Positions 1 to 64,000 of a DNA stretch of 64,000 nucleotides are shown here, in pieces (position 1 is the stretch's first letter; every line of letters begins with the position of its first letter). Made by a program: the position numbers and the translations under genes. The stretch covers positions 15,728 through 79,727 of the forward strand of contig WGFB01000014.1 in the NCBI GenBank assembly GCA_015492435.1. The letters run 5' to 3'. The notes below the pieces were generated by a model. The model had not been told where the DNA came from and did not search any database. It saw only the letters and a list, made by a program, of their open reading frames with translations. This stretch comes from Gammaproteobacteria bacterium. GTDB lineage: Bacteria; Pseudomonadota; Gammaproteobacteria; SZUA-140.

Positions 1-833
1 TCCCTGATCATCTCCTCGGTCACGATACCTTTCTCCACGCACTCCTTGAGGAGCCCGAAGAAGAACCTTTCCTGATTGGGATCCGGGTGCGGCTTGTAAT
101 GCCCCATCAACCCGTACTCGCCGAACAGCTTGCGGCGCAGTGACTGAATCCACCCTTGGGGGGAGAAGCCCCGCACGCGCTCGGGAGGCCTGAAGTCAAC
201 GGGCAGGCCCGTCTTCCATGGCTGGGTCTTGCGCTTGGTGGTATGGAGCATCTTGGTCTTCTCGGTCAGCTTGTCGAAGTCGTTCCACTCATTCTCCAGC
301 AGGCCGATGGTTTCGCGCGGCTCGAGCTTGACGCAGATCCAGTCCATGTAGTCGCGCTTGAATTCGAACATCTCGTTAAACTGTTCCTCGACCCGCCAGT
401 GGGTCAGCTTGGCGCAGTCCAGCAGCATGACGCTGCTGGCGAGGCAGCCGTAGACCTTGCCCTTTCTGCCCGACCGGGGACGGCACATGATGGCCTTTCC
501 TTCCATGTCGCGGGACAACAGCTCCCAGACATCCCCCACGGCGAACACGTCGGGATCGATGACCACCGCCCTGCCCTGGTACCCCATCAGCTCGGGCGGC
601 ATGAACCGGGTGAGGGTGAACGACTGCAGATCGTCATTGAGCCAGGTGCGCTTGGCGCCGTCGCGCAGATAGAGCTGCCCTTCCTTCGCCTGGAAAAAAG
701 GATAGTCCTTCATATGCATGATGCGCACATCGAACTTGTCCGCGTGCCTGGAGTTCCGTTTCAGCGCGTATTCCGCAACCAACGCGCCAATGTATTGCTT
801 GTGATTGGTTTGGATGAATACACAGTGGTCCAT
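1..833 (-). CDS. Hypothetical protein, possible DXD-motif nucleotide-sugar transferase (gene runs off window start; start codon at 833)
   Basis: Own translation of the minus strand from ATG at 833..831 gives a stop-free protein to the window edge (MDHCVFIQTNHKQYIGALVAEYALKRNS...VVIDPDVFAVGD...EYGLMGHYKPHPDPNQERFFFGLLKECVEKGIVTEEMIR). It is absent from the ORF table because it is truncated. The overlapping plus ORF 156..980 has antisense-artefact composition (A/L/G/H/Q-rich). Function guessed only from the DPD motif and the neighbourhood. Confidence 0.5.
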   Translation of the reverse strand, partial: MDHCVFIQTNHKQYIGALVAEYALKRNSRHADKFDVRIMHMKDYPFFQAKEGQLYLRDGAKRTWLNDDLQSFTLTRFMPPELMGYQGRAVVIDPDVFAVGDVWELLSRDMEGKAIMCRPRSGRKGKVYGCLASSVMLLDCAKLTHWRVEEQFNEMFEFKRDYMDWICVKLEPRETIGLLENEWNDFDKLTEKTKMLHTTKRKTQPWKTGLPVDFRPPERVRGFSPQGWIQSLRRKLFGEYGLMGHYKPHPDPNQERFFFGLLKECVEKGIVTEEMIR

Positions 834-909
834 TGCTCAGACTCCCTTGGGGTTGAATGCCGTAGAATATATCACACTGAAAGTGTGGTTTATATCCACA
901 ATGCGGACT

Positions 910-1845
910 TCAGCCACTGGCGGCGCGGCCTGGGGCTTCCGCCCCGTGGTAACCAAAGACCGGCGACAGGGACTCATTGACCAGCCCCTCGATCGCGGTA
1001 ATCTGCCTCTCGTCGAAATAATCGCTGTAGCCCCCTACCTTGGCGCGCCGCACCTTGTAGGAATTGGGGTTCTTGCGGTCCTTGGGCGCCATGCGCGTGC
1101 CGCTGAGCCAGAAGGTCCGTTTCTCCTCCAGCTTTTTCATATTCTCCACCGAGGAAAACTCCACGGCCTGGCGGATTTCCTCGTCGCTTCCGGGAGTCCC
1201 AATGAATTCAACGATTTGCCCCAGGACCTCGGCCGTCCTGGCCCGCAGGTCCTCATAGCGCACCACGAGCAGGTCGTCCATGCGCGGCAGTTCTTCCGCC
1301 CACAGGTTCATGAATGCAATGATCTTGGGCAGGCCGGCATCGGGGTCCATCACGAAGTCATAGATGGAGACGTCCCTGCCGTGTTCCGGATAGCGGTTGA
1401 GCTGCTTTTTTCTGGCGCGCATGCGGTACTTCCATTGGAAATACTGGGAAACCGCCACGTCGCGCGGGTCACGCACCAGGAGCACCACCTTTTTCCCAAG
1501 ATAATCCTCTTTTGAGTCATAGTGTTGGGTATAGTCCTTGAGATAGTTGTCATGGGTGAAATAAATCACGGGAACCGTGGGATTTCTGCGATGCAGATTA
1601 TCGTAGCTCATGAGCTGCCTCATGGACAGGCCGTGGCGAACCTGGTAGAAACGCGACAGCATCACCCGCAGCCAGGTGCGCCCGCTCTTGCCGTAGGAGA
1701 CCACCACGCAATCGGCCCGCCTGATCCAGCGCAGTTCCTCGCGCCCCCGCAACCATCGTTCGAGGGCGGTCTTTTTCTCCCGGGGCAGAAAAAACAACAA
1801 AAACAGGACTGTCTCCCGGGTCAGTTTGTTCAGAATAACGTGCAT
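910..1845 (-). CDS. Sulfotransferase family protein (PAPS-dependent)
   Basis: 311 aa. It has a 5'-PSB-like motif YGKSGRTWL (cf. canonical PKSGTTW) and a later RDPRDVAVS region typical of the 3'-phosphate-binding part of cytosolic-type sulfotransferases. Confidence 0.75.
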   Translation of the reverse strand: MHVILNKLTRETVLFLLFFLPREKKTALERWLRGREELRWIRRADCVVVSYGKSGRTWLRVMLSRFYQVRHGLSMRQLMSYDNLHRRNPTVPVIYFTHDNYLKDYTQHYDSKEDYLGKKVVLLVRDPRDVAVSQYFQWKYRMRARKKQLNRYPEHGRDVSIYDFVMDPDAGLPKIIAFMNLWAEELPRMDDLLVVRYEDLRARTAEVLGQIVEFIGTPGSDEEIRQAVEFSSVENMKKLEEKRTFWLSGTRMAPKDRKNPNSYKVRRAKVGGYSDYFDERQITAIEGLVNESLSPVFGYHGAEAPGRAASG

Positions 1846-1860
1846 AGTTTCCTCGGCGGT

Positions 1861-1895
1861 TAACCCGCATTTCTCACCAATATGGCGGGCAATCA
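1861..1895. repeat. ~30-bp conserved hairpin motif, copy 1
   Basis: TAACCCGCATTTCTCACCAATATGGCGGGCAATC, immediately upstream of the sulfotransferase start. Confidence 0.5.
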
Positions 1896-2168
1896 GGGTT
1901 CCATGGCCTTTTCGACGGCATCAGCCGTTGAGATACGCGCGGGTCGGCAGGACAGGCCGGATTGTCTCCCACCGGCCGGCATCATGCAAGGTTCGCAGGC
2001 CGCGCGGAGGCCAAGTATAAAAGAAAACCGTGCCTTTCGTAAGAGCGTGCGCGCCGCTCCGCGCCTGGCGCACCGGCCTTGGGAGCCGCCAGAAATTGTC
2101 CTCCGCGAAACAAATTTGCTATGTTCTCGTCTTCAGTGCATCTCTGGGAACCCGCCCCCGCCAGGTTC

Positions 2169-3236
2169 ATGAATCCGACATCCCCCGAAAAGCTCATTGT
2201 GGCAGTGTGCACCTATCACCGCCCCCACGGTCTGCGCCTGCTCCTGCGGGCGCTTGAGGCGCAGCGCTTCGAACATAATCCAGCGCCTGATATGGAAGTC
2301 CTGGTGGTCGATAACGGGGGTGATGCCGAAACCCGGCGCCTGTGCCAGGACTTCGGAAGCGGGCAGGCACCACTCCCCCTGCGCTATATCCAAGAACCCC
2401 GCGTGGGCATATCCCACGCCCGCAACGCGGTGCTCGATCACATTCCCGCCCACTGCGACTACGTGGCCCTGATAGACGACGATGAGATTCCATGTCCGCG
2501 CTGGCTGGATGAATTGCTGGCGCTCCAGCGCGCGACGGGCGCCGATCTGGTGCGGGGACCGGTGATCCCCCGGTATGCGCCCGGCACGCCGGCCTGGATC
2601 ACGCGGGGAAATTATTTCGGCTGGCCCCGCCCCGAACAGCGCATCACGGACGGCCAGAACCTGGAGCAGGGGGCGACGAACAACATGTTGCTGCGCTGGT
2701 CCGCGGTGCGCGCCACCGGCGCGCGCTTCGACACCGGGCTTGCCCGTACCGGTGGCGAAGACACGGTCTATTTTCATCAGTTGATTCACGCGCACAAACT
2801 GAAAATGGTCTTTGCCGCCCGCGCCTGTGTCACCGAGACAATCCCCCCCACCCGCACATCCCTGCGCGCCTTGCTGAGGCTTCACTTCCGGCTGGGCGCG
2901 AACAGATTGTTGAAGAAAACACTGCGCGCTTCTCCCGGAGACAACAAGGTCATGCTGACGATCGTGCACGCCGGCAAGGGCGTACGGCACGTTCTCCTCG
3001 GCACCGCGGGCCTGTTCACATGCTGGCTCCCCGGGGGGGGCGGGCGGATGCGGGCCCTGGATTCACTGCTGCGCCTGGCGAGAGGCGCGGGACACTTCGC
3101 CGGCCTGCTTGGCCTGCGCTACCGCTATTACGGCGGCATCCCCCATAGCCTGGCAAGCGACGTTCATGCCCCGCCCGAGGAATGGGATACCCGCCGGGAA
3201 AAGTCCGCCTCGAAGCGCCGCAGGCGGTCACAATAG
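2169..3236 (+). CDS. Glycosyltransferase family 2
   Basis: IVAVCTYHRPHGLRLLLRALEAQ...VLVVDNGGDAE...ALIDDDEIP (DXD) is the GT-A fold signature. Start moved to the ATG at 2169 (MNPTSPEKLIVAV). Confidence 0.8.
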   Translation: MNPTSPEKLIVAVCTYHRPHGLRLLLRALEAQRFEHNPAPDMEVLVVDNGGDAETRRLCQDFGSGQAPLPLRYIQEPRVGISHARNAVLDHIPAHCDYVALIDDDEIPCPRWLDELLALQRATGADLVRGPVIPRYAPGTPAWITRGNYFGWPRPEQRITDGQNLEQGATNNMLLRWSAVRATGARFDTGLARTGGEDTVYFHQLIHAHKLKMVFAARACVTETIPPTRTSLRALLRLHFRLGANRLLKKTLRASPGDNKVMLTIVHAGKGVRHVLLGTAGLFTCWLPGGGGRMRALDSLLRLARGAGHFAGLLGLRYRYYGGIPHSLASDVHAPPEEWDTRREKSASKRRRRSQ

Positions 3237-4060
3237 CCGCGATCCCGCTTCGAAGCCCCCTTGGGATACCAGATCAGCCCTCCGCCGCCAAATCTCAGGT
3301 CCACGATACTGTCGTCGAGCGACATGAACTTCAGGCGGGGCGTCTTCCGGTTGAAGCGCAGGAAAAAGTCGTAGATGACCATCTGGTCGAGCTTCTCAAG
3401 CAGGTGGCCATGCGCCACGAAGCGCCCGATCTGCCCGCCGACGGCGCGCAGAAAGGCCATGGCCTGACGCGATGGGGAAATGTACAGCGTGCCCGCCAGC
3501 AGCTTCGTGTTCCCGCCATGTTTGTCAAAGCGCGCATAGAAAGCCAGATCCGCTGCCCCAACTTTGTCTTTCAGTTCCTCGATGGGACCCACCAGCAGCG
3601 CGTCGATATCCAGGCACAGGCAGGGCGCGCCCGCCCCTGCCGCGATCTCCGCAAAGCGCACAAAACGCACGGAATAGTAATACCGCCCGCGCCGCTCGTC
3701 ATCATGGCGGTCCAGATCGACATGCTCCCAGGTATGGGAGAAATGGGGCACCGCCCCGCCGGAGAGTTCCGCAAGCAGTTGCAATTGCGCCGGCGCGGGA
3801 TTGAACAGATGAATATGGATGCCCGAGCCAGGCGCATTGGCCAGCAAGGCGGCGATGAAGGCGCGCCCGTATCGCTCGAAATAGGCGGCGTCGGCCGCGG
3901 CAAAAAAAAGCAGAGGCGCGCCGATACCAGAAGGCATGTGGCCTTCCAGCGGGGGAAGCGCTGTCTCACGCCTGGCATCCTCCACCGCGGGCAACCACTT
4001 GTCCAACCACCGGTAGGAAAGACTGCCCCATGTCTTGCGCAGATATTTACCAAGCTTCAT
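3164..4060 (-). CDS. Hypothetical protein (possible DXD-containing transferase; CLCLDIDALLVGP)
   Basis: 298-aa ORF with coding-like composition and no recognisable family. It sits among glycosyltransferase genes. Its 3' end overlaps the GT2 3' end convergently by 73 nt. Confidence 0.45.
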   Translation of the reverse strand: MKLGKYLRKTWGSLSYRWLDKWLPAVEDARRETALPPLEGHMPSGIGAPLLFFAAADAAYFERYGRAFIAALLANAPGSGIHIHLFNPAPAQLQLLAELSGGAVPHFSHTWEHVDLDRHDDERRGRYYYSVRFVRFAEIAAGAGAPCLCLDIDALLVGPIEELKDKVGAADLAFYARFDKHGGNTKLLAGTLYISPSRQAMAFLRAVGGQIGRFVAHGHLLEKLDQMVIYDFFLRFNRKTPRLKFMSLDDSIVDLRFGGGGLIWYPKGASKRDRGYCDRLRRFEADFSRRVSHSSGGA

Positions 4061-4175
4061 GGGCTTCTTCCAGCGTGGTTGAAGGGCCGTTCACCGGGCA
4101 TGCGCGGGCACAAAGGGACACGGCATGGCGAGTGGCGGCGGGAACAGCGGCCCACAGGCGGCCACTCCGCCAGGT

Positions 4176-5066
4176 TTAAAATGACAGGGAATCTTCATCA
4201 CCGTGACGCGCCCGCGCCTCCATGACATCGATGTAATGCCATCCCTCGACCTCGATTCTGTCAGGAAGCCAAAGACGCGATGGCCATCCCAGGTGATACT
4301 TGGGAGCGATGATGGTCCTGCCGCTGACCTCGTTGAGCCACCCGCCCCACCAGGAGAAACTGCTGTTGGCGATGATATTATATTTGCAGCGCGTGAACAA
4401 AAACATGTCGACCACGCCGGGGTTTCCCCGCGTGACAACCTTGTTGCTGATACCGGAAAAGACCCGTGACGCAAACTCCACGTCATCACTGACAATGACA
4501 TGGAACAGATCGCCGGGAAGCCGGGAAAGCGCTTCCTTGTAATATGCCAGCGGCAATATCCAGCCTATGCCATCGCCCTTGCGGGCCATCTCCATATAAT
4601 CTCCCCGCCTGATATGGATGCAACACCGCCTGGAGCTGGGCGCGGGCCATTGCGCCTCTATCTCGCCGATCAGGCGCCTGTAGCGGGGGCGGGGAGTAAA
4701 CCATTGCAGGACCTGCCGCCTGTTTTCCGCGAAATAGAGAGGGGACTGGAAGAAGCCCCGCACGGTCACGCCGTCGCTGACATCGAAGAACCGGCTGTCG
4801 AAACACTCGTCGTGTATGCCTCGGCTGTAATGCTTTCTGCGCGGCCGGAACGTCTCTCCCCCCAAGGGATGGCGCAGGCGGTAACGCAGCCGGTTGGCGG
4901 CCAGGGACAAGGTTGTCTCGCCATCCAGCTCGAAATACCTGTGCAGGGAACCCTTGCGCCCCCCGCGGAAGCAGAACGCGTAGCCTTTTTGCCCGGCCAG
5001 TGTCTTGCAGGCCGCGTACTGGAACATATTGTTCCCGGTCTGGGCGATCAGCTTCAGCATGATCAT
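4176..5066 (-). CDS. Glycosyltransferase family 11 (alpha-1,2-fucosyltransferase-like)
   Basis: Motifs IHIRRGDY and NSSFSWWGGWL match GT11 motifs I and III (HxRRGD; SxFSWW). The N-terminal GNNMFQYA matches GNQMFQYA. Start probably the internal ATG (MIMLKLIA). Confidence 0.75.
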   Translation of the reverse strand: MIMLKLIAQTGNNMFQYAACKTLAGQKGYAFCFRGGRKGSLHRYFELDGETTLSLAANRLRYRLRHPLGGETFRPRRKHYSRGIHDECFDSRFFDVSDGVTVRGFFQSPLYFAENRRQVLQWFTPRPRYRRLIGEIEAQWPAPSSRRCCIHIRRGDYMEMARKGDGIGWILPLAYYKEALSRLPGDLFHVIVSDDVEFASRVFSGISNKVVTRGNPGVVDMFLFTRCKYNIIANSSFSWWGGWLNEVSGRTIIAPKYHLGWPSRLWLPDRIEVEGWHYIDVMEARARHGDEDSLSF

Positions 5067-5162
5067 GATGGCAGCCCCCGGCGGCGACATTGCAACAACG
5101 CGGGCAAGCCTATTCCATATCGGCAATCTGAACGCAGCGCTCCGCGGGACCTTTGCATGGAA

Positions 5163-6278
5163 TCAGTCCGTCTCTTCAAGCAGCGCCTTCAGGCGCGCCA
5201 CCACGCGCGGCAACTCATCCGCGGGCCTGTTTCCCGCGGGAAGGAAATCCTCTCCCAGGGATACCGCCAGCCCCCTGTCCAGCAATACCCGGTGCAAGGC
5301 GGTGAGATCGCGCGCATACCCCAGTATTCCCAGGCGGCGGAATAGCGCGCCCAGCGCCTCACCGAGGGCGCCGCCATTCCCGCCTCCCGCCAGCCTGGCC
5401 ACCCATTGTTGCAGGCGGCTCGCGGGATCTTCCCTGACGGGCAGAGGGAAAATCGCCAGCGGCCTGCCCAGGCGCGCCACTTCCACCATCATGGAAACGC
5501 TGTCGCCGGTCACGATGAAATAGTCGGCCAGGCCGAGCAGCGCACGGTAGGGATTGTCCTTGCCGTCCCTGCGCCACTGGTAGAAACGGGCGTTTCCCGG
5601 CAGCGCGTCCTGGACAGCCTTCACCACCGGCAGCGGCGTGCGCCTGCTGGTAGTGGCATAAAGCGTCCCCCCCGCCTTATCAGCAAGGGCGGAGGCCCTG
5701 CCCACCAGGTCCCGCGCCACGCTTGCATCGAACACAAAGGGCTTGGTGGCGCCGCCGATCATGAGCGCGAAAACGGGACGTTGCAAGGCGGCGAAACGTT
5801 CGCGCCAGGAAGCAGCCGCCTCGGCAATGGCACGCTCGTCCGGCCGCATGAGAGGCAGGTCGAGGCGCAGCACATTGGGCCTGTCGGGCAGATGATACTG
5901 AGATGGCGCGATGATCAGGGCGTAGTCATCCAGGCCCCGCTTGGGGCGTCCCACCAGCACGACCCGGCTCCGCCCTCCACTCTGTTTGCGTATCCACATG
6001 GCCACCATCGCGGAGCGGCGCCCGATGGTGAGGATGAGATCCGGCCATGGCGGCTGCAACGCGTCCGATTTTTGCCGGTCGATGTGATAGAGAGAGGCCT
6101 TGAAGGGAGGCTTGCCCAACACATATTGTTCCAGGGGATAGACACGCTTGGTCTCGCAGGGCAGCCCCAGGGCCTCGGCGATGATTTCCACCTGGGCATT
6201 GTCGCCCAGCTTGTCACTGAGCACCAGCCAGATGCGGGGCGCCTGGCGCGCGTTGTCGGGGACAAAGGGAGTGGACAT
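5163..6278 (-). CDS. ELM1/DUF1022 family protein (predicted GT-B-like transferase)
   Basis: 371 aa. PWPDLILTIGRRS...VVLVGRP...YALIIAPSQYHLP...FALMIGGATKPFVFD...NPYRALLGLADYFIVTGDSVSMMVEVARLGRPLAIF fits the mitochondrial-fission ELM1-like family seen in LPS-core clusters. Confidence 0.6.
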   Translation of the reverse strand: MSTPFVPDNARQAPRIWLVLSDKLGDNAQVEIIAEALGLPCETKRVYPLEQYVLGKPPFKASLYHIDRQKSDALQPPWPDLILTIGRRSAMVAMWIRKQSGGRSRVVLVGRPKRGLDDYALIIAPSQYHLPDRPNVLRLDLPLMRPDERAIAEAAASWRERFAALQRPVFALMIGGATKPFVFDASVARDLVGRASALADKAGGTLYATTSRRTPLPVVKAVQDALPGNARFYQWRRDGKDNPYRALLGLADYFIVTGDSVSMMVEVARLGRPLAIFPLPVREDPASRLQQWVARLAGGGNGGALGEALGALFRRLGILGYARDLTALHRVLLDRGLAVSLGEDFLPAGNRPADELPRVVARLKALLEETD

Positions 6279-6411
6279 GAAATTCGCCGGATTTCGGGTA
6301 CTCAGTATATCAGGACCAACACGGCGTGTTCCATCCTGAGAAATCGTTTTTCCATAGCGGGTACGGCCTTGCTAACATACGCAATACTATTCTGTCCTCC
6401 ACCGCCACAAC

Positions 6412-7536
6412 ATGAACGATTTGTCATCCTCCATCGGCGTCCCGGCCGACCCGCCAACCGTCTGGATCATCACCGGCTACCGCGCCGGGGAAGATACGCA
6501 GATTCTCGCCCTCGCCGAGGCCCTGCAATGGCCCTTCTCCACCAAGCGCCTCGTTTACCAGGCCCATGATTTCATACCCGGCCTGCTGCGCCTGGCCTCG
6601 CTGAAGGGCATCAATCTGGCCCGCTCCAGCCCCCTTGTCCCGCCCTGGCCGGACCTGGTCATCTCCGCGGGCATGCGCAATGAACCCGTATGCCGCTGGA
6701 TCAAGGCGCAATCCGGGGGGAGAACGCGCATTGTCCTGCTGGGCAGGCACTGGGCGCGGCTGGAGCACTTCGATCTCGTCATCACCACTCCCCAATACCG
6801 CCTCCCGCAAGATACAAAAATTCTGCACAATATCACGACCCTGCACCGGGTCAACGAAAACATGCTGCGGGAGGCCTGCACCCGGCATGCCGCCACCCTG
6901 GCCGGCTTGCCGCGCCCCCACATCGCGGTGATCATGGGCGGCAGCAGCGGTCCCTATACCCTTGGGCGGCGTGCCGCGCGGCGCCTGGCCCGCCAGGCCT
7001 GCGCAATGGCACGCGCCCAGGGAGGCGCCCTCCTCGTCACCAGCAGCTCGCGCACCCCCGCCGCCGCCATCGATGCCTTTTCCGCGGCCGCCGCATGCCC
7101 CATGCGCTTCTACCGGTGGAAACCGGCCGACAAGGCCAACCCCTATTACGCCTTCCTGGCCTCGGCCGACGCCATTATCGTCACGGGTGACAGCATCGCC
7201 ATGCTCTCGGAAGCCTGCGCCACGGGAAAACCCGTCTATATTTTCGACCTGGGAACGGGCAGGGAGGCCATGCGCCCCCTGCCAGCAGGCTCAAGGCACG
7301 CCCGCGGCAGCGCGGAGCGGAACGATTTCCGGCTGGGCGCGTTGCTCTACAAGCTGCTCATGCGCCACGGCCCGCAACGGCTGACACGCGACATCCGCCT
7401 GGTACACAGTCAATTGACCGCCTCGGGGCTGGCCACCTGGCTGGACGAAACATGCACGCCACCCTCCCCGGGCCAACGCCCCCCCGACAGCATCGAGCGC
7501 GCCGTGGCGCGGGTACGCTCAATGCTCGGCCGGTGA
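6412..7536 (+). CDS. ELM1/DUF1022 family protein (paralog of 5163..6278, divergently transcribed)
   Basis: 374 aa with the same motif series as its neighbour (PWPDLVISAGMRN...IVLLGRH...DLVITTPQYRLP...IAVIMGGSSGPY...NPYYAFLASADAIIVTGDSIAMLSEACATGKPVYIF). Confidence 0.6.
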   Translation: MNDLSSSIGVPADPPTVWIITGYRAGEDTQILALAEALQWPFSTKRLVYQAHDFIPGLLRLASLKGINLARSSPLVPPWPDLVISAGMRNEPVCRWIKAQSGGRTRIVLLGRHWARLEHFDLVITTPQYRLPQDTKILHNITTLHRVNENMLREACTRHAATLAGLPRPHIAVIMGGSSGPYTLGRRAARRLARQACAMARAQGGALLVTSSSRTPAAAIDAFSAAAACPMRFYRWKPADKANPYYAFLASADAIIVTGDSIAMLSEACATGKPVYIFDLGTGREAMRPLPAGSRHARGSAERNDFRLGALLYKLLMRHGPQRLTRDIRLVHSQLTASGLATWLDETCTPPSPGQRPPDSIERAVARVRSMLGR

Positions 7537-9255
7537 GCGCACCGGGATGAGCCGCTCGTCCTGCAGGCGGTAGACCCGGTCGGCGATGTCCACCAGCGCC
7601 GTCTGGTGCGAGATGGACAGAACCGTCAGCCGCCCCGCCAACTGTTTCAAGGTGTCGCAGATGGCGCCCTCGCTCTTGGGATCCAGGGCGCTTGTCGCTT
7701 CATCCAGGATCAGCAGCTCCGGCCGGTGCGCCAGCGCGCGCGCGATCATGATGCGCTGGCGCTGACCGCCGGAAAGGCTGGCGCCACGCTCCCCGACCAC
7801 GCTGTACATACCGTCACGCAAATCTGAAACGAACTCCCAGGCCCCGGCCGCCCGCAAGGCGTATTCCGCGTCCGCTTCATCCAGCCCGGGATCGCCCAGA
7901 GTGACATTGTGAAACACGTTGTCATGAAGGAGCAGGTTTTCCTGGGGCACATAGCCGATCTTTCTGCGCCACTGGCGCAGATCCATCTCTCTCAGATCCA
8001 CGCCATCTATGAGTATGGCGCCATGCTGGGGTTGCAGCAGGCCGGTGATGAGGTCGACAATGGTCGTCTTGCCGGCCCCGGAAGGACCCGTCAACGCCAC
8101 CAGGGAGCCCTTGGGTATCACCGCCGAGGCATCGCGCAGGACGACTTTCTCACCATAGGCAAAATCGACGCCCTGCAGGCGGATGTCCCGCTCAAATCTC
8201 GGCGGCAGCGTGCCCGTGGAGATCTCGCGGGTTTCCTGCGCCTCGCGAGTGGTCTGATCGATGGACCAGAAGGCGCTTTCCGCGGTCACCATCTTCTGAT
8301 ACCAGCGCTGTATCTTTCCCATTTGCGCCATGATGCGCCCCAGCAACAGGGCCAGCATGAGCATGGTGGAAGCCGGCACTTCCCACATCACCAGGGCCAC
8401 ATAAATTCCGATGGCTATGAATCCCACGAACATGGGTTCCTGGATGGCCTGCAGCACGGCCTTGCTGAAGACCTCCTTCTGCAGGGCACGATTGAGTTTC
8501 GATGTCTCGGCCGCCATCACTTCGTCGGCCAGGTCTTCCCTGCCCATGGCCTTGAGTGGCTTGACGGACTGCAGGGTGTCGGTAAGGCGGCCGAGGAGAG
8601 ACTTCAGCAGCTTGGTCTGGCGCTTGCCGGCGCGGCGCGACATTCTCACCAGGGCATACGTGACGACGAGCACCAGCAACCCCGCACCCAACGCGGCCAG
8701 GGTGGCTTGCCAGGAAATCAGCAGGGCCACGATGATATAGACGACCGCTTCGATACAGCGGGCGATCATGGTCGTGCCATAGATATAGGCCTCCGAAGCG
8801 CGCATGGCCTCGGTGGTCATGGCATTGGCCATGCGCCCCGCCGGCTGCCGGATGAAGTATTCCCAACGGGAGGCCAGCACGGCGCGCAGCAGGGACAGGC
8901 GCAGATCGGTGGTGACCTGCGCGGCGGTGTAGCCGATCTGCTTGCGCGCCGCCAGCAGGAGCAGATTCTTGACCACAATCCCCACCATCACGATGATCAG
9001 CAACACACCAATGGAGGGCGTCAGGCCGACGTCATGCAACACGCCGCGCACGATCTCCTCCAGTCCACTGCCATCCTGGCCGCCTCCATCCGTCCCCGGA
9101 ACTTTGTCCCCCTCCCCCTGATCCAGGGCCAGGCTGAGCAGGGGCAGCAAGGCGGAGAGGCTGATCCCCTCGGAAATACCCGCCAGCAACAGGGCGAGCA
9201 GCATCAGGACGGACTGCCAGGGATATACGCGGAAGAATTTCAGAAGTATATGCAT
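7519..9255 (-). CDS. ABC transporter permease/ATP-binding protein, MsbA-like lipid exporter
   Basis: 578 aa. N-terminal 6-TM domain followed by an NBD with Walker A GPSGAGKTT, signature LSGGQRQR and Walker B LILDEATSALD. Confidence 0.85.
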   Translation of the reverse strand: MHILLKFFRVYPWQSVLMLLALLLAGISEGISLSALLPLLSLALDQGEGDKVPGTDGGGQDGSGLEEIVRGVLHDVGLTPSIGVLLIIVMVGIVVKNLLLLAARKQIGYTAAQVTTDLRLSLLRAVLASRWEYFIRQPAGRMANAMTTEAMRASEAYIYGTTMIARCIEAVVYIIVALLISWQATLAALGAGLLVLVVTYALVRMSRRAGKRQTKLLKSLLGRLTDTLQSVKPLKAMGREDLADEVMAAETSKLNRALQKEVFSKAVLQAIQEPMFVGFIAIGIYVALVMWEVPASTMLMLALLLGRIMAQMGKIQRWYQKMVTAESAFWSIDQTTREAQETREISTGTLPPRFERDIRLQGVDFAYGEKVVLRDASAVIPKGSLVALTGPSGAGKTTIVDLITGLLQPQHGAILIDGVDLREMDLRQWRRKIGYVPQENLLLHDNVFHNVTLGDPGLDEADAEYALRAAGAWEFVSDLRDGMYSVVGERGASLSGGQRQRIMIARALAHRPELLILDEATSALDPKSEGAICDTLKQLAGRLTVLSISHQTALVDIADRVYRLQDERLIPVRSPAEH

Positions 9256-9299
9256 GAAAGAACCTGGCGTGGCTAAATGATATCAGCCTGTCGGGGCGT

Positions 9300-10502
9300 T
9301 CAATTTTCCAGGATTCTCCCGCTCAGGGCGCCAAAGGCATCGACGACGGCATCGATCTGGGCGGCGCTGTGGGCCGCGCTGAGGCTGCAACGCAACAGGC
9401 ATTCCGTGGTCGGCGAGGCGGGTGGCATCACCAGGTTCACATAGACCCCCTTGTCCAGAAGGTCATGCCAGACTTTCAGGGCGCTGTCCTTCGATCTGCC
9501 CAGGGTGACGGCAACGACCGGGCTGGATTCGGGTCCCATCCTGAAACCGAAGGCCTTGAGCCCCTGGTACAGGCGGTGAGCGTTGTCCCACAGGCGCTTG
9601 CGCAGCTCAGGACCCTGTTCCCGCAGGATACTCAGGGCGACGCGGGTGGAGGCAATGATGGAAGGCGACGAGGAGGCCGTAAAAATATAGGGACGCATGG
9701 CATAGCGTGCATGCTCCAGTTCCTGCCACCTGCTGACGCAGAACCCGCCGATGGCCCCCAGGCTCTTGCTGAAGGTGCCGACGATGAAATCCACGTCCTC
9801 CTCCACGCCCGCCTGCTCCACCAGTCCCCGCCCTCGCTCCCCCAGAACGCCCAGGGAATGGGCCTCGTCCACCATCAGATAGGCTCCGTGGCGGCGCTTG
9901 ACTTCCACGATCTCCTGGAGGGGCGCCTGATCGCCGATCATGCTGTAGATGCCTTCCACGACAACGAGGGCCGATTCCGCCTTGTCTCCCAGGCGCCTGA
10001 GACGCTTATCCAGATCGGCGGGGTCGTTGTGACGAAAGCGGATGACCTCCGCATTGCCGAGACGGCAGCCATCATAGATGCTGGCATGGCTGTCCGCGTC
10101 CAGGAGAATGGCGTCCGAGGCGCCTGGTATGGTGGACAGTATACCCAGGTTGGCGATGTAACCCGTCGAAAACACGATGGAGGCCGGCAGTCCGAAAAAC
10201 TCCGCCAGTTCCCTTTCCAGCGCCAAGTGGCCGGCATAGGTGCCATTGGCCATGCGGGATCCCGTGGTGCCGGTTCCCTCCTCTTCCAGCGCCTTCCTGC
10301 CCGCGGCGATGCAGCGTGGATCGAAGGTCAGCCCCAGGTAGTTGTTGGTGCCCGCCAGGATGGTGCGGCGGCCGTTGACAATGGCCTCCGTCTCCGAAAG
10401 CACCTGCTCGACGACGACGTTGAAGGGATTGGCATCCAGTCTTGCCACATCTTCTCGCAGGTTGGCATAGTACTGGAACTTATCAAAGATCGACCGTGTC
10501 AT
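9300..10502 (-). CDS. spt: Serine palmitoyltransferase (alpha-oxoamine synthase family)
   Basis: 400 aa and very close to Sphingomonas SPT: ILAGTNNYLGLTFDP...GSRMANGT...IVFSTGYIANLGILST...ILLDADSHASIYDGCRLGNAEVIRFRHND..DLDKRL...GTFSKSLG (the PLP lysine). Confidence 0.85.
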   Translation of the reverse strand: MTRSIFDKFQYYANLREDVARLDANPFNVVVEQVLSETEAIVNGRRTILAGTNNYLGLTFDPRCIAAGRKALEEEGTGTTGSRMANGTYAGHLALERELAEFFGLPASIVFSTGYIANLGILSTIPGASDAILLDADSHASIYDGCRLGNAEVIRFRHNDPADLDKRLRRLGDKAESALVVVEGIYSMIGDQAPLQEIVEVKRRHGAYLMVDEAHSLGVLGERGRGLVEQAGVEEDVDFIVGTFSKSLGAIGGFCVSRWQELEHARYAMRPYIFTASSSPSIIASTRVALSILREQGPELRKRLWDNAHRLYQGLKAFGFRMGPESSPVVAVTLGRSKDSALKVWHDLLDKGVYVNLVMPPASPTTECLLRCSLSAAHSAAQIDAVVDAFGALSGRILEN

Positions 10503-10753
10503 TCACTCAGTTCCTGGAGGCTGACCGCCAGGTCCCTGACCGTGTTGATATCGGGCAACCGATTGAGAGGTATGGAGATATCCAGATGATCCTCGATCTC
10601 CATGAGCAGTTCAAGCAACCTGACGGAATCAATATCGAGATCGGCGACAAGCTGGGTTTCTTCGTTCAGCCGCTGGTTGGCCTCGCTGGCAAAAGGCTTT
10701 AACACTTCATAGAGTGCGTCGAGTATTTCCTGATATTGTTTCATGTCGTTCAC
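10499..10753 (-). CDS. acp: Acyl carrier protein (sphingolipid-dedicated ACP)
   Basis: 84 aa, acidic. DLDIDSVRLLEL is a phosphopantetheine attachment motif. The gene overlaps the spt start by 4 nt. Confidence 0.8.
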   Translation of the reverse strand: MNDMKQYQEILDALYEVLKPFASEANQRLNEETQLVADLDIDSVRLLELLMEIEDHLDISIPLNRLPDINTVRDLAVSLQELSE

Positions 10754-10804
10754 GCATCCAGACTAATAGGGCTCAGCTTGTCCGATCCTGCCCTTAAAAA
10801 CAAG

Positions 10805-10963
10805 GGAAACTCTGATTAATTCTGGACCGGATGGATGGCGAGATGAAATGTTCCGGACCAAGGCGAAAAGCACAGGTAATAGCGCGCTATTGCCAAGATT
10901 TTCAACGCAGAGCCGGGACATTTCAGCCGCCAGACGCCGGTTTATGAATTGATCAGAGGTTCC
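10805..10963. mobile_element. 159-bp palindromic MITE (Correia-like), copy 1
   Basis: Terminal inverted repeats GGAA(A/C)CTCTGAT(T/C)AATTC ... GAATTGATCAGAGGTTCC. The internal arms and centre are near-identical to copies at 39421..39579 and 42132..42290. Confidence 0.75.
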
Positions 10964-11036
10964 CAAGCCATGATCAATTCAACCCGCGGGAAAGGCGGCA
11001 TTTTAGCGCGATTCCTTGCCGAATTCTAACCCGCCT

Positions 11037-11070
11037 TTCTCACCGGGATGGCGGGCTGACCTGAGCCTGC
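11037..11070. repeat. ~30-bp conserved hairpin motif AACCCGC(A/C)TTTCTCACC(R)GGATGGCGGG, copy 2
   Basis: Near-identical to 1861..1895 and 14364..14398. Stem CCCGCC/GGCGGG. Confidence 0.5.
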
Positions 11071-11112
11071 CTGCGCCGGCCCGTCATCCCGCGGTAATGG
11101 AGTGAACGCAGG

Positions 11113-12057
11113 CTACCGCGTCCCGTGGGAGGGATACAGGGTTTTTCTCAGCCCTTCCGAAAGTGAAATACGCGGCGCCCAGCCACAGGCATCCCGCCAG
11201 GGCGAGGTGTCATGGCATACCCAGTCTTCATGGAGCAATTCCCGCGCCTTGCCAGGGGTCAGCATGGGGGCGTATCCGGCCACGCGGGCCATCTGTCCAT
11301 TGAGCGCGGCGAGGCCACGCAGCGCCCAGGAGGGAAGATAGCATTTCCTCACCCTGGCACCACGGAGGCTGGCAACCGCTGCCACCACATCTTCCCAGCC
11401 ATAACCACCAGCCCGTCCGTCATCCAGTTCATAGACCCCGCTCCGGCCGGATGGCATCTCCAGGCCACATAGAATGGCCCGCACCAGATCATCGACATAG
11501 AGCAGGGAAAAACGCGCTTGCCTGGAGCCGGGAATAAGGGCCAGGCCACGGGCCATCCACTGGAACAAGGGCAGGAGTTCACGGTCGCCGGGACCGTAGA
11601 CCGCCGGCGGACGCAACGCCAGCCACTCCAGCTTCTCTCCCAGAGCGAGAAGGACTTCCTCTCCTCCGCGCTTGCTGGCGGCATAGTGGGACAAGGCGGG
11701 CTCGCGGGCCGCCAGGGAAGACAGCGCGATGAGGCGGGGCGGGCAGGGTTGCGCCAGCACGGCACTGGCCATTTTCCTCACACCTTCCACGTTGACGCGG
11801 TCGAACTGGGCCTGGGTACGGCCGCGCACGGCGCCGGCACAATGGATCACGGCCCTGACACCGCGCGTCAGGTGTTCGAGGCAGTCCTGATCGTCCAGGT
11901 CCCCGCTGATCCATGCGAGGCCCGGCCGGGCCGGTGATTCCAGGGGACGGACGGCCCGCCTGAGGGCGCGCACTTCCCAACCCTGGTCCAGCAACGCCTT
12001 GACCAGGGCGCGCCCGATGAATCCCGTCGCGCCGGTGACTGCTACGCTGCGGGACAC
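11113..12057 (-). CDS. cerR: NAD-dependent epimerase/dehydratase family reductase (bacterial 3-ketodihydrosphingosine/ceramide reductase CerR candidate)
   Basis: 314 aa. N-terminal Rossmann motif VTGATGFIGRALV. It sits between acp and the acyl-ACP synthetase, as in the Caulobacter ceramide cluster. Confidence 0.6.
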   Translation of the reverse strand: MSRSVAVTGATGFIGRALVKALLDQGWEVRALRRAVRPLESPARPGLAWISGDLDDQDCLEHLTRGVRAVIHCAGAVRGRTQAQFDRVNVEGVRKMASAVLAQPCPPRLIALSSLAAREPALSHYAASKRGGEEVLLALGEKLEWLALRPPAVYGPGDRELLPLFQWMARGLALIPGSRQARFSLLYVDDLVRAILCGLEMPSGRSGVYELDDGRAGGYGWEDVVAAVASLRGARVRKCYLPSWALRGLAALNGQMARVAGYAPMLTPGKARELLHEDWVCHDTSPWRDACGWAPRISLSEGLRKTLYPSHGTR

Positions 12058-12090
12058 GGGAGCACCCCTGTCAGGATACGGGGGATGGCC

Positions 12091-13896
12091 TTATTGATCT
12101 CCCGCTGCCGCGGTCTGCGTTTCCCAGTCGTGCGCCTCAATGAAATTCTGGCGCGCCTTGGACCGCGAGAGCTTGCCGGAGGAGGTGCGCGGCAGGGTAT
12201 GCAGGGGCACCAGCTCCACATAGCAGTCGATGCCCAGTTCGGAACGCACGCGCTGCTTGAGGCGGCTGACCAGGCAGGCCTGGACCGCGGGATCCTTCTT
12301 GCGGCACTGAACCACCATCACGGTGGTCTCCTTGCCGCCCGGACCGGGCGCCGAGAAGGCCAGGGCATCGCCCGTGCGCACTTCGGGCTGCTGCTCGGCC
12401 AGATACTCCAGATCCTGGGGCCAGATGTTGCGCCCGTTGATGATGATAAGGTCCTTCTCCCGGCCCGTGATCACGAGCTGGCCGTCGAGGCGGTATCCGA
12501 TATCACCCGTGTTCAGCCAGCCGTCCGCGGACAGGGTCCGGCGCGTGATCTCGGGCTCGTTGAAGTAGCCGGACATGACGCTGGGGCCACGCAAGTAGAT
12601 CGTGCCGCTGTGACGCTCTGGCAGGGCATTACCCTCCTGATCACGTATTTCCACTTCGAAACCCGGCAGCGGGGTTCCGCAGACAACGAAGGATCGGGTG
12701 CGGGGGGACAGATCTTCCTTGTTACCGCCCGGCACCTCACGTGCCTCGTGACACTTGGCCAGATGATCGGCGTCGATGCGATCCACCTGCAGGCCCGTGT
12801 TGAGGGGCGCGAAACTGATGGCCAGGGAACATTCGGCCATGCCGTAGCAGGCCAGGAAGGCCTTGGGATCGAAGCCGCTGGGTTCCAGCGCCTTTGCGAA
12901 TCTCAGCAGCGGCTCGGAGCGGATCATCTCCGCACCGACTCCGGCAATGCGCCATGCGCTGAGGTCCAGCTTGCTGGCCTCGCCCGCGCGTATGCAGCGC
13001 TCCACCAGTTCATAGCCGAAGGGCGGGCCGAAGGAAATGGTCGCCTTCGTTTTGCTCATCAGGGACAACCATTGACGCGGGCGCATGGCGAATTCGCGTG
13101 TGCCGAGATAGTCGACGGATACCTGAGAAGTGACGGGCACGAGCACCAGCCCCACGAATCCCATGTCGTGATAGAACGGCAGCCAGGACACGTAACGGTC
13201 TCCTGGAACCATTTTCAGGCCGTGCTTGATGATGCCCGCCAGATTGTCCAGCACTGTTTCCTGGGTGATCATGACGCCGCGCGGGAAGCGGGTACTGCCG
13301 GAGGTGTATTGTATGTAAGCCAGTTCGTCGGACTCCAGGGGACGCAGGGCCTGCTGGCTTTCGGGGAAGTTCTCGAAGTCCACCGGATCGCCGACGAAGG
13401 CCATGTCCAGGCCCTCGGCCGCTTCCTCCAGATAGGGCAGGAAACCCGCGGCGGAGACGCCTACCGAGGCATTGCAACTGGTCAGCATGGAACGCAGATG
13501 AGCGACGTAGGCCTCGTGTCCGCCCAGGCTGATGGGGATGGGGAGCGGCACGGGCACCAGGCCCGCGTACTGACATGCAAAGAAGAATCGCAGGAAGTCC
13601 GGATGCGTCTCGGCAATCAGCGCGACGCGCGCGCCGCGTTCCAGTTCCAGGCCGAGAAAACGGCGGGCCAGTATTCGTGCTTCCTGACGCAGCCTGGCAT
13701 AGGAGAGTACGGCATATACTTCGCCTCGCCCGGTATAGAAATTACAACCGGTTTCCCCTTGAGCCGCATAGTCCAGGGCTTCCGCAAGATTGGAAAAGTC
13801 GGCTGCACGGAATGGCAAAGTATTATGGGTAGGTGTCGTCTCCAGATCCAAATTAACCTCCTTAATACTTCTCCTGTTGGTTTCTGTCCCTAGCAT
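12091..13896 (-). CDS. Fatty acyl-AMP ligase / acyl-ACP synthetase
   Basis: 601 aa. AMP-binding motifs YTSGSTRFPRGV, YGMAE, TGDIG and the C-terminal SSGKLSR lysine motif. Good RBS (AAGGAGG) upstream. Confidence 0.8.
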   Translation of the reverse strand: MLGTETNRRSIKEVNLDLETTPTHNTLPFRAADFSNLAEALDYAAQGETGCNFYTGRGEVYAVLSYARLRQEARILARRFLGLELERGARVALIAETHPDFLRFFFACQYAGLVPVPLPIPISLGGHEAYVAHLRSMLTSCNASVGVSAAGFLPYLEEAAEGLDMAFVGDPVDFENFPESQQALRPLESDELAYIQYTSGSTRFPRGVMITQETVLDNLAGIIKHGLKMVPGDRYVSWLPFYHDMGFVGLVLVPVTSQVSVDYLGTREFAMRPRQWLSLMSKTKATISFGPPFGYELVERCIRAGEASKLDLSAWRIAGVGAEMIRSEPLLRFAKALEPSGFDPKAFLACYGMAECSLAISFAPLNTGLQVDRIDADHLAKCHEAREVPGGNKEDLSPRTRSFVVCGTPLPGFEVEIRDQEGNALPERHSGTIYLRGPSVMSGYFNEPEITRRTLSADGWLNTGDIGYRLDGQLVITGREKDLIIINGRNIWPQDLEYLAEQQPEVRTGDALAFSAPGPGGKETTVMVVQCRKKDPAVQACLVSRLKQRVRSELGIDCYVELVPLHTLPRTSSGKLSRSKARQNFIEAHDWETQTAAAGDQ

Positions 13897-14363
13897 GCGT
13901 CAAATTTTGCCAAATATACATTTAATAATCTGATATATCAAGCGGTTATTCAGTTCAATTTGGTGTCCGAATTTAGTATATGATCTGTTGTTTTTTTACA
14001 ACACTGCAAACACAAAAAAATACCGGCCTGGATGTCATGCCAGCGCCTGGTACCCGGCCCTTGCTTCGGGGCACATTCTTGCGCTTTTCAATCTAAAACG
14101 CAAATTAAATATAGTACATGTAAGGGTCCGTCCGCGTCTGACGACCCTGTCACGGAAATTCCCGCCATCACATCCGCCAGCATCCTTGATTTTCTTTCCC
14201 CGCACCCGGCACGCGCAACCCAGGACCGGATTGCTTCCACGGCTCGCCCACAGCCGCAGACTTCTAATGTAGAACGCTGACTTTCCTGGGAATGTTCCAT
14301 GCAGAAAAGGAGAATTCCTCAGACAAGCAAGAATCCCCCTATCGGCCCAAGGGCTTTCAACTG

Positions 14364-14398
14364 CAACCCGCATTTCTCACCAGGATGGCGGGATGACC
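14364..14398. repeat. ~30-bp conserved hairpin motif, copy 3
   Basis: AACCCGCATTTCTCACCAGGATGGCGGGATGACC, ~300 bp upstream of the bCerS candidate. Confidence 0.5.
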
Positions 14399-14703
14399 GC
14401 GCAGCGAATTGGATTCACAAAGGATTTTGCGATGGAGCGGAATACCCGCGTGTGTTTCCGGCTGAGTTGGGTGCAAGGATCAAGCGAGGGCCCGCCATCC
14501 AGGAAGCAAGGCAGGTCTGAAAGGGGCAGCGGAAGCGCGTCCACCCGGCGCAGGGAGCGCATTTGATCCTGCCCCCGAAAATCCTGATTTTGGAACTGCA
14601 AAGAAAAACATTTATCGGTACACTACTGCCATCATCAACAAAGACCCATGGCCTGCCCCGAACATGATACCGCCCGAGCCCCGCCCGCTCCTACCAACCG
14701 ACC

Positions 14704-15858
14704 ATGGAAAACTGCTGCGCCATGTCTGAATCATCAAGGTTTCACATCGTACCCGTCGGGAACGCCAGGCAACTGGAAACATTTATCCGGATGCCATGGC
14801 CCATCTACCGCGATGACCCGGCCTGGGTTCCCCCGCTCATATACGAGCGCAAGGAACACCTGTCGGAAAAAAACCCTTTTTTCCAACACGCCCGCTGGCA
14901 GGCCTGGCTGGCCATGGACGAAGACCGCCCAGTGGGACGCATCAGCGCCCAGATTGACCAGTTGCACCTGGAACGCTATGACGACAAGTGCGGCCATTTC
15001 GGCATGCTGGAAGCCATCGACAACCCGGCGGTTTTCTCTCTGCTGCTGAACACGGCGGAGCAATGGCTGCGCGATCAGGGCATGGCCCTGATCCGCGGTC
15101 CATTCAACCTCTCCATCAATGAAGAATGCGGGCTCCTGGTGGAGGGCTTCGACACACCGCCCTCCCTCATGATGGGACATGCCCGGCCTTACTACGGCCC
15201 GCATGTGGAAGGCCAGTCCTACAGCGTGGTTAAGCAATTGCTGGCCTATCGTATTGCCACCAGGAAACAGCCTCCGGAAATCATGCAAAAGCTGACGCGC
15301 AAGGCCGGCCGCACCGCGACGGCGCGCCCCCTGAGACGCAAGGAAATCGACAAGGAGCTGGAGATCATGCAGGACATCTTCAACGATGCCTGGTCCAACA
15401 ACTGGGGATTCGTTCCCTTCACCGCCGAGGAATTCAAGGAGGTCGGGCGCAACCTCCTGATGCTGGTCAGCGACGACTTCGTGCAGATCGCGGAGATCGA
15501 CGGCGAGCCGGTGGCCATGATGGTTGCCCTGCCCAATGTCAACGAGGCCATCAAAGACCTGGATGGCAGACTCTTTCCAACGGGATTTCTGAAGCTGCTG
15601 TGGCGTCTCAAGGTCAAATATCCGCGCAGCGGGCGCATCCCCCTCATGGGGGTGCGCAAGCGTTATCATCATACCCCCCTGGGGCCCGGACTGGCTTATC
15701 TGATGATTTCCGCCATCCGTGACGCCGTCTTGAAACGCGGCATCCAGGATATGGAAATGTCCTGGATACTGGAGGACAATGCCGGCATGCGCCATATCTT
15801 GGAAACCGCCGGCGCCGAAATTTACAAGCGCTACAATATTTATCAGAAATCATTGTGA
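14704..15858 (+). CDS. GNAT-fold N-acyltransferase, bacterial ceramide synthase (bCerS) candidate
   Basis: 384 aa with coding-like composition. It is divergently oriented to the spt-acp-cerR-ACP-synthetase block across an AT-rich control region. The family call rests on context and size, not on clear motifs I could verify by eye. Confidence 0.5.
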   Translation: MENCCAMSESSRFHIVPVGNARQLETFIRMPWPIYRDDPAWVPPLIYERKEHLSEKNPFFQHARWQAWLAMDEDRPVGRISAQIDQLHLERYDDKCGHFGMLEAIDNPAVFSLLLNTAEQWLRDQGMALIRGPFNLSINEECGLLVEGFDTPPSLMMGHARPYYGPHVEGQSYSVVKQLLAYRIATRKQPPEIMQKLTRKAGRTATARPLRRKEIDKELEIMQDIFNDAWSNNWGFVPFTAEEFKEVGRNLLMLVSDDFVQIAEIDGEPVAMMVALPNVNEAIKDLDGRLFPTGFLKLLWRLKVKYPRSGRIPLMGVRKRYHHTPLGPGLAYLMISAIRDAVLKRGIQDMEMSWILEDNAGMRHILETAGAEIYKRYNIYQKSL

Positions 15859-16679
15859 CAGCGCGCACACGGGCCACACCCCTGCCTGACCAGCCCCGTT
15901 TCAGTGCCATCATCCTGGCGGGGGACCGCCGCCCCGGGGACCCACTCGTTCTGAAGGCGGGGGTCGCCGGCAAGGCCTTGATCCCCGTCGCCGGCATTCC
16001 CATGGTCCAACGCGTCGTCAGCGCCCTTGAGGAAAGCCGTTTCATCGGCAGGCGCATACTCTGCGGGCCGCCCCGCGACGCCCTGATAAGCGCCCCCCGC
16101 CTCCTGGAGATGATTCAGGCGGGTGAAGTCGAATGGATGGAGAGCCAGCCTTCCCCATGCCTCAGCGCCATCCACTCCATGGCGCGCATTCCCGATACGG
16201 AACCCGTGCTGCTCACCACGGCGGATCACGCACTGCTGAGCACGGAGATTCTTGACGAATTCTGCCGCCACGCACTCGACCACAAGCATGATGTGATGGC
16301 GGGCCTGGCACGCCACGAGGACATTCTGCGCGCCTACCCGGAAACGAACAGGACGTCCCTGCGCTTTCGCGATGGCGCTTTCAGCGGCTGCAACCTGTTT
16401 GCCTTTCCCACTCCGGCAGGCCGCCGCATCACGGCATTCTGGCGCCGCGTGGAGCAACAACGCAAGAACCCCTTCCGGGTCGTGAGCGCGGCGGGCTGGA
16501 TGGCTGTCCTGCGCTATGCCTTGGGCCGGCTGACCCTGGAAGAAGGACTGCAGCGCATCTCCCGGCGCCTGGATCTGCGTGTCGGGGTCGCTGTCTTGTC
16601 CCAGCCCGAAGCAGCCATCGACATCGATACTGTTGAAGACTGGAAATTGGCCGACAAAATAGCCAGGGAACGCCCGTAA
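15855..16679 (+). CDS. MobA-like NTP-transferase domain protein (nucleotidyltransferase)
   Basis: 274 aa. The N-terminus AIILAGDRRPGDPL...KALIPVAGIPMVQRVV is typical of MobA-like and sugar-phosphate nucleotidyltransferases. It overlaps the bCerS stop by 4 nt (ATGA), which implies translational coupling. Confidence 0.7.
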   Translation: MTARTRATPLPDQPRFSAIILAGDRRPGDPLVLKAGVAGKALIPVAGIPMVQRVVSALEESRFIGRRILCGPPRDALISAPRLLEMIQAGEVEWMESQPSPCLSAIHSMARIPDTEPVLLTTADHALLSTEILDEFCRHALDHKHDVMAGLARHEDILRAYPETNRTSLRFRDGAFSGCNLFAFPTPAGRRITAFWRRVEQQRKNPFRVVSAAGWMAVLRYALGRLTLEEGLQRISRRLDLRVGVAVLSQPEAAIDIDTVEDWKLADKIARERP

Positions 16680-16686
16680 CGGACGT

Positions 16687-17709
16687 TTGCGAACACCCAT
16701 ATTGCCTGACTACCCGGGGATGACCAGACAACAACAGCACAAACCCTGCACCGCGCGGAGCATCACCCACCTGCTGCCGGCACGGATGACTGCCCTGCTG
16801 CTGTTGCCCATGCTGATGATGCCGGTGGTCAAGCTTCAGGCCGCTCCCAGCACGGGAGAACAGGCGGCTCCACCATCCTATGACCTCAATTCCCTGACAT
16901 GGCGTGCATTGCATTTCGCAACCTCCATCATGGGCATGCCGCTTCACGCCAAAATGAAGGCCCGGATTCTTTCAAGGGACGAGGCACAGCGGCATCTGGT
17001 TTCCCCGGGCGAGGGGCACGGTATGCCACCCGCTGACGCCGTGCTGCAATTGGAGGTATTCTCCTCGTTCATCAATGACAAAGACATTCACACCCGCCTG
17101 ATGATCAATCCCGGTGACGCCGCGGCGCTGCAGCGCACCCGCGTCGAACTGACCCCGGGAGACGAGCGCTACAAGGCATACCGTTTCACCGGGGAAGGGG
17201 TTTTCATCCTGCGGCGCGTCCCCAGGCGGGGCGAGGCTGAAAAGCCCTTTACGGAATGGACGGGCACACACGAATCCTTCATCCCCTATCCCGGCCGTCA
17301 CCGCCGCCCGGACCTCGCCTCGGACACGGCCGCGCTGCTCTACATGGGTTCAGCCGCGAACTTCACAGCACCCGGCGACAGCAAAAGCTTCATTGCCTAT
17401 TTCGATGACAGCTTTCACGTGATTACGATGGAGTACCAGGGTATCGAAGGCGTACGGGCGGATTTCCAGGCCGGGCGCCAGGATGCGGGGTCACGGCGCA
17501 TCCTGAGCTACCGGGACGCCCTGCGGCTGACGATCCGCGCCCATCCCCTGGAACGCCCCAATGAAGAAAGCACGCTCCAGATCGCGGGCCTGGAGCCCCC
17601 GGTGGAGCTGTTCATCGATCAGGAAATGCGTGTCCCCCTGGAATTGCGCGGCCGCTTCGGTTTCATCGGGGAAATCTCCCTGCGCCTGGACAGGGCAGAG
17701 CTGCGGTGA
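16687..17709 (+). CDS. Secreted/periplasmic hypothetical protein
   Basis: 340-aa ORF. A likely signal peptide starts at the internal Met (MTALLLLPMLMMPVVKLQAAP, ~16786). No family recognised. It is the last gene of the bCerS operon. Confidence 0.5.
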   Translation: MRTPILPDYPGMTRQQQHKPCTARSITHLLPARMTALLLLPMLMMPVVKLQAAPSTGEQAAPPSYDLNSLTWRALHFATSIMGMPLHAKMKARILSRDEAQRHLVSPGEGHGMPPADAVLQLEVFSSFINDKDIHTRLMINPGDAAALQRTRVELTPGDERYKAYRFTGEGVFILRRVPRRGEAEKPFTEWTGTHESFIPYPGRHRRPDLASDTAALLYMGSAANFTAPGDSKSFIAYFDDSFHVITMEYQGIEGVRADFQAGRQDAGSRRILSYRDALRLTIRAHPLERPNEESTLQIAGLEPPVELFIDQEMRVPLELRGRFGFIGEISLRLDRAELR

Positions 17710-17773
17710 GTGATGTAATAATTATCCGGAATACCAAGTCCAAACAAGGTACAAGATGCAAAAGGCTGCTTCC

Positions 17774-17885
17774 CTTGTACCGTGTACCTTGTACCTTGTA
17801 CCTTGTAACTTGTAACTTGTACCTTGTAACTTGTACCTTGTACCTTGTAACTTGTAACTTGTACCTTGTACCTTGTACCTTGTAC
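17774..17885. repeat. Heptanucleotide tandem repeat (CTTGTAC/CTTGTAA)x16
   Basis: Directly visible: 16 contiguous 7-bp units with two alternating variants and one CGTGTAC variant. It lies between convergent gene ends. Confidence 0.95.
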
Positions 17886-17916
17886 CTTACTTAGATTGCG
17901 CCAGACTCAGCCCTGG

Positions 17917-19410
17917 CTACCCCTGCCAGGACAGGCCCTGGCCCGCCATGGACACGGCGCGGAACATGGCCCGCCCCTTGTTCAGCGTCTCCTCCCATTC
18001 GTTCGCCGGCACGGAATCCGCCACAATACCCGCGCCCGCCTGGATATGGAGCGTTCCATCCTTGATGACCGCCGTCCGGATGGCGATCGCCGTGTCCATA
18101 TTGCCCTGCCAGCCGATATAGCCCACGGCGCCCGAATAGATGCCGCGCTTGACGGGCTCAAGTTCGTCGATAATCTCCATGGCGCGTATCTTGGGCGCGC
18201 CCGACACCGTGCCGGCGGGGAAAGTGGCGCGCAGCACGTCCATCGCCGTCATATCCGGCCTGAGTTCTCCGGTTACGTTGGACACGATATGCATAACGTG
18301 AGAATAACGTTCCACGACCATTTTCTCGGTCAACTTCACCGTGCCGGTACGCGCCACACGGCCGGTATCGTTGCGGCCCAGATCGATCAGCATGAGATGT
18401 TCGGCCAGTTCCTTGGGATCGGATAACAATTCCTCCTCCAGGCGGCGGTCCTCTTCCTCGGTCGCACCGCGCGGGCGCGTGCCGGCAATAGGCCTCACGG
18501 TCACCACGCCATCCTCGAGCCGGGTCAGGATCTCGGGGGAGGAACCGACAATGTAAAAATCCCCCATGTTCATGTAATACATATAGGGGGAGGGATTCAG
18601 GGTGCGCAGGGCGCGGTAAACATCCAGCGGCGGGGACACATAGGGAATGGACATGCGCTGAGACAGCACGGTCTGCATCACGTCCCCCGCTACAATATAA
18701 TCCTTGATGCGCAATACGGCCTTTTCAAAGCCTTCACGGGTGAACCCCGAAATGAAAGCCTTTTCGTCCACGGCCCCGCCGCGCGCCCCAGGCACGGGAT
18801 ATTCCAGCGGCTCCCGCAAGCGTGACGCCAGTTCATCCAGGCGCCGCTGGACCGTCTCCCAGGCATCGCTGCGCGCGGTGTCGGCATGCACGATCAGGTA
18901 AAGCTTCCCCGACAAGTTGTCGAATACGGCCACTTCTTCCGAGACCAGCAGCATGATATCCGGCGTACCCAGAGTATCCCGCGGCGGGTCCGTACCCAGA
19001 CGGGGCTCGATATAACGAATGATGTCATAGGCAAAATACCCCACCAGCCCTCCCGAGAAGCGCGGCATGCCAGCTACTTCCGGAACCCTGAATCCATGAA
19101 CATAGTCGGCGATCCACGCCAGGGGATCGTCATGGCTTACCTGCTCGATGATGGTGTCGCCCTGTTCAACGGTTATCTCCTTCCCGCTGACACGCACTTT
19201 ACGGACACAAGGCAGGCCGATAATGGAGTACCGCCCCCACTTCTCTCCCCCCTGAACCGACTCCAGCAGATAGGAATAGGGCCGGTCACCGGCGAGCTTC
19301 AGGAAAGTGCTCAGTGGCGTGTCGAGATCCGCCAGCACCTCGCGCATCAGGGGGACGCGGGTATATCCGGCCTTCCTGAATGACTCGAACTGTTGAAGCG
19401 TGACTGTCAC
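17917..19410 (-). CDS. trpE: Anthranilate synthase component I
   Basis: 497 aa. [27 protein letters not shown] and [20 protein letters not shown] match the TrpE C-terminal chorismate-binding region. Apparent GTG start. Confidence 0.9.
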
Positions 19411-20132
19411 TATGGGAGCACCGTCCTCATCTGCTCCATGCTGTCGATGACCACATCGGGACCGGCTTCACGAATATCCATGCCATGATTGTAGCCATAG
19501 CTGACACAGACGACCTCGAAGCCCGCAGCCCGCGCGGCCTTCACGTCACTGATTGAATCGCCAATCAACAGGCTCTTCTCCGGCGCCACCCGGAAAAATT
19601 CCGCCGCGTGCAGCAAGGGCGCCGGGTCGGGTTTCTTGACCGGCAACGTGTCACCGCTGACAATGATCCCGAAAAATTTTGCGAGGCCGAGTTTGTCAAG
19701 GAGAGGCTCGGTAAAGCGTGCCGCCTTGTTGGTGACGCAACCAAGGGGATATCCGGCGTCGGACAGAAATTTCAGGCCGGCCTCCACGCCAGGATAGGGC
19801 CTGCTGCCCACACAGACGTTCTTTTCGTAGGCTTCGAGAAAAACAGGCAGGGCCTTTTTGAACAATGCCTCTTCAGGCTCGCCCTCATAGGCGCCCACCA
19901 GGGCGCGCTTCACCAGGCGCTCCACGCCATTCCCGATCCATTCACGAACCCGCGCCTCTCCGCGCTCCGGCAGTCCCAGGTGGCGCATCATGATATCCAC
20001 ACACAGGGCCAGGTCCGGAACACTGTCCACCATGGTCCCGTCGAGATCGACGAGTATCATCTCCGGCTTGACCGAAAGCATGCCTGGAGAAGCCCCCATA
20101 CTCCGGGCGCCCTTCCCTGCCGGAACGCTCAT
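19410..20132 (-). CDS. gph: Phosphoglycolate phosphatase (HAD family)
   Basis: HAD motif [13 protein letters not shown], plus C-terminal [10 protein letters not shown]. True start probably at an internal Met. Confidence 0.8.
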
Positions 20133-20818
20133 CGCGCCACCTTGGCCAGTTCCTGTCGCATGGCGTCGATGGTAACCTTGTAGTCATCAGTGTTGAAGAT
20201 GGCCGAGCCGGCGACAAAGGTATCGGCGCCCGCCTCGGCGATCTCACGGATATTGTCGATCTTCACGCCGCCATCGATCTCCAAGCGAATATCGAGCCCG
20301 CTGTCGTCGATAATGCGCCGCGCCTCGCGCAGCTTGTCCAAGGTGGCGGGGATAAAGCTCTGCCCCCCAAAACCCGGGTTGACCGACATCAAGAGCACCA
20401 TGTCCACCTTGTCCAGCACGTAGTTGAGGTAATCCAGGGGCGTGGCCGGGTTGAACACCAGCCCAGACTTGCAGCCATGGTCGCGGATGAGCTGCAGGGT
20501 ACGGTCAATATGCTCGCTGGCCTCCGGATGAAACGTGATATAGCTCGCGCCGGCCTTGGCAAAATCCGGGATGATCCTGTCCACGGGCTTGACCATGAGG
20601 TGTACATCGATATCGGCCGTGATACCATGCTTGCGCAGGGCCTCGCAGACCAGGGGGCCAATGGTCAGGTTGGGTACATAGTGATTGTCCATCACATCGA
20701 AATGAACGATATCGGCGCCACTGGCCAGGACATTGGCCACTTCTTCGCCCAGGCGGGCAAAGTCGGCGGAGAGAATGGATGGAGCGATCAAATAATCTTT
20801 CATGGCAAACCTCTTCAT
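20129..20818 (-). CDS. rpe: Ribulose-phosphate 3-epimerase
   Basis: [16 protein letters not shown]...[14 protein letters not shown]...HLMV...VNPGFGGQ is the classical Rpe signature. Confidence 0.9.
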
Positions 20819-20935
20819 ATAGATAGACTGGATTCTTTACGTTGAATGACCCTGCCGGCTGTCGGTTACTTTACCCGATCGGCAGCGACATTTCACATCG
20901 ACCACCCTGGCTCCGGTCCACATCTTGCGTGCACA

Positions 20936-20964
20936 AAAGAAAAGGGGCCTTGCCGGCCCCTTTT
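20936..20964 (-). terminator. Rho-independent terminator downstream of actF (bidirectional hairpin)
   Basis: GGGGCCTTGCCGGCCCC stem-loop with an A-run on the plus side (a T-run on the minus strand) and TTTT on the plus side. It sits 27 nt after the actF stop. Confidence 0.6.
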
Positions 20965-20990
20965 CCCGATGCCTGTTGGATCTGAGGCAT

Positions 20991-22031
20991 TCAAGTGGTA
21001 CTGCCGCGGACCAGACCGTAACGCTGCAGGGTCTTTTGCATGGCCCACCACGCGGCGCCGAAAACAGCCAGTGTGACGATGAAATCGAACATGGACGTCA
21101 TGGGATAGTGATAATACTGGCTGTCCACCGATCCCGCAATCCATGTGTATCTCTCGATCCAATAGCCCAGGGCTATGGAGAAGGCCACCATGGTGATGAT
21201 GGTCGGATTGTGGCGGTTCCCGGTGAAAATCAGCGTCACGAACGGGAAAATGAACTTGAGGAACAGGAATGTCCACCACAGGGGTCCGAAACCTTCCAGC
21301 ATCATGCTGTTGAAGCGGTGCATTTCCTCGGGCAGGCGGCCATACCACATGATCAGATACTGCGTGAAGTAGAGGTAGGTCCACAGTATGGTCATGGCCA
21401 GCATGAACTGGGCCATATAATTGAAGATATATGGCTGGAAAGGCTTGGTCAGTTTGCCCGAGTTGTACAGAAAATAGAGAAAGATGGTAAACACCGCCAG
21501 GAACATATGAAAGCCACTCTGGAAATGGTAGGCGGCATAGCTGGCGCTGTGCCAGTTGGGCACCATGGTCATCTCGAAATCCCAGGCCACCATGGAACCA
21601 TAGCCGAAATACGCAAATGGGATCAACAAGGCGATGTTCCTGAAACGGCGCTGTGTCTTGTAAGACTTGTCCACTTCGCTCAGGTGCTGGTATTTGATGA
21701 ACAGGCCGTACAGGGTGACAACGGCGATGAAGCCCAGTATTTCGCGGGATACCAGAAAGGCATAATTATGCCATCCGTTCAGATGCACGCCCTCGTCATG
21801 CGCGGTCGCCTTCCACTGAAAGGTGGCATCACCGTTGGCCAGCAGTATGAGCAGCAACACGCCGGCGATGGGAAACAAGGCGGCGAAGGAACATGCCAGA
21901 TTGCGAACCTGAAAACGCCACTGTCCATTGCACAGGTGGAGTACGGCGGACAATGTCACGCCGCCCAGTGCTATGTACAGGATGATCAAAAAGTTTGTCG
22001 TCAAGACTGACCAACTGCCGAAATCTTCCAT
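20991..22031 (-). CDS. actF: Alternative complex III subunit ActF (NrfD-like membrane protein)
   Basis: 346-aa polytopic membrane protein. Last gene of the actABCDEF order. Confidence 0.7.
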   Translation of the reverse strand: MEDFGSWSVLTTNFLIILYIALGGVTLSAVLHLCNGQWRFQVRNLACSFAALFPIAGVLLLILLANGDATFQWKATAHDEGVHLNGWHNYAFLVSREILGFIAVVTLYGLFIKYQHLSEVDKSYKTQRRFRNIALLIPFAYFGYGSMVAWDFEMTMVPNWHSASYAAYHFQSGFHMFLAVFTIFLYFLYNSGKLTKPFQPYIFNYMAQFMLAMTILWTYLYFTQYLIMWYGRLPEEMHRFNSMMLEGFGPLWWTFLFLKFIFPFVTLIFTGNRHNPTIITMVAFSIALGYWIERYTWIAGSVDSQYYHYPMTSMFDFIVTLAVFGAAWWAMQKTLQRYGLVRGSTT

Positions 22032-22070
22032 TATACCCCTCGCTTATATTTTTCGTGCCTTGAATGGATT

Positions 22071-22622
22071 TTACTTGGCCGAGGCCGTGCGCGTCCCCGA
22101 TGCCTGGGCATCCTTCAACAAGCCGTGCTTGACATAATTCACCACATGCCAGCGTTCTTCCACGGACAGATCGTTGGAACCACGGAGATCGTCGCGGCCG
22201 CGCGGCTTGCCATAAGCTGGCATGACAAAGCTGCCGAATGTGATGGTGCCAAAGATCCAGCCTTCCGTGAGCGTTTCCTGCACATAATCGTCCACCAGGC
22301 TGATGGCGCCGATCTTGCCCGCGACTGGCGAGTCGGCCTTGCCCGTCAGGCCATGACAGGCCGCGCAGTAGATCTTGAACAAGGTGCGTCCCTTGTTCAG
22401 CGAGGCATCGCTGACCGGAATCGGGCTGGTAAGCGGCTTGGCCTCGTCGCGGTTGCTCACCGTCGTGGGAATACCGGACACGGGGACCGAGCGGTTGGGA
22501 AAGGGTGTCATGACGCCTTCCTGCGGCTTGATGCTCGGCTGATTGACCATGTCGATGGACCACGGCCATGCGAAGGCCAGCGTTGGAAAAAGAATCAGAC
22601 CCAGTATTAGCTTTGTTTTCAT
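22071..22622 (-). CDS. actE: Alternative complex III monoheme cytochrome c subunit ActE
   Basis: Signal peptide plus a single CAACH heme motif. Confidence 0.75.
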   Translation of the reverse strand: MKTKLILGLILFPTLAFAWPWSIDMVNQPSIKPQEGVMTPFPNRSVPVSGIPTTVSNRDEAKPLTSPIPVSDASLNKGRTLFKIYCAACHGLTGKADSPVAGKIGAISLVDDYVQETLTEGWIFGTITFGSFVMPAYGKPRGRDDLRGSNDLSVEERWHVVNYVKHGLLKDAQASGTRTASAK

Positions 22623-23146
22623 CTGATAACCTCGTGTCTTATTTCCAGCGCCTCGTGCTGATTGAACAGGCTTTTCAACGGCTCCAGGTATTTCTCATCG
22701 ACTTCCAGCTCGATACCCACCTGGTCAAGGGTAACCTTCTCGCTGTACAGGCTCTTGCGCTTGCGCAGCAGCCGCGCTCCGATCAGGAATCCCACCAGGG
22801 TGAACAGCACGCTGAAGAGGATCATCATTTCGTAAGTCAGCACGAAATTGGACGGCAACGGTATGACCGGCTTTCCTCCCTGCGGCTGGACCGTGAAGTT
22901 CGCCTGGGCAGAGGCCAGGAACGTGAACCCGAAGGTGATTCCGAAGATCCCGCCAGCCAGCGTGAACTTTGGCACGTGGGCGGGCCGCTCCCCCAGAATC
23001 TCCTCGATCTCCGGATGTTCTATGGGTGAGATCACCGTAACGTCGTCTACGGATACGCCAGGTATCTTGTAGTGCCGTATGTCCGATATGGCGGCAAAGG
23101 CCTCATCGAAGTTACTGAACAATGCCATGATTCGGGCTTTTTGCAT
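22619..23146 (-). CDS. actD: Alternative complex III subunit ActD (DUF3341)
   Basis: 175 aa with two TM helices. Position between actC and actE. Confidence 0.65.
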   Translation of the reverse strand: MQKARIMALFSNFDEAFAAISDIRHYKIPGVSVDDVTVISPIEHPEIEEILGERPAHVPKFTLAGGIFGITFGFTFLASAQANFTVQPQGGKPVIPLPSNFVLTYEMMILFSVLFTLVGFLIGARLLRKRKSLYSEKVTLDQVGIELEVDEKYLEPLKSLFNQHEALEIRHEVIR

Positions 23147-23148
23147 GT

Positions 23149-24564
23149 CTACGCTCCCTCCAATCCAGGTGATTCCGAGGCCGGTTTCGGTTTCTTATCC
23201 GTGGCGCGCCGGTGCATGACCTCGGCAATGTCCTTGTTGGCCATGTGACGGCGGTGGAAGATCATTTCCTTCACTTCATACATGGAAACAGAAGGTATGA
23301 CCTTGACGAAAATCAGGAACAAAAGGCCGAACCAGCCGAAGCTGCCCAGGACGATGAACCACTGCACCCAGCTTGGCCACATGACATCGTGAGCGGCTGG
23401 TGCGTAGGCCAGGGACAGGGTCGGCGTCACGATCATCCAACGCTCCAGCCACATGCCGAGATTCAGCAACAGTGAGACCACCAGCATGACCGGTATGTTG
23501 CGCCTGAGTTTCTCGAATGCCAGGGTAAAGGGCAACACCGAGCCCAGGAATATCATGGCCCAGAAGTAGGGGGCATACGGTCCCGTGAACTTCGCCCACA
23601 ACAGTTCCTTGGCGATGGGATCGTGGCCGTACCAGACGGAGCTGAACTCGATGATGTTCAGGTAGGTCCAGACCATGGCGATGGCGAAGGTCAGCTTGCA
23701 GGTCTTCTCCAGAATGGGAATGGTCATGTAGTCTTCGAAGCGGAAGAAGTAGCGCAGCATGATGAACAGCGTGATAATGGCCGCGCATCCAGAATACAGC
23801 GCGCCCGCGACGAAGTACGGCGGGAACGTGGTCACGTGCCAGCCGGGCATGATGGAGACCGCGAAGTCAGACGACACGATGGAGTGCACCGACACCGCCA
23901 GGGGAATCAGAAAGCACGCCATGAGCAGGTAGGCCTTGCGGAAATGGCGCCATTGCCGGTCGTCGCCGCGCCATCCCAGGGACAGCACCGTGTAGAGCTT
24001 CTTGCGCCATCCCTTGGCCGTGTCACGGCAGATGGCCAGGTCGGGTATGGACCCCATGTACAGGAACAGCGCCGATGATGTGAGATAGGTCGAGATGGCA
24101 AAGGCGTCCCATACCAGCGGAGACCGGAAATTGGGCCAGATGCCACGGTCGCTGAAATAGGGCAGTACCCAGTACATGTTCCACAGGCGTCCGATGTGGA
24201 TGATGGGAAACAGCCCCGCGGTCATGAGCGTGAAGGTCGTCATGGCTTCGGCGAAGCGGTAGATGGGCTTGCGCCAGTCGGCATGGATGATATGCAGAAT
24301 GGCCGACAGCAGCGTCCCAGAATGGCTCATGCCGATCCAGAAAATGAAAGTAGCGATATAAAGATCCCACATGTGCGGCCAGTTGAGGTTGGCCGGCCCC
24401 ATGCCCACGTTGTACTGGTAAATCTCGGCCACAACGGCGAATGCCAGCAGGATCAGACAACCCGCCACAGCCATCCAATACCCCTTGCGCGGGTTCTCCA
24501 TGGAGCGGAGCACATCCTCGTTGATCTTCGCCCATCTAATGTCTTCGTTGATATCTTTGCTCAT
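23149..24564 (-). CDS. actC: Alternative complex III quinol-oxidising membrane subunit ActC (NrfD/PsrC family)
   Basis: 471-aa, ~10-TM NrfD-like protein directly downstream of the Fe-S subunit. Confidence 0.8.
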   Translation of the reverse strand: MSKDINEDIRWAKINEDVLRSMENPRKGYWMAVAGCLILLAFAVVAEIYQYNVGMGPANLNWPHMWDLYIATFIFWIGMSHSGTLLSAILHIIHADWRKPIYRFAEAMTTFTLMTAGLFPIIHIGRLWNMYWVLPYFSDRGIWPNFRSPLVWDAFAISTYLTSSALFLYMGSIPDLAICRDTAKGWRKKLYTVLSLGWRGDDRQWRHFRKAYLLMACFLIPLAVSVHSIVSSDFAVSIMPGWHVTTFPPYFVAGALYSGCAAIITLFIMLRYFFRFEDYMTIPILEKTCKLTFAIAMVWTYLNIIEFSSVWYGHDPIAKELLWAKFTGPYAPYFWAMIFLGSVLPFTLAFEKLRRNIPVMLVVSLLLNLGMWLERWMIVTPTLSLAYAPAAHDVMWPSWVQWFIVLGSFGWFGLLFLIFVKVIPSVSMYEVKEMIFHRRHMANKDIAEVMHRRATDKKPKPASESPGLEGA

Positions 24565-24623
24565 GACTATCGCGATTCCATTTATAGATTGTTATCACAT
24601 ACCCCTGGCGGCTCAGGCTGGGC

Positions 24624-25496
24624 TCACACTTCGCGCACGCGCTCCAGGAACATTACGCAAGGATCCGTGTTCAGCCCCTCGAACACGCGGTATCCCCGCA
24701 GATCGGGATTCTGCTTGTTCTGCCGGGTGACCCTGAGTTCGACCTGGTGAGCCCTCCACGTCTTCACCACCTTGGTTTCAGGTGCGTCCGTATCCGGGTC
24801 GTAGTGCTTGAGCAAGTCGCCGAACACGATGGCCGAGGTGGGGCAGGTCTGGGCGCAGGCCGGCATGGCCTCGCCGTCGGCAACCGGCCGATTCTCCATC
24901 TTGGCCTTATCCTTCACCGTGCGGATTCTCTGCACGCAGAAGGTGCATTTCTCCATCACACCCTTGTCACGCACGCTGAGATCGGGATTGAGCTGCATCT
25001 CCAGAGGGGCCGGCCAGGACTCCTCGTAGTAGGAGTAGAAGTTGAAGAATCTCAGGCGGTAGGGGCAGTTGTTGGAACAGTAGCGGGAACCGATGCAGCG
25101 GTTATACACCTGTGCGTTGAGACCGTCTGGCGTATGGTAGGTGGCCGCCACGGGACACACCGGCTCGCAGGTGGCCGCGTTGCACTGCTGGCAGTTCATG
25201 GGTATGAAGTTGGCGCCGTGCTGGTTGAATTCACTGACCCTGTCGTCACCCAGGTCGGGCTCGTCCCAGTAGCGCTCAATGCGCATCCAGTGCATGGCCT
25301 GGCCCTTGGAGAATTTTTCGCGCCCTACGACCGGCAGATTGTTTTCGGCATAGCAGGCGACGGAGCATGCATTGCAGCCGATACATTTGTTGAGGTCGAT
25401 GGCCATGCCCCACATGTGTTCATAGTCATGGAAACCGCCCTGCTCATGTCCCTTGCGGTACCTGCTCCAGTCTTCGAGTATATTACTTAGCGACAT
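24624..25496 (-). CDS. actB2: Alternative complex III iron-sulfur subunit (ActB2, 4Fe-4S ferredoxin-type)
   Basis: Multiple Cys clusters (CIGCNACSVAC, CQQCNAATCEPVCP, CIGSRYCSNNCPY, CTFCVQR...CAQTCP) of the DmsB/PsrB type. Confidence 0.8.
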   Translation of the reverse strand: MSLSNILEDWSRYRKGHEQGGFHDYEHMWGMAIDLNKCIGCNACSVACYAENNLPVVGREKFSKGQAMHWMRIERYWDEPDLGDDRVSEFNQHGANFIPMNCQQCNAATCEPVCPVAATYHTPDGLNAQVYNRCIGSRYCSNNCPYRLRFFNFYSYYEESWPAPLEMQLNPDLSVRDKGVMEKCTFCVQRIRTVKDKAKMENRPVADGEAMPACAQTCPTSAIVFGDLLKHYDPDTDAPETKVVKTWRAHQVELRVTRQNKQNPDLRGYRVFEGLNTDPCVMFLERVREV

Positions 25497-27697
25497 TATG
25501 CCTCTCCTTCAGTACGCTCATAGACGTCAGCGGTCACAGTTGCAACGATCTTGCGGCCCAGTTGCGTCTCGCTGCCGCCAAAGATGACCATGGAATCCCT
25601 GACGCGGGTTTTGCTGACCTGAACCTGGGTGCTGTGATGCGCCAGCTCGCCCGTCTTACCATCCGTGTTCAGCGCCAGAATCTTGACGGGATTCACACCG
25701 CGGCCCTTCGCGAAACGGCCATAGGTTTCGTGTCCCTGCCCCATGGGCACGGCAATCGCATCGGGGTGTATGCCCTTGTAGACGTAGACGTTGGCCTCGA
25801 TCGAGCCGTTGGCGGAAGTGATCTTTATGGCGTCACCCGTTTTCACACCCAGTTTGCGCGCCGTGCGGGGATGCATCTCCGCCCACGAATCCCATACCAC
25901 CTTGCTGATCTGATCCGGTGCTTCCTGCAACCAGGGAATGTTGGCGTGCCGCCCGTCCCACAGGCCCAGGCGGGCCGAGGGCACGAGCGTGTAGGCGCCT
26001 TCGCTGGCAGGATTCTCCGGCAGGTCGAAGTCAACCACCTTGGCCGTCAGGCTGCCGCCGCCCGTCGCCACCTCCAGTACGCCTCTCTGCAGGGCGGAAG
26101 CCCAGAATTCATCGTTGCTGGCGCCATTCTTCAGGCTGTCGGGGAGCGCGCTGAAAGCATCCCGCAGATAGGCATAGTAGTCCGCATAACCGTCGTATCC
26201 GGGCACCTTGCGCATCTTCAGCAGGCTCAGCATGACATCCCCGAAACCGCGCGTCTGTTCGTAAAGCGGCTGCATGAGGGGCTGCTGTATGCCTATGACG
26301 GCCTGCCCCGCCTGGTACGCGGCCACATGCGTGCCCCAATCCTCCATGGCGGAGTACATGGGCAGCACGACATCGGCCAGGCGGGTGGTTTCATCCTCGA
26401 ACTGGGAGAAGGCCACCTTCAGCCCCACCTTGCCGAGCTTGTCTCTCAGCCCCAGGGATTCGGGCGCGGTGAAGACCGGGTTCGCGCCACGAAAGAAAAC
26501 GGCATCCAGCTCTTTATTATCCAGGGCCTTGGCGAAATCCATAACATCACGGGTGCCGCCCGTCCTCGCTACGAGCTGAGGAAAGGGGAATGCGCCGGAA
26601 GCCTCGATGGTTTCGCCGATGTTGCCGAGGATGACGTTCAGCAACATGATGGCCGCGACCGTATCGTAGCCATGCCCGTGCCCTTCCGCGGAAGCGCCCG
26701 CCACCACCAGGCTGGGCGAACGCTCGGCCAGCCATCCCGCTGTTTTGACGATGTGCTCGCCTGCGGCGCCGGTAATGCGGCTGGCTTTCTTGATGTCATA
26801 ACGCCTGACGAGTTGCTTCGCCTTGTCGGGCAGCCCGTCCAGCATGGCGGGGTTCTTGGCGCTCAGCGCATTGGCCACCGCCAGGGCGAACACACCCTCG
26901 GTGCCTGGGCGCACGGCGACCCACAGGTCGGCGTTGGCGCCCGTCAGGGTCATCTTGGGCTCCACCTGGACCAGGACGCCGCGCGGCGCCTCGCGGAAAG
27001 CGGCATATTCGACGGCGTTGTGGACCGGGGACTGCCAGGTTCCCAGAAAATCCGCGCCGAAGGACAGGACGACGCGCGCCTTGTCGAAACGCAGGCGCGG
27101 CTGGGGATCGCCCAGCATGTCCTGATTGACCTGACGCGAGACGCTGTTGTTGATGATCTCGTGAACATAGTGACGGCTGGATCCGACCGCCTCGCGGTAG
27201 GCATCCATCAAGACCGCCTGGTGGCCGCTCACCGTATCCGTGAACCAGGCAAAGCGGTCGCCGGATACGCCTTCCATCTTGCTCTGGATATGGGTCAGCG
27301 CCTCGTCCCAGGAAACCGTGGTCAGGCCGCTGCCCTTTCTCATCATGGGACGGGTAATGCGGTCCGGATTGTAGTGGGCCTGAACGCCCGCCTGCCCCAT
27401 CTGACACAGCCTGCCCCGGTTGATAGGCGATTCAGGATTACCCTCCAGCTTCAGCACGCGGCCTTCCCTGACGCGGCCATGCAGCCCGCATCCCGCCGGG
27501 CATTGCTGGCAGGTGGAGGCATAATACACGCCCACGCCGGGTATGACGTACTCTTCCGGGATCATGTAGGAGGTAACTTCCTCCTTGCCTTCCTCCAGCG
27601 TCACGGTTGTGGGCATGTCGCAGCCGGCCAGTGTGGCGCCGACACCACCCCAGCCCATGATCTTCAGAAAATCCCTGCGGTTTACTTTATTGCTCAT
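25496..27697 (-). CDS. actB1: Alternative complex III molybdopterin-oxidoreductase-like subunit (ActB1) with Tat signal
   Basis: Twin-arginine signal NRRDFLKIMGWGGVGATLAGC. 733 aa with complex-iron-sulfur-molybdoenzyme-like architecture. Confidence 0.8.
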   Translation of the reverse strand: MSNKVNRRDFLKIMGWGGVGATLAGCDMPTTVTLEEGKEEVTSYMIPEEYVIPGVGVYYASTCQQCPAGCGLHGRVREGRVLKLEGNPESPINRGRLCQMGQAGVQAHYNPDRITRPMMRKGSGLTTVSWDEALTHIQSKMEGVSGDRFAWFTDTVSGHQAVLMDAYREAVGSSRHYVHEIINNSVSRQVNQDMLGDPQPRLRFDKARVVLSFGADFLGTWQSPVHNAVEYAAFREAPRGVLVQVEPKMTLTGANADLWVAVRPGTEGVFALAVANALSAKNPAMLDGLPDKAKQLVRRYDIKKASRITGAAGEHIVKTAGWLAERSPSLVVAGASAEGHGHGYDTVAAIMLLNVILGNIGETIEASGAFPFPQLVARTGGTRDVMDFAKALDNKELDAVFFRGANPVFTAPESLGLRDKLGKVGLKVAFSQFEDETTRLADVVLPMYSAMEDWGTHVAAYQAGQAVIGIQQPLMQPLYEQTRGFGDVMLSLLKMRKVPGYDGYADYYAYLRDAFSALPDSLKNGASNDEFWASALQRGVLEVATGGGSLTAKVVDFDLPENPASEGAYTLVPSARLGLWDGRHANIPWLQEAPDQISKVVWDSWAEMHPRTARKLGVKTGDAIKITSANGSIEANVYVYKGIHPDAIAVPMGQGHETYGRFAKGRGVNPVKILALNTDGKTGELAHHSTQVQVSKTRVRDSMVIFGGSETQLGRKIVATVTADVYERTEGEA

Positions 27698-27746
27698 CTT
27701 GTTTCACCCCGTTTTCGTCACACACATTGCGTGTGTACAACGTGAA

Positions 27747-28385
27747 TTACTTATGACACTTCCAGCAGTCGAAAGGCCCTTCATTGGCTTCGTGGCACCT
27801 TCTGCAGAAACCCATGTTCAGTGGCTTGACCTTGTGGGCAACAGTCATCTTCTTGACCTCGCCATGGCAGAATGCGCAGACCTCGGCGACGTTTTCTACC
27901 TGCATCCCCTCGTTGTCGAACACAAACCGCTTCAGGTGCTTCTCATGGGTGAAGTGGACGTAGTCGGGCACATCGTGAACCTTCCTCCAGGGAGGCGGCT
28001 CCTTGTTTTCCCAATACTCGGTGAGTTTCTTGATGCGCGGCTTGTCGGTCGCAATGACGCTGTGACAACCCATGCACTTGCTGGTCGGGGGTATCCCCGC
28101 CACTTTGCTGCGCCGCGCGTAGGTGTGACAATACATGCAGTTGATCTGATTCACGTCTGCATGGGTATTGTGAGGAAATTCGATCGGTTGCGGAACATCA
28201 TCGCCCTTGTGCGTGCCGACAGGCGGCACGGCGTTGGGGACTCCGCTTTCGGCCCGCGCGGCGCCGCTCCCGAGAACCAGGGCGATGACGGCAAGCCAGA
28301 ACAAGGATGGTGTCAGGAAACGATTAACGAAACGTGCACCGCGGTGAGTGATATGCCCTGACGGCAATTGCAGAGTATTAAACAT
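27747..28385 (-). CDS. actA: Alternative complex III pentaheme cytochrome c subunit ActA
   Basis: Five CxxCH motifs (CMYCH, CMGCH, CAFCH, CRRCH, CWKCH). Start placed at MFNT, which follows a GAGGGGGGAG RBS. Confidence 0.8.
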   Translation of the reverse strand: MFNTLQLPSGHITHRGARFVNRFLTPSLFWLAVIALVLGSGAARAESGVPNAVPPVGTHKGDDVPQPIEFPHNTHADVNQINCMYCHTYARRSKVAGIPPTSKCMGCHSVIATDKPRIKKLTEYWENKEPPPWRKVHDVPDYVHFTHEKHLKRFVFDNEGMQVENVAEVCAFCHGEVKKMTVAHKVKPLNMGFCRRCHEANEGPFDCWKCHK

Positions 28386-28845
28386 CTCCCCCCTCAATAC
28401 CTATTTGAATTTGTCTCAAAAAAGCAGAAGCCGCCGGAGATCCTATGGAAAATCTTTAGGGATTCCGGTCAGCCAACCCAGTTCATTTCAGTTGGTGGCA
28501 ACTGCTTATTATTATTGTCGTCCACCCTGCCGGATACCGCTGACAATCAGGGCCCCCTCCGGCCTGGCTCGCGCCAGCCGGTTTCAAGCCTGCATACCCT
28601 GGTGAGTGTACAACTCCAACGTCATTTTGGATACTGCCACCGGCCCTCGTTTTAATAATCATTTGTTATTAGGCATTCCCGCGAAACCGCGGGGCTGCCC
28701 AGGCAATGATTATCCGCTTGCTCAGGCCATGAAAGGACAATGCTAGTCCAATTCAAACCGCCCTGTCAATATCCTCGCATTGCAATCAACATTTTGTTCT
28801 TGGAGGAAAAACCTGAATCACTGCCAGGAAATATACCCATGCGTG

Positions 28846-29604
28846 TCATACAGGATTGTCAATTTCAACATAATGGCATGTCAGGGAAAAATGCGCTTGA
28901 AGGTGGCTGGCAAGCGCCTGCACACCGTAGCGCTCCGTGGCATGATGGCCGGCCGCAAAAAAATGCGCCCCGGTTTCCGCGGCCACGTGCGCGGCCTGTT
29001 CCGATACTTCTCCTGTCAGATAGGCATCCACGCCCCGCATGGCGGCTGCCTCGAAATAACTCTGCGCGGCACCGCTGCACCATGCCACACGCTCGATGGA
29101 GGATGACGCTCCCATCAGATGCAAGGGCGCCCGCCCCAGGCTGGTTTCGATCCGCCTGGCAAACATTTCCGGACTCAGAGGCCCGGCCAGCCGCCCATGC
29201 AATACCAGGCCATTCGCGAGATCCGGCGCCAGCGGGCCATGCACCTCGATACCCAACCGCCCGGCCAGCATGACATTGTTACCATAGCGTGGATGGGCAT
29301 CCAGCGGCAGATGATAGGACAACAGGCTGATACCGTTGCCCAGCAGCAGTTCCAGGCGGCGCTTCTTCATGCCCGTGACGCAAGGATGCTCGCCCCTCCA
29401 GAAATAGCCGTGATGAACCAGGATGGCATCCGCCCGCATGGCAATGGCAGCCTGGATCATCGCCTCGCTGGCGGTCACGCCCGCCGCAATGATGGAGACT
29501 TCCCGCCTTCCTTCCACCTGCAGCCCGTTGGGCGCGTAGTCGGAAAAGGCGGCAACATCGAGCAGATCGTCCAGATAGCGGCACAACACGTCAAGATCGA
29601 CCAT
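28846..29604 (-). CDS. Nif3-like dinuclear metal centre protein (YqfO/GTP cyclohydrolase 1 type 2 family)
   Basis: 252 aa. DYAPNGLQVEG...ILVHHG...LLSYHLPLDAHP...AAGHHATERYG are NIF3 family signatures. Confidence 0.8.
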   Translation of the reverse strand: MVDLDVLCRYLDDLLDVAAFSDYAPNGLQVEGRREVSIIAAGVTASEAMIQAAIAMRADAILVHHGYFWRGEHPCVTGMKKRRLELLLGNGISLLSYHLPLDAHPRYGNNVMLAGRLGIEVHGPLAPDLANGLVLHGRLAGPLSPEMFARRIETSLGRAPLHLMGASSSIERVAWCSGAAQSYFEAAAMRGVDAYLTGEVSEQAAHVAAETGAHFFAAGHHATERYGVQALASHLQAHFSLTCHYVEIDNPV

Positions 29605-29656
29605 GACAAGCTAAGCCTCCTCACATTTCCGCGGATTCGTGCTACAGTACCGCCAC

Positions 29657-30817
29657 ATGAACATGTTCAAAACCTATCCATCTTTTTTCAAGGGCGCCCT
29701 GGCGGGCTTTGTTATCGGATTCGTCGTCTACCTCGCAACAAGCACGGATGCCTTCAAACCCACCCATGTGGTCGAGATCAAGGAAACCTCCCAGCCGGCC
29801 AATCACCCCGGCATACCATCAGAAGGCGCCGTCTCCTATGCCGCCGCGGTGAATATCGCCGCACCCGCCGTGGTCAACATATATACCACAAAGGTCATCA
29901 CCCGTCGCGCCACGCCCTTTTTTGACGATCCTTTCTTCCGGCGGTTTTTCGGCAACCCGCCCCGTCCCAGGCAGCAGCGTCAGACCAGCCTGGGATCCGG
30001 CGTCATCGTCAATGATGAGGGCTACATCCTTACCAACAATCACGTCATCGACGGCTCCGATGAAATACTCGTGGCGCTGCATGATGAACGTACCGTTGAA
30101 GCCACTGTTGTCGGCACCGATCCGGAGACGGATCTTGCCGTCCTCAAGATCGCCCTCGACGACCTGCCCAGCATCGTCATGGGCAACTCCGACGAGTTGC
30201 GCGTGGGGGACGTGGTGCTGGCCATCGGCAATCCTTTTGGCGTCGGCCAGACCGTGACCCAGGGTATCGTCAGCGCCAAGGGGCGCAGTCAACTGGGCAT
30301 TTCCACCTTCGAAAATTTCATCCAGACCGATGCCGCGATCAACCCCGGCAACTCCGGGGGCGCCCTGATCAACGCCTACGGATCGCTGGTAGGCATCAAC
30401 ACCGCCATTTTCTCCCGTTCCGGAGGTTCACAAGGTATCGGCTTCGCCATCCCCGTCACCCTGGTCAAGTCCATCATGAAACAGATCATTGAACACGGCG
30501 AGGCCGTGAGAGGCTGGCTGGGCATCGAGATTCAGACCCTGACGCCGGCGCTGGCCGAGTCCTTTGGCCTGAAGGACACCAAGGGCATCATCGTTGCGGG
30601 CATCCTGCGCAACGGGCCGGCCGACCATGCCGGCCTTCAGGCGGGAGATATTATCACGGCCATCGGCGGCAAGGCGGTGCTGGACGCCAACAATGCCCTC
30701 AACCTGATTGCCCAGGCGATGCCCGGCAAGACCGTGGAACTGCAGGGCCTGCGCAACGGCAGGGAATTCACCATCGAGGCCACCATAGGACGCCGCCCAA
30801 CCATGCGCAACCGCTGA
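29657..30817 (+). CDS. DegS/AlgW-type periplasmic serine endoprotease (trypsin domain + one PDZ)
   Basis: N-terminal TM anchor, catalytic triad context (TNNHVID, DLAVLKI, GNSGGAL) and one C-terminal PDZ (GIIVAGILRNGPADHAGLQAGDIITAIGG). Confidence 0.8.
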   Translation: MNMFKTYPSFFKGALAGFVIGFVVYLATSTDAFKPTHVVEIKETSQPANHPGIPSEGAVSYAAAVNIAAPAVVNIYTTKVITRRATPFFDDPFFRRFFGNPPRPRQQRQTSLGSGVIVNDEGYILTNNHVIDGSDEILVALHDERTVEATVVGTDPETDLAVLKIALDDLPSIVMGNSDELRVGDVVLAIGNPFGVGQTVTQGIVSAKGRSQLGISTFENFIQTDAAINPGNSGGALINAYGSLVGINTAIFSRSGGSQGIGFAIPVTLVKSIMKQIIEHGEAVRGWLGIEIQTLTPALAESFGLKDTKGIIVAGILRNGPADHAGLQAGDIITAIGGKAVLDANNALNLIAQAMPGKTVELQGLRNGREFTIEATIGRRPTMRNR

Positions 30818-30908
30818 CCGGCGGACCGATGATCAAACCGTCATTGAGAGGGATGTAAGTTCAAGGTACAAGATGGCAGCCCTTTGCGCTCTGTGCCGGC
30901 GGCGGTTG

Positions 30909-31691
30909 TCACTCCGCGCGCCCGGCCTCGTCCTCCTCCCGCGGCGGCACCATCATGCGGGCTGCGACCACTCCGAGTTCGAACAACAGCCAGATTGGCA
31001 CGGCAAGCAGGGTCTGCGAGATCATGTCGGGCGGTGTGAGCAGCATGCCGATGACAAAGGCGCCCACAATGATATAAGGACGCTTGGCAATCAGCCTGTC
31101 AGGAGTGGTGACACCCGCCCATACCATAAGAACGGTCGCGACCGGCACCTCAAAAGCCGCCCCGAAGGCAAAGAAAAGCTTGAGCACGAAATCCAGATAC
31201 TTGCTGATATCTGTCATCACCGCCACCCCCTCGGGCGCGGTACTGATGAGGAAGCTGAACACCAGGGGAAAAACCACGAAATAGGCGAACGCCATGCCCA
31301 GGTAGAACAACAGCGAACTGGAAACCAGCAGGGGAACCACAATGCGCTTTTCCGTCTGGTAGAGCCCCGGCGCCACGAAGGCCCACAACTGGTAGAGGAC
31401 ATAGGGTATGGTCACGAAGAAGGCGAAGACCAGGGTAAACTTGAAGGGTGCCAGAAAAGGCGAGGCCACTTCCGTGGCGATCATGGTGCTGCCTTCCGGC
31501 AACTCACTCAACAGCGGCTTTGCCAGCGCCTCGTAGAGCTCGTTGGCGAAGGGCAACAGCAGCAGGAATACCGCGGCGATTCCGATCAGCATGCGTATCA
31601 GGCGGTTACGCAGCTCGATCAGATGTGTGATCAGCGGTTGCTCGGGTTCAGGGGGATACTTCTTTTTTGGTCTCGCCATGGGAGGATTCAT
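30909..31691 (-). CDS. tatC: Twin-arginine translocase subunit TatC
   Basis: 260 aa, 6 [20 protein letters not shown] is the TatC N-terminal signature. Confidence 0.85.
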
Positions 31692-32046
31692 CGGCTGTGG
31701 AAGTTGTTGACGGTGTCAACTGGCCGTCCTGGCCCTCTTGCGGCCTGGCAGCGCCGATGTCATTGAGTTTCTTACGTGTCTCGCCATCGATGGGAATGCG
31801 GGCATTGGCCTGTTCGGCAATCCTGTGGAGTTCGGCGATGCGCGCCTCCTGCTCGATAAGCCGCTTCAACTCCTCCGCCTTGCCCGCCTCCTTTTCCAGT
31901 TCGGTCCTGGCATCGTTCATGAAGCCGCGGATCTTGCCCAGCCATGACCCGATGGTGCGCACCAGGGCGGGAAACTCCTCCGGCCCCACCACCAGCAGCG
32001 CCACCACCGCAATTACCGCGATCTCCCAAAATCCTATATCGAACAT
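31648..32046 (-). CDS. tatB: Twin-arginine translocase subunit TatB
   Basis: [26 protein letters not shown] is the TatA/B family N-terminus. The longer acidic tail fits TatB. Confidence 0.8.
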
Positions 32047-32078
32047 GCGCCCTTCACTGCGCCACGTCTGTCAGACCG

Positions 32079-32360
32079 CTATACCTGGCCCTTTTCTTTT
32101 TCCTTGTCATTGCCGCCAGCAGCCGTGTTAGTGGCGGAGGTTTCCTCCTTCGTTACCTCGGCGTCGATGACCCGGTTGGCCTCGGCATGTTCCAGTTCCT
32201 GGGGTTGCTTGTCCTGTTTGTCGTCACGGTCCTCCATGGCGTCTCTGAATCCCTTGACGGCGCCCCCCATGTCCCTGCCGATGGTGCGCAATTTCTTGGT
32301 GCCGAATATCAACACGATAATCAACAGGATAATCAATAATTGCCAGACACTAATTCCCAT
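32079..32360 (-). CDS. tatA: Twin-arginine translocase subunit TatA
   Basis: [42 protein letters not shown] is the TatA signature. Start placed at MGIS. Confidence 0.8.
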
Positions 32361-32444
32361 GCTCAAATCCTCTGTCACTCATTTGATAAAGATCCTGAAT
32401 CCGTGGATTCAGGAAGATGTCACGTCCGCCGGCGGGCAACGCAA

Positions 32445-32759
32445 CTATTTCCGCGCGGCCTTCTCCTCTATGCCGGACGTGCCGAAGCGCCGCTCCAGCT
32501 CCGCCAGGACATCCTCGGAACTCAGTCCCTGGTGACTCAACATGACCAGGGTGTGGAACCAGAGATCGGCGGTTTCATGGATGACCTGACCCCGGTCGCC
32601 GTTCTTGGCGGCAATGATGGTCTCGGCGGCCTCTTCCCCCACCTTCTTGAGAATGGCGTCCATCCCCCGCTCGTGAAGAGAGGCCACGTAGGAGCTGCCC
32701 GGATCTGCGTGGCGCCGCGCCTCCAGTACCCGCGTCAATTGTTGCAGTATATCACTCAT
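32445..32759 (-). CDS. hisE: Phosphoribosyl-ATP pyrophosphatase
   Basis: SYVASL...[18 protein letters not shown]...[13 protein letters not shown] is the HisE signature. Start at the internal Met MSDILQQL. Confidence 0.8.
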
Positions 32760-32763
32760 CCTT

Positions 32764-33192
32764 TTATTTATCGGCCTCCCTCCGGGCTTTGTTACGGCTT
32801 TTCCGGTAAATCTCGTCTGGAGACCGCAAAACGGGCTCGACGGTTTCCCAGGCATGGTCCGTCAGACGGCGGTAGAAACAGTGACGGCGTCCCGTGTGAC
32901 AGGCGATTCCACCCTGTTGCTCCACCAGCAGCAGGACGGTGTCGCCATCACAATCGAGACGGATCTCCCTGATCTTCTGACGATGACCGGACTGTTCCCC
33001 CTTGCTCCAAAGCTTCCGGCGGGAGCGGGACCAGTATACGGCATGACCCGTTTGCGCCGTGCGCGCCAGCGCCTCGCGGTTCATCCAGGCCAGCATGAGC
33101 ACCTGTCCGGTCGCCTGCTCCTGGGCAATCACGGGCACCAGGCCGTCGGCATTCCAGCGCACCTCATCCAGCCATGAAGGTGTATGATCCAT
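32764..33192 (-). CDS. hisI: Phosphoribosyl-AMP cyclohydrolase
   Basis: GLVPVIAQ...[11 protein letters not shown]...YWSRSR..LW.KGE.SG...DCDGDTVLL...G.ACHTG is the HisI signature. Confidence 0.85.
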
Positions 33193-33195
33193 CGG

Positions 33196-33969
33196 CTACA
33201 ATCTGACCTCTATGCCCCGCTCCGCCAGGTAGCGCTTGGCTTCGCCCACGGTATATTCGCCATAATGAAAGATGCTGGCCGCCAGCACGGCATCCGCCTT
33301 GCCCTCGGCAATCCCTTCGGCCAGGTGCCGCAAGGTACCCACCCCGCCCGATGCAATCACCGGAATGGTGACCGCCTCGCTGACGGCCCGGGTGAGGGGC
33401 AGATCATAGCCGTCCTTGGTGCCGTCCCGGTCCATGCTGGTCAGCAGGATCTCGCCGGCGCCGAGGCGGACCATTCTGCGCGCCCATTCCACCGCGTCGA
33501 TGCCCGTGGGATTGCGTCCGCCGTGGGTATAGATCTCCCAGCAGGGCTTTCCGCCATTCTCCACCTGCTTGGCGTCGATGGCAACGACGATGCACTGACT
33601 GCCGAAACGCTCGGCCGCCTGACGCACGAATTCGGGGTTGTTGATGGCGGCCGTGTTGATGGCCACCTTGTCGGCGCCCGCATTGAGCATGCGGCGGATA
33701 TCCTCCAGTTCCCGTATGCCGCCGCCTACCGTCAGGGGGATGAAGACCTGACTGGCCACTTCCTCCACCACATGCACCATGGTGTCGCGCCGCTCGTGAC
33801 TGGCCGTAATGTCCAGGAACACCAGCTCGTCGGCGCCCTGTTCGTCATAGGCTCGGGCGACCTCCACGGGATCGCCGGCATCCACGATGTCCACAAACCG
33901 CACCCCCTTGACCACGCGCCCCTTATCCACGTCCAGGCAGGGAATGATGCGTTTGGCCAGTCCGGTCAT
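33196..33969 (-). CDS. hisF: Imidazole glycerol phosphate synthase cyclase subunit
   Basis: [20 protein letters not shown]...[11 protein letters not shown]...GGGIR are classic HisF motifs. Confidence 0.9.
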
Positions 33970-34703
33970 GGGGCGAAGCTGTCGGCCAGGCGCTGGCACT
34001 CGGCAAAATCCACCGTGCCCTCGTAGAGCGAGCGCCCCAGGATGGCGCCCATGATGCCCTCCTCCGCCACGGCGCCCAGAGCCTGGATGTCGTCCATGCT
34101 GGAAATACCGCCCGAGGCGATCACAGGGATGGTAATGGAGCGCGCCAGCTTCACCGTCGATTCCACATTGACGCCGCTGAGCATCCCGTCACGGTTGATG
34201 TCCGTATAAATTATGGCCTCTACCCCGTCTCGCTCGAAGTGCTGGGCGATATCGATGACGTCGTGATGGGACAGCTTGGACCAGCCATCGATGGCCACCT
34301 TGCCATCCCTGGCATCGAGGCCCACGATGATGTGCCCGGGGTAGGCAATGGCCATGTCGGCCACGAAATGAGGTTCGTTGACAGCCGCGGTACCGATGAT
34401 GACATACCGCACGCCGGCATCCAGATAAGTCTCGATGGTTTCTTCGTCGCGGATGCCCCCGCCCACCTGGACAGGCAGATCGGGGAAGGTATTCGCAATC
34501 TCCCGGATGACGCCGATATTGACCGGCCTGCCCGATACCGCGCCATCCAGGTCCACCAGATGGAGGCGCCGCGCGCCCTCATCCACCCAGCGCCGCGCCA
34601 TGGCGACGGGATCGTCGGAAAAGACCGTATCGTCATCCATCCTCCCCTGGCGCAGACGCACACACTGCCCACCCTTCAGGTCTATGGCCGGAATCAATAA
34701 CAT
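33966..34703 (-). CDS. hisA: 1-(5-phosphoribosyl)-5-[(5-phosphoribosylamino)methylideneamino] imidazole-4-carboxamide isomerase
   Basis: [18 protein letters not shown]......DP...A..W...[11 protein letters not shown] is the HisA signature. Confidence 0.9.
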
Positions 34704-34825
34704 TTTTCAACACCCCGAATCATTGTCTTTACTTTGTATCAGTCCTCACCACCCTGGGCACACGCACACGCCCCGGCACCATCCCGGTATCCAATGGACT
34801 TAACCACGCCCAACCCAACCTACAG

Positions 34826-34895
34826 CCCCTTTCCCCTTTACTCTTTCCCCTTTCCCTTTACTCTTTTCTCTTTGCTCTTTTATCTTCCCCTGCCC
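34826..34895. repeat. Pyrimidine-rich low-complexity tract (polypurine on the transcribed strand) inside the his operon
   Basis: CCCCTTTCCCCTTTACTCTTTCCCCTTTCCCTTTACTCTTTTCTCTTTGCTCTTTTATCTTCCCCTGCCCC. It is part of a 192-bp non-coding spacer (34704..34895) between hisH and hisA. Confidence 0.9.
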
Positions 34896-35531
34896 CTACC
34901 GTCCATCCCACCGCAAAAAATTACGCAGCAGCGTCAACCCCGCCTGCTGGCTCTTCTCGGGATGAAACTGCACGGCAAAGATATTGTCCCGCGCCAGGGC
35001 GGAGGTGAACTGCACGCCATAGTCGGTGGTGCCGACCATCACTTCCGGCGCATCGGGACAGACGAAATAGCTGTGCACGAAATAGAAACGGCTGTCCTGG
35101 GGAATGTCCTTCCACAAGGCGTGAGGCCGTGTCTGATGCACATGATTCCAGCCCATGTGCGGAATCTTCAGGCGCGCCTCGCCGTGGCCGGCACTGAAAT
35201 GCCTCACCGTGCCAGGCACGATGGACAGGGCAGGCGTGCCCTCGTTTTCCTCGCTGCTGTCCAGGAGAGCCTGCATACCCAGGCAGATGCCCAGGAACGG
35301 GCGGCTGGCGATACACTCGCGGATGACCTCCTCCAGCTCCAGGCGCTGCAGTTCCTGTATGCAATCCCGCAAGGCTCCCACACCGGGGAATACCACGCGC
35401 TGTGCCGCCAGGATCTCCCCGGGGCGGTTGGTCACGACAACCTTGCACCCTCCCTCACCGGCATGTTCGAGCGCCCTGGACACGGAACGGATGTTGCCCA
35501 TGCCGTAATCGATGACTGCCACAGTATCCAT
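34896..35531 (-). CDS. hisH: Imidazole glycerol phosphate synthase glutaminase subunit
   Basis: VAVIDYGMGNIRSV...GVGA...FLGICLGMQ...PHMGWN..H is the class-I GATase triad. Confidence 0.9.
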   Translation of the reverse strand: MDTVAVIDYGMGNIRSVSRALEHAGEGGCKVVVTNRPGEILAAQRVVFPGVGALRDCIQELQRLELEEVIRECIASRPFLGICLGMQALLDSSEENEGTPALSIVPGTVRHFSAGHGEARLKIPHMGWNHVHQTRPHALWKDIPQDSRFYFVHSYFVCPDAPEVMVGTTDYGVQFTSALARDNIFAVQFHPEKSQQAGLTLLRNFLRWDGR

Positions 35532-35564
35532 TGGTCTATCTTTCCGAAACAGCGATGGTGGAGG

Positions 35565-36155
35565 TCAGAGCGCCCCCTTGGTCGAAGGTATGACACCGGC
35601 CATGCGCGCGTCCTCTTCGAGGGCCATGCGCAAGGCGCGGCCGAAAGCCTTGAAAACCGTCTCGGCCACGTGATGGGCATTGGCGCCCCGCAGGCTGTCG
35701 ATGTGCAAGGTCACCGCCGCATGATTCACGAAGCCCTGGAAGAACTCCCGGAACAGGTCCACGTCCATCTCGCCGATCCGGGCGCGCGGGAACGCCACGT
35801 GGTACTCCAGGCCGGGACGGCCCGACAGATCCAGGACGACCCGCGCCAGGGCCTCGTCCAGCGGCACATAGGCATGGCCATAGCGGCGGATGCCCTGCTT
35901 GTCGCCCACGGCCCGGGCAAGGGCCTGCCCCAGGGTGATGCCGATATCCTCGACGGTGTGATGGGCGTCGATATGCAGATCTCCCTGGGCGCGCACGGAG
36001 ATATCCATCATGCCGTGCCGGGCCACCTGGTCCAGCATGTGATCGAGGAAGGGAACCCCGGTAGCGAAATCCGCCTTGCCGGTGCCGTCCAGATTCAGAC
36101 TCACCTCGATATCGGTCTCAGCCGTTTTACGTTGTACGGTAGCGGTGCGTTGCAA
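35565..36155 (-). CDS. hisB: Imidazoleglycerol-phosphate dehydratase
   Basis: [16 protein letters not shown]...G.PFLDHML..A.HG..D......[16 protein letters not shown] is the IGPD signature. Monofunctional, 196 aa. Confidence 0.9.
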
Positions 36156-36207
36156 TTTCAGGTTTCCTCATTCCCGGCCGCCAAAGGAGGCCTTGCGCAC
36201 AAGATTA

Positions 36208-37338
36208 TCACGATCCCGCGCCCAAGTCCTGCAAAGCCTTTTGCAGCGCCTCCAGAAAGGCGCGGTTTTCCTCTTCGGTCCCCACCGTGACGCGCAGGCA
36301 ATCGCGCAGCAGACCCTCGTCGCGGTGCAGGTTCTTGATCAGCACTCCTTCCTCGCGGATGCGCTCGAACACCTCGGCAGCACGGCCGGGCAACACGCGG
36401 AAGAGTATGAAGTTGGCGTCGCTGGGATAGGCCGTGATTCCCGGCAGGGCCGCCATGGACTCGGTGAGTCGCGCCCGGTCACGGCGGATGGCCGCGGCCT
36501 GGGCATCGAGCATGGCCTGATGGCTGAGGGCGAAATCCGCGCTGAGCTGGGCAAGGATATTGATATTGTAAGGCAAGCGGATCTTGTTGACTTCCTCCAG
36601 CCAGCGGGAATCTCCTGCCAGAATACCCAGGCGCAAGCCGGCCAGCCCCATCTTCGAAAGGGTACGCAGCACAAACAAATGCTCGTATGCTTCGAGACGG
36701 GGCATGAAGGTGGCCTGCGCAAAGGTGTGATAGGCCTCGTCGATCACCACGATGCCCGGCGCCGCCTCGATGATGGCCACCAGGTCCCGGGTATCGAACA
36801 GGCGCCCGCTGGGATTGTTGGGATAGTCGATAAATACGATGGCGGGATCATGGCGCGCCATGGCTTCCAGCATGGCCTCCCTGTCGAGAGTGAAATCCTC
36901 CCGCAGGGGAACGGTAACAAATTCCATGCCGCTGAAAATGGTGATCATGCGGTACATGCTGAAGGCGGGATCCGGCGCCAGCACGGTCCTCCCCGGCCGC
37001 GTCACCGCCATGGTGAGTAGCTGGATCAGTTCGTCGGAGCCATTGCCCAGCATGATACCCTTGTCTCCGGGCACCTCGAACAGGCGATGCAGGCGCGCGC
37101 TCAGCTTGCGCGACGCGGGATCGGGATAGCGGTTGAGGCTGGCATCGCGCAAAACGGAAAGCCACTCCTCCACGACTTCCTCGGGCCAGGTGTAGGGATT
37201 CTCCATGGCATCCAGCTTCACGAAGCCCGACGCATCGGGCACATGGTAGGCCGTCAGATCGAGAATCTCCGGACGCACCCACTGCCGTATGCGGCGCTGT
37301 GTCTCATCACCCGTGGTGGCTTGTTTCGGCTTGGACAT
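36208..37338 (-). CDS. hisC: Histidinol-phosphate aminotransferase
   Basis: 376-aa class-II aminotransferase (LDAMENPY...YPD...GNGSDE...TLSKMGLAGLRLG) in the hisD-hisC-hisB order. Confidence 0.85.
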   Translation of the reverse strand: MSKPKQATTGDETQRRIRQWVRPEILDLTAYHVPDASGFVKLDAMENPYTWPEEVVEEWLSVLRDASLNRYPDPASRKLSARLHRLFEVPGDKGIMLGNGSDELIQLLTMAVTRPGRTVLAPDPAFSMYRMITIFSGMEFVTVPLREDFTLDREAMLEAMARHDPAIVFIDYPNNPSGRLFDTRDLVAIIEAAPGIVVIDEAYHTFAQATFMPRLEAYEHLFVLRTLSKMGLAGLRLGILAGDSRWLEEVNKIRLPYNINILAQLSADFALSHQAMLDAQAAAIRRDRARLTESMAALPGITAYPSDANFILFRVLPGRAAEVFERIREEGVLIKNLHRDEGLLRDCLRVTVGTEEENRAFLEALQKALQDLGAGS

Positions 37339-37369
37339 GACAGACTGTGATCAGAAACGGTATTCCGGG

Positions 37370-38677
37370 TCAGGCCTCCGCGTCGCGGCGGTATTCGGCT
37401 GAGCGGGCATGGGCCGTCAGGCCCTCGCTGCGCGCCAGCAGGGCGGCGGTATCGCCCAGCACCCTGGCACCCTCGCGTGAGCATTTGATGAGACTGCTGC
37501 GCTTCTGGAAATCGTAGACGCCCAGGGGCGAGGAAAAACGCGCCGTGCGCGAGGTGGGCAATACATGATTGGGTCCTGCCACGTAGTCGCCCACGGCCTC
37601 CGCCGTGTAGCGCCCCAGAAAGATGGCCCCGGCGTGACGGATCTTCTTGGCCAGCGTCATGGGCTCGGCAACCGACAGTTCGAGATGCTCGGGGGCGATG
37701 GCATTGGCCACCTCCGCGGCCTCGTCCAAGTCCCTCACCTGTATGAAGGCGGCGCGCCGGCTCATGGAGGCGCGGATGATTTCCGCGCGCTCCATCTCCG
37801 GCAACAGGCGTTCGACACTGTTCCCGATCTGATCGATATAGCCAGCATCGGGACACACCAGGATGGACTGGGCGTCCTCATCATGTTCGGCCTGGGAGAA
37901 CAGGTCCATGGCGATCCAATCGGGGGGGGTATGACCATCGCAGACCACCAGGATCTCGGAGGGACCCGCGATCATATCGATACCCACCGTGCCGAAGACC
38001 ATACCCTTGGCCGTGGCCACGTAGATGTTGCCGGGACCCACGATCTTGTCGACGCGGGGAATGGTCTGCGTGCCATAGGCCAGCGCCGCCACGGCCTGGG
38101 CGCCGCCGATGGTAAACACCCGGTCCACGCCCGCGACGGCGGCGGCAGCCAGCACCAGCTGGTTGATCACCTTGTCGGGGGTGGGTACCACCATGACCAG
38201 CTCGGGAACGCCGGCCACCTTGGCGGGTATGGCATTCATGATGACCGAAGAGGGATAGGTGGCCTTGCCGCCCGGGACATACAACCCGACCCGGTCAAGG
38301 GGCGTCACCTGCTGCCCCAGCAGGGTGCCATCAGGCTCCGTATAGGACCACGAGGAAACCTTCTGATGTTCATGATAGCGCCTGACACGCTCGGCCGCCT
38401 GTTCCAGGGCCAGGCGCTCTTCCCCTGGAATATTGTCCAGGGCTTCCTGGAGTCTTTCCGGCGCCAGCTCCAGCTCGCTTGCTCCGCCCGCATCGAGGCG
38501 GTCAAAGCGATTGGTGTATTCCACGAGGGCCGCGTCTCCACGCCGCCTGATATCGTCAAGGATTCCGCGCACCGTTTGATTGATGGCCTCATCCGAGACA
38601 TTTTCCCACGCCAGCAAGTCTTCCAGTTGCGCCTCGAAATCGGCATCCGTGGTGTTCAAGCGCCTGATATCCAGCAT
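37370..38677 (-). CDS. hisD: Histidinol dehydrogenase
   Basis: 435 aa. ...VRRYT..FD.......EL......ALD...GA..LLVT...G.HAEHD...IAGPSE is the HisD signature. Confidence 0.9.
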
Positions 38678-38680
38678 CCC

Positions 38681-39328
38681 TCAGCCTCCCGTTTCCTGGT
38701 TTGCAACGGCCTCTTCCAGCAGCCCGATGAGCTGCTTGACCTTTTCGTGTTTCATTTTCATCGACGCCTTGTTGACGATGAGGCGCGAACTGATTTCGGC
38801 AATCGTCTCCATGGGTACCAGGCCATTGGCCTTCAGCGTATTGCCCGTGTCCACCAGGTCCACGATGCCATCGGCGAGCCCCACCAGGGGGGCCAGTTCC
38901 ATGGAGCCATAGAGTTTGACGATCTCCACCTGAATGCCGCGCGCCGCGAAATAGCGCCGTGCGGTTTCCACATATTTTGTGGCAATGCGCAGGCGTGTGC
39001 CCTGGCCGGTCCACCCCTCCCGCCCGGCGGTCATCAGGCGGCAACGGGCAATCTTCAGATCCAAAGGCTCATAAAGGCCATTGCCACCGTATTCCATGAG
39101 CACGTCCTTTCCCGCCACGCCCAGGTCGGCAGCGCCATTCTCCACGAATGTTGGCACATCTGCCGCCCTGATGACAATCACATGAATGTCATCACGGCTG
39201 GTTTCGAAGATCAGCTTGCGGCTGGTAAAAGGATCATCCTTGAGGATGATGCCCGCATGCGCGAGCAATGGCAGGGTATCCTTGAGAATGCGTCCCTTGG
39301 AAAGGGCCACGGTGATTGGCATATTCAT
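38681..39328 (-). CDS. hisG: ATP phosphoribosyltransferase (short form, HisZ-dependent type)
   Basis: 215 aa. [11 protein letters not shown]...L...G...........R.L.......I.V...RA.DVPT.V..G.AD.G..G.D. The length indicates the HisG-short class. Confidence 0.85.
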
Positions 39329-39420
39329 TGTCGACCTGTTAGGTAATCAAAATACCGGCAACCCGCTTCCGCCGCCCGCCTCTCCCAAAAAGCTTGAGCA
39401 GGTTGGTCTTGAACGCTTTA

Positions 39421-39579
39421 GGAACCTCTGATCAATTCTGGACCGGATGGATGGCGAGATGAAATGTTCCGGATCAAGGCGAAAAGCGCAGGTAATAGCA
39501 CGCTATTGCCAAGCTTTTCAACGCAGAGCCGGGACATTTCAGCCGCCAGACGCCGGTTCATGAATTGATCAGAGGTTCC
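39421..39579. mobile_element. 159-bp palindromic MITE (Correia-like), copy 2
   Basis: Perfect TIRs GGAACCTCTGATCAATTC / GAATTGATCAGAGGTTCC. The interior is >90% identical to copy 1. Located in the hisG-murA intergenic region. Confidence 0.8.
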
Positions 39580-39627
39580 TTTATTATTAACCCGGCAACA
39601 ATAGCCGTCGCGCGCCGGTTCACCAAT

Positions 39628-40887
<1,260 letters not shown>

Positions 40888-41157
40888 TCAGGTGACGCGC
40901 AGATGGCGCGCCTGATCCCATTGCCGCGGGGTATAGGAGCGGATGGAAAGAGCATGAATTTCCGACTGCATGCGGTCTCCCAGCGTGGCATAGACCATGC
41001 GATGCTGTTCCAGCATGCTCTTGCCTTCGAAGGCGGCGGCAACGACCGAGGCCTCGAAATGGGTGCCATCGCCCGTGACGTTGACCTCACTGCCGGGAAT
41101 ACCCGTCTCTATCAAGCGTTTGATATCTTCACATTGCATTATCCGGATCGCCTCCAT
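40888..41157 (-). CDS. BolA/IbaG family protein
   Basis: ...DGTHFEASVVAAAFEGKSMLEQHRMVYATLGDRMQSEIHALSIRSYTPRQW is the BolA fold signature. The gene directly follows murA, as in the murA-ibaG arrangement. Start uncertain (internal Met). Confidence 0.7.
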   Translation of the reverse strand: MEAIRIMQCEDIKRLIETGIPGSEVNVTGDGTHFEASVVAAAFEGKSMLEQHRMVYATLGDRMQSEIHALSIRSYTPRQWDQARHLRVT

Positions 41158-41216
41158 GGAAGAAGCACTGGAATTATTGTAACCTGAATGTGCGGATTCA
41201 GGTGTAACAGAAACCT

Positions 41217-42053
41217 TCAAGCGCCCGTCTGCGAGGGCGCGATCTGCAGCCTGCGGTGACTGATGGAGGGAAATCCCCGCCGGATGCCGCGCAGGCGTTC
41301 AAGATCGATATCCGCCACCACCACCCCGGCGCCATTGGGCAGGCGTTCCAGCACCACCCCCCAGGGATCAACGATCATGCTGTCGCCAAATGTTTCCCGT
41401 CCATTGATGTGGTATCCCCCCTGCGCCGGCGCGATGACGTAACACAGATTCTCTATGGCGCGCACCCGCACCAGGGATTCCCAATGCGCCTTTCCCGTGT
41501 GAGCAGTGAAGGCGGAAGGCACCGCGAAGATCTCCGCGCCCTGATCCAGCATATAGCGGAAAAGCTCGGGAAAGCGCAAATCGTAGCAGACCGCCAGGCC
41601 TATCCTGCCAAAGGGCGTATCCGCCACCACCACCTCGTCACCAGGAAGAATGGTCAATGATTCGGTATAGCTCTCCATGCTGGCCTCGATATGCACGTCG
41701 AACAAATGCATTTTGTCATAGCGGGCCACGCGCGCTCCGCTTCCGTCATACAGCATGCACGCAGCATAGACCTTGCCGGGATCGTCCGTGCTCAGCGGGA
41801 CCGTGCCGCCAACAATCCAGACATCATGAAGGGCGGCCTGGCGGGAGATGAATTCCTGTATGGGACCCTCGCCGTCCTGCTCGCGGCATTTGACCTTGTC
41901 CTCTTCTTCCAGACCCATAATGGCGAAATTCTCCGGCAGAACCACCAGGTCCGCGCCGTGCTCGGCAGCCAGCCCGATAAGCCTTTCCGCCTCGATCAAA
42001 TTGGCGCTGATATTGGGACCCGAGGCCATCTGTACCGCAGCCACGCGACTCAT
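41217..42053 (-). CDS. Carbon-nitrogen hydrolase family protein (nitrilase/omega-amidase-like)
   Basis: 278 aa. Catalytic triad context LVVLPENF (E), YDKMHLFD (K), GLAVCYDLRFPE (C). Confidence 0.8.
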   Translation of the reverse strand: MSRVAAVQMASGPNISANLIEAERLIGLAAEHGADLVVLPENFAIMGLEEEDKVKCREQDGEGPIQEFISRQAALHDVWIVGGTVPLSTDDPGKVYAACMLYDGSGARVARYDKMHLFDVHIEASMESYTESLTILPGDEVVVADTPFGRIGLAVCYDLRFPELFRYMLDQGAEIFAVPSAFTAHTGKAHWESLVRVRAIENLCYVIAPAQGGYHINGRETFGDSMIVDPWGVVLERLPNGAGVVVADIDLERLRGIRRGFPSISHRRLQIAPSQTGA

Positions 42054-42131
42054 TGCATAACCCTCATATTGCTTGCCACCTGAAAAAAATCACAGGCCGT
42101 TGACCATAGCATATTCAGCGATTCAAATTAA

Positions 42132-42290
42132 GGAACCTCTGATCAATTCATGAACCGGCGTCTGGCGGATGAAATGTTCCGGATCAAGGTGAAAAGCGCA
42201 GGTAATAGCGCGCTATTGCCAAGCTTTTCAACGCAGAGCCGGAACATTTCATCTCGCCATCCATCCGGCCCAGAATTGATCAGAGGTTCC
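42132..42290. mobile_element. 159-bp palindromic MITE (Correia-like), copy 3, with arms exchanged relative to copies 1 and 2
   Basis: Same TIRs and same central 57 bp in the same orientation as copies 1 and 2, but the two internal arms are present as reverse complements in swapped positions. Confidence 0.8.
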
Positions 42291-42457
42291 TTGAGTGCTC
42301 CGCAGAACTCGCGAAATATCATGGAGAACAAATACATACGCCGAGGCCTTGCCACCGGGCGCCGCAAGGCGCGACGTATCCCCTGCGGCACCAGGGCGCC
42401 TGTCCTGTTTTTTCTTTCAGGCACAATCCGGCCTGGTTATTTCGATCAACGGGCCTT

Positions 42458-45400
42458 CTACTCCAAAGGCGTTACTTCCGGATCGTCCCAGGAACCCTTC
42501 ACGGAATACCTGACCCGCGTCGCCTTCTCGATCTCCGGCTTGAACAATTGCTCCGCCAGGAGAATCGCGGCTCCCACGCCCACCCCCCCCACTACCGCGC
42601 CGGCAACGGGCAGGCCGGAGGAAACCTCGGGCATCACTGTCACCACCTGATCATAGGTGCGCGCCATCAGATCGATTTTTCCCTCGACCTCCACCTTCGC
42701 GGCAGGCCCCTTGATTTTCAGGTCGCGGGTGGACGCAATACCCCGCGCAAAGTTGAAGTTGCCCTTGACGCTGTCGAAGGTGAATCCCTTGTCGAACAAG
42801 TCGCTGAAATCCAGGGACAAGCGTCTCGGCAGAGCGCGCAGGTTGACCAACCCGAAGATTCGTCCCGCGCCCGGCTCGATATCCACCAGGCGCCCGTCCT
42901 CGATAAGCAACGCCATGCTGCCCACGGCCTTGTCGCGGGAAAACGACATGGGCGACCCCCGCCAGCGCGCTGAAAAATGGATGCGCCCCTTCCCTTCCTC
43001 GATACTTTCCGCAAAGCCCAGCAGGCCCAGAGCCCGTCCGAGATCGCTGCTGTCGATGATGACATTGAAGTCCGACCAGGGATCCCCTTGCTCATTCAGC
43101 AGCCAATCGCCGGTGGCGGTGACGTTCATAGGGACTGACCGCAGACTGACCTTGTCAATATGCATTCCCCGCGGGCGGGGGCTGGTGCGCAGGGTCAGGG
43201 CGCCCAGGCGGGCATCATAGAGGGTAAACTCCTTGCTGTCGATGCGTATCGCGGGCATATCCCGGGGATCCATGTCGCCACTCCCGTCATCGCTGGATTC
43301 CCCGATATGTAAATAGTCGAGATTCATGACCAGCGCCCGGCCTTCCTTGCGGGGGTACTCGATATCGCCCTTCAACTCCTGGCTGACGGCGCTGATGTCC
43401 CAATATTCCGGGCGCCACAAAGCCCTTACCTCGGCATCGTGAAAGGCATGGCCGAATAATTCCACCTGCCCCACCGCCATGGCGACACTCCTTACCAGAG
43501 ACTGGCTGTTGTCTCTGGAATCAGCGGGAGCCTCTTCCTCCAGGTAGGGCATCCATTCACTGAAAGAGAAAAAAGGCGTGCTGCCCGACAGGCGCAATCC
43601 ATAATGATCGGGCAGGCGCGCCATATCGTCCCCGAACACAATCTCTCCCCGCTCAATGCTCATGGATTCGTCCACGTCGAGCACGCCATGCAATATATTT
43701 CCAAGACGGAAGGTCAGGGGAACATCCCGGGAGCGCGGCAGGGGTATATTGAGCTTCAGGTCGAGTGTGTCCGCGACTGGCTTGTTGAGGGGAAAGGGCA
43801 AATTGACGGCTAATCCCTTGAGGTCGGACTGAATCATCAGGCTGGCGTCGACGCGTCCCGATTCGTCCGCCGGCGGTATGGCGATGGATGCATTCCACAG
43901 GGCCTGCCCCTCCAGGTTGGAAAACAGCGGATCGGGCAGCAGTTCGGCGATTTTGGCGGCATCGGCGCTCCCCACCGAATAAAGATAGGTATGGGTCTGT
44001 CCCGCCTCCTGGACTGTCTGAATATTGATATCCGCGCGCATGCCCAGGACGGTGGCTTCGATATCATGGGCATACACGCCCTCATGGGTGAAGCGCAGCT
44101 CGCCCACGATATCCTCTACCGCCAGGCCATCCTCGTACAGATCGAGACGGTTGCCGTCAAGGTCGAGGCGGCCGTCAATCTCCGGCAAACTCGCGGGCGC
44201 CAGCCACTTATTGAGCTGCAGCTTCACGATGGCCGTTCCGGAGGCCGTTGCTTCTCCGAAATAAGGGCCAAACTTTTTCTCGAGCGGACTTTCCACAAGA
44301 TAACGCAATACATCAGAGGCAGGACCGGCCGCCTCTCCCCGCACCTGCAGGAAGGCGGGATCCGCGGCCAGGTCATCTATGACGATGCCGGCCTCGAGCA
44401 GCTTCGAAGACAGGCTTCCGCCACCCAGGATCGCGACATCCATGCGCTTGTTCCTGAACACCACCTCGGCGCCGACTTCCTCCAGGCGGGGCCAGCCCGG
44501 AGCATAATCGAGAATGCCGTCCTCCACGTTGAGCCGCACTTCGAACACACCTTCATCGTTCGTGAAGGGAAAGGCGCGCAGAGGCCCGTAGAACATCACC
44601 TCGCCATAGGGCACCCGGCCCGCGACCAGGGCGCGGTCAAGCCAAGCCACCAGACCGGGCTTCATGATGCCCGCGGGCAGATAGCCGGACGTCCTGCTGA
44701 TATCCGGCACCTCCAGGCTGGCCAGCAAATCCACCCATGGGGACCGGGCCGGATCCTCGGGCCATTCGACGACGGCCGAGGCACGCAGCAACAGGTCTTC
44801 GTTCAAGATGCGCAGGTCCCGGGCCCTTATCTTCCACGCCTGTCCGCGCTTCAACCAGGTAACGCTGCCATCGATATGTTCGATGAGCAGAGGCAAGCGC
44901 AACACATCCTTGTAGGCCACGCGCGTGGCAGTGGAGCTGAGCTGCAGCATGCCCGATTGTTCATTGGCGGTAAAGCTCCCCGAAATACCATGGATGCGGG
45001 GCATGTTCCCTCCGGCGTGAAACCCCATGTCTCTCATGGAACCGGTGATCTCAAAACGGCCGCCCACGACACGCCCGGCAAGCTGATACAGGTGCCCGGA
45101 AGGCCGCAACTTCCCAAGCGCCTCCGATACCGCATCGGGCACGGCATCCAGGAAAGCAGCCAGATCCACCACGTCCCGGATATCCATATAGGACAGACGC
45201 GCCGCGGCCAGCAGAGGCGCTCCCTCGTCAGTGGAAACGGAAAGCTGCAAGTCCGACAGTGGCCACCGACGCCCTGCCCGCTCTACCATGAAATTCCGCA
45301 GGGCCAGCCCCCATCCCCGGCGCTGGCGCTGCCAGAGAAAGTCGCCACTGGCGCGGTCCAGCGCAAAGCGCGGCGATCCTGCCCCGGTCCTGGCCAGCAT

Positions 45401-46246
45401 CAGGTCGTCGACTCTTGCCCGCCCGGCGATGGAACGCAGCTCGCCACGCCTCCAGCTTGCCCAGAGTTTCGCCGAGGCCACGCCACGCTCGGAACGCAGG
45501 CCTGCCTGGAACAGGCCCTCAGGCAACTGATCCAGGCGTATTTCCTCCACTTCCACATAGACTTCACCCTGCCAGTTATCCGACCCCAGAACATTTCCCC
45601 GGAAATCCGCCGCAAACCAGACGCGCTGATTCTCGAATTCCGGCAGCAGCGCCGCACCGTCCAGTTGGTGGCGGCGGCCGTCATTGCGCAGCTCGATGTT
45701 GAGTTCGTGAATGTGATAAGTGGCGCCACCCTTCATCCGGTCCTGCCACCTGATCTGATTGGCCGAGATTGCGATCCGGTCCCGGCTCAACAGCCACGCC
45801 GCGAACAACCGCCCCCCCCTTCCCGAATCCGCCTGTCCGGCCGGGCCAAACCCCTCTATGGAGATCCTGCCCTGCTCGTCGCGCATGATGGACAACCCGA
45901 TGCCATCGAGAGTCACACTGTCGATCTGCAGGGATCCGGTCAACAGGGACTTGAGGGCATCGATACCCACGACGATGCTGTTGAGCACAAGCAGGGGCGC
46001 GCCGCTTTCCTTGTCGAGCAGCATCAAGCCCACCAGGCGGATGCGGGGACCCATGCCATGCCACTCGGCCACGATGGCGGTCACATCCAGAGGCTGGTCC
46101 AGTTGCTCGGAGAAATAGGTGATAAGTTCCTCGCGGTATTCGTTCAGAAACGGCAGCGAAAAGCGGGCAAGGGATATGGCAATGGCCAAAAGGATGGTCA
46201 GCGTGGCAATCGACAACCAGAGCCTGTAGCCAATTTTGCGTATCAT
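42458..46246 (-). CDS. yhdP: YhdP/AsmA-like family protein (large inner-membrane-anchored periplasmic protein implicated in phospholipid transport)
   Basis: 1262 aa (E. coli YhdP is ~1266 aa). N-terminal TM anchor, then a long predicted beta-rich periplasmic body and a C-terminal DUF3971-like region. Confidence 0.65.
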   Translation of the reverse strand: MIRKIGYRLWLSIATLTILLAIAISLARFSLPFLNEYREELITYFSEQLDQPLDVTAIVAEWHGMGPRIRLVGLMLLDKESGAPLLVLNSIVVGIDALKSLLTGSLQIDSVTLDGIGLSIMRDEQGRISIEGFGPAGQADSGRGGRLFAAWLLSRDRIAISANQIRWQDRMKGGATYHIHELNIELRNDGRRHQLDGAALLPEFENQRVWFAADFRGNVLGSDNWQGEVYVEVEEIRLDQLPEGLFQAGLRSERGVASAKLWASWRRGELRSIAGRARVDDLMLARTGAGSPRFALDRASGDFLWQRQRRGWGLALRNFMVERAGRRWPLSDLQLSVSTDEGAPLLAAARLSYMDIRDVVDLAAFLDAVPDAVSEALGKLRPSGHLYQLAGRVVGGRFEITGSMRDMGFHAGGNMPRIHGISGSFTANEQSGMLQLSSTATRVAYKDVLRLPLLIEHIDGSVTWLKRGQAWKIRARDLRILNEDLLLRASAVVEWPEDPARSPWVDLLASLEVPDISRTSGYLPAGIMKPGLVAWLDRALVAGRVPYGEVMFYGPLRAFPFTNDEGVFEVRLNVEDGILDYAPGWPRLEEVGAEVVFRNKRMDVAILGGGSLSSKLLEAGIVIDDLAADPAFLQVRGEAAGPASDVLRYLVESPLEKKFGPYFGEATASGTAIVKLQLNKWLAPASLPEIDGRLDLDGNRLDLYEDGLAVEDIVGELRFTHEGVYAHDIEATVLGMRADINIQTVQEAGQTHTYLYSVGSADAAKIAELLPDPLFSNLEGQALWNASIAIPPADESGRVDASLMIQSDLKGLAVNLPFPLNKPVADTLDLKLNIPLPRSRDVPLTFRLGNILHGVLDVDESMSIERGEIVFGDDMARLPDHYGLRLSGSTPFFSFSEWMPYLEEEAPADSRDNSQSLVRSVAMAVGQVELFGHAFHDAEVRALWRPEYWDISAVSQELKGDIEYPRKEGRALVMNLDYLHIGESSDDGSGDMDPRDMPAIRIDSKEFTLYDARLGALTLRTSPRPRGMHIDKVSLRSVPMNVTATGDWLLNEQGDPWSDFNVIIDSSDLGRALGLLGFAESIEEGKGRIHFSARWRGSPMSFSRDKAVGSMALLIEDGRLVDIEPGAGRIFGLVNLRALPRRLSLDFSDLFDKGFTFDSVKGNFNFARGIASTRDLKIKGPAAKVEVEGKIDLMARTYDQVVTVMPEVSSGLPVAGAVVGGVGVGAAILLAEQLFKPEIEKATRVRYSVKGSWDDPEVTPLE

Positions 46247-46335
46247 GTAAAGTAGTCTGTCGGAAAATATCTCGGGAGCGGTTGATCACCCATCATGGTG
46301 AAGGAGGGCGCGGCGCGCCATCTCCACCGGCCGGC

Positions 46336-47808
46336 TTACATCATGACCACATCGAACTGTTCCTGGGTATAGTGAGTCTCGACCTGCAGCTTCACGGGCT
46401 TGCCGATGAACTCCTCCAGTTCCGCCACGCTGGTGGATTCCTCATCGAGCAGCATGTCGACGACTTCCTGAGAGGCCAGCACGAGAAACTGCTGAGCCTC
46501 GAACTGGCGCGCCTCCCGCATGATTTCACGGAAGATCTCGTAACAGGTCGTCTCACGGGTCTTGATGGAGCCTCTTCCAGCGCAGGTAGGACACGGTTCG
46601 CACAAAATGTGCTCCAGGCTCTCACGGGTGCGTTCACGGGTCATTTCCACCAGCCCCAGTGGCGAAACTTCGCAAATGCAGTGCCTGGCACGGTCGGCCT
46701 CCAGGCTCTTCTCCAGGGCTCGTAACACCTGGCGCTTGTGCTCTTCGTCCACCATGTCGATGAAATCGAGAATGATGATGCCCCCGAGGTTTCGCAGGCG
46801 TAATTGCCGCGCGATGGCCTGGGCCGCTTCGAGATTGGTCTTGAAGATAGTCTCCTCCAGATTGCGGTGACCGACGAAGGCCCCCGTGTTCACATCAATG
46901 GTGGTCATGGCCTCGGTCTGGTCGATATAGAGATACCCGCCGGATTTCAGTTGCACCTTGTGCTCCAGAGCCTTCTGGATCTCGTCCTCCACCGAATTGA
47001 GATCGAAAATCGGGCGCTCCCCTGGGTAGTGCTCGATGCGGGACACCAGATCGGGAATGAACTTCCTGGCGAACTCCACCACCGACTGGTAAGTCTCACG
47101 AGAATCGATGCGCACCTTGTCGATGCCCTCGCAGGGCAGGTCGCGCAGAATGCGCTGTGCCAGGGGCAGAGCCGAATAGACGAGCCGCCCCGAGCCCCCA
47201 TCCTCGATGGTGTCCCGGGTCGAGGCCCACAGCTTGCGCAGAAAATCCATGTCATCCAGTATTTCGCCGGCCCCCACACCCTCGGCCGCGGTGCGCACGA
47301 TGAAGCCGTCACCGCCGTCCTCTCCGCGGGCCTCCTCGATGAGCGCGCGCAGGCGTTCCCGCTCCCCTGGATCCTCGATTTTCTGGGATACGCCGATATT
47401 GCCGACCCCTGGCATCAGCACTAGGTAGCGGGAAGGAATCGTGACATGGGTGGTCAGGCGCGCGCCCTTGCTCCCCAGGGGATCCTTGATCACCTGAACG
47501 AGCACTTCCTGGCCTTCGCGCAGAATCTCGGAAATGGCCACCTCGTTCCGTTTGTCGCCACCTCCATCGGCTTGGGTTTCCGGCACCAGGATATCCGCCA
47601 CATGCAGGAAGGCCGTTCTTTCCAGACCCACATCGATGAAGGCCGCCTGCATGCCAGGCAACACACGGCTCACGGTTCCCTTGTAGATGTTGCCGACCAG
47701 ACCGCGCTTCTTGGCACGTTCGATATATACCTCCTGCAACAACCCGTTCTCGACAATGGCCACCCGGGTCTCTCGGGGCGTCACGTTTACCAGAATCTCG
47801 TCACTCAC
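46336..47808 (-). CDS. rng: Ribonuclease G (RNase E/G family)
   Basis: 490 aa. S1 domain with GNIYKG.V..V.PG..AAF.D.G, then the RNase E/G catalytic core. Followed by maf, as in the rng-maf arrangement. Confidence 0.85.
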   Translation of the reverse strand: MSDEILVNVTPRETRVAIVENGLLQEVYIERAKKRGLVGNIYKGTVSRVLPGMQAAFIDVGLERTAFLHVADILVPETQADGGGDKRNEVAISEILREGQEVLVQVIKDPLGSKGARLTTHVTIPSRYLVLMPGVGNIGVSQKIEDPGERERLRALIEEARGEDGGDGFIVRTAAEGVGAGEILDDMDFLRKLWASTRDTIEDGGSGRLVYSALPLAQRILRDLPCEGIDKVRIDSRETYQSVVEFARKFIPDLVSRIEHYPGERPIFDLNSVEDEIQKALEHKVQLKSGGYLYIDQTEAMTTIDVNTGAFVGHRNLEETIFKTNLEAAQAIARQLRLRNLGGIIILDFIDMVDEEHKRQVLRALEKSLEADRARHCICEVSPLGLVEMTRERTRESLEHILCEPCPTCAGRGSIKTRETTCYEIFREIMREARQFEAQQFLVLASQEVVDMLLDEESTSVAELEEFIGKPVKLQVETHYTQEQFDVVMM

Positions 47809-48419
47809 AGTTCATACCCAAAATTATCGTGTGGTATCGCCATAAGCCGGATACCGCACCTTTCCAGCAGTTCCGCCGTCTCGAACAAGGGCAGGCCCAT
47901 GACACCTGAATAACTGCCCTCGATGTGGCGCACGAAAACCGCGCCGAGCCCCTGGATGGCATAACCACCGGCCTTGCCGCGAGGCTCTCCACTGCGCCAA
48001 TAGGCCAGGCGCTCGCCAGGCGCAATGTCGCGAAATGTCACCCTCGTCTCGCTGAGGCGCGAATGCTCCCGCTCTCCAAGCAGCGTCACCGCGGTATAGA
48101 CATGATGGCATTTGCCGGAAAGTTTCTCCAGCATGGCCATGCCCTCCCCCTGGTCCCGCGGCTTGGTGAGAATCTCGCCCCCGCTCTCTACCACCGTGTC
48201 CGCCCCCAGCACGGGCCATCCACCGGCAGCGGGCAACCGTTCCAACACGGCCCTCGCCTTGGCCCGGGACAACCGCAGGGCGTAGTCGCGGGCGCGCTCG
48301 CCCTGACGCGGCGTCTCGTCGATATCCGCGCGCACCGCCTCATGGGCGACCCCGATCTGTTCCAGCAGGGCGCGGCGCCTGGGTGATGCCGAGGCAAGAA
48401 TAATTTTCCGTTCAGTCAC
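47805..48419 (-). CDS. maf: Maf-like nucleoside triphosphate pyrophosphatase (septum formation protein)
   Basis: ILASASPRRRALLEQ and downstream Maf motifs. GTG start inferred at 48419 (VTERKIILASASPRR). Confidence 0.8.
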   Translation of the reverse strand: MTERKIILASASPRRRALLEQIGVAHEAVRADIDETPRQGERARDYALRLSRAKARAVLERLPAAGGWPVLGADTVVESGGEILTKPRDQGEGMAMLEKLSGKCHHVYTAVTLLGEREHSRLSETRVTFRDIAPGERLAYWRSGEPRGKAGGYAIQGLGAVFVRHIEGSYSGVMGLPLFETAELLERCGIRLMAIPHDNFGYEL

Positions 48420-48882
48420 GATGATAGGGGTGGTTGCTGTTGAGGGACCAGGCGCGGTAGAGCTGTTCCGCAACGACAATACGCACCAGGGCATGGGGCA
48501 GGGTCAGCGGAGACAGGGACCAGGCCCGATCGGCCCGCTCACGGCATGCCGGCGCCAGGCCATCGGGCCCGCCCACCAGCAGGGCCACGTCCCGCCCCTG
48601 CCGCATCCAGGCCTGCATCTCGGACGCCAGGCGGCGGGTGTTCCACGCCTCTCCCCCCTCGTCCAGGGCGATGATCCAGGCCCCGCGCGGAAGCGCGTCC
48701 AGCATGCGTTTCCCCTCCGCTGCCACGATGGATGGAACGCTGGCATTCCTGGACCGCCGCCCGGCCGGTATTTCGGTCAACCGCAGCGCGCACTCGCGCG
48801 GCATGCGGCGTGAATATTCCCGCCACGCCTCGGCCACCCAGGCCGGAGGCTTGAGACCGACCGCAATGAGGTGAATGCGCAT
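48412..48882 (-). CDS. rlmH: 23S rRNA (pseudouridine1915-N3)-methyltransferase
   Basis: MRIHLIAVG...EIPAG.R......LVGGPDGL......W.LS.LTLPH.LVR...AEQLYRA.S.....PYHR aligns along its length with E. coli RlmH. Confidence 0.85.
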   Translation of the reverse strand: MRIHLIAVGLKPPAWVAEAWREYSRRMPRECALRLTEIPAGRRSRNASVPSIVAAEGKRMLDALPRGAWIIALDEGGEAWNTRRLASEMQAWMRQGRDVALLVGGPDGLAPACRERADRAWSLSPLTLPHALVRIVVAEQLYRAWSLNSNHPYHRD

Positions 48883-48887
48883 GAAGG

Positions 48888-49247
48888 TCAGGCGGGCGGC
48901 GCGGCCTGCTCGCCACTGGAGGCGGAGTCCATGCTCCAGAATTTCTCCAGTTGATAGAACTCGCGCACCTCGGGAAGCATGACATGGACCACGACATCCC
49001 CTACATCCACCAAGCACCACTGAGCGTCCTTTTCCCCCTCCACGCCCAGGGGCTTGACGCCGTGCTCCTTGATCTTTTCGATTACGTTGGCGGTGAGTGA
49101 CTTGACGTGGCGGTTGGAAGTGCCGCCCGCGACGATCATATAATCGGTGATGCTGGTCATGTTTCTGACATCCAGCACGGAGATGTCCACGGCCTTGAGG
49201 TCCTCCAGGGCAGCAATGGCGATGCTCTTCAATTCTTCGGCGTTCAT
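48888..49247 (-). CDS. rsfS: Ribosome silencing factor
   Basis: 119 aa. A....L.D.K..DI..LDV......TDYM.I..G.S.RH........V....K......GVEG......W.L.D.GDV.VH.M....R.FY.LE..W is the RsfS/Iojap signature. Confidence 0.85.
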
Positions 49248-49263
49248 GTACTCCTTTCCAGTT

Positions 49264-49890
49264 TCAGCGGTACAGGGATTCTTTCTGTATATAAGACCAG
49301 ACCGTGTCCGGCACGAGATAGCGCGGGCTGCGTCCCGCCGCGATCACCTCGCGCACCAGCGTGGCGGAGATCGACAGGCGGGTCACCGGCCATGTCAGCA
49401 CCGATCCGGCGTCGCGGCCATGCAAGGCCATGGGGTCGTCCACCCGGCGCCCTTCCAGCAGTTCGGCCACGGCGGGGGAAGGCTGCCCGGGAACATCGGG
49501 GCGTTCGGCAACGACAATATGCGCCAGTTCGATCAAATGCCGCCAGCGATGCCAGGTATCCAGCCTGTCGAACGCGTCCCGGCCCACGATCATGCACAAC
49601 GGAGTGCCACCCCCGCTGTTCCGCAGCGATTCCAGGGTATCTACCATATAGGACAAGCCCGGGCGTGCGAGTTCCCTGTCATCGATGACGAAGCCCCGCT
49701 GACCGGCAATGGCCCGTTCCAGCATGGCGAGGCGCTGGCGGGGAGAGGCCACCGCCTCGCCGCGATGAGGCGGATTACGGCAGGGTATGAAACGCACCTC
49801 GTCCAGGGACAAGTCCTGGAGCAACTCCAGGGCAATACGCAAATGCCCGTGGTGAACCGGATCGAAAGTTCCGCCCAGTATGCCGATCAT
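49264..49890 (-). CDS. nadD: Nicotinate-nucleotide adenylyltransferase
   Basis: [19 protein letters not shown] is the (H/T)xGH nucleotidyltransferase motif, with a later ISAT motif. Start at the internal Met. Confidence 0.85.
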
Positions 49891-49999
49891 GGCATGTGGC
49901 CGGACACGCGGCATGGAAGCGGGATACGCTCAGCGGTGACGCCGGGCACAACCCGCCCCAGGGCCGGGGAATTCACCCCCTGTCCTTCCTCAGGCCACA

Positions 50000-51262
50000 T
50001 CAGCTTCTGACATGCCCGTCGCCGATGACGATGTATTTCAAAGATGTGAGCCCTTCCAGCCCCACGGGCCCCCGCGCATGGAGCTTGTCCGTGCTGATGC
50101 CGATCTCGGCGCCCAAGCCATACTCGAAGCCATCGGCGAAGCGGGTGGATGCGTTGACCATCACGGAGCTGGAATCCACCTCGTGGAGGAAGCGCTGCGC
50201 CCGCGAGAAAGACTCGGTGACGATGGCATCCGTATGGGCCGAGCCGTAGGCACGGATATGCGCAATGGCCTCGTCGAGTCCCTCCACCACGCGGATCGCC
50301 AGGACAGGCGCCAGATATTCCTCGCGCCAGTCCTCCTCGGTGGCCACGGCAATGCCCGGCAGGATGTCCCGCGTCTCCTGGCAGCCCCTCAACTCGACGC
50401 CCGCCTCCTGGTACATCCCTCCCAGCACGGGCAGGATGTCGCCGGCAATGCCCCGCGCCACCAGCAGGGTCTCCATGGTGTTGCAGGTACCATAGCGCTG
50501 GGTCTTGGCATTGTAGGCCACCGCCAGGGCCTTGTCATGATCGGCCGCGTCGTCGATGTAGACGTGACAGACGCCGTGAAGATGCTTGATGACCGGCACC
50601 TGCGACTCCCGCGACACGCGCTCGATCAATCCCTGCCCGCCGCGGGGCACGATGATATCCACGTAATCCTTCATGCGCACAAGTTCGCCCACAGCCGCCC
50701 GGTCGGTAGTCGCCACCACCTGCACGGCATCCGCCGGCAGATCATTCTCGGCCAGGGCCTCGCGGATACAGGCCGCAATGGCCTGGTTGGAATGGATGGC
50801 CTCTGAGCCACCGCGCAGGATGGCGGCATTGCCCGACTTGAGGCACAATCCCGCGGCATCGGCGGTCACATTGGGGCGCGATTCGTAGATGATCCCGATC
50901 ACGCCCAGGGGCACCCGCATGCGCCCCACCTGGATGCCCGAGGGCCGGTAGGCCATCCCGCTGATCTCCCCCACGGGATCCGGCAGCTTGGCGATCTCAC
51001 GCAAGCCCTCGGCCATGGCCAGGATGCGTGCATCCGTGAGGGCAAGGCGGTCCAGAAGGGCTTCGCCGAGGCCATGCGCCCGCCCGGCCTCCAGATCGCG
51101 CTCGTTGGCTTCGCGCAGATCGGTCCGGGTACGCTCCAGGGCATCCGCCATGGCCGCCAGGACGTTGTTCTTGGCCGCCGTGGGCGCGCGCGCCATCTCC
51201 ACCGCCGCGGCCCGCGCCCGTTGCCCCAGTTCTGTCATGTATGTCTTGATTTCTTCAACCAT
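50000..51262 (-). CDS. proA: Glutamate-5-semialdehyde dehydrogenase (gamma-glutamyl phosphate reductase)
   Basis: 420-aa aldehyde dehydrogenase-like protein with catalytic Cys context NASTRFADG. Confidence 0.9.
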
Positions 51263-51391
51263 TGTATACTCGCACCGATTTGTTGGATGGATTGCTCACC
51301 GAAACCACGGGGTTCGCCAACCGCACGGCTGTAACGCCCGACAGGCTCCCGGCGGTAATTATACAGGGGAAATCCGGCTTTCTCCGCCTGA

Positions 51392-52414
51392 TCAGGCGGA
51401 CTCCGCCACCTTCCGCCCCGCCATGCGCAGCACCAGCGACATCAGGCCATCCCAGCCGTTGCCCGGCGCCTGCCCCTTGAGGCAACGGTCTATTCCCGCC
51501 GCCTTTCCAAGCATGGCCAGCCACTCCGCACGGCTTCCGCGCCGCAGGGCCTGGCCGACGGCGGGCTTGCGCTTGTCCCATACCCGGTGGCGGGCCAGCA
51601 CCTGAGCCGGTGCCTGCCCCTGTTCGAGGTCACCATGCATGCGCGCCAGCAGGCGGATCTCCCGCGCCAGGGCCCACAACACCAGGACGGGATCCACCCC
51701 CTCGGCGCGCAGGCCATCGAGCATGCGCGCGCTGCGCCCGGCATCACCGGCCAGGGCACTGTCCACCAGGCCAAAGACATCATAACGGGCGCTGTCGCTC
51801 ACCGCCGCCAGCACGTCGTCCGCGGAAATCGCCCCCGCCCCATGAAGCATGTGAAGTTTCTCGATTTCCTGGGCGGCTGCCAGCAGATTGCCCTCCACGC
51901 GCTCGGCCAGAAGCGTCACTGCCTCGCGGCTGGGTTGCAGGCCGGCCTGCCGCATGCGCCGCCCGATCCACTCAGGCAACTGCCGCGGGGCCAGGGGCCA
52001 CACCTGGATCGCAACACCCGCGCCCTCCAGAGCCTTGAACCAGCGGGTGCGCTGGCTGGTGGCGTCGAGCTTGCCGCAGATCACCAGCAGGATATTCTCG
52101 CCACCGCCATCCGTGGCATAGGCCTGCAAGGCTTTGCCGCCCGCGTCACCGGGCTTTCCCGTGGGCAGGCGCAATTCCAGCAGGCGCCGCCGGGAAAACA
52201 ACGACATTCCGCAGGACTCCCGCAGCAGGCTGTTCCAGTCGAAATTACCGTCGGCGTGCATCACGATACGCTCCTCGCACCCCGCCTCGCGGGCATACCG
52301 GCGCACCAGGTCGCAGGTCTCCTGCATCAGCAGGGGTTCATCGCCGGAGACGCAATAGACAGGCGCCATGCCTTGCCGCAAGTGCCGCTCCAGTTGCTGG
52401 GGCGCCAGTTTCAC
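51392..52414 (-). CDS. holA: DNA polymerase III subunit delta
   Basis: 340 aa. N-terminus L.....P.Y...G.E..L..E..D.......G. Positioned between lptE and nadD-proximal genes, as in the lptE-holA arrangement. Confidence 0.8.
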   Translation of the reverse strand: MKLAPQQLERHLRQGMAPVYCVSGDEPLLMQETCDLVRRYAREAGCEERIVMHADGNFDWNSLLRESCGMSLFSRRRLLELRLPTGKPGDAGGKALQAYATDGGGENILLVICGKLDATSQRTRWFKALEGAGVAIQVWPLAPRQLPEWIGRRMRQAGLQPSREAVTLLAERVEGNLLAAAQEIEKLHMLHGAGAISADDVLAAVSDSARYDVFGLVDSALAGDAGRSARMLDGLRAEGVDPVLVLWALAREIRLLARMHGDLEQGQAPAQVLARHRVWDKRKPAVGQALRRGSRAEWLAMLGKAAGIDRCLKGQAPGNGWDGLMSLVLRMAGRKVAESA

Positions 52415-52950
52415 CGCGCCCCGGTCCCGCTCAGGCCGTTGAACTTCTGCAGACGGCGCGCCAGGTCGCGCACGGCGGAACGCCGCATGTCGTCATAGAG
52501 CTGCTCGGACTCCGAAACGATGGAATTGACCTGGGTCTCGTCGAACTGGATGGCCAGCACCTGCTGGATCGTCTGGTTGCTCACCAGCGTCTTGCCCTTG
52601 GCGTCCGCCACGCCGTAGACGAAGGAGTAAATGAGTTCATATTCCTCCGCGCGGCCCGAGGCATTGACGGACAGCACGCGCCGTTGTTTCTTTTCAGAGG
52701 AGAGCGAAACGACCAGGGCCGCCTGCTCGATGTCGTCCACCACCGGGGTTTTCATGTCACGCAGAACCTGGCGGACCTCGTCATTCAGGGCCGTGCTTTC
52801 ATCACCTTTCACCAGCGTGGGGGGCAGGGAGGCCAATGGGCCGGTCGAACCCCTCAGGTGATAACCACAGCCCTGAGGCAGCGTTGCCAGCAGTATCAAC
52901 AAAAGAGGGACAAGAAGCCCGGGAGTTCCTTTTACGGCACCGTGGATCAT
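52411..52950 (-). CDS. lptE: LPS-assembly lipoprotein LptE
   Basis: 179 aa. Lipobox LPQGCGY, then GY.LRG. Located immediately downstream of leuS. Confidence 0.8.
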   Translation of the reverse strand: MIHGAVKGTPGLLVPLLLILLATLPQGCGYHLRGSTGPLASLPPTLVKGDESTALNDEVRQVLRDMKTPVVDDIEQAALVVSLSSEKKQRRVLSVNASGRAEEYELIYSFVYGVADAKGKTLVSNQTIQQVLAIQFDETQVNSIVSESEQLYDDMRRSAVRDLARRLQKFNGLSGTGAR

Positions 52951-52953
52951 GGC

Positions 52954-55431
52954 TCATCCCGCAACGATATTGACCAGCCGGCCCGGCACGACGATCACCT
53001 TTCTGACCGTCTTGCCCTCCACGTGGCGCTGGACGTTGTCATCCGCCAGCGCCATCTCCTCGATGGCATCACGCGGGGCGCCGGCAGGCACCTCGATCCT
53101 GGCCCGCAGCTTGCCATTGACCTGCACCACCAGCTCCACGGTGTCGCGCCGCAGCGCCTCCTCGTCGGCCTGCGGCCAGCCGGCGCCGAGAATGTCCTCG
53201 CCATAGCCGAGATCCCGCCAAAGGACGTGGGTGACATGGGGAATCACAGGCGCCAGCAGGCGCAGCAGAATCCCCAGCCCCTCCGATACCAGCGCCATGC
53301 CCGCTCCCTCACCGGGGACCTTCTCCAGCACATTGAGGATTTTCATACCCGCCGAGACCACGGTATTGAACTGCAGTTTCTCGTAATCGTGATTGGCCTG
53401 CTGCAAAGCGGCATGGATATCGTGGCGCTGGGCCTTGAACTGATCCATAGACTGGTCCGGCCCTGATCCAGCGGCAGCCTCGCGCAACCGTTTCAACGCC
53501 CCTTCGTGACCACGGGCGAAATTCCACAGACGGCGGATGAAGCGGTGGGCGCCCTCCACACCGCTGTCCGACCACTCCAGGGACTGTTCCGGCGGGGCGG
53601 CGAACATGGTGAAGAGACGCACCGTATCGGCGCCATAGCGGTCGATGAGATCCTGGGGATCGACCGTATTGCCCTTGGATTTGGACATCTTGGCCCCGTC
53701 CTTGAGCACCATGCCCTGGGTGAGCAGCCGGGTGAAAGGCTCGTCGCACTCCACCATCCCGGCGTCGCGCAACAGCTTGTGATAGAAGCGTGCATAGAGC
53801 AAATGGAGAATGGCATGCTCGATGCCGCCGATGTAGTAGTCCACCGGCAGCCAGTAGCGGGCGCGCCCGTCCAGCATCTGTTCCCCATTGTCGGCGCAAG
53901 CGTAGCGTGCGTAATACCATGAAGACTCCATGAAGGTGTCGAAGGTATCGGTCTCCCGCTCGGCCTCCGTCCCGCAGCGCGGGCAGGGGACGCGCGAGAA
54001 TTCCAGCATGGCCTTGAGGGGTGAGCCGCTGCCGTCGATCTCCACCGATTCAGGGAGCACCACCGGCAGGTCCCCGTCGGGTACGGGCACGGCGCCGCAG
54101 GACGCACAATTGATGATGGGGATGGGCGCGCCCCAGTAACGCTGACGCGAGACGCCCCAGTCGCGCAGACGGTAATTGACACGGCGGCTTCCCTTGCCCG
54201 CTTTCTCCAGAAAATCGGCGATGGCCTCGCAGGCCCGGGCGGAGGCGAGCCCGTCGAAGCGGCCGGAATTGCGCAATACACCCGGCTCCGTATAGGCCGC
54301 TTTGGCGATATCCATCTCGCTGCCGCCGGCGGGAAAGATCACTTGGCGAATGGGCAGATGGTAGCGGCGGGCGAAATCGTGATCCCGCTGGTCATGGGCG
54401 GGCACCGCCATCACGGCGCCGGTGCCGTAGCCCATGAGGACGAAATTCGCCACCCATACGGGCACCTCCTCGCCAGAGACGGGATGCACGGCGGTCAGCC
54501 CGGTGGGCATGCCCCGCTTCTCCATGGATTCCAGCTCCGCCTCCGAGGTGGACACATGGCGGCATTCCTCGATGAAGGCGGCCAGCCGGGCATCGCTCTG
54601 CGCCGCCTCCAGCGCCAGAGGATGCTCGGCGGCCACCGCCACGTAGGTAACGCCCATGAGCGTGTCGGGGCGTGTGGTGAAGACCGTCAGCCCCCCGGCC
54701 TGACCGCGGATTTCAAAAGTCAGCTCCACGCCCACGGAGCGGCCGATCCAGTTGCGCTGCATGGTGCGCACCTGTTCCGGCCAGCCATCCATCCGCTCCA
54801 GGTCCTCCAGCAGCTCGTCGGCATAGGCCGTGATGCGCATGAACCACTGGGGGATCTCCTTGCGCTCCACCAGGGTGTCGCAGCGCCAGCAGCGGTCGTT
54901 GATCACCTGCTCGTTGGCGAGCACGGTCTTGTCATGAGGACACCAGTTGACGGGCGCGGTCTTCTTGTACACCAGGCCCTTCTCGAACAGGCGGGTGAAC
55001 ATCCACTGCTCCCAGCGGTAATAGGCGGGATCGCAAGTGGCCAGCTCGCGGGACCAGTCGTAGCCGAAGCCCAGGCGCTTGAGCTGGGCGCGCATGTAGT
55101 CGATGTTGCGGTAGGTCCATTCCGCCGGGGGAACCCTGTGCTGCAGGGCCGCGTTCTCCGCCGGCAGGCCGAAGGCGTCCCAGCCCATGGGCTGGAGGAC
55201 GTTCCTGCCCTGCATGCGCTGATAGCGGGCGATGACATCGCCAATGGTGTAGTTGCGCACATGGCCCATGTGGAGCTGCCCGCTGGGATAGGGGAACATG
55301 GACAGGCAATAGTATTTCTCCCCCGCGGCATCCTCCCGGGCCTTGAAAGTCTCTGCTGCCTCCCACTCCTGCTGTACTTCACGCTCCAGAGTCTGCGGGC
55401 TGTAGGCTGCCCGTGTGTCGTGTTCGCTCAT
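52954..55431 (-). CDS. leuS: Leucine--tRNA ligase
   Basis: 825 aa. HMGH motif ([15 protein letters not shown]) and KMSKS. Confidence 0.95.
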
Positions 55432-55462
55432 GATCTGTCTGCAATCATCTTTACCTGTTCGA

Positions 55463-57013
55463 TTATCGTTTGCCCGCCCTGCGCCGCAGGCCCATGCCCG
55501 CGAGTATCATAGCACTCAACAACACAATGGGAATATTGCCGAGGCGCACATAGGGGGTGGCGCCCTCCATGGGTTCGACGGTTGCGCTGAGCACGGTTTC
55601 CTTGAACTGGGGCGCCACGGCGGCGAGCTTGCCGCGCGGATCGATGATGGCCGTGATCCCCGTATTGGTGGCCCGCAGCAGATAGCGCCCCGTCTCCAGG
55701 GCGCGCATGCGCGCGATCTGCAGGTGCTGCGGCGGGGCGATGGAGCCACCGAACCAGGCATCGTTGCTGACATTGACCAGCAGCGTCGCCTCGGGCAGGG
55801 CGCGGATCACTTCTTCCCCGAAGGCGTCTTCATAACAAATGGAGACGCCCACCTTCTGCCCCGCCACCCGCAGGGGCGGCTGATCGTGGCCGCCTTTCGA
55901 AAAATCGGACATGGGGACATCCATGAAATCCACTACCGCGCGCAACAGGGAGGAAAACGGCAGATACTCGGTAAAGGGCACCAGATGGTCCTTGTGATAC
56001 ATGCCGGGTTCCCCGCCCACGGCCACCATGGTGTTGTAATATGCCGGGGAATCCGGCGCCTGGTAGACCAAACCCACCAGCATCTCGGCACCATGCTCCC
56101 TGGCCAGGTCCTCAAGGCCCCGCAGATAGGGAAGCGCCTGCCCGTAGAACATGGGGATGGCGGTTTCCGGCCAGACGATCAGGTCGCTGTCCCAGTACGC
56201 ACTGCTGAGACGGGTATAGAGTTCGACGGTAGGCTCGCGCATGGAAGGCCGCCATTTGATCTCCTGGGGAACGTTGCCCTGCACCAGGCTGACGCTGAGG
56301 GTCTCGTCCAGGGGACGGGTCCAGTCGATCTTGCCCAGCAGGGCCCCCACCAGCCACAGAGCCACTCCGGCGGTAAGATACCCGCCCCGGATCTCCCGCC
56401 CGCCATTGACGAAGGCGGCCACCAGCAGAGCCGCCGTGAGAGCCACGAAATAGGACACCCCATACACACCCAGCACGGGCGCCAGTCCCGCCAGGGGGGC
56501 GTCTATCTGGCTGTATCCCACATTCAGCCAGGGAAAGCCCGTCAAAAACCAGCCCCGCACCCATTCCAGCAGCACCCAGGCTGCGGGATAGACCAACACC
56601 ACGCCCAACCAGGGCGCGGAAAGACGCCGGGAGCGGGACAGGCGCACGGCCAACCAGCCGCAGAGCGCGGGAAAACAGGACAGCACCAGCACGAACAGAG
56701 CGGTCAGAAACAGTGACAGCGCCAGGTTGACGTAGCCGTATTCATGGATGCTGATGAAAATCCAGGTGACGCCGACCCCGAACATGCCAATGCCGAACAG
56801 GCCGCCACGCAGCAGGGCGCGCCGCGCCGTGATGCCTTGCCAGCAGAGGAACAGCAGCGCCAGGGCCATGAACGCAACGGGATACAACTCAAACGGCGCG
56901 AAGGCCAAGGGAGTGGCCGCGCCCGCCAGCAGGGCGAGTACGTCCCCGTGCCAGCGGGTGAGCGGGCGGAGAGGCAGACTCATGAATCCGGCCCCCGTCC
57001 CCATGCGCAACAC
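55463..57013 (-). CDS. lnt: Apolipoprotein N-acyltransferase
   Basis: 516 aa. N-terminal multi-TM region plus a C-terminal CN-hydrolase domain (E...K...C triad region [12 protein letters not shown]). Confidence 0.85.
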
Positions 57014-57069
57014 CGTGCGGACCGGATCCGCGCGGCGGACGCCGCTGTTTTCAGCGCGGCCAAGGGAGC

Positions 57070-57972
57070 TCAGTCCTGGATCGTGGAGATGGCCGGCGCC
57101 TCATCCCTGTCACCGGCCGGATCGATAATCAGGCGCAGCAGATGAATGCGGCGGCTGTCGGCATGCAGCACGACAAAGCGGAAGCGGCCGATGCGCAGTT
57201 CCTCCCCGCGCCTGGGCAGGTGGGCGAACTCACGCATGACATAGCCGCCGATGGTGTCGAATTCCTCGTCGCTGATGTTGGCCCCGAAATATTCGTTGAA
57301 CTCTTCGACGGGGGTCAGGGCCTTGACGGTGTAATTGGTGTCGCTGTGTTTCATGATGTAGGACTCCCCTTCCACATCATGCTCATCGGTGATCTCCCCC
57401 ACGATCTGCTCGAGCACATCCTCGATGGTCACCAGGCCGTCCACGCCGCCATATTCGTCTACCACAATGGCCATGTGGTTGCGGCTGGAGCGGAACTCCT
57501 TCAACAGCACGTTGAGGCGCTTGCTCTCGGGGATAAAGGCTGCCGGCCTGAGAATATCGCGCATATTGAAGGGGCGCTTGCCCTCGCCGGAGAAGTAACC
57601 CAGCAGGTCCTTGGCGAGCAGGATGCCCACCACCTCGTCCTTGTTGTCCCCGATGACGGGAAACCGGGAGTGAGCCGACTCGGTGATCACGGGCAGAATC
57701 TCCTCCAGGGAGGCGTCCCGCTCGACCACCACCATGCGCGCCCGGGGAATCATGATGTCGCGCACCTGCATCTCGGCGACTTCCAGAACGCCCTCTATCA
57801 TGGCCAGGGCCTCGTAATCCAGCAAGTGGCGTTGCTGGGCCTCGCGCAGGATCTCGACCAGTTCCCGGCGGTCCTTCGGCTCGCCGCCCAGCACCTTGCC
57901 CAGGCGGCCCAGCCATGATCGTGGGGTTTCAGCCTGGCTCGTTTGGTTCGTGCTCATCAGAGTCTTGTTCAA
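57070..57972 (-). CDS. corC: HlyC/CorC family transporter-associated protein (CBS pair + CorC_HlyC domain)
   Basis: 300 aa. Two CBS domains and the C-terminal transporter-associated domain. Confidence 0.85.
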
Positions 57973-58032
57973 CCTCGCTTGTTTAGATAGAAGATCAACG
58001 GTTAACCCGTATTTCCCGCCAGCATGGCGGGG

Positions 58033-58530
58033 TCATTGCCCGGGAGCCCGGGCAGCCATCTCCCCGGCATAGGGATCGGGAAACCCCAGCCCGGCCATCA
58101 GCTTCCGCTCGCGGGCCTCCATGCGCGCCGCCTCTTCACCCGTCTCGTGATCGTAGCCCCGCAGGTGCAGCACCCCATGAATCACCAGATGGGCCCAGTG
58201 GGACTCCAGGCGCTTGCCCTGCTCCCGGGCCTCCGCCTCCACCCGCCCAGCGCAGATCACCACATCGCCAAGCAGCGGTGGATCCATCCACTCCGGCCGC
58301 TCGAAGGGAAAAGACAGAACATTGGTGGCGCCCTTCCGGCCGCGGTAGGTTTCGTTGAGGCGCCTGCTCTCCCCCTCCCCGACGATCCTTACCGTGAGTT
58401 GCGCGCCCGCCGCGCTGCCGTCCACGGCCGCCTCCACCCATGCCTGTATCCGCGCCGCGTCCGGCAGCTCATGGGGGTTGCGGACCTCGTCTCCATACTG
58501 CAGGTCCACCACGACTTTCCGCTCACTCAT
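58033..58530 (-). CDS. ybeY: rRNA maturation endoribonuclease YbeY
   Basis: HLVIHGVLHLRGYDH is the zinc-binding HxxxHxxxxxH motif. Start likely at the internal Met [11 protein letters not shown]. Confidence 0.85.
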   Translation of the reverse strand: MSERKVVVDLQYGDEVRNPHELPDAARIQAWVEAAVDGSAAGAQLTVRIVGEGESRRLNETYRGRKGATNVLSFPFERPEWMDPPLLGDVVICAGRVEAEAREQGKRLESHWAHLVIHGVLHLRGYDHETGEEAARMEARERKLMAGLGFPDPYAGEMAARAPGQ

Positions 58531-59501
58531 GTTCGCTCTTGTTCCGTGCCGCCATGTCATAGGCCTCGACGATGCGTTGCACCAGGGAATGACGAACCAC
58601 GTCGCGGGCCTGGAAGAACGTGAAGCTGATGCCGGAAATGTCCTTCAACACCTCGATCACGTGGCGCAGGCCCGAGCTGCGCTCGCGGGGCAGATCGATC
58701 TGGGTGATGTCCCCGGTGACGACCACCGTGGAACCGAAACCGATACGGGTGAGGAACATCTTCATCTGTTCCACCGTGGTATTCTGGGCTTCGTCGAGGA
58801 TAATGTAGGATTCGTTCAGGGTGCGCCCGCGCATGTAGGCAAGGGGCGCCACTTCGATGACGTGGCGGTCGATGAGCCTGGCCACCCGTTCGAAGCCCAG
58901 CATCTCGTACAGGGCGTCATAGAGGGGGCGCAGGTAGGGGTCGATCTTCTGCGCCAGGTCGCCGGGCAGGAAACCCAGGCGCTCCCCCGCCTCCACCGCC
59001 GGGCGCACCAGCAGGATACGCTGCACCTCCTCCCGTTCCAGGGCCTGCACGGCGCAGGCCACGGCGAGATAGGTCTTGCCGGTCCCCGCGGGACCGATGC
59101 CGAAATTGATGTCGCAATCGAGGATATTCTGCACGTACTGGCGCTGGTTGCGGCCGCGCGGCACGATCACTTTCTGCCCGGCGCGCACGGCCTGTTCCGC
59201 GCGGGCCTTCTCGGGCGCCGTCACTTCCGCTTCCGCGGTCTGCAGCAGGAGATGGATGCGCGCGGGGGTCAGCTGGGAACTGGCCGTCTCGTCGTACATC
59301 TGCTGCAGCAGGCGCCCCGCCGCCCGCGCCGGGCGGAGATCGCCGATGATGCGGAAAATGTTGCCACGGTTATTGACTTCCACCCCCAGGTGGCGCTCCA
59401 CCTGCCTGAGGTTTTCGTCGAACTGGCCGCACAGGCTGGCCAGTCTTTGGTTGTCGGCGGGCTCCAGTACGAGATCGAAGGATTGCAGGTGGGCGTTCAA
59501 A
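58523..59501 (-). CDS. ybeZ: PhoH-like ATPase (YbeZ)
   Basis: Walker [12 protein letters not shown]. The N-terminal region aligns with E. coli YbeZ (…LEPADN.RL.SLCG.FD.N…). TTG start inferred at 59501, overlapping the miaB stop (TTGA). Confidence 0.8.
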
Positions 59502-60861
59502 GTGGCAATGCGCGTTTGGCAGGAAGATCGGCGTCGTGGCGCGCCAGTTCGCCGCGCAGGGAATGAGGCAGGGCCTCCGTGATGCGTACATCCACGAAGG
59601 TACCGATACATTCCCGCGGCGCACTGAAGTTCACGCTGCGGTTGTTGGAGGTGCGCCCGGTCAGTTGCCGGTCCGACTTGCGCGACACCCCCTCCACCAG
59701 CACGCGCTGCGCGCTGCCCACCATGGCCTGGCTGTAGCCCGCGGCCAGTTCGTTGATGCGGGCCTGCAGGCGCGCCAGCCGCTCCTGCTTGACTTCATGG
59801 GGCACGTCGTCGGGCAGTTCCGCCGCCGGCGTGCCGGGGCGGGGACTGTAGATGAAGCTGTAGGAATGATCGAAGGCGATGTCGTCGATGAGCGCCAGGG
59901 TTGCCTGGAAATCCGTCTCCGTCTCGCCGGGGAAGCCGACAATAAAATCGGAGGAGATGCTGATATCGGGACGGGCCGCCCTGAGCCGGCGAATGATGGA
60001 CTTGTATTCCAGCGCCGTATGCCCGCGTTTCATCATGGCCAGGATACGGTCGGACCCACTCTGCACCGGCAGGTGCACATGGCTGGCCAGCGCCGGGACG
60101 TCCTCGTAGGCCTTGATCAGGCTGGGCCCGAACTCGCGGGGGTGCGAGGTGGTGAAGCGGATGCGCCCGATGCCTTCGATAGCGGCCAGGTACTCGATGA
60201 GCAGGGCCAGGTCCGCCTCGCCGTCCGCGCCCATGGCGCCACGGTAGGCGTTGACGTTCTGGCCCAGCAGGGTCACCTCGCGCACGCCCCCGGCCGCCAG
60301 GCCGGCCACCTCGGCGATGACGTCGTCGAAGGGCCGGCTGACCTCCTCGCCGCGCGTGTAGGGCACCACGCAGAAAGTGCAGTACTTGCTGCAGCCCTCC
60401 ATGATGGAGACGAAGGCGCTGGGTCCCTTGGCATGGGGCTGGGGCAGGCAGTCGAACTTCTCGATTTCCGGAAAGGAGATGTCCACGACGGGCGCCCGGC
60501 GCGCGCGCGCCTCCTCCAGCATGGCGGGCAGGCGGTGCAGGGTCTGGGGACCGAAGATGATATCCACATAGGGCGCGCGGCGGCGGATGGCCTCGCCCTC
60601 CTGGCTGGCCACGCAACCGCCCACGCCGAGGACCAGGCCGGGCCGGCGCAACTTCCACTGGCGCCAGCGGCCAAGCTGGGAGAAGACCTTTTCCTGGGCC
60701 TTCTCGCGCACCGAGCAGGTGTTCAGCAACAAGACATCGGCTTCCTCGGCGTCGCTGGTCAGTTCAAGCTGGTGGGATTCCGCCAGGACATCCGCCATCC
60801 TGGCGGAATCGTACTCGTTCATCTGACATCCGAATGTCTTGATATATAACTTCTGGGCCAT
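59497..60861 (-). CDS. miaB: tRNA-2-methylthio-N6-dimethylallyladenosine synthase
   Basis: [19 protein letters not shown] is the MiaB N-terminus. Radical-SAM motif [11 protein letters not shown] and TRAM C-terminal domain. Confidence 0.9.
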
Positions 60862-61033
60862 GTATTCCTGAAAATTACCTCAACAGGCAACAAGTTACAC
60901 GTTTTTCAGGAAAATATCCACCCGCCGCGCGCGGCACGGCGCCCGGTCGGCCACTGTATCCCTATGTATTAAAAGAGAAATTTCCTGTTGCCACAAGGGA
61001 AAACCATGGCGCGATGAATTGAATCACCAGGCG

Positions 61034-62242
61034 CTACTCGCCATAGGGCGACTCGGCGCTGATCTTGTGAATGCTCAGGTCGGCGCCTTGATATTCCTCT
61101 TCCTGGCTGAGGCGGATGCCCATGGTCGCCTTGAGAAAGCCGTAGACGGCCGCGCCACCGGCCAGGGCGATGACGACGCCCAGCGCCGTGCCCGCGACCT
61201 GCGACAGCAGGGAGACACCGCCCAGCCCTCCCAGCGCCGCGGAGCCGAAAATCCCCGCGGCCAGTCCACCCCAAACGCCACACAAGCCATGGAGCGGCCA
61301 CACGCCCAGCACATCGTCGATGCGCCACTTGTTCTGGGCCAGGGTGAAGGTATATACGAACAGCGCGCCGGCCACCAGCCCCGTCAACAGGGCGCCGATG
61401 GGATGCATGATGTCAGAACCGGCGCATATGGCCACCAGCCCGGCCAGGGGGCCGTTGTGCACGAATCCCGGGTCGTTCTTGCCCGCCAGGAGCGCCGCCA
61501 GCACGCCCCCGATCATGGCCATGAGAGAATTGACCGCCACCAGTCCGCTGACGGCATCGATGCTCTGGGCGGACATCACGTTGAATCCGAACCAGCCCAC
61601 GGTAAGGATCCGGGCCCCCAGGGCAAGAAAGGGGATACTGGAGGGAGGATGGGCGAAAATCTCGCCATTTTTGCCGTATCGGCCATGGCGCGCGCCCAGC
61701 AGCAAGACCGCCGCCAGGGCCAGCCATCCGCCCATGGCATGCACCACAACGGAACCGGCAAAGTCATGGAAGGGCGCGCCGAAAGTGGCTTCCATCCAGC
61801 CCTGTATGCCAAGCAGCCCGTTCCAGGTGATGCCTTCGAACAGGGGATAGATCAGGGCCACGATGATGAAGCTGGCAATGAGCTGGGGCGCGAACTTGGC
61901 CCGCTCGGCGATCCCCCCCGAAATAATGGCGGGAATCGCGGCGGCAAAAGTCAGAAGAAAGAAGAATTTGACCAATTCATAGCCGTTTTTTTCCGTGAGG
62001 GTACTGGCTCCGGTCAGAAAATCAATGCCATAGGCGATGCCGTAGCCGATAAAAAAATAGGCGATGGTGGAAACGGAAAAATCCGCGATGATTTTCACCA
62101 GCGCATTGACCTGGTTCTTGCGCCGCACCGTCCCCACCTCAAGAAAGGCGAAGCCAGCATGCATGGCCAGCACCATAATGGCCCCTAACAAGACAAAAAG
62201 TACATCACTCCCCGATTTCAGAAATTCCATAGCTGTCGTCAC
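61034..62242 (-). CDS. amt: Ammonium transporter (Amt family)
   Basis: 402 aa, ~11 TM. Conserved Amt stretches (GFAFLEVG..R.KN, D.AGS.VVH..GG). Confidence 0.8.
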   Translation of the reverse strand: MTTAMEFLKSGSDVLFVLLGAIMVLAMHAGFAFLEVGTVRRKNQVNALVKIIADFSVSTIAYFFIGYGIAYGIDFLTGASTLTEKNGYELVKFFFLLTFAAAIPAIISGGIAERAKFAPQLIASFIIVALIYPLFEGITWNGLLGIQGWMEATFGAPFHDFAGSVVVHAMGGWLALAAVLLLGARHGRYGKNGEIFAHPPSSIPFLALGARILTVGWFGFNVMSAQSIDAVSGLVAVNSLMAMIGGVLAALLAGKNDPGFVHNGPLAGLVAICAGSDIMHPIGALLTGLVAGALFVYTFTLAQNKWRIDDVLGVWPLHGLCGVWGGLAAGIFGSAALGGLGGVSLLSQVAGTALGVVIALAGGAAVYGFLKATMGIRLSQEEEYQGADLSIHKISAESPYGE

Positions 62243-62548
62243 CCCGGATCAATGATCGTGAGATTTTTCACTTACAAGAGAAGCACCGGACCGGAGTCTT
62301 CCTCATTAAAATCAAATAAATATCATAACCCTCCGCCCGCCCGGCCTTCCCCGCCCCATGCGCGCGCCCGGGACCCGCACATTTTGGTGCGATCCGGACA
62401 CAAGTGCACCAGTTTAAAGCAATACCGTATTTTTTGTACAGAACAGGTCCCGGTCTTTCCCCCTGCCCGGCGACCCGGAAAAAACTGAACCCGGCTCATC
62501 CTTCGCCGATAAAGGAAAAAAGTAAGGTATTTCGATTCACCGGTTGCC

Positions 62549-63802
62549 ATGAAACAGAACAAGCAGACAAATTACTTGCGCCAGAAAGTCAGCGTCGAGC
62601 ATCTCAAAATGGGTATGTATGTGTCCGCCCTGGACCGCCCGTGGCTGGAATCCGACTTTGTTTTCCAGGGCTTCCATATTCGCAGATTGAGCGATATCGA
62701 GCGCCTGAAAATACAATGCGAATATGTTTTCGTGGACCCCGAGCGCGGGGTCCCGGTCCCGCCGGAGCATGAACTTGATCCCTCGCCCGACGCCATGGAT
62801 GAATTGGCCGAGATATTCAAGAGCCCGTGCGGCAACGAACGCTACCCCGTCCAGACCTCAGTGGATGAAGAGATCGGCCTTGCCAGGGCCGGTTACAACG
62901 ATGCCCTGGAGCTGGTTTCCGACCTCTGCAAGGAAATCGCTTCGGGCCAGGTCGTCCGGACCCAGCATATCAAGCAAGCCCTGGATAAAATGATTGCCAG
63001 CATCCTGCGCAACCCCGACGCCTTCATGTGGTTGAAGCAACTCAAGGAAAAAGACAGCTATGCCTACTCCCACTGCGTGGACGCCTGCGGCCTGGCAGTG
63101 GCATTCGGGCGGCACCTGGGACTCCCCAAGGCGGAACTCGACAACCTCGCCGCAGGGACCTTGCTGTTCGACATAGGCAAACTGCAACTGCCGGCGGAAT
63201 TGCTGAACAAGCCCGGCCCTCTTACGGAAAAGGAATATGCCCTGATCAAGCGTCACGTGGAGTTCGGCGCGCGCATCGTCAGCGAGATGAAGGGGCCGAC
63301 CAAGGACATCCTGGAAGTCGTGCTGCACCACCATGAGCGCCACGATGGCAAGGGCTATCCCCGGGGCGTCATGGGACACCGCATCCCCGTCAATGGCAGG
63401 ATTGCGGCATTGGTGGACTGTTATGACGCCATCACGAGCGACCGCCCCTACCGGGAAGCCATGCCATCCCACGAGGCCATACAACTCTTGTATGAGTTTC
63501 GCGGCAAGGACTTCCAGGCCGACATGGTGGAGCAGTTCATCCAGTGCATTGGCCTGTATCCCGTGGGCACCCTGGTGGAGCTGAGCACGGGCGAGGTGGG
63601 TCTCGTCATGGCCCAGAACCGGTTGCGCCGGTTGCGCCCCAAGGTCCTGCTGATCCTGGATGGGAACAAAACCCCCTATGACTTCAATCCCGTGCTCAAT
63701 CTCCTCGAGGATCCTGCCGACAAGGACGGAAAGAGCATAGAGATCAGCCGTCCACTTCCAGCCCATTCATTTGGCATCGACGCCAGGGACTATTATTTGT
63801 GA
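62549..63802 (+). CDS. HD-GYP domain c-di-GMP phosphodiesterase with N-terminal DUF3391-like domain
   Basis: HD…HHERHDGKGYPRG contains the HD-GYP signature. 417 aa. Confidence 0.8.
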   Translation: MKQNKQTNYLRQKVSVEHLKMGMYVSALDRPWLESDFVFQGFHIRRLSDIERLKIQCEYVFVDPERGVPVPPEHELDPSPDAMDELAEIFKSPCGNERYPVQTSVDEEIGLARAGYNDALELVSDLCKEIASGQVVRTQHIKQALDKMIASILRNPDAFMWLKQLKEKDSYAYSHCVDACGLAVAFGRHLGLPKAELDNLAAGTLLFDIGKLQLPAELLNKPGPLTEKEYALIKRHVEFGARIVSEMKGPTKDILEVVLHHHERHDGKGYPRGVMGHRIPVNGRIAALVDCYDAITSDRPYREAMPSHEAIQLLYEFRGKDFQADMVEQFIQCIGLYPVGTLVELSTGEVGLVMAQNRLRRLRPKVLLILDGNKTPYDFNPVLNLLEDPADKDGKSIEISRPLPAHSFGIDARDYYL

Positions 63803-64000
63803 GACTTGCAAGCAGCGAGACAAGCCCCGGAGAACCCAGCGTCGCCCCCCGGCGTGACGAACTGCTGTCCGCCATCGACCACCTCGTTTCGAGGGCCGCC
63901 ACCCATGACCAGAAATTCGCCCTGCTGGTACTGAATCTGCTGGAATTCCGGGAGTTTAATATCCATTTCGGCCACCAGCAGGGGGATTTCCTGCTGCGCG
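63799..64000 (+). CDS. Partial ORF, possible GGDEF-domain protein (5' end only)
   Basis: Own translation from the GTG at 63799 (overlapping the HD-GYP stop: GTGA). It gives ...KFALLVLNLLEFREFNIHFGHQQGDFLLR, which resembles the GGDEF core (allliDlD.FK.iNd..GH..GD.vL). It runs off the window. Confidence 0.35.
   Translation, partial: MRLASSETSPGEPSVAPRRDELLSAIDHLVSRAATHDQKFALLVLNLLEFREFNIHFGHQQGDFLLR

What the first reader, a model, noticed from the sequence alone, without database searches (positions are those of the whole stretch)
1..17709. Ceramide biosynthesis module physically fused to a sulfo-/glycosyl-transferase plus exporter locus: candidate anionic (sulfated?) glycosphingolipid pathway
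Two gene sets sit side by side with no unrelated gene between them:
- 1..9255 carries a sulfotransferase, GT2, GT11 fucosyltransferase-like, two ELM1-like transferases, two DXD-like unknowns and an MsbA-like ABC exporter.
- 9300..17709 carries the full set for bacterial ceramide synthesis (spt, dedicated acp, reductase, acyl-ACP synthetase, GNAT-type N-acyltransferase).

In Caulobacter, ceramide genes are likewise clustered with head-group glycosyl/phospho-transferases. In that organism, anionic sphingolipids can make lipid A dispensable.

A sulfotransferase next to the core ceramide genes has not, to my knowledge, been described for bacterial sphingolipids. The pathway is unusual in a betaproteobacterial background.
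Basis: partly seen in the sequence, partly recalled or inferred. Interest (0 to 1): 0.85.

Follow-up and report, generated by a model that had tools for sequence, protein, structure and literature searches.

The report
Sulfotransferase–glycosyltransferase module inside bacterial sphingolipid island
An uncultured gammaproteobacterium keeps a sulfate-adding enzyme, about seven sugar-adding enzymes and a lipid exporter inside its gene cluster for ceramide lipids, an arrangement that recurs in many other bacteria including two cultured species and points to an undescribed sulfated, sugar-decorated bacterial sphingolipid.

Summary
Window 1-17709 holds 15 contiguous genes. They include a PAPS-type sulfotransferase, GT2, GT11, two ELM1-like GT-B proteins, a GT8-like protein, an MsbA-like ABC exporter, and spt-acp-cerR-aasR with a divergent GNAT (bCerS-like) operon.

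Three corrections:
- The organism is an uncultured gammaproteobacterium, not a betaproteobacterium. Spt clusters are already known in beta- and gammaproteobacteria.
- The block is not simply "next to" the ceramide genes. The same contig continues left of the window with a second GT8-like gene, a third ELM1-like gene, CpgC-like, ceramide-kinase-like and CC_1158-like genes, and LptF/LptG. The sulfotransferase/GT block is therefore embedded in a Caulobacter-type sphingolipid island.
- The conserved unit is a triad of sulfotransferase, GT8-like protein and ELM1a-type GT-B. It recurs inside sphingolipid islands with shuffled gene orders in at least 12 lineages, including cultured Thiogranum longum and Oceanibacterium hippocampi.

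The triad also occurs on contigs with no sphingolipid gene within 10 kb, sometimes with LpxL-like or PagL genes. An LPS acceptor is therefore not excluded.

No held paper links a sulfotransferase to bacterial sphingolipid genes. Verdict: a new variant of a known kind. The product is inferred, not shown.

The parts
3..833 (-). GT8-like glycosyltransferase ('g00'). Its start codon is at 833, and its last 25 codons and stop lie beyond the window's left edge. The full protein is 302 aa. A tandem paralogue (306 aa) follows outside the window.
   Evidence: Full length read from L085. No Pfam or NCBIfam hit passes threshold; there is a weak GT8 hit at E 0.04. The DxD motif VVIDPD is invariant in 23 and 35 homologues. 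The AF2 model (pLDDT 79.7, pTM 0.82) matches only GT8 retaining GT-A enzymes: GlyE at 7.5e-9, LgtC, XXYLT1, glycogenin, LARGE1. The family has more than 6300 members, all annotated 'hypothetical'.
910..1845 (-). PAPS-type sulfotransferase (311 aa).
   Evidence: Pfam Sulfotransfer_1, E 1.1e-24. The best PDB relatives are cytosolic SULT-like enzymes: plant SOT16/18, Teg12/14, StaL and SULT2A. The aligned motifs are 5'-PSB YGKSGRTWL, 3'-PB VRDPRDVAVS and RRAKVGGYSDYF. Homologues lie in sphingolipid islands in L005, L011, L027, L040, L042, L169, L170, L174 and L175.
2121..3236 (+). GT2 glycosyltransferase (371 aa as called; the ORF opens at 2079). It is a lineage-variable accessory.
   Evidence: Pfam Glycos_transf_2, E 5e-17. 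Among the 80 Spt loci, only L007 has a 46% homologue.
3164..4060 (-). Unknown 298-aa protein with a DxD motif (LCLDIDAL). Its function is unassigned.
   Evidence: No Pfam or NCBIfam hit. A profile of 6 homologues finds nothing in the PDB. hhalign against the GT8-like family gives probability 2.4%. Homologues lie next to ELM1 genes in L005, L007 and L008.
4176..5066 (-). GT11 (alpha-1,2-fucosyltransferase-like) glycosyltransferase (296 aa). It is a lineage-variable accessory.
   Evidence: Pfam Glyco_transf_11, E 4e-17, 62.8 bits against a cut-off of 23.9. Only L007 has a 56% homologue.
5163..6278 (-). ELM1-like GT-B protein, type a (371 aa). This is the type that travels with the sulfotransferase.
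   Evidence: Pfam Mito_fiss_Elm1, E 6e-54. In other lineages, 29 of 37 type-a genes lie directly next to a sulfotransferase.
6412..7536 (+). ELM1-like GT-B protein, type b (374 aa). This is the type that sits next to acp/spt/ABC.
7519..9255 (-). MsbA-like ABC half-transporter (578 aa), 44 nt downstream of spt. It is a candidate sphingolipid flippase.
   Evidence: Pfam ABC_membrane + ABC_tran. Best NCBIfam hits are HepA-family at 300 bits and MsbA at 255 bits, both far below their cut-offs of 725 and 602. Homologues at 50-88% identity occur in 45 of 80 Spt loci. In 30 of the 70 loci with room to see it, the gene lies directly downstream of spt on the same strand.
9300..10502 (-). Serine palmitoyltransferase (400 aa).
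   Evidence: NCBIfam equivalog NF047599 at 627.9 bits against a cut-off of 500; Pfam Aminotran_1_2. 366 relatives were found in species-representative genomes.
10499..10744 (-). Dedicated acyl carrier protein (AcpR-like, 81 aa). Its stop overlaps the spt start by 4 nt.
   Evidence: Pfam PP-binding, E 5.5e-9. It is adjacent to spt in 73 of 80 loci.
11113..12057 (-). NAD(P)-dependent epimerase/SDR-type reductase (CerR-like, 314 aa).
   Evidence: Pfam Epimerase, E 5e-28. Conserved in 59 of 80 Spt loci. Its position matches CC_1164 in the Caulobacter operon aasR-cerR-acpR-spt (PMC11324152).
12091..13896 (-). Fatty acyl-AMP ligase / acyl-ACP synthetase (AasR-like, 601 aa). It is the first gene of the aasR-cerR-acp-spt-ABC operon.
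   Evidence: NCBIfam NF006624 at 788 bits against a cut-off of 600; Pfam AMP-binding. Present in 61 of 80 loci. The best sigma-70-like site of the region lies at 13941-13913(-), just upstream.
14704..15858 (+). GNAT-type N-acyltransferase (bCerS-like, 384 aa), transcribed divergently from aasR.
   Evidence: No Pfam hit itself. It has more than 8000 homologues named N-acetyltransferase/GNAT, and many carry PF00583. Present in 42 of 80 Spt loci, always on the opposite strand to aasR. This matches the statement that bacterial cerS is always in a separate operon (PMC11324152).
15855..16679 (+). MobA/CofC-like nucleotidyltransferase (274 aa), overlapping the bCerS-like gene by 4 nt. It is the positional counterpart of Caulobacter CC_1153.
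   Evidence: Pfam NTP_transf_3, E 3e-10. Present in 34 of 80 Spt loci directly after the GNAT gene. CC_1153 is described as a MobA/CofC-like protein next to cerS and is required for CPG2 (PMC11324152 and its S1 Text).
16720..17709 (+). Secreted protein of unknown function (329 aa as called), the last gene of the island. trpE follows at 17917.
   Evidence: No Pfam or NCBIfam hit. The N-terminal hydrophobic signal-like segment was read from the translation. There is a 52% homologue at the same position in L005. No similarity to the DUF3108 proteins found in related islands.

Best explanation
The window holds the right-hand two-thirds of a sphingolipid island of about 38 kb in an uncultured gammaproteobacterium.

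Proposed mechanism:
1. AasR loads a fatty acid onto the dedicated ACP. Spt condenses it with serine. The GNAT-type bCerS N-acylates and CerR reduces, giving dihydroceramide. This is established in Caulobacter and inferred here by homology.
2. Genes just outside the window, together with the CC_1153-like nucleotidyltransferase in the window, make a phospho-linked primer as in ceramide phosphoglycerate synthesis. The outside genes are the ceramide-kinase-like, Tam41/CpgC-like and CC_1158-like phosphoesterase genes. This step is inferred.
3. Instead of the second phosphoglycerate added in Caulobacter, a set of cytoplasmic glycosyltransferases builds a short glycan. These are three ELM1-like GT-B enzymes and two GT8-like GT-A enzymes, plus GT2, GT11 and a DxD unknown in this lineage. 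This step is inferred.
4. The PAPS-dependent sulfotransferase adds sulfate on the cytoplasmic side, because PAPS is cytoplasmic. This step is inferred.
5. The MsbA-like ABC exporter encoded right after spt flips the finished anionic lipid across the inner membrane. The adjacent LptF/LptG-type permeases pass it on towards the outer membrane. This step is inferred.

The evolutionarily stable unit is the triad of sulfotransferase, GT8-like protein and ELM1a.
For: - Domain content.
- The same contig continues left of the window with a GT8-like paralogue, a third ELM1-like gene, a Tam41-like gene (E 2.9e-4), DAGK_cat, Metallophos and LptF/LptG. The sulfotransferase/GT block is therefore flanked on both sides by counterparts of Caulobacter CC_1155-CC_1165 (PMC11324152).
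- Among 80 species-level Spt loci, the sulfotransferase lies within 10 kb of spt in 5, ELM1-like genes in 17 and the ABC exporter in 45. Gene orders and copy numbers differ between them.
- Starting from the GT8-like protein or ELM1b instead, the same mixture of genes appears in five further places. These are cultured Thiogranum longum, a 3.1-Mb MAG contig, a Porticoccaceae MAG, cultured Oceanibacterium hippocampi, an alphaproteobacterium, and L172.
- L171 showed no ceramide gene within 10 kb. Its left end resembles the right end of L176, a contig from a sister sample (ELM1 followed by a hexapeptide transferase). If the two join, L171 belongs to an island of more than 30 kb that includes bCerS, AasR, CerR and CerK.
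- By my own rough estimate, chance adjacency to spt-pathway genes is about 1% per genome.
- The sulfotransferase has intact PAPS motifs.
- The GT8-like protein has a GT-A fold with an invariant DxD.
- ELM1b has a GT-B fold like lipid-acceptor transferases.
- An 801-aa fusion of a GT8-like and an ELM1-like domain exists in related islands.
- Sulfate-bearing ceramides have been detected in the Black Sea with no gene assigned (PMC11334938).
Against: - No lipid has been analysed. Every step after ceramide is inferred from neighbourhood.
- In contigs selected by the sulfotransferase alone, only 4 of 18 loci of at least 12 kb show a sphingolipid-specific gene within 10 kb.
- Eight loci carry a lipid-A-type late acyltransferase (PF03279, E 2e-42) beside the triad. 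One carries PagL.
- The only experimentally studied bacterial ELM1-like protein acts in LOS core assembly in Acinetobacter baumannii (PMC10936431).
- The LptF/LptG next to the island pass the cut-offs for the canonical LPS permeases.
- Orthology of the bCerS-like and CerR-like proteins to the Caulobacter enzymes was not tested by direct sequence comparison.
- Whether the organism makes PAPS is unknown.
Confidence: 0.58

Rival explanations
1. The sulfotransferase/GT8-like/ELM1 module decorates lipid A or the LPS inner core, giving a sulfated LPS. On this view it sits among sphingolipid genes only because genes for outer-membrane lipids and their export (LptF/LptG, ABC) tend to cluster.
For: - ELM1-like A1S_2903/GtrOC1 is needed for adding KdoIII/GlcNAcA to Kdo2-lipid A in Acinetobacter baumannii (PMC10936431, PMC4172580).
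- Eight metagenomic loci place a Lip_A_acyltrans gene inside the module, and one has PagL next to it.
- A Wzy_C (WaaL-like) gene lies in the islands of L169 and L170.
- LptF/LptG pass the canonical equivalog cut-offs.
- Most sulfotransferase-selected contigs show no spt within 10 kb.
Against: - No waaA, waaC/F, lpx or kds gene was seen in any of the contexts examined.
- The LpxL-like gene itself sits inside a sphingolipid island in Oceanibacterium, next to bCerS, CerK and the CC_1158-like gene.
- In the window lineage the module lies between spt and CerK/CpgC-like genes.
- ELM1b is typically wedged between acp/spt and the spt-linked ABC exporter.
- One apparently spt-free context (L171) appears to be part of a long sphingolipid island, judged by its resemblance to sister-sample contig L176.
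Confidence: 0.22
2. The lipid is a sphingolipid, but the sulfate goes directly onto the lipid part rather than onto a sugar. The site would be a hydroxyl of the long-chain base or of a hydroxy-acyl chain. The glycosyltransferases would then act independently.
For: - The enzyme belongs to the cytosolic SULT-like Sulfotransfer_1 family. Its nearest solved relatives sulfate small hydrophobic alcohols and aglycones: hydroxysteroid/bile-salt SULT2A, Teg12/14 and StaL.
- Environmental sulfate-1-deoxyceramides carry the sulfate on the acyl chain (PMC11334938).
- FA_hydroxylase or 2OG oxygenase genes accompany the module in L174, L175, L144 and the small islands.
Against: - The sulfotransferase is almost always paired with a glycosyltransferase: ELM1a in 29 of 37 cases, and the GT8-like protein in most loci.
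- That pairing fits a sugar-then-sulfate sequence.
- There is no hydroxylase in the window itself.
Confidence: 0.15
3. Region 1-9255 is an unrelated capsule, EPS or O-antigen locus that happens to lie beside the ceramide genes in this one genome.
For: GT2, GT11 and an ABC exporter are common in polysaccharide loci. GT2, GT11 and the 298-aa unknown are poorly conserved among Spt loci.
Against: - There is no Wzx/Wzy/Wzz, Wza/Wzc, KpsMT or initiating phosphoglycosyltransferase in the 38-kb island.
- The ABC exporter is the conserved 3' gene of the spt operon in 30 of 70 loci.
- The block is flanked on both sides by sphingolipid genes.
- The association recurs across gamma- and alphaproteobacteria.
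Confidence: 0.04

Closest known systems
Caulobacter crescentus sphingolipid cluster CC_1152-CC_1168 (ceramide, CPG and CPG2 synthesis and transport; Olea-Ozuna 2024, Zik 2022, Dhakephalkar 2023/2025)
   Same: - The operon aasR-cerR-acpR-spt, with a separately transcribed GNAT-type cerS followed by a MobA/CofC-like nucleotidyltransferase.
- Nearby DAGK-type ceramide kinase, Tam41-like CpgC, calcineurin-like phosphoesterase and an LptF/LptG pair.
- An anionic head group is expected.
   Different: - No CDP-alcohol phosphatidyltransferase (CpgA/CC_1159), CpgD (CC_1152), LptC2, HIT protein or Wzx-like CC_1166 was found in the 38-kb island.
- In their place are an MsbA-like ABC exporter fused to the spt operon, three ELM1-like GT-B proteins, two GT8-like proteins, GT2, GT11 and a PAPS sulfotransferase.
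- The negative charge would come at least partly from sulfate rather than from a second phosphoglycerate.
Acinetobacter baumannii LOS core ELM1-like glycosyltransferase (A1S_2903 / GtrOC1)
   Same: Same Pfam family (PF06258, clan GT-B). The gene is encoded among glycosyltransferases that build a glycan on a membrane lipid anchor destined for the outer membrane.
   Different: The Acinetobacter protein acts on Kdo2-lipid A, and its locus has no spt genes. Here the three paralogues sit between spt, the ABC exporter, sulfotransferases and LptF/LptG. No sequence-level orthology was tested.
Eukaryotic sulfatide pathway (ceramide galactosyltransferase plus cerebroside sulfotransferase Gal3ST1)
   Same: The logic is the same: ceramide, then glycosylation, then PAPS-dependent sulfation, giving an anionic glycosphingolipid.
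   Different: The enzymes are unrelated. The bacterial sulfotransferase is Sulfotransfer_1 (cytosolic SULT-like), not the Gal3ST family. The glycosyltransferases are ELM1-like and GT8-like. All ceramide enzymes except Spt are non-homologous to the eukaryotic ones (Stankeviciute 2022, as cited in the papers read).
Bacteroidota sulfonolipids (capnine, sulfobacins)
   Same: They are sulfur-containing, sphingolipid-like bacterial outer-membrane lipids made by an Spt-like alpha-oxoamine synthase.
   Different: In sulfonolipids the sulfur enters as cysteate at the condensation step, forming a C-S sulfonate, and no sulfotransferase is involved (own knowledge). Here the synthase passes the Spt equivalog model, and a separate PAPS-type O-sulfotransferase is present.
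Bacterial glycolipid and oligosaccharide sulfotransferases (Mycobacterium Stf0 for sulfolipid-1; Sinorhizobium NodH and LpsS)
   Same: They are PAPS-dependent cytoplasmic enzymes that sulfate a sugar on an envelope or secreted glycolipid before export (own knowledge).
   Different: They belong to different sulfotransferase families, act on different acceptors (trehalose, Nod factor, LPS) and have no link to sphingolipid genes.
MsbA (lipid A-core flippase)
   Same: Same architecture, with a six-helix ABC_membrane domain followed by an ABC_tran domain. MsbA_lipidA is the second-best NCBIfam hit.
   Different: It scores 255 bits against the MsbA equivalog cut-off of 602, so it is not MsbA. It is co-transcribed with spt rather than with lpxK.

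Membership tests
Proteobacterial (Caulobacter-type) ceramide synthesis gene set | PLP-dependent serine palmitoyltransferase | tested here: met
   NCBIfam equivalog NF047599 at 627.9 bits against a cut-off of 500.
Proteobacterial (Caulobacter-type) ceramide synthesis gene set | Dedicated ACP (AcpR) and acyl-ACP synthetase (AasR) in the same operon as spt | tested here: met
   A PP-binding ORF overlaps the spt start by 4 nt. An FAAL-type ligase (NF006624, 788 bits against 600) lies upstream on the same strand. These are conserved in 73 and 61 of 80 Spt loci respectively.
Proteobacterial (Caulobacter-type) ceramide synthesis gene set | CerR, an NAD(P)-dependent epimerase/dehydratase-type reductase orthologous to CC_1164 | tested here: inconclusive
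   Family and position match: Pfam Epimerase E 5e-28, located between aasR and acp, present in 59 of 80 loci. No Caulobacter sequence was available for a direct comparison.
Proteobacterial (Caulobacter-type) ceramide synthesis gene set | bCerS, a GNAT-type N-acyltransferase encoded in a separate transcription unit | tested here: inconclusive
   The protein is 384 aa and divergent from aasR. Its homologues are named GNAT/N-acetyltransferase, many carry PF00583, and it is present in 42 of 80 Spt loci. Similarity to CC_1154 itself was not tested. The window protein has no Pfam hit.
Caulobacter CPG/CPG2 head-group pathway | Ceramide kinase CpgB (DAGK_cat) and CpgC (Tam41-like) | tested here: met
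   Both lie on the same contig just left of the window: DAGK_cat at E 1.7e-8 and Tam41_Mmp37 at E 2.9e-4, the latter below the gathering score. The 51%-identical homologue in L172 carries an unmarked PF09139 hit.
Caulobacter CPG/CPG2 head-group pathway | CpgA (CDP-alcohol phosphatidyltransferase, PF01066) and CpgD (CTP:phosphoglycerate cytidylyltransferase), needed for the second phosphoglycerate | tested here: not met
   There is no PF01066 protein and only one nucleotidyltransferase, the CC_1153-like one, in the 38-kb island. They could still be encoded elsewhere in the genome.
PAPS-dependent sulfotransferases (Sulfotransfer_1) | 5'-phosphosulfate-binding loop, 3'-phosphate-binding motif and the C-terminal RKGxxGxW-type motif | tested here: met
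   GKSGRTW, RDPRDVAVS and RRAKVGGY align to the corresponding motifs of SOT16 and Teg14. Pfam E 1.1e-24.
Glycosyltransferase family 8 (retaining GT-A) | GT-A Rossmann-like fold with a DxD metal site, and sequence membership (Pfam PF01501) | tested here: inconclusive
   Fold and DxD are met: Foldseek hits are exclusively GT8 enzymes, with E down to 7.5e-9 and TM 0.35-0.46, and D93/D95 are invariant. Sequence membership is not met: PF01501 gives E 0.04 and 14 bits against a cut-off of 24.3. The protein is GT8-like, not a demonstrated GT8 member.
ELM1-like GT-B proteins (PF06258) | Pfam membership and a GT-B two-Rossmann fold | tested here: met
MsbA | Score above the TIGR02203 equivalog cut-off | tested here: not met
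   254.9 bits against a cut-off of 602.
Conventional LPS-core / O-antigen locus | Presence of waaA/waaC/waaF-type core transferases, or of Wzx/Wzy/Wzz or Wzm/Wzt with an initiating transferase, and conservation in relatives that lack spt | tested here: not met
   None of these is found in the island or in 20 related contexts. Wzy_C alone appears in L169 and L170. Whether relatives that carry the triad lack spt could not be tested at genome level.

The most novel reading that the evidence does not exclude
A widespread group of marine and sediment gamma- and alphaproteobacteria builds an LPS-like outer-leaflet lipid on a ceramide phosphate anchor: a sulfated oligosaccharide 'sphingo-LOS'. The group includes cultured Thiogranum longum and Oceanibacterium hippocampi. 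The lipid would be assembled by ELM1-like and GT8-like transferases. In some lineages it would be further acylated by an LpxL-like enzyme or extended by a WaaL-like ligase. It would be flipped by a dedicated MsbA-like exporter and carried to the outer membrane by its own LptF/LptG. It would partly or wholly stand in for lipid A-based LPS.
Probability: 0.22. Interest if true: 0.85.

Novelty: new variant of a known kind. Interest (0 to 1): 0.62.

Why it matters
Bacterial sphingolipid synthesis was only worked out in 2021-2025, and only phosphoglycerate and simple hexosyl head groups have genes assigned. This locus would provide four things:
- The first genetic handle on sulfated bacterial sphingolipids. 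Sulfate-bearing ceramides are seen in marine lipidomes with no known enzyme.
- A concrete role for bacterial ELM1-like proteins, and for a family of more than 6000 highly conserved 'hypothetical' GT8-like proteins.
- A candidate for the sphingolipid flippase that the field states is still missing.
- Two cultured organisms in which all of this can be tested.

Anionic sphingolipids can make lipid A dispensable in Caulobacter. A sulfated version would therefore bear on how outer membranes can be built without, or alongside, LPS.

Tried and rejected
- Rfam scan of 1-20000 at E up to 1 gave only two chance-level hits.
- The promoter/terminator scan was not above shuffles, apart from one good -35/-10 site upstream of aasR.
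- Sequence searches of the PDB with the GT8-like profile, with ELM1a and with the profile of the 298-aa unknown found nothing meaningful.
- hhalign of the 298-aa unknown against the GT8-like family gave probability 2.4%, so I do not call it a glycosyltransferase.
- The secreted 329-aa protein shows no similarity to the DUF3108 proteins that occupy similar positions in related islands.
- The DOI look-up for the Nat Chem Biol 2022 bCerS paper failed because the paper is not held. No Caulobacter sequence could be fetched, so direct orthology tests of bCerS and CerR were not possible.
- One literature search was wasted by a loose term setting.
- The idea that contexts with an LpxL-like gene argue against sphingolipids was dropped. 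The same gene turned up inside the Oceanibacterium sphingolipid island.
- The rest of the window (21-64 kb) was checked and is housekeeping.

Full report
**1. What is in the window**

GC3-guided ORF choice, Pfam and NCBIfam give 15 contiguous genes in 1-17709. Gene calls on identical public contigs agree with them.

On the minus strand there are three operons.
- 3-833, a GT8-like protein cut by the window edge, and 910-1845, Sulfotransfer_1 (E 1e-24).
- 3164-4060 (unknown, DxD), 4176-5066 (GT11, E 4e-17) and 5163-6278 (ELM1-like, E 6e-54).
- A five-gene operon:
  - 12091-13896: fatty acyl-AMP ligase, NF006624 at 788 bits against a cut-off of 600.
  - 11113-12057: epimerase-type SDR.
  - 10499-10744: ACP.
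  - 9300-10502: Spt, NF047599 at 628 bits against a cut-off of 500.
  - 7519-9255: ABC exporter.

On the plus strand:
- 2121-3236 (GT2).
- 6412-7536 (ELM1-like, E 1e-56).
- An operon of 14704-15858 (GNAT-type), 15855-16679 (NTP_transf_3) and 16720-17709 (secreted unknown).

trpE, gph and rpe follow at 17917-20818 and end the island. The rest of the window is housekeeping.

**2. Provenance**

The Spt protein is found identically on metagenome scaffolds of 51-52 kb and in two MAG assemblies. The closest Spt relatives in 185,579 species genomes are 'Gammaproteobacteria bacterium' MAGs (88%, 82%, 78%), followed by Methylococcales and others. Sources that name homologues of the window proteins give Gammaproteobacteria.

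The 'betaproteobacterial background' is not supported. In any case NCBI already curates an Spt model for betaproteobacteria. Complete ceramide/CPG clusters have also been described in Nitrosomonas, Azotobacter and Pseudomonas luteola (PMC11324152).

**3. The locus is larger than the window**

Looking up the sulfotransferase returned the same contig with 10 kb more on the left. After the GT8-like gene come, in order:
- a tandem GT8-like paralogue (306 aa);
- a third ELM1-like gene (E 8e-63);
- a 317-aa protein with a weak Tam41_Mmp37 hit (E 2.9e-4);
- a DAGK_cat protein (E 1.7e-8);
- a calcineurin-like phosphoesterase;
- LptF and LptG;
- an unrelated Na+/H+ exchanger.

In Caulobacter the experimentally defined cluster CC_1152-CC_1168 holds the same families. 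They are CC_1155/1156 LptG2/F2, CC_1158 phosphoesterase, CC_1160 ceramide kinase, CC_1161 Tam41-like CpgC, CC_1162-1165 spt/acpR/cerR/aasR, CC_1154 cerS and CC_1153 MobA/CofC-like nucleotidyltransferase (PMC11324152 main text and S1 Text; PMC12275187).

The sulfotransferase/GT block is thus an insertion inside a Caulobacter-type sphingolipid island. It is not a neighbouring locus. The CDP-alcohol transferase CpgA and the cytidylyltransferase CpgD, both needed for the second phosphoglycerate, were not found in the island.

**4. Is the association conserved? Forward direction**

I ran tblastn of the window proteins against 80 species-level Spt loci with up to 10 kb on each side. The numbers of loci with each gene are:

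| Gene | Loci (of 80) |
|---|---|
| ACP | 73 |
| AasR | 61 |
| CerR | 59 |
| GNAT | 42 |
| Nucleotidyltransferase | 34 |
| ABC exporter | 45 |
| ELM1-like | 17 |
| Sulfotransferase | 5 (L005, L011, L027, L040, L042) |

- The ABC exporter lies directly downstream of spt on the same strand in 30 of the 70 loci with room to see it.
- The GT8-like protein accompanies the sulfotransferase at 70-98% identity.
- Gene orders differ. L040 has three sulfotransferases, three ELM1-like genes and two GT8-like genes spread on both sides of spt. L011 has the sulfotransferase and two GT8-like genes between two ELM1 genes downstream of the ABC exporter.
- GT2, GT11 and the 298-aa unknown recur together only in L007, so they are lineage-specific accessories.

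**5. Reverse direction**

A metagenome scan with the sulfotransferase gave 80 loci at 55-97% identity.
- Its constant partners are the GT8-like protein (60-88% identity) and an ELM1 gene of the 5163-6278 type. Across all loci, 29 of 37 such ELM1a genes lie directly beside a sulfotransferase. The 6412-7536 type (ELM1b) lies beside acp, spt or the ABC exporter.
- Among loci of at least 12 kb chosen in this unbiased way, only 4 of 18 show a sphingolipid-specific gene within 10 kb.
- Eight carry a lipid-A-type late acyltransferase (PF03279, E 2e-42), a 2OG-Fe(II) oxygenase and extra sulfotransferases. In some of these the module forms a compact island bounded by exeA/exeB.

This is the main evidence for the rival view that the module works on LPS.

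**6. Longer views change that picture**

Starting from the GT8-like family (more than 6300 proteins, all 'hypothetical') and from ELM1b, I looked at contexts on long contigs.
- **Thiogranum longum** (cultured, Ectothiorhodospiraceae). The gene order is:
  - aasR, transcribed divergently from the rest;
  - GNAT, then the nucleotidyltransferase;
  - the phosphoesterase, then DAGK and the CpgC-like gene;
  - ELM1a, a sulfotransferase, an unknown, and a second sulfotransferase;
  - two GT8-like genes, then GT4 and Wzy_C;
  - ELM1c, LptF, LptG and the ABC exporter;
  - ELM1b and acp.
- **A 3.1-Mb MAG contig** repeats the right half of that order and ends in acp-spt.
- **A Porticoccaceae MAG** has the GNAT gene, the nucleotidyltransferase, the phosphoesterase, spt and acp. 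These are followed by ELM1b, the ABC exporter, a fused LptFG gene, a sulfotransferase, ELM1a, a 2OG oxygenase, two further sulfotransferases and a GT8-like gene.
- **Oceanibacterium hippocampi** (cultured, Alphaproteobacteria) has DAGK, LptFG, the phosphoesterase, the nucleotidyltransferase, GNAT, FA_hydroxylase, a GT8-like gene and a sulfotransferase. These lie next to the LpxL-like acyltransferase, ELM1b, a GT8-like gene and ELM1a. The LpxL-like and 2OG oxygenase genes therefore belong to sphingolipid islands too.
- **L171** had only LptF/LptG and the ABC exporter near the triad. Its left end resembles the right end of L176, a contig from a sister sample that carries CerR, AasR, GNAT, CerK and the CpgC-like gene. 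If the two join, the island exceeds 30 kb, and a 10-kb flank can miss the ceramide genes. The 4-of-18 figure is probably a lower bound.
- **Contexts without sphingolipid genes** showed AsmA-like, FA_hydroxylase, DUF3108, GT4, methyltransferases and asparagine synthase. They never showed waaA, waaC/F or lpx genes.

**7. The individual proteins**

- **Sulfotransferase.** It aligns with plant SOT16/18, Teg12/14, StaL and SULT2A. It keeps the 5'-PSB loop (GKSGRTW), the 3'-PB motif (RDPRDVAVS) and the C-terminal RRAKVGGY motif. It is a bona fide PAPS enzyme of the cytosolic SULT-like type. It is unrelated to eukaryotic cerebroside sulfotransferase.
- **GT8-like protein.** It has no family assignment by sequence. 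Its AF2 model (pLDDT 79.7) matches only GT8 retaining glycosyltransferases, and its DxD is invariant.
- **ABC exporter.** It is MsbA-like but far below the MsbA cut-off. The field states that no sphingolipid flippase has been identified (PMC11087976). Caulobacter's candidate is a different, Wzx-like protein.

**8. Most likely mechanism**

Ceramide is made as in Caulobacter. It is phosphorylated and primed by the CerK-like, CpgC-like and CC_1153-like enzymes. It is then glycosylated on the cytoplasmic face by the ELM1-like and GT8-like enzymes, with lineage-specific GT2 and GT11 additions, and O-sulfated by the PAPS enzyme. The spt-linked ABC exporter flips it, and it is handed to LptF/LptG.

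Only the domain identities and the gene linkage are shown. The order of steps, the sugars, the site of sulfation and the acceptor are inferred. I put about 0.58 on a sulfated, glycosylated sphingolipid. I put about 0.22 on lipid A/LPS core as the real acceptor of the triad and about 0.15 on sulfation of the lipid moiety rather than a sugar. Chance adjacency is close to nil.

**9. Novelty**

Four full-text searches combining sulfotransferase or sulfated with bacterial sphingolipid terms returned no relevant paper. The nearest prior art is the detection of sulfate-1-deoxyceramides in Black Sea lipidomes with no gene assigned (PMC11334938).

The ceramide core and the island architecture are known. 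The sulfotransferase/GT8-like/ELM1 head-group module and the spt-linked ABC exporter are not described. I rate this a new variant of a known kind. Its interest is raised by its breadth (thousands of homologues) and by the two cultured hosts. It is lowered by the absence of any chemical evidence and by the unresolved LPS alternative.

Noticed in passing
window 7519-9255 (-); L005-L084: The MsbA-like ABC exporter is the conserved last gene of the aasR-cerR-acp-spt operon. It lies directly downstream of spt in 30 of 70 species-level loci, including deltaproteobacterial ones that lack the sulfotransferase module. The literature says no bacterial sphingolipid flippase has been identified yet, so this is a general candidate.
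   Followed up: partly
window 3-833 (-); P0121-P0240: The GT8-like 'hypothetical' protein belongs to a family of more than 6300 proteins with unusually high conservation. The best 120 hits are 73-100% identical. The family has no Pfam or NCBIfam model and no PDB relative by sequence.
   Followed up: yes
L118:12006-14411 (+); also L101 and L120: An 801-aa natural fusion of an N-terminal GT8-like domain and a C-terminal ELM1-like domain (Pfam Mito_fiss_Elm1 E 2e-65; GT8 E 0.007). This is a Rosetta-stone hint that the two families act together.
   Followed up: partly
L169:13362-14543 (-); L170:11954-13276 (+): A Wzy_C (O-antigen-ligase/WaaL-like) gene lies inside the sphingolipid islands of Thiogranum longum and of a 3.1-Mb MAG contig. 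This raises the possibility that a polysaccharide is ligated onto the sphingolipid in the periplasm.
   Followed up: no
L174:8974-9897 (+); L102, L103, L106, L107, L112, L122, L137, L143: A lipid-A-type late acyltransferase (PF03279) travels with the sulfotransferase/GT8-like/ELM1a triad. In Oceanibacterium hippocampi it sits inside the sphingolipid island. In other contigs it is part of a compact island with 2-3 sulfotransferases and a 2OG-Fe(II) oxygenase, flanked by exeA/exeB.
   Followed up: partly
L085:17175-19362 (-), just left of the window: The LptF and LptG genes adjoining the island score above the NCBIfam equivalog cut-offs for the canonical LPS permeases (304 against 230, and 344 against 240). 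It is unknown whether they are a second, sphingolipid-dedicated pair as in Caulobacter or the only pair in the genome.
   Followed up: partly
L144:4573-8583 (-) and neighbours: In a 748-kb metagenome contig the triad lies beside a 1336-aa AsmA/YhdP-like protein, a fatty-acid hydroxylase, a PhyH dioxygenase and a DUF3108 protein. DUF3108 recurs in L101, L118 and L120. These are further hints of a lipid-transport and lipid-modification context.
   Followed up: no
window 13897-14703: An 808-nt non-coding region lies between the divergent aasR and bCerS-like genes. It is AT-rich at the aasR end and holds the best sigma-70-like site of the region (13941-13913, minus strand, 10 of 12 matches). No Rfam family matches it. 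A 68-aa ORF called there on public contigs has no support.
   Followed up: partly
window 20991-27697 (-): A cluster encodes a molybdopterin oxidoreductase-like subunit (QrcB-like, 306 bits), an Fe-S subunit (QrcC/DsrO-like), an NrfD/DsrP-like membrane subunit and c-type cytochromes. It looks like an alternative-complex-III / Qrc-type quinone-interacting complex and is unrelated to the finding.
   Followed up: no
window 29639-42053: Ordinary housekeeping genes: a DegP/DegS-like protease, tatC, hisF, hisA, hisC, hisD, murA and a deaminated-glutathione-amidase-like nitrilase. No PAPS-synthesis gene (cysC/cysDN) was seen among the ORFs annotated.
   Followed up: partly

What the first reader, a model, noticed from the sequence alone, without database searches (positions are those of the whole stretch)
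910..1845. PAPS-type sulfotransferase adjacent to glycosyltransferases in a sphingolipid neighbourhood
The protein carries the 5'-phosphosulfate-binding-loop-like motif GKSGRTW and a downstream RDPRD region, as in cytosolic-type sulfotransferases. Bacterial sulfated lipids are rare. The gene is divergently paired with a GT2 and lies in the same island as the ceramide genes.
Basis: partly seen in the sequence, partly recalled or inferred. Interest (0 to 1): 0.6.

Follow-up and report, generated by a model that had tools for sequence, protein, structure and literature searches.

The report
Sulfotransferase inside a bacterial sphingolipid island
This gene encodes an intact sulfate-transferring enzyme of an uncharacterised but widespread bacterial family, and because it sits among sugar-adding enzymes inside a ceramide-lipid gene island it probably helps build a sulfated sugar-lipid for the outer membrane, a kind of lipid not yet described in bacteria.

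Summary
ORF 910-1845(-) encodes a 311-aa protein that matches Pfam Sulfotransfer_1 (87.6 bits, cut-off 22). All PAPS-binding and catalytic positions are invariant among relatives, and the predicted fold matches plant, animal and glycopeptide sulfotransferases.

It belongs to a large uncharacterised family: more than 6,000 database proteins and at least 576 species of Gamma- and Alphaproteobacteria and Myxococcota. The best 80 genome matches are 58-78% identical.

The conserved partner is not the divergent GT2. It is the gene directly downstream (window 1-833, cut by the window edge), an unannotated roughly 302-aa protein with an invariant DPD motif and a GT8-like predicted fold. It is adjacent in 60 of 72 informative loci. 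An ELM1-like putative glycosyltransferase lies nearby in 59 of 81.

In this lineage the trio lies in the middle of a sphingolipid island. SPT, ACP, reductase, acyl-AMP ligase and an ABC exporter are on one side. In a 97%-identical relative, a ceramide-kinase-like gene and LptF/LptG are on the other. Cultured Thiogranum longum has the same island.

Best reading (0.55): PAPS-dependent sulfation of a glycosylated sphingolipid head group. Main rival (0.25): sulfation of the LPS core. PAPS synthesis genes are not in the window.

The parts
910..1845 (-). PAPS-type sulfotransferase, 311 aa (the finding)
   Evidence: Pfam Sulfotransfer_1 87.6 bits. PAPS motifs are invariant in alignment A1. AF2 pLDDT 82.6. 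Foldseek top hits are SOT16/18, SULT7A1, SULT2A1 and Teg12.
1672..1692 (-). 5'-phosphosulfate-binding loop GKSGRTW (residues 52-58; K53 is the presumed catalytic lysine)
   Evidence: Read from the sequence. Invariant in 24 relatives. Aligned to the PKTGTTW/PKAGNTW loops of SOT16 and Teg14.
1552..1554 (-). H98, presumed catalytic base (FTHDNY)
   Evidence: Invariant. Aligned to the KTH histidine of Teg14/Teg12.
1447..1473 (-). 3'-phosphate-binding motif RDPRDVAVS (R125...S133)
   Evidence: R125 and S133 are invariant. Aligned to RDPKDTFIS of SOT16 and RNPRDILLS of Teg14.
1786..1842 (-). N-terminal hydrophobic helix (residues 2-20), a possible membrane anchor, followed by a basic helix
   Evidence: AF2 helix 2-16. 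The 18-residue window 3-20 has mean Kyte-Doolittle hydropathy 1.52. Membrane anchoring is an inference.
1..833 (-). Conserved partner 'GTx': GT8-like putative glycosyltransferase, cut by the window edge (277 of 302 aa)
   Evidence: No Pfam or NCBIfam family. 6,362 homologues; every source-given name among the 120 listed is 'hypothetical protein' or 'uncharacterized protein'. Invariant D93-P94-D95. Most Foldseek PDB top hits are GT8 enzymes: GlyE, glycogenin, LgtC, XXYLT1. Directly downstream of the sulfotransferase in 60 of 72 informative loci.
1846..2078 (.). Divergent intergenic region between the sulfotransferase and GT2
   Evidence: No sigma-70 consensus site found.
2079..3236 (+). GT2 glycosyltransferase (start probably 2121, as called in the relative)
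   Evidence: Pfam Glycos_transf_2 62.7 bits. Called as 371 aa in L084. Adjacency is not conserved.
3164..4060 (-). 298-aa protein of unknown family with a DID (DxD-like) motif, possibly another GT-A enzyme
   Evidence: No Pfam hit. Motif read from the translation.
4176..5126 (-). GT11-like (fucosyltransferase-family) glycosyltransferase
   Evidence: Pfam Glyco_transf_11 62.8 bits.
5163..6278 (-). ELM1-like putative glycosyltransferase (a)
   Evidence: Pfam Mito_fiss_Elm1 183.7 bits. An A. baumannii member is needed for the third Kdo/GlcNAcA of the LOS core and has a WaaA-like fold (PMC10936431).
6412..7536 (+). ELM1-like putative glycosyltransferase (b)
   Evidence: Pfam Mito_fiss_Elm1 192.4 bits.
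7519..9255 (-). MsbA/HepA-like ABC exporter, candidate lipid flippase
   Evidence: ABC_membrane plus ABC_tran. MsbA model 255 bits, below its cut-off of 602. Adjacent to SPT also in Methylomarinovum and Methylohalobius.
9300..10502 (-). Serine palmitoyltransferase
   Evidence: NCBIfam NF047599 627.9 bits, above its cut-off of 500.
10499..10753 (-). Acyl carrier protein
   Evidence: PP-binding 36.6 bits.
11113..12057 (-). SDR/epimerase-family reductase (ceramide reductase-like)
   Evidence: Epimerase 98.6 bits. Same position as cerR in the Caulobacter locus (PMC9393093, PMC11324152).
12091..13896 (-). Fatty acyl-AMP ligase (acyl-ACP synthetase-like)
   Evidence: AMP-binding 187.6 bits. NCBIfam NF006624 788 bits, above its cut-off of 600.
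14704..15858 (+). 384-aa protein without a family model, candidate bacterial ceramide synthase
   Evidence: No Pfam or NCBIfam hit. Protein-coding genes of similar size (376-381 aa) without a confident family hit hold the same position, between the NTase and the acyl-AMP ligase, in L087, L088 and L089. The assignment is an inference.
15855..16679 (+). NTP_transf_3 nucleotidyltransferase (CpgD-like?)
   Evidence: Pfam NTP_transf_3 40.8 bits. Caulobacter CpgD is a nucleotidyltransferase of the sphingolipid locus (PMC12275187, abstract).

Best explanation
The gene encodes a cytoplasm-facing, probably membrane-tethered, PAPS-dependent O-sulfotransferase. It appears to work as one step of a head-group assembly line for an outer-membrane glycosphingolipid.

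Shown:
- The protein has the complete sulfotransferase catalytic apparatus: the GKSGRTW loop with K53 for the 5'-phosphosulfate, R125 and S133 for the 3'-phosphate, Y197 and R266-G272 for the nucleotide, and H98 as general base.
- It belongs to a tightly conserved orthologue group that travels with a GT8-like glycosyltransferase directly downstream and with ELM1-like (WaaA-like) glycosyltransferases.
- In this lineage it lies between the ceramide-synthesis genes and, in a 97%-identical relative, a ceramide-kinase-like gene, a nucleotidyltransferase-like gene, a metallophosphoesterase and LptF/LptG.

Inferred:
- Ceramide is made and perhaps phosphorylated.
- It is glycosylated at the inner face of the inner membrane by the ELM1-like, GT8-like, GT2 and GT11-like enzymes.
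- One sugar hydroxyl is sulfated by this enzyme using PAPS. H98 deprotonates the hydroxyl and the sulfuryl group is transferred in line, leaving PAP.
- The finished anionic lipid is flipped by the MsbA-like ABC exporter and carried to the outer leaflet by the Lpt machinery.
- Sulfate would supply fixed negative charge, as the phosphates of lipid A or the phosphoglycerates of Caulobacter CPG2 do.
For: Enzyme identity:
- Pfam Sulfotransfer_1 87.6 bits.
- PDB sequence matches to SOT16/18, Teg12/14, StaL and SULT2A1, with the motif-by-motif alignment shown.
- All motif residues are invariant in 24 relatives.
- AF2 model pLDDT 82.6, and all 50 listed Foldseek hits are PAP(S)-binding sulfotransferase-fold proteins.

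Module:
- GTx is directly downstream in 51 loci and convergent in 9, out of 72 informative loci.
- ELM1-like genes are in 59 of 81 loci.
- GTx has a GT8-like fold and an invariant DPD motif.

Sphingolipid link:
- The SPT equivalog and its ACP, SDR and FAAL neighbours are in the window.
- The relative L084 continues the island with GTx2, a third ELM1-like gene, a 317-aa Tam41-like protein, DAGK_cat, a metallophosphoesterase, LptG and LptF.
- Cultured Thiogranum longum has the whole set in one run, from the acyl-AMP ligase to ACP.
- Kiloniellales and Pelagibius loci have the trio beside a fatty-acid hydroxylase, a bCerS-like gene, NTase, MPE, LptF/G, DAGK and SPT in a different order.
- 15 of 37 loci with full flanks hold a sphingolipid-specific gene within 10 kb.

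Precedent:
- The Caulobacter sphingolipid locus holds a ceramide kinase, nucleotidyltransferases, a flippase and LptF2/G2/C2 (PMC11324152; bioRxiv 10.64898/2026.04.12.717747).
Against: - No lipid or enzyme assay exists, so the acceptor is inferred from gene neighbourhood only.
- 19 of 37 full-flank loci have no sphingolipid or Lpt gene within 10 kb.
- In Methylococcales the trio stands alone between housekeeping genes.
- LPS-type genes recur nearby: Wzy_C/WaaL-like in 8 loci and Lip_A_acyltrans in 11.
- The one studied ELM1-like protein acts on Kdo2-lipid A, not on ceramide.
- The island's LptF and LptG pass the NCBIfam cut-offs for the canonical LPS proteins, so they need not be sphingolipid-specific copies.
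- The closest solved relatives sulfate small hydrophobic molecules or glycopeptides, not glycolipids.
- PAPS synthesis genes are not in the window.
Confidence: 0.55

Rival explanations
1. The trio (ELM1-like, sulfotransferase, GT8-like) decorates the lipid A-core oligosaccharide of LPS or LOS with a sulfated sugar. On this reading its position beside sphingolipid genes reflects clustering of outer-leaflet lipid pathways that share the Lpt export route.
For: - The A. baumannii ELM1-like protein 2903 is required for the third Kdo/GlcNAcA on Kdo2-lipid A and resembles WaaA (PMC10936431).
- GT8 is, from my own knowledge, the family of LPS-core alpha-glycosyltransferases, and LgtC is among the Foldseek hits.
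- Wzy_C/WaaL-like, GT4 and Lip_A_acyltrans genes recur next to the trio.
- The island's LptF and LptG score as canonical.
- The trio occurs without sphingolipid genes in half of the full-flank loci.
Against: - In three lineages with different gene orders the trio lies between sphingolipid genes, not beside them.
- No lpx, waaA or kds gene was seen in the window or in the annotated loci.
- WaaL-like and Lip_A_acyltrans genes themselves co-occur with SPT or DAGK in some loci.
- The adjacent ABC exporter is conserved with SPT even where no glycosyltransferases are present.
Confidence: 0.25
2. The enzyme sulfates the lipid itself, for example the C1 hydroxyl of ceramide or a hydroxyl of the long-chain base or a hydroxy-fatty acid. 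This would give a ceramide sulfate, and the neighbouring glycosyltransferases would act on other positions or other products.
For: - The closest solved relatives act on hydrophobic hydroxyls of sterols, bile acids and glycopeptide aglycones.
- A fatty-acid hydroxylase and a 2OG-Fe(II) oxygenase recur next to family members.
- The enzyme has a hydrophobic N-terminal helix.
Against: - The strongest conserved linkage is to two glycosyltransferase families rather than to ceramide-synthesis genes.
- The island also encodes a ceramide-kinase-like enzyme that would compete for the C1 hydroxyl.
Confidence: 0.1
3. The enzyme sulfates an undecaprenyl-linked repeat unit or a finished capsule, exopolysaccharide or O-antigen, or an unrelated soluble metabolite. 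On this reading the sphingolipid genes are only neighbours.
For: - Sulfated capsular polysaccharides with cluster-encoded sulfotransferases are known in marine bacteria (PMC11641403 and PMC11766843, listed).
- Some loci carry AsnB, aminotransferase, methyltransferase and GT4 genes typical of polysaccharide clusters.
Against: - No Wzx/Wzy polymerase pair, Wza/Wzc export genes or priming phosphoglycosyltransferase was seen in the window or in the annotated relatives.
- Identity of 58-78% across three phyla, with a fixed partner gene, argues for one conserved acceptor rather than strain-variable polysaccharides.
Confidence: 0.07

Closest known systems
Cytosolic-type PAPS sulfotransferases (Pfam PF00685): plant SOT16/SOT18, human SULT2A1, and glycopeptide-tailoring Teg12/Teg14/StaL
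   Same: Same fold and the same catalytic and PAPS-binding motifs: a P-loop-like 5'-PSB loop with lysine, a catalytic histidine, the R...S 3'-PB motif, and a C-terminal RxxKxGG segment.
   Different: Only about 20% identical. It has an extra hydrophobic N-terminal helix and an invariant but low-confidence loop at 244-270. Its genomic setting is membrane glycolipid assembly, not small-molecule or antibiotic tailoring.
Eukaryotic cerebroside sulfotransferase (GAL3ST1), which makes sulfatide (from my own knowledge)
   Same: If the main reading is right, the chemistry and product class match: PAPS-dependent sulfation of a sugar on a glycosphingolipid.
   Different: A different sulfotransferase family. 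No Gal-3-O-sulfotransferase family appears among the Pfam hits. GAL3ST1 is a Golgi-lumenal type II membrane protein, whereas this enzyme must use cytoplasmic PAPS.
Bacterial glycolipid and LPS sulfotransferases: M. tuberculosis Stf0 (sulfolipid-1) and Sinorhizobium meliloti LpsS and NodH (from my own knowledge)
   Same: PAPS-dependent sulfation of envelope glycolipids, lipo-oligosaccharides or LPS in bacteria.
   Different: No Stf0 structure appears among the PDB sequence hits at E<=0.01. No NCBIfam model names this protein. Those enzymes are not linked to sphingolipid, GT8-like or ELM1-like genes. LpsS and NodH sequences were not compared here.
Caulobacter crescentus anionic sphingolipid (CPG/CPG2) locus CC_1152-CC_1168
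   Same: Shared parts are spt, acp, a cerR-like SDR, an acyl-ACP synthetase-like ligase, a DAGK_cat ceramide-kinase-like gene, nucleotidyltransferase(s), an ABC flippase candidate and LptF/LptG homologues (PMC11324152; PMC9393093; bioRxiv 10.64898/2026.04.12.717747).
   Different: 'Sulfotransferase', 'glycosyltransferase' and 'ELM1' each occur zero times in the main text of PMC11324152. Here about eight putative glycosyltransferases and a sulfotransferase are inserted, which implies a glycosylated, sulfated head group instead of, or on top of, phosphoglycerate.
Acinetobacter baumannii ELM1-like protein 2903 in LOS core synthesis
   Same: Same Pfam family (PF06258) as three genes of this island. 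It is a lipid-anchored oligosaccharide builder with a WaaA-like fold.
   Different: It acts on Kdo2-lipid A and has no reported sulfotransferase partner.

Membership tests
PAPS-dependent sulfotransferase, Sulfotransfer_1 (PF00685) | Profile match above the curated gathering score over most of the domain | tested here: met
   87.6 bits against 22; profile positions 3-249 of 255.
PAPS-dependent sulfotransferase, Sulfotransfer_1 (PF00685) | 5'-phosphosulfate-binding loop (PKxGTTW-like) with a conserved lysine | tested here: met
   GKSGRTW at residues 52-58. G52 to W58 are invariant in 24 relatives. Aligned with the loops of SOT16 and Teg14.
PAPS-dependent sulfotransferase, Sulfotransfer_1 (PF00685) | 3'-phosphate-binding arginine and serine (RxxxDxxxS) | tested here: met
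   R125 and S133 are invariant and aligned with RDPKDTFIS of SOT16.
PAPS-dependent sulfotransferase, Sulfotransfer_1 (PF00685) | Catalytic histidine on the strand after the PSB loop | tested here: met
   H98 is invariant and aligns with the KTH histidine of Teg14/Teg12. The SOT16 alignment instead places its THIP at the non-conserved H109, which I judge to be an alignment slip.
PAPS-dependent sulfotransferase, Sulfotransfer_1 (PF00685) | Sulfotransferase alpha/beta fold | tested here: met
   AF2 pLDDT 82.6, pTM 0.81. All 50 listed Foldseek PDB hits are proteins of the sulfotransferase fold, probability 1.00, TM about 0.5.
PAPS-dependent sulfotransferase, Sulfotransfer_1 (PF00685) | Sulfuryl transfer from PAPS to an acceptor, and PAPS supply (cysC/cysDN) in the genome | not testable with these tools
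   No cysC, cysN or cysD in the 64-kb window. One relative, Fodinicurvata halophila (L033), has a cysNC fusion about 1 kb upstream of its copy.
Galactose-3-O-sulfotransferase family (cerebroside sulfotransferase) | Profile match to that family | tested here: not met
   Only Sulfotransfer_1 and Sulfotransfer_3 are reported at E<=0.01.
Stf0-type trehalose sulfotransferase | Sequence similarity to Stf0 | tested here: not met
   No Stf0 family in the Pfam hits. No Stf0 chain among the 35 PDB sequence matches.
Bacterial sphingolipid biosynthesis and export island (Caulobacter type) | Serine palmitoyltransferase with adjacent ACP | tested here: met
   NF047599 627.9 bits, above its cut-off of 500. 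ACP overlaps the SPT start by 4 bases.
Bacterial sphingolipid biosynthesis and export island (Caulobacter type) | Ceramide reductase-like SDR and acyl-ACP synthetase-like ligase | tested here: met
   Epimerase/3Beta_HSD families. FAAL NF006624 788 bits, above its cut-off of 600. Enzyme specificity was not tested.
Bacterial sphingolipid biosynthesis and export island (Caulobacter type) | Bacterial ceramide synthase | tested here: inconclusive
   The candidate 14704-15858(+) has no Pfam or NCBIfam match. Unannotated genes of 376-381 aa hold the same position in three other loci. No reference bCerS sequence was available for comparison.
Bacterial sphingolipid biosynthesis and export island (Caulobacter type) | Ceramide kinase (DAGK_cat/LCB5-like), LptF/LptG homologues and an ABC flippase in the locus | tested here: met
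   The ABC exporter is in the window. DAGK_cat, LptG and LptF lie just beyond the window edge in the 97%-identical relative L084. Whether the LptF/G are second copies was not tested.
GT8 (GT-A, retaining) glycosyltransferases, for the partner gene GTx | Profile match to Glyco_transf_8 | tested here: not met
   E=0.039, 14 bits against a cut-off of 24.3, over residues 68-117 only.
GT8 (GT-A, retaining) glycosyltransferases, for the partner gene GTx | GT-A fold with a DxD metal/nucleotide-sugar motif | tested here: inconclusive
   Invariant D93-P94-D95. Most Foldseek top hits are GT8 enzymes at probability about 1.0, but TM is only 0.3-0.4 and the model pLDDT is 70.8.

The most novel reading that the evidence does not exclude
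A widespread, conserved pathway, present in at least several hundred species of Gamma- and Alphaproteobacteria and Myxococcota, builds an LPS-like, sulfated oligosaccharide directly on a ceramide (phosphate) anchor. Assembly would use WaaA-like ELM1 enzymes, a new GT8-like family and this sulfotransferase. The product would then be flipped by an MsbA-like exporter and sent to the outer leaflet through Lpt. In some lineages a WaaL-like ligase may extend it further. That would be a sphingolipid counterpart of lipooligosaccharide in which sulfate replaces phosphate as the charge carrier.
Probability: 0.3. Interest if true: 0.85.

Novelty: new variant of a known kind. Interest (0 to 1): 0.65.

Why it matters
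To my knowledge, sulfate-ester lipids are known in bacteria from only a few cases, and I know of no sulfated sphingolipid reported from a bacterium. Searches of the held paper library for a sulfotransferase linked to bacterial ceramide or sphingolipid loci found nothing.

Here a fully intact sulfotransferase is locked to two uncharacterised glycosyltransferase families and repeatedly embedded in sphingolipid synthesis and export islands. If the product is a sulfated glycosphingolipid of the outer leaflet, several things would follow:
- It would add a new lipid class to bacterial envelopes.
- It would give functions to two large 'hypothetical' or ELM1-like families.
- It would extend the recent Caulobacter finding that anionic sphingolipids can stand in for lipid A.
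- It would offer a phosphate-free way of charging the cell surface.

The question is directly testable, because cultured carriers exist. Thiogranum longum carries the whole island. Algihabitans albus, Fodinicurvata halophila and Benzoatithermus flavus carry the sulfotransferase with its partner genes.

Tried and rejected
1. GT2 as the functional partner: rejected. A GT2 homologue is present in only 4 of 83 loci.
2. PAPS synthesis genes in the window: none found by motif scan or by tblastn with the L033 CysNC. A Pfam survey of the larger remaining genes found only housekeeping functions.
3. NCBIfam naming of the sulfotransferase, GTx, the ELM1-like genes, DAGK and the 317-aa protein: no model matched.
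4. Same-genome co-occurrence of spt with the bare trio of Methylococcales: only family- or genus-level evidence was obtained. SPT is present in Methylomarinovum and Methylohalobius, with the ceramide cluster elsewhere.
6. A promoter or terminator between the sulfotransferase and GTx: there is no sigma-70 site. A weak terminator-like hairpin lies at 887-873(-) in the 76-nt gap, and the count of such sites is only modestly above the shuffled expectation (5 against 1.9 +/- 1.4). This is inconclusive for co-transcription.
7. Literature on sulfated LPS core, sulfated Kdo or a sphingolipid-linked sulfotransferase: nothing bearing on this family.
8. A second sulfotransferase in the window: none, although 18 of 80 related loci have two or three.
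Full report
**Observation.** The ORF at 910-1845 on the minus strand is real and intact. It is 311 aa, starts at ATG behind a GAGGAA ribosome-binding-like stretch, and has GC3 0.77 against gene GC 0.58. GKSGRTW is residues 52-58 (window 1672-1692) and RDPRD is residues 125-129 (window 1459-1473). The protein matches Pfam Sulfotransfer_1 over nearly the whole profile (87.6 bits, E=1.1e-24, gathering score 22) and Sulfotransfer_3 more weakly. No NCBIfam model names it.

**Enzyme identity.** Sequence search of the PDB finds plant SOT16/SOT18, the glycopeptide sulfotransferases Teg14, Teg12 and StaL, and human SULT2A1 and SULT1A1, at E from 1e-10 to 1e-5. The printed alignments put the 5'-phosphosulfate loop, the 3'-phosphate motif, the YED segment and the C-terminal RxxKxGG segment in register.

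In an alignment of 24 relatives the following are invariant: G52-W58 (including K53), H98, R125, S133, Y197, R266, K269 and G271-G272. H98 aligns with the catalytic KTH histidine of Teg14 and Teg12. The SOT16 alignment shifts that histidine onto the non-conserved H109, which I take to be an alignment slip.

An AlphaFold model built on that alignment has mean pLDDT 82.6. All 50 listed Foldseek PDB matches have the sulfotransferase fold and were mostly solved with PAP or PAPS.

Two features set it apart from cytosolic enzymes:
- An N-terminal helix (residues 2-16 in the model; mean hydropathy 1.52 for residues 3-20) followed by a strongly basic helix. I read this as a membrane tether that leaves the catalytic domain in the cytoplasm. 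This is an inference.
- An invariant yet low-confidence loop at 244-270. It occupies the place of the substrate-covering loop of SULTs (from my own knowledge).

**Family.** The protein belongs to a very large, unnamed family.
- There are 6,213 database proteins at E<=0.001, and the best 120 are 62-97% identical.
- At least 576 species-level genomes encode a relative. They include Gammaproteobacteria (Thiogranum, Thiohalobacter, Competibacteraceae, Methylococcales, Sedimenticola), Alphaproteobacteria (Fodinicurvata, Algihabitans, Defluviicoccus, Aquibaculum, Pelagibius, Kiloniellales) and Myxococcota. The best 80 are 58-78% identical.
- In a library of 50%-identity representatives there are 4,477 hits at E<=0.001 and 393 at E<=1e-30. 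The orthologue group therefore sits inside a broader clade of bacterial sulfotransferases.

**Conserved partners.** I compared 81 non-redundant genome loci with up to 10 kb on each side.
- The gene directly downstream, here called GTx, is the conserved partner. It is window 1-833, cut by the window edge; its full length of 302 aa is seen in P0121, which is 100% identical over the 277 residues encoded in the window.
- GTx lies immediately downstream on the same strand in 51 loci (median gap about 99 bp) and convergent in 9. It is elsewhere in the locus in 5 and absent in 7, and the contig ends too soon to tell in 9.
- GTx has 6,362 homologues and no Pfam or NCBIfam family; every source-given name among the 120 listed is 'hypothetical protein' or 'uncharacterized protein'.
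- It has an invariant D93-P94-D95. Its model (pLDDT 70.8) finds mostly GT8 GT-A glycosyltransferases in the PDB, including GlyE, glycogenin, XXYLT1, LgtC and LARGE1, at high probability but low TM-score. I call it GT8-like but not a demonstrated GT8 member.
- ELM1-like genes (PF06258) occur in 59 of 81 loci, 40 of them within 2.5 kb. The only studied bacterial member, A. baumannii 2903, is needed to add the third Kdo/GlcNAcA to Kdo2-lipid A and resembles WaaA (PMC10936431).
- In Methylococcales and Methylothermaceae loci the three genes stand alone between pntAB and a pseudouridine synthase gene. This suggests that ELM1-like, sulfotransferase and GTx form a self-contained unit.
- Eighteen of 80 loci carry two or three sulfotransferase paralogues, often with a 2OG-Fe(II) oxygenase and a Lip_A_acyltrans gene.

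**The sphingolipid island.** To the right of the sulfotransferase the window holds, in order:
- GT2, a 298-aa protein with a DxD-like motif, and a GT11-like enzyme;
- two ELM1-like genes;
- an MsbA/HepA-like ABC exporter;
- serine palmitoyltransferase (NCBIfam equivalog, 628 bits against a cut-off of 500) and ACP;
- an SDR reductase and a fatty acyl-AMP ligase;
- a 384-aa protein without a family, and an NTP_transf_3 nucleotidyltransferase.

From 17.9 kb onward the genes surveyed are housekeeping.

Contigs from a 97%-identical relative (L084, L085) show what lies beyond the window's left edge. The genes are GTx, a second GTx, a third ELM1-like gene, a 317-aa protein with weak Tam41-type nucleotidyltransferase similarity, a DAGK_cat protein, a metallophosphoesterase, LptG and LptF. 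The sulfotransferase is thus in the middle of the island, not at its margin.

The same set occurs in other lineages:
- In an assembly of run SRR7173102, which carries the GTx protein that NCBI attributes to the cultured Thiogranum longum, it forms one uninterrupted run. The order is acyl-AMP ligase, GNAT-like 381-aa protein, NTase, metallophosphoesterase, DAGK_cat, unknown, ELM1, sulfotransferase, unknown, sulfotransferase, GTx, GTx, GT4, Wzy_C-like, ELM1, LptF, LptG, ABC, ELM1, ACP.
- In Kiloniellales and Pelagibius it appears in a different order, with a fatty-acid hydroxylase.
- In Myxococcota a fused LptF-LptG lies next to the sulfotransferase.

Of 37 loci with full flanks, 15 hold a sphingolipid-specific gene within 10 kb, and 18 do if LptF/G or the ABC exporter are counted.

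The parts list parallels the Caulobacter CC_1152-CC_1168 locus. That locus holds ceramide synthesis genes, the ceramide kinase CC_1160, nucleotidyltransferases, a flippase candidate and LptC2/F2/G2 (PMC11324152; PMC9393093; bioRxiv 10.64898/2026.04.12.717747). 'Sulfotransferase' does not occur in the main text of either PMC11324152 or PMC9393093, and neither does 'ELM1'; 'glycosyltransferase' is absent from PMC11324152.

**Mechanism.**

Shown:
- An intact PAPS-type catalytic apparatus.
- A conserved gene trio.
- Repeated embedding in sphingolipid islands across rearranged gene orders.

Inferred:
- Ceramide, possibly phosphorylated by the DAGK_cat enzyme, is glycosylated on the cytoplasmic face by the ELM1-like, GT8-like, GT2 and GT11-like enzymes.
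- This enzyme, tethered by its N-terminal helix, binds PAPS through K53-T57, R125, S133 and Y197. It uses H98 to activate a sugar hydroxyl for in-line sulfuryl transfer.
- The anionic product is flipped by the ABC exporter and exported by Lpt.

I give this reading 0.55.

**Rivals.**
- LPS or LOS core sulfation (0.25). In favour are the ELM1 precedent on Kdo2-lipid A, WaaL-like and Lip_A_acyltrans neighbours, island LptF/LptG that pass the canonical NCBIfam cut-offs, and the 19 full-flank loci with no sphingolipid marker. Against it, the trio is bracketed by sphingolipid genes in several lineages and no lpx, waaA or kds genes were seen nearby.
- Direct sulfation of ceramide or a hydroxylated acyl chain (0.10). 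This fits the hydrophobic acceptors of the nearest solved relatives, but not the tight linkage to glycosyltransferases.
- A polysaccharide or soluble acceptor (0.07). This is least consistent with the high conservation and the missing Wzx/Wzy-type genes.

**What could not be settled.**
- PAPS synthesis. No cysC, cysN or cysD lies in the window. Only Fodinicurvata halophila has a cysNC fusion beside its copy.
- Same-genome co-occurrence of the bare trio with spt. SPT clusters exist in Methylomarinovum and Methylohalobius, the family and genus of some trio-only loci, but I did not show both in one genome.
- Whether the island LptF/G are extra copies.
- The acceptor itself.

**Novelty and verdict.** The enzyme is an ordinary member of a well-known superfamily by fold and chemistry. 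Its orthologue group, its fixed partnership with two uncharacterised glycosyltransferase families, and its place inside sphingolipid islands are not described in the papers I could search. I class it as a new variant of a known kind and score interest at 0.65. The finding also widens into a conserved, experimentally tractable module that may make a sulfated glycosphingolipid.

Noticed in passing
window 1-833 (-); full length in L084 11013-11921: A family of about 300-aa proteins, here called GTx, with more than 6,000 database members. It has no Pfam or NCBIfam model, and every source-given name among the 120 listed hits is 'hypothetical protein' or 'uncharacterized protein'. It has an invariant DPD motif and a GT8-like predicted fold, is often duplicated in tandem, and is almost always directly downstream of the sulfotransferase.
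   Followed up: yes
window 5163-6278 (-), 6412-7536 (+); L084 12926-14020 (-): Three diverged ELM1-like (PF06258) paralogues lie in one island. Across loci, the types resembling ELM1a and ELM1c sit nearest the sulfotransferase, while the ELM1b type sits beside the ABC exporter and SPT.
   Followed up: partly
window 3164-4060 (-): A 298-aa protein with no family match and a 'CLDIDALL' DxD-like motif. It may be a further GT-A glycosyltransferase. Homologues are present in only 3 related loci.
   Followed up: no
window 14704-16679 (+); L088 4722-6774; L089 4728-6649: A fixed gene order runs NTP_transf_3, then an unannotated roughly 380-aa protein (candidate ceramide synthase), acyl-AMP ligase, SDR, ACP, SPT and ABC exporter. 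This order is shared with Methylomarinovum tepidoasis and a Methylohalobius genome, where no glycosyltransferase or sulfotransferase follows.
   Followed up: partly
L033 7059-8993 (-) (Fodinicurvata halophila): A CysN-CysC fusion (GTPase motif GHVDHGKST plus APS-kinase motifs GLSGAGKST and LDGDNVR) lies about 1 kb upstream of the sulfotransferase. It is the only locus of 86 with PAPS synthesis next door.
   Followed up: partly
L087 13362-14543 (-) and loci L006, L007, L011, L015, L019, L032, L052, L065: An O-antigen-ligase-like (Wzy_C) gene with a GT4 gene lies inside or beside the sphingolipid-type island. This raises the possibility that a polymer is ligated onto the glycolipid.
   Followed up: no
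L021, L022, L025, L026, L029, L062, L063, L072, L076 and others: Clusters with two or three sulfotransferase paralogues plus a 2OG-Fe(II) oxygenase and a Lip_A_acyltrans-family acyltransferase, which hints at multiply sulfated products.
   Followed up: no
L081 7541-9826 (-), also L064, L074, L078 (Myxococcota and Deltaproteobacteria-labelled MAGs): A single 762-aa protein with two LptF_LptG domains (an LptF-LptG fusion) lies directly upstream of the sulfotransferase.
   Followed up: no
L084 17172-19446 (-): The island's LptG (343 bits against a cut-off of 240) and LptF (304 bits against 230) pass the NCBIfam equivalog thresholds for the canonical LPS permeases. They may therefore be the housekeeping copies rather than sphingolipid-specific paralogues as in Caulobacter.
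   Followed up: partly
window 23149-27697 (-) and 42458-46246 (-): A Psr/Phs-type molybdopterin oxidoreductase set (NrfD-like, 4Fe-4S and molybdopterin subunits) and a 1,262-aa YhdP phospholipid-transport protein. These fit a diderm, sulfur-metabolising host and are unrelated to the finding.
   Followed up: no

What the first reader, a model, noticed from the sequence alone, without database searches (positions are those of the whole stretch)
7519..9255. MsbA-like half-transporter placed between the glycosyltransferase block and spt: candidate sphingolipid flippase
This is a lipid-exporter-type ABC protein (6 TM plus an NBD). Its stop is 45 nt from the spt start, in the same orientation, so it is probably co-transcribed with the ceramide genes (transporter then spt, acp). 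An inner-membrane-synthesised ceramide derivative needs a flippase. The housekeeping msbA is normally elsewhere.
Basis: inference. Interest (0 to 1): 0.55.

Follow-up and report, generated by a model that had tools for sequence, protein, structure and literature searches.

The report
Sphingolipid-locus ABC exporter, candidate flippase
A real ABC half-transporter sits directly after the serine palmitoyltransferase gene of a gammaproteobacterial ceramide operon, and its relatives elsewhere usually sit next to sphingolipid genes and to second copies of LptF/LptG, which makes it a good, apparently unreported candidate for the still-unidentified bacterial sphingolipid flippase.

Summary
The ORF at 7519..9255 is real. 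It encodes a 578-aa ABC half-transporter with six membrane helices and an intact ATPase domain. The gene is on the minus strand, so transcription runs FAAL, cerR, acp, spt, then ABC. The ABC start lies 44 nt after the spt stop.

It is MsbA-like in fold only (TM-score 0.84). It scores 255 bits on NCBI's MsbA model, whose cut-off is 602; E. coli MsbA scores 914. Its membrane domain is about 20% identical to MsbA.

It belongs to a large, distinct family with members 48-99% identical to it.
- Of 52 family loci of at least 6 kb, 34 carry ceramide-synthesis genes. None of 74 unrelated ABC-exporter loci carries spt.
- In 38 of 67 loci, the gene immediately upstream is an LptG-like gene preceded by an LptF-like gene. 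Both resemble the E. coli sphingolipid-locus paralogues LptF2/LptG2 more than canonical LptF/LptG.
- E. coli and Caulobacter sphingolipid loci carry a Wzx-like candidate flippase instead. No such gene was found in any family locus.

Best reading (about 0.6): an inner-membrane flippase for the locus's (glyco)sphingolipid. I could not test whether a canonical msbA exists elsewhere in this genome.

The parts
7519..9255 (-). ABC half-transporter gene (578 aa; TMD then NBD), the feature under study
   Evidence: ORF. Pfam PF00664 + PF00005. Identical protein on 7 public MAG/metagenome contigs. Family of hundreds of proteins at 56-89% identity. AF2 model with pLDDT 78.5.
8221..9255 (-). Transmembrane domain (residues 1-345): elbow helix 2-10 and six long TM helices (12-47, 82-128, 139-180, 182-229, 240-291, 295-341)
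   Evidence: DSSP on the AF2 model. About 20% identical to the E. coli MsbA TMD. Used alone as a query, the TMD gets at most 34 bits against any solved structure.
9013..9117 (-). Extended periplasmic TM1-TM2 loop (residues 47-81): Gly/Asp-rich disordered stretch, then a short helix at 64-75 with conserved L73, G77 and P80
   Evidence: AF2 secondary structure and pLDDT. A 31-residue insertion relative to E. coli MsbA. Conserved columns.
7522..8220 (-). Nucleotide-binding domain (residues 346-578) with Walker A GPSGAGKTT (390-398), Q438, signature LSGGQRQR (494-501), Walker B LLILDE (514-519) and H550
   Evidence: Pfam ABC_tran at 118 bits. These residues are invariant in 68 homologues. 39% identical to the MsbA NBD.
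9256..9299 (-). 44-nt spt-ABC spacer with a weak AGG Shine-Dalgarno-like element
   Evidence: Sequence read. No promoter-like or terminator-like site here on the minus strand. Equivalent spacers of about 47, 52 and 88 nt in relatives L088-L090.
9300..10502 (-). spt, serine palmitoyltransferase
   Evidence: NCBIfam NF047599, 627.9 bits against cut-off 500.
10499..10753 (-). Specialised acyl carrier protein (AcpR-type); its stop overlaps the spt start by 4 nt
   Evidence: PF00550. Called as 81 aa on public contigs. The role of AcpR comes from PMC9386255.
11113..12057 (-). NAD-dependent epimerase/dehydratase-family reductase (CerR / 'epi' type); no N-terminal signal peptide is visible
   Evidence: PF01370. 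Position in the operon as in E. coli and Caulobacter. Sequence.
12091..13896 (-). Fatty acyl-AMP ligase (AasR-type acyl-ACP synthetase), first gene of the minus-strand operon
   Evidence: NCBIfam NF006624, 788 bits against cut-off 600.
13913..13941 (-). Sigma-70-like promoter match (TTGATA-17-TATATT, 10 of 12) upstream of the FAAL start
   Evidence: This is a consensus match only.
14704..15858 (+). bCerS-type N-acyltransferase (YghO / CC_1154 family), divergent from the spt operon
   Evidence: 50% identity over the full length to E. coli YghO. YghO is listed as the orthologue of CC_1154 in PMC9386255.
15855..16679 (+). NTP_transf_3 nucleotidyltransferase, placed after bCerS as CC_1153 is in Caulobacter
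   Evidence: PF12804. Description of CC_1153 in the PMC11324152 supplement.
6412..7536 (+). ELM1-domain (PF06258) GT-B-fold protein, convergent with the ABC gene and overlapping it by 18 nt; the most constant neighbour of the ABC family
   Evidence: Pfam, 192 bits. A convergent ELM1 gene lies within 500 nt of the ABC stop in 38 of 55 loci. AF2 pLDDT 90; Foldseek hits to the MGD1 galactolipid synthase, MurG and UDP-GlcNAc 2-epimerases.
5163..6278 (-). Second ELM1-domain GT-B-like gene
   Evidence: Pfam, 184 bits. Recurs in family loci.
4176..5126 (-). GT11 (fucosyltransferase-type) glycosyltransferase; the public call is 4176..5066
   Evidence: PF01531.
2079..3236 (+). GT2 glycosyltransferase; the public call is 2121..3236
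   Evidence: PF00535.
910..1845 (-). Sulfotransferase (PF00685), recurrent in family loci

Best explanation
The gene encodes a homodimeric type IV (ABCB-like) ABC exporter. I propose that it is the inner-membrane flippase of the sphingolipid made by this locus.

Shown:
- The window encodes all five dihydroceramide genes (aasR/FAAL, cerR, acpR, spt, bCerS).
- It also encodes a block of soluble, cytoplasmic-type modifying enzymes: two ELM1-type GT-B proteins, GT11, GT2 and a sulfotransferase.
- The ABC gene is the last cistron of the acp-spt unit.
- The protein has a complete ATPase domain and six TM helices.
- Its family is repeatedly encoded beside spt/bCerS and, in most relatives, directly after LptF2/LptG2-type genes.

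Inferred:
- Ceramide is made and glycosylated or sulfated on the cytoplasmic leaflet.
- The ABC dimer uses ATP-driven alternating access to move the amphipathic product to the periplasmic leaflet, as MsbA does for core-lipid A and PglK does for lipid-linked oligosaccharide.
- An Lpt-type machine then extracts the product for the outer membrane. That machine would be LptF2/LptG2 where they are encoded next to the ABC gene, and possibly the housekeeping Lpt system in this organism.
- The ABC gene fills the slot that a Wzx-like MOP protein (YghQ / CC_1166) occupies in the E. coli and Caulobacter sphingolipid loci.

Not resolved: which species is flipped. It could be the finished glycosphingolipid or an earlier ceramide or oxo-ceramide.
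For: 1. Operon position. The spacer after spt is 44 nt with no promoter-like or terminator-like site. The spt>ABC adjacency is kept in relatives at 99, 88 and 72% identity and in a deltaproteobacterial MAG.
2. Family-wide linkage. 22 of 27 loci with enough flank carry spt. Of 52 loci of at least 6 kb, 34 carry a ceramide gene and 47 carry some marker of the locus. After de-replication at 80% identity, 19 of 29 clusters carry a ceramide gene. None of 74 loci of unrelated ABC exporters carries spt.
3. Lpt neighbours. In 38 of 67 loci the gene immediately upstream on the same strand is LptG-like, preceded by an LptF-like gene. These score higher to E. coli LptF2/LptG2 than to canonical LptF/LptG in 37 of 37 and 45 of 46 loci. 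LptF2/LptG2 are required for sphingolipid transport in Caulobacter (bioRxiv 10.64898/2026.04.12.717747).
4. More distant relatives. ABC proteins at 35-40% identity in two Alphaproteobacteria lie directly upstream of bCerS.
5. Complementary distribution. The E. coli spt locus has lptF2/lptG2 plus a Wzx-like gene and no ABC exporter. The 92 family loci searched and the window have no YghQ homologue. CC_1166 is reported absent from beta- and gammaproteobacteria.
6. Not MsbA. 255 bits against a cut-off of 602, with E. coli MsbA as control at 914. No lpxK lies in any family locus.
7. Competent exporter. Catalytic motifs are intact and the fold is that of an exporter.
8. The constant neighbour has a GT-B fold, and lipid glycosyltransferases (MGD1, MurG) are among its top structural matches.
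9. The literature states that the flippase is unidentified.
Against: - There is no experiment. All evidence is gene context in uncultured organisms, and many loci come from similar marine-sediment samples, so they are not independent.
- At 70% de-replication only 7 of 15 informative clusters show a ceramide gene within the flank.
- Some members sit elsewhere. A Nitrospirales member at 53% identity lies in a GT2/GT4/asparagine-synthase cluster of EPS type. In a 2.6-Mb gammaproteobacterial genome the gene is preceded only by sulfotransferases.
- The window itself has no LptF/LptG-like gene.
- I could not check whether this genome has a separate canonical MsbA.
- The most constant neighbour is a glycosyltransferase-like gene rather than spt, so the substrate could be defined by the glycan rather than by the ceramide.
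Confidence: 0.6

Rival explanations
1. It flips or exports a non-sphingolipid glycoconjugate built by the adjacent glycosyltransferase and sulfotransferase block, for example an undecaprenyl-phosphate-linked oligosaccharide or an exopolysaccharide precursor. On this reading it sits by spt only because envelope genes cluster.
For: - The most constant neighbour is the ELM1-type GT-B gene (38 of 55 loci).
- A Nitrospirales member at 53% identity lies among GT2, GT4 and asparagine-synthase genes with no ceramide gene within 10 kb.
- The best NCBIfam match is the HepA polysaccharide-export family.
- The predicted extra helix in the TM1-TM2 loop recalls the external helix of the oligosaccharide flippase PglK. 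The helix is; the PglK feature is from memory of Perez et al. 2015.
Against: - The gene is the last cistron of the acp-spt operon here and in a deltaproteobacterial MAG.
- Most relatives are co-directional with LptF2/LptG2-type genes, which handle outer-membrane glycolipids rather than undecaprenyl-linked glycans.
- No initiating phosphoglycosyl transferase, Wzy, Wzz or Wza-type gene appears among the Pfam-annotated neighbours.
- The HepA score (300 bits against a cut-off of 725) is non-specific; E. coli MsbA itself scores 453 on that model.
Confidence: 0.17
2. It is the organism's housekeeping lipid A-core flippase, a divergent MsbA, and happens to be encoded next to spt.
For: - The top Foldseek hit is P. 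aeruginosa MsbA (TM-score 0.84).
- Some relatives are preceded by a Lip_A_acyltrans (LpxL-like) gene or by LptF/LptG genes that pass the LptF and LptG models.
- The window has no other ABC exporter, and the rest of the genome was not searched.
Against: - It scores 255 bits on TIGR02203 (cut-off 602) and 188 bits on NF008381 (cut-off 867), while E. coli MsbA scores 914 and 1208.
- TMD identity to MsbA is about 20%, and the TMD alone gets only 32 bits against PaMsbA.
- PglK, Sav1866 and TmrAB match about as well.
- In a MAFFT alignment the E. coli MsbA lipid A-contact residues R78, R148 and K299 fall on A, Y and A that are invariant or nearly so (67-68 of 68) in the family (low-confidence alignment; the identity of the contact residues is recalled from the literature).
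- No lpxK lies next to any family member.
- The LpxL-like gene is itself part of a sphingolipid locus in cultured Oceanibacterium hippocampi, next to bCerS, LptF/LptG and a DAGK_cat-domain lipid kinase gene.
- The adjacent LptF/LptG genes are of the F2/G2 type.
Confidence: 0.07
3. It is a generic efflux pump for drugs, peptides or a small metabolite, with no role in envelope lipid transport. Its position in the operon would be incidental.
For: Type IV ABC half-transporters are very often multidrug or peptide exporters. Sav1866 and TmrAB are among the best structural and sequence matches.
Against: Linkage to sphingolipid, Lpt-type and glycosyltransferase genes is conserved across Gamma-, Delta- and Alphaproteobacteria in at least three different gene arrangements. 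None of 74 unrelated ABC-exporter loci carries spt. There is no peptidase domain, no precursor peptide and no regulator of efflux type nearby.
Confidence: 0.05

Closest known systems
MsbA (lipid A-core flippase; TIGR02203 / NF008381)
   Same: Same architecture (TMD of six helices, then NBD; a homodimeric half-transporter). Same fold (Foldseek TM-score 0.84 to PaMsbA 9bd6). Proposed analogous job: flip an outer-membrane glycolipid across the inner membrane ahead of an LptFG-type extractor.
   Different: 27% identity overall and about 20% in the TMD. Far below the curated cut-offs. A 31-residue insertion in the TM1-TM2 loop. The basic lipid A-contact residues are not conserved in the alignment. 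Never next to lpxK. Encoded in sphingolipid loci instead.
PglK (Campylobacter lipid-linked oligosaccharide flippase; NF050066)
   Same: Best-matching half-transporter by sequence in the PDB (195 bits). Foldseek TM-score 0.81. Both would flip a glycolipid whose head group is assembled in the cytoplasm. Both have an extra helix in the periplasmic TM1-TM2 loop: predicted here, recalled from the literature for PglK.
   Different: 215 bits against a cut-off of 1000. No pgl genes nearby. The lipid carrier would be ceramide rather than undecaprenyl pyrophosphate.
LptF2/LptG2 sphingolipid transport proteins of Caulobacter (CCNA_01214/01213) and their E. coli counterparts
   Same: Encoded in the same kind of locus. 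In most relatives the ABC gene is the third gene of an lptF2-lptG2-ABC unit, which suggests one pathway.
   Different: A different protein family and a different step: extraction from the outer leaflet of the inner membrane rather than flipping. LptF2/LptG2 have no ATPase of their own and use LptB. The window carries no lptF2/lptG2.
CC_1166 / YghQ, Wzx-like (MOP superfamily) candidate sphingolipid flippase
   Same: Occupies the equivalent position in the sphingolipid loci of Caulobacter and E. coli, and is proposed for the same step.
   Different: Unrelated fold and energy source (MOP antiporter-type versus ATP-driven ABC). No homologue was found in the ABC-family loci. It has not been demonstrated experimentally either.
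Eukaryotic ABCB lipid translocators (ABCB1, ABCB4)
   Same: Highest phmmer scores in the PDB (about 270-304 bits summed over two halves). ABCB4 is deposited as a phosphatidylcholine translocator. That ABCB1 moves glucosylceramide is my recollection of the literature.
   Different: They are full-length fused transporters. The similarity is general for the ABCB class and gives no evidence of shared substrate specificity.

Membership tests
Type IV (ABCB-like) ABC exporter, half-transporter | N-terminal transmembrane domain of six long helices (PF00664) that extend into the cytoplasm, with coupling helices | tested here: met
   PF00664 at 70.7 bits. The AF2 model has helices 12-47, 82-128, 139-180, 182-229, 240-291 and 295-341, plus short helices at 131-136 and 231-236.
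Type IV (ABCB-like) ABC exporter, half-transporter | C-terminal NBD with Walker A, Q-loop, LSGGQ signature, Walker B with catalytic Glu, and H-loop | tested here: met
   PF00005 at 118 bits. G390-T398, Q438, S495-Q498, D518-E519 and H550 are invariant in 68 homologues.
Type IV (ABCB-like) ABC exporter, half-transporter | Overall fold superposes on solved exporters | tested here: met
   Foldseek TM-scores: 0.84 to PaMsbA, 0.81 to PglK, 0.78-0.81 to TmrAB, 0.77 to Sav1866.
MsbA (lipid A-core flippase) | Score at or above the curated cut-off of the equivalog models TIGR02203 (602) or NF008381 (867) | tested here: not met
   254.9 and 187.9 bits. The positive control, E. coli MsbA, scores 913.8 and 1207.6 bits; four other family members score 239-260 bits.
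MsbA (lipid A-core flippase) | Basic residues that contact the lipid A phosphates (E. coli R78, R148, K299; recalled from the literature) | tested here: inconclusive
   In a MAFFT alignment they fall on A103 (67 of 68), Y173 and A339 (both invariant). At about 20% TMD identity the alignment is not reliable.
MsbA (lipid A-core flippase) | Genomic association with lipid A or Kdo genes (msbA-lpxK in many Proteobacteria) | tested here: not met
   No E. coli LpxK homologue at E <= 1e-5 in the 92 family loci searched or in the window. The neighbours are spt, acp, ELM1 and LptF2/LptG2-like genes.
MsbA (lipid A-core flippase) | Sole and essential MsbA-type gene of the genome | not testable with these tools
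   Only 64 kb of the genome, plus flanks of public contigs, could be read. There is no second ABC exporter in the window.
PglK-type lipid-linked oligosaccharide flippase | Score at or above the cut-off of NF050066 (1000), and location in a pgl N-glycosylation cluster | tested here: not met
   214.7 bits. No pgl-type genes among the neighbours.
PglK-type lipid-linked oligosaccharide flippase | External helix between TM1 and TM2 on the periplasmic side | tested here: inconclusive
   A helix at residues 64-75 is predicted in a 35-residue loop with partly conserved positions. pLDDT there is only about 54-72, and no direct superposition on the PglK helix was made.
HepA-family heterocyst polysaccharide ABC exporter (NF045513) | Score at or above the cut-off of 725 | tested here: not met
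   299.5 bits. E. coli MsbA scores 453 on the same model, so the match is non-specific.
Dedicated bacterial sphingolipid export machinery (as defined for LptF2/LptG2 in Caulobacter) | Encoded within the sphingolipid biosynthesis locus | tested here: met
   Last gene of the acp-spt operon. All five dihydroceramide genes lie within 6.6 kb.
Dedicated bacterial sphingolipid export machinery (as defined for LptF2/LptG2 in Caulobacter) | Linkage conserved across sphingolipid-gene-carrying taxa | tested here: met
   34 of 52 loci of at least 6 kb carry a ceramide gene, and 38 of 67 have LptG2-like directly upstream. 19 of 29 clusters at 80% de-replication carry a ceramide gene, and 7 of 15 at 70%. 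Control: 0 of 74.
Dedicated bacterial sphingolipid export machinery (as defined for LptF2/LptG2 in Caulobacter) | Deletion tolerated only when spt is absent; sphingolipid accumulates in the inner membrane | not testable with these tools
   This needs genetics in a cultured carrier. No isolate encoding the ABC was found here; the nearest leads are relatives of the Porticoccaceae and Halieaceae MAGs.

The most novel reading that the evidence does not exclude
This ABC family is the missing inner-membrane flippase of a complete, dedicated sphingolipid export route in many marine Gamma- and Deltaproteobacteria. In this route the ABC protein flips the lipid and LptF2/LptG2 extract it, encoded as one lptF2-lptG2-ABC unit beside spt. 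The route mirrors MsbA followed by LptB2FG for LPS. In E. coli and Caulobacter the ABC protein would be replaced non-orthologously by a Wzx-like protein. The substrate would be a glycosylated, possibly sulfated ceramide made by ELM1-type GT-B enzymes, a lipid class not yet described in these bacteria.
Probability: 0.5. Interest if true: 0.72.

Novelty: new variant of a known kind. Interest (0 to 1): 0.6.

Why it matters
[quoted passage not shown] A 2024 paper says no flippase has been identified. An April 2026 preprint calls the route 'a mystery' and identifies only the LptF2/LptG2 step. The only flippase candidate published so far is a Wzx-like gene that beta- and gammaproteobacteria lack.

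A conserved ABC exporter encoded in spt operons and right after lptF2-lptG2 gives a concrete candidate for that step that can be tested genetically and biochemically. It also suggests that the flip step, like O-antigen export, comes in both a Wzx-type and an ABC-type version. Finally, it draws attention to a widespread, uncharacterised locus type that probably makes decorated sphingolipids in marine bacteria. That locus carries ELM1-type GT-B genes, sulfotransferases, an LpxL-like acyltransferase and an unknown protein of about 300 aa.

Tried and rejected
1. The genome-contig scan with the full-length alignment was largely wasted. The tool chose NBD motifs, so only 6 of 80 loci were true relatives. 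The other 74 served as a negative control. I repeated the scan on metagenome contigs with a TMD-only alignment, which returned 80 true relatives.
2. Looking for a second msbA. tblastn of the ABC protein against the window found no paralogue. The rest of the genome is out of reach, and neither the 2.6-Mb contig CP070821.1 nor the other long contigs could be scanned beyond 10-kb flanks.
3. The look-up of the 1262-aa YhdP protein, meant to annotate the far half of the window, found nothing. I used Pfam instead.
4. I considered that the loci with an LpxL-like or LptF/LptG gene upstream (L127, L144) point to LPS. I rejected this for three reasons. The LptF/LptG genes are of the F2/G2 type. The LpxL-like gene scores below every lipid A acyltransferase cut-off. 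The same gene sits inside a sphingolipid locus in Oceanibacterium.
5. I considered that the NBD of this protein might power LptF2/LptG2, since those loci have no lptB. I rejected this because the protein has its own full TMD, and Caulobacter LptF2/LptG2 use the housekeeping LptB.
6. Rfam scan of 1..20000: nothing.
7. PDB sequence searches with the ELM1-domain protein and with the unknown 300-aa protein: nothing significant.
8. A DNA search of E. coli genomes found no ABC homologue, but it did locate the E. coli spt locus, which I used for comparison.

Full report
**What is in the sequence**

The ORF 7519..9255 exists, but it is on the minus strand. It starts with ATG at 9255 and stops with TGA at 7521..7519. 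It encodes 578 aa.

The neighbouring genes on the same strand, in order of transcription, are:
- a fatty acyl-AMP ligase at 12091..13896 (NF006624, 788 bits, cut-off 600);
- an NAD-dependent epimerase-family reductase at 11113..12057;
- an acyl carrier protein at 10499..10753;
- spt at 9300..10502 (NF047599, 628 bits, cut-off 500);
- the ABC gene.

The spt stop is 44 nt upstream of the ABC start, and the transporter is the last cistron. Its 3' end overlaps the convergent ELM1-domain gene 6412..7536 by 18 nt.

A sigma-70-like match lies upstream of the ligase gene (13941..13913). No promoter-like or terminator-like site lies in the spt-ABC spacer. These are pattern matches only. Rfam finds nothing in 1..20000.

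**The locus**

Divergent from this operon is a 384-aa protein at 14704..15858. It is 50% identical over its full length to E. coli YghO. PMC9386255 lists YghO as the orthologue of Caulobacter CC_1154, the ceramide synthase bCerS. All five dihydroceramide genes are therefore present within 6.6 kb.

After bCerS comes an NTP_transf_3 gene, as CC_1153 does in Caulobacter. On the other side of the ABC gene lie two ELM1-domain genes, a GT11, an unknown 298-aa gene, a GT2, a sulfotransferase and an unknown gene of about 300 aa.

The rest of the window (18-64 kb) holds housekeeping genes: trpE, his and tat genes, an alternative-complex-III-like cluster, murA-type EPSP-family, yhdP, rng, leuS and lnt. 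It has no second ABC exporter and no LptF/LptG-like gene. An identical protein is deposited from a 'Chromatiales bacterium' MAG.

**What the protein is**

Pfam finds ABC_membrane and ABC_tran. All catalytic NBD motifs are invariant in 68 homologues.

An AlphaFold model built on that alignment (pLDDT 78.5) shows an elbow helix and six long TM helices. It also shows two short helices at 131-136 and 231-236, where coupling helices would be expected. The periplasmic TM1-TM2 loop is unusually long and contains a short helix at residues 64-75.

Foldseek against the PDB gives P. aeruginosa MsbA first (TM-score 0.84). TmrAB, PglK (0.81), TM287/288 and Sav1866 follow with nearly the same E-values and 21-26% identity.

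By sequence, the best half-transporters are PglK (195 bits), Sav1866 (185), PaMsbA (180) and HlyB (171). With the TMD alone, nothing in the PDB exceeds 34 bits.

Identity to E. coli MsbA is 27% overall, about 20% in the TMD and 39% in the NBD. The protein has a 31-residue insertion in the TM1-TM2 loop relative to MsbA.

On NCBI's MsbA equivalog models it scores 255 bits (cut-off 602) and 188 bits (cut-off 867). E. coli MsbA scores 914 and 1208 as a control.

It passes no curated family cut-off. The top hit, HepA, is non-specific because MsbA itself scores higher on that model. So 'MsbA-like' is correct for architecture and fold, but the protein is not an MsbA by the curated models, which are the membership criterion I could test.

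**The family and its neighbours**

The protein belongs to a large family. Hundreds of proteins score about 700 bits at 56-62% identity. They come from Gammaproteobacteria, Thiogranum, Tectomicrobia and other MAGs.

A first genome scan was dominated by generic NBD motifs. It gave only six true relatives, plus 74 unrelated ABC-exporter loci that served as a control. A second scan of metagenome contigs used a TMD-only alignment and returned 80 true relatives at 48-99% identity.

tblastn with the window's proteins against these loci gave the following.
- 22 of 27 loci with at least 3 kb downstream and 1.5 kb upstream carry spt.
- Of 52 loci of at least 6 kb, 34 carry a ceramide-synthesis gene, 32 carry LptF/LptG-like genes and 47 carry at least one marker of the locus.
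- None of the 74 control loci carries spt.

The samples are not independent. After single-linkage de-replication of the ABC sequences at 80% identity, 19 of 29 informative clusters keep a ceramide gene. At 70% identity the figure is 7 of 15.

**Three arrangements**

(i) The window, its relatives at 99, 88 and 72% identity, and a deltaproteobacterial MAG have FAAL-cerR-acp-spt-ABC.

(ii) The dominant arrangement is LptF-like, LptG-like and ABC on one strand with short spacers. A convergent ELM1-domain gene follows, then acp-spt, with bCerS and NTP_transf_3 a few kb further on. LptG-like is the gene immediately upstream in 38 of 67 loci with enough upstream sequence. A Halieaceae MAG and a Porticoccaceae MAG on a 686-kb contig show the same arrangement.

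(iii) More distant ABC relatives (35-40% identity) in two Alphaproteobacteria lie directly upstream of bCerS.

The LptF/LptG-like proteins pass the LptF and LptG models narrowly. They score higher to the E. coli sphingolipid-locus paralogues than to canonical E. coli LptF and LptG in 37 of 37 and 45 of 46 loci.

**Exceptions**

Four loci have NeuB on the opposite strand, then an LpxL-like gene followed by ABC. One has LpxL-like, LptF, LptG and ABC without spt in the flank.

These do not point to lipid A, for three reasons.
- The LpxL-like protein is below every lipid A acyltransferase cut-off.
- One such locus has spt, FAAL and cerR within 10 kb.
- In the cultured alphaproteobacterium Oceanibacterium hippocampi the same gene sits among bCerS, NTP_transf_3, LptF/LptG, a DAGK_cat-domain lipid kinase, a sulfotransferase and two ELM1 genes.

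A Nitrospirales member at 53% identity lies in a GT2/GT4/asparagine-synthase cluster. Two members on long contigs are next to sulfotransferases or to an NTP_transferase gene with the same Pfam domains as CC_1152 (PF00483, PF01128, PF12804), with no spt within 10 kb.

No family locus has an lpxK homologue.

**Comparison with what is known**

The literature held here says that no sphingolipid flippase has been identified. It also says that transport 'remains a mystery' apart from LptF2/LptG2, which are needed in Caulobacter only when spt is present and which bind the housekeeping LptB. A Wzx-like protein, CC_1166, has been proposed as the flippase from co-fitness data, and it is reported absent from beta- and gammaproteobacteria.

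The E. coli spt locus (strain ETEC6) reads as follows: yghO; FAAL, epimerase, ACP and spt; then, convergently, lptG, lptF, a YtfJ-family gene, a hypothetical gene and a Wzx-like 'lipopolysaccharide biosynthesis protein'. It has no ABC exporter. Conversely, no family locus has a homologue of that Wzx-like protein.

The ABC exporter and the Wzx-like protein thus occupy the same place in otherwise similar loci. This recalls the Wzx-dependent and ABC-dependent versions of O-antigen export (my knowledge of the field).

Searches of the paper library for sphingolipid together with MsbA, ABC transporter, flippase, or LptF/LptG found no paper that describes this ABC family.

**How it most likely works**

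Shown:
- a complete ATPase domain and an exporter fold;
- membership of the spt operon;
- conserved linkage to ceramide genes and to LptF2/LptG2-type genes;
- the constant neighbour, the ELM1-domain protein, has a GT-B fold (pLDDT 90), and lipid glycosyltransferases (MGD1, MurG) are among its best structural matches, alongside UDP-GlcNAc 2-epimerases.

Inferred:
- Ceramide is made and decorated at the cytoplasmic leaflet by soluble nucleotide-sugar- and PAPS-dependent enzymes.
- The ABC homodimer flips the product.
- An Lpt-type machine carries it to the outer membrane.

Whether the flipped species is the finished glycolipid or an earlier ceramide is open. The Caulobacter model places CerR in the periplasm, which would require flipping of oxo-ceramide. 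The CerR here starts directly with its Rossmann motif and shows no signal peptide.

The long TM1-TM2 loop with a helix is a family-specific feature. It recalls the external helix of PglK. That is a lead from memory and was not tested.

**Rivals**

- Export of a non-sphingolipid glycoconjugate made by the glycosyltransferase block (about 0.17). The Nitrospirales context supports it. The operon position and the Lpt neighbours argue against it.
- A divergent housekeeping MsbA (about 0.07). The HMM scores, the TMD divergence, the absence of lpxK and the F2/G2 type of the adjacent Lpt genes argue against it. It is not excluded, because the rest of the genome could not be searched.
- A generic efflux pump (about 0.05).

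**Verdict**

It remains an inference from gene context in uncultured bacteria. It is a new variant of a known kind, an ABC lipid flippase applied to bacterial sphingolipids. I rate its interest as moderate to high because it makes an open question directly testable.

Noticed in passing
window 3..836 (-), cut by the window start; L001 18423..19331 and 19365..20285: A protein family of about 300 aa with no Pfam, NCBIfam or PDB sequence match recurs, often duplicated, in most loci of the ABC family. It also occurs in the sphingolipid locus of cultured Oceanibacterium hippocampi (L173 6916..7818 and 11155..12057), at 60-79% identity. It is highly conserved and its function is unknown.
   Followed up: partly
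window 6412..7536 (+) and 5163..6278 (-); a third copy at L001 20339..21433: 'Mitochondrial fission ELM1' domain proteins (PF06258) occur in two or three copies per locus. One is the most constant neighbour of the ABC gene and is convergent with it. The AF2 model (pLDDT 90) has a GT-B fold; its best structural matches are UDP-GlcNAc 2-epimerases and the lipid glycosyltransferases MGD1 and MurG. They may be ceramide glycosyltransferases.
   Followed up: partly
L092-L095, L101, L105, L126, L128, L134, L148-L160, L167, L008, L174 (e.g. L134 7792..11743): In most relatives the ABC gene is the third gene of an LptF-like, LptG-like, ABC unit beside acp-spt. In L174 the LptF and LptG parts are called as one 712-aa product, which could be a fusion or a gene-calling artefact. 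The window's lineage has lost or moved these genes.
   Followed up: yes
window 910..1845 (-); L174 15144..16070 and 18675..20198; L171 8764..9940: PAPS-type sulfotransferase genes (PF00685) recur in these loci, up to four per locus. This suggests that the final lipid is sulfated. I know of no description of sulfated sphingolipids in Proteobacteria.
   Followed up: no
L127 9054..10010; L144 1677..2615; L146 8854..9750; L173 8974..9897: A divergent Lip_A_acyltrans (LpxL-like) gene, below all curated lipid A acyltransferase cut-offs, sits directly upstream of the ABC gene or of LptF in some loci. It also lies inside the Oceanibacterium sphingolipid locus. A NeuB-family gene accompanies it in several loci, including the spt-linked L012. 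This may indicate extra acylation and a nonulosonic-acid head group.
   Followed up: partly
L168 (E. coli ETEC6, NZ_CP041627.1 3295620..3306178): Many E. coli genomes carry an annotated spt locus between glcC/yghO and pitB, with second copies of lptF and lptG and a Wzx-like gene. In this strain the fatty acyl-AMP ligase is a pseudogene with an internal stop.
   Followed up: partly
window 10754..11112: An intergenic gap of about 360 nt lies between cerR and acp inside an otherwise tight operon. It has no Rfam match and no promoter-like site on the minus strand. An internal promoter or a regulatory element is possible.
   Followed up: partly
window 16687..17709 (+) and 3164..4060 (-): Two more conserved genes of the locus (340/329 aa and 298 aa) have no Pfam or NCBIfam match.
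   Followed up: no
window 42458..46246 (-): A full-length YhdP (AsmA-like) gene lies 33 kb from the locus. It looks like a housekeeping gene, and no link to the sphingolipid genes was seen.
   Followed up: no
window 20991..27697 (-): A cluster resembling alternative complex III: a molybdopterin subunit, a 4Fe-4S subunit, NrfD, ActD, a cytochrome c and an unknown 346-aa gene. It lies between the sphingolipid locus and the tat and his genes.
   Followed up: no
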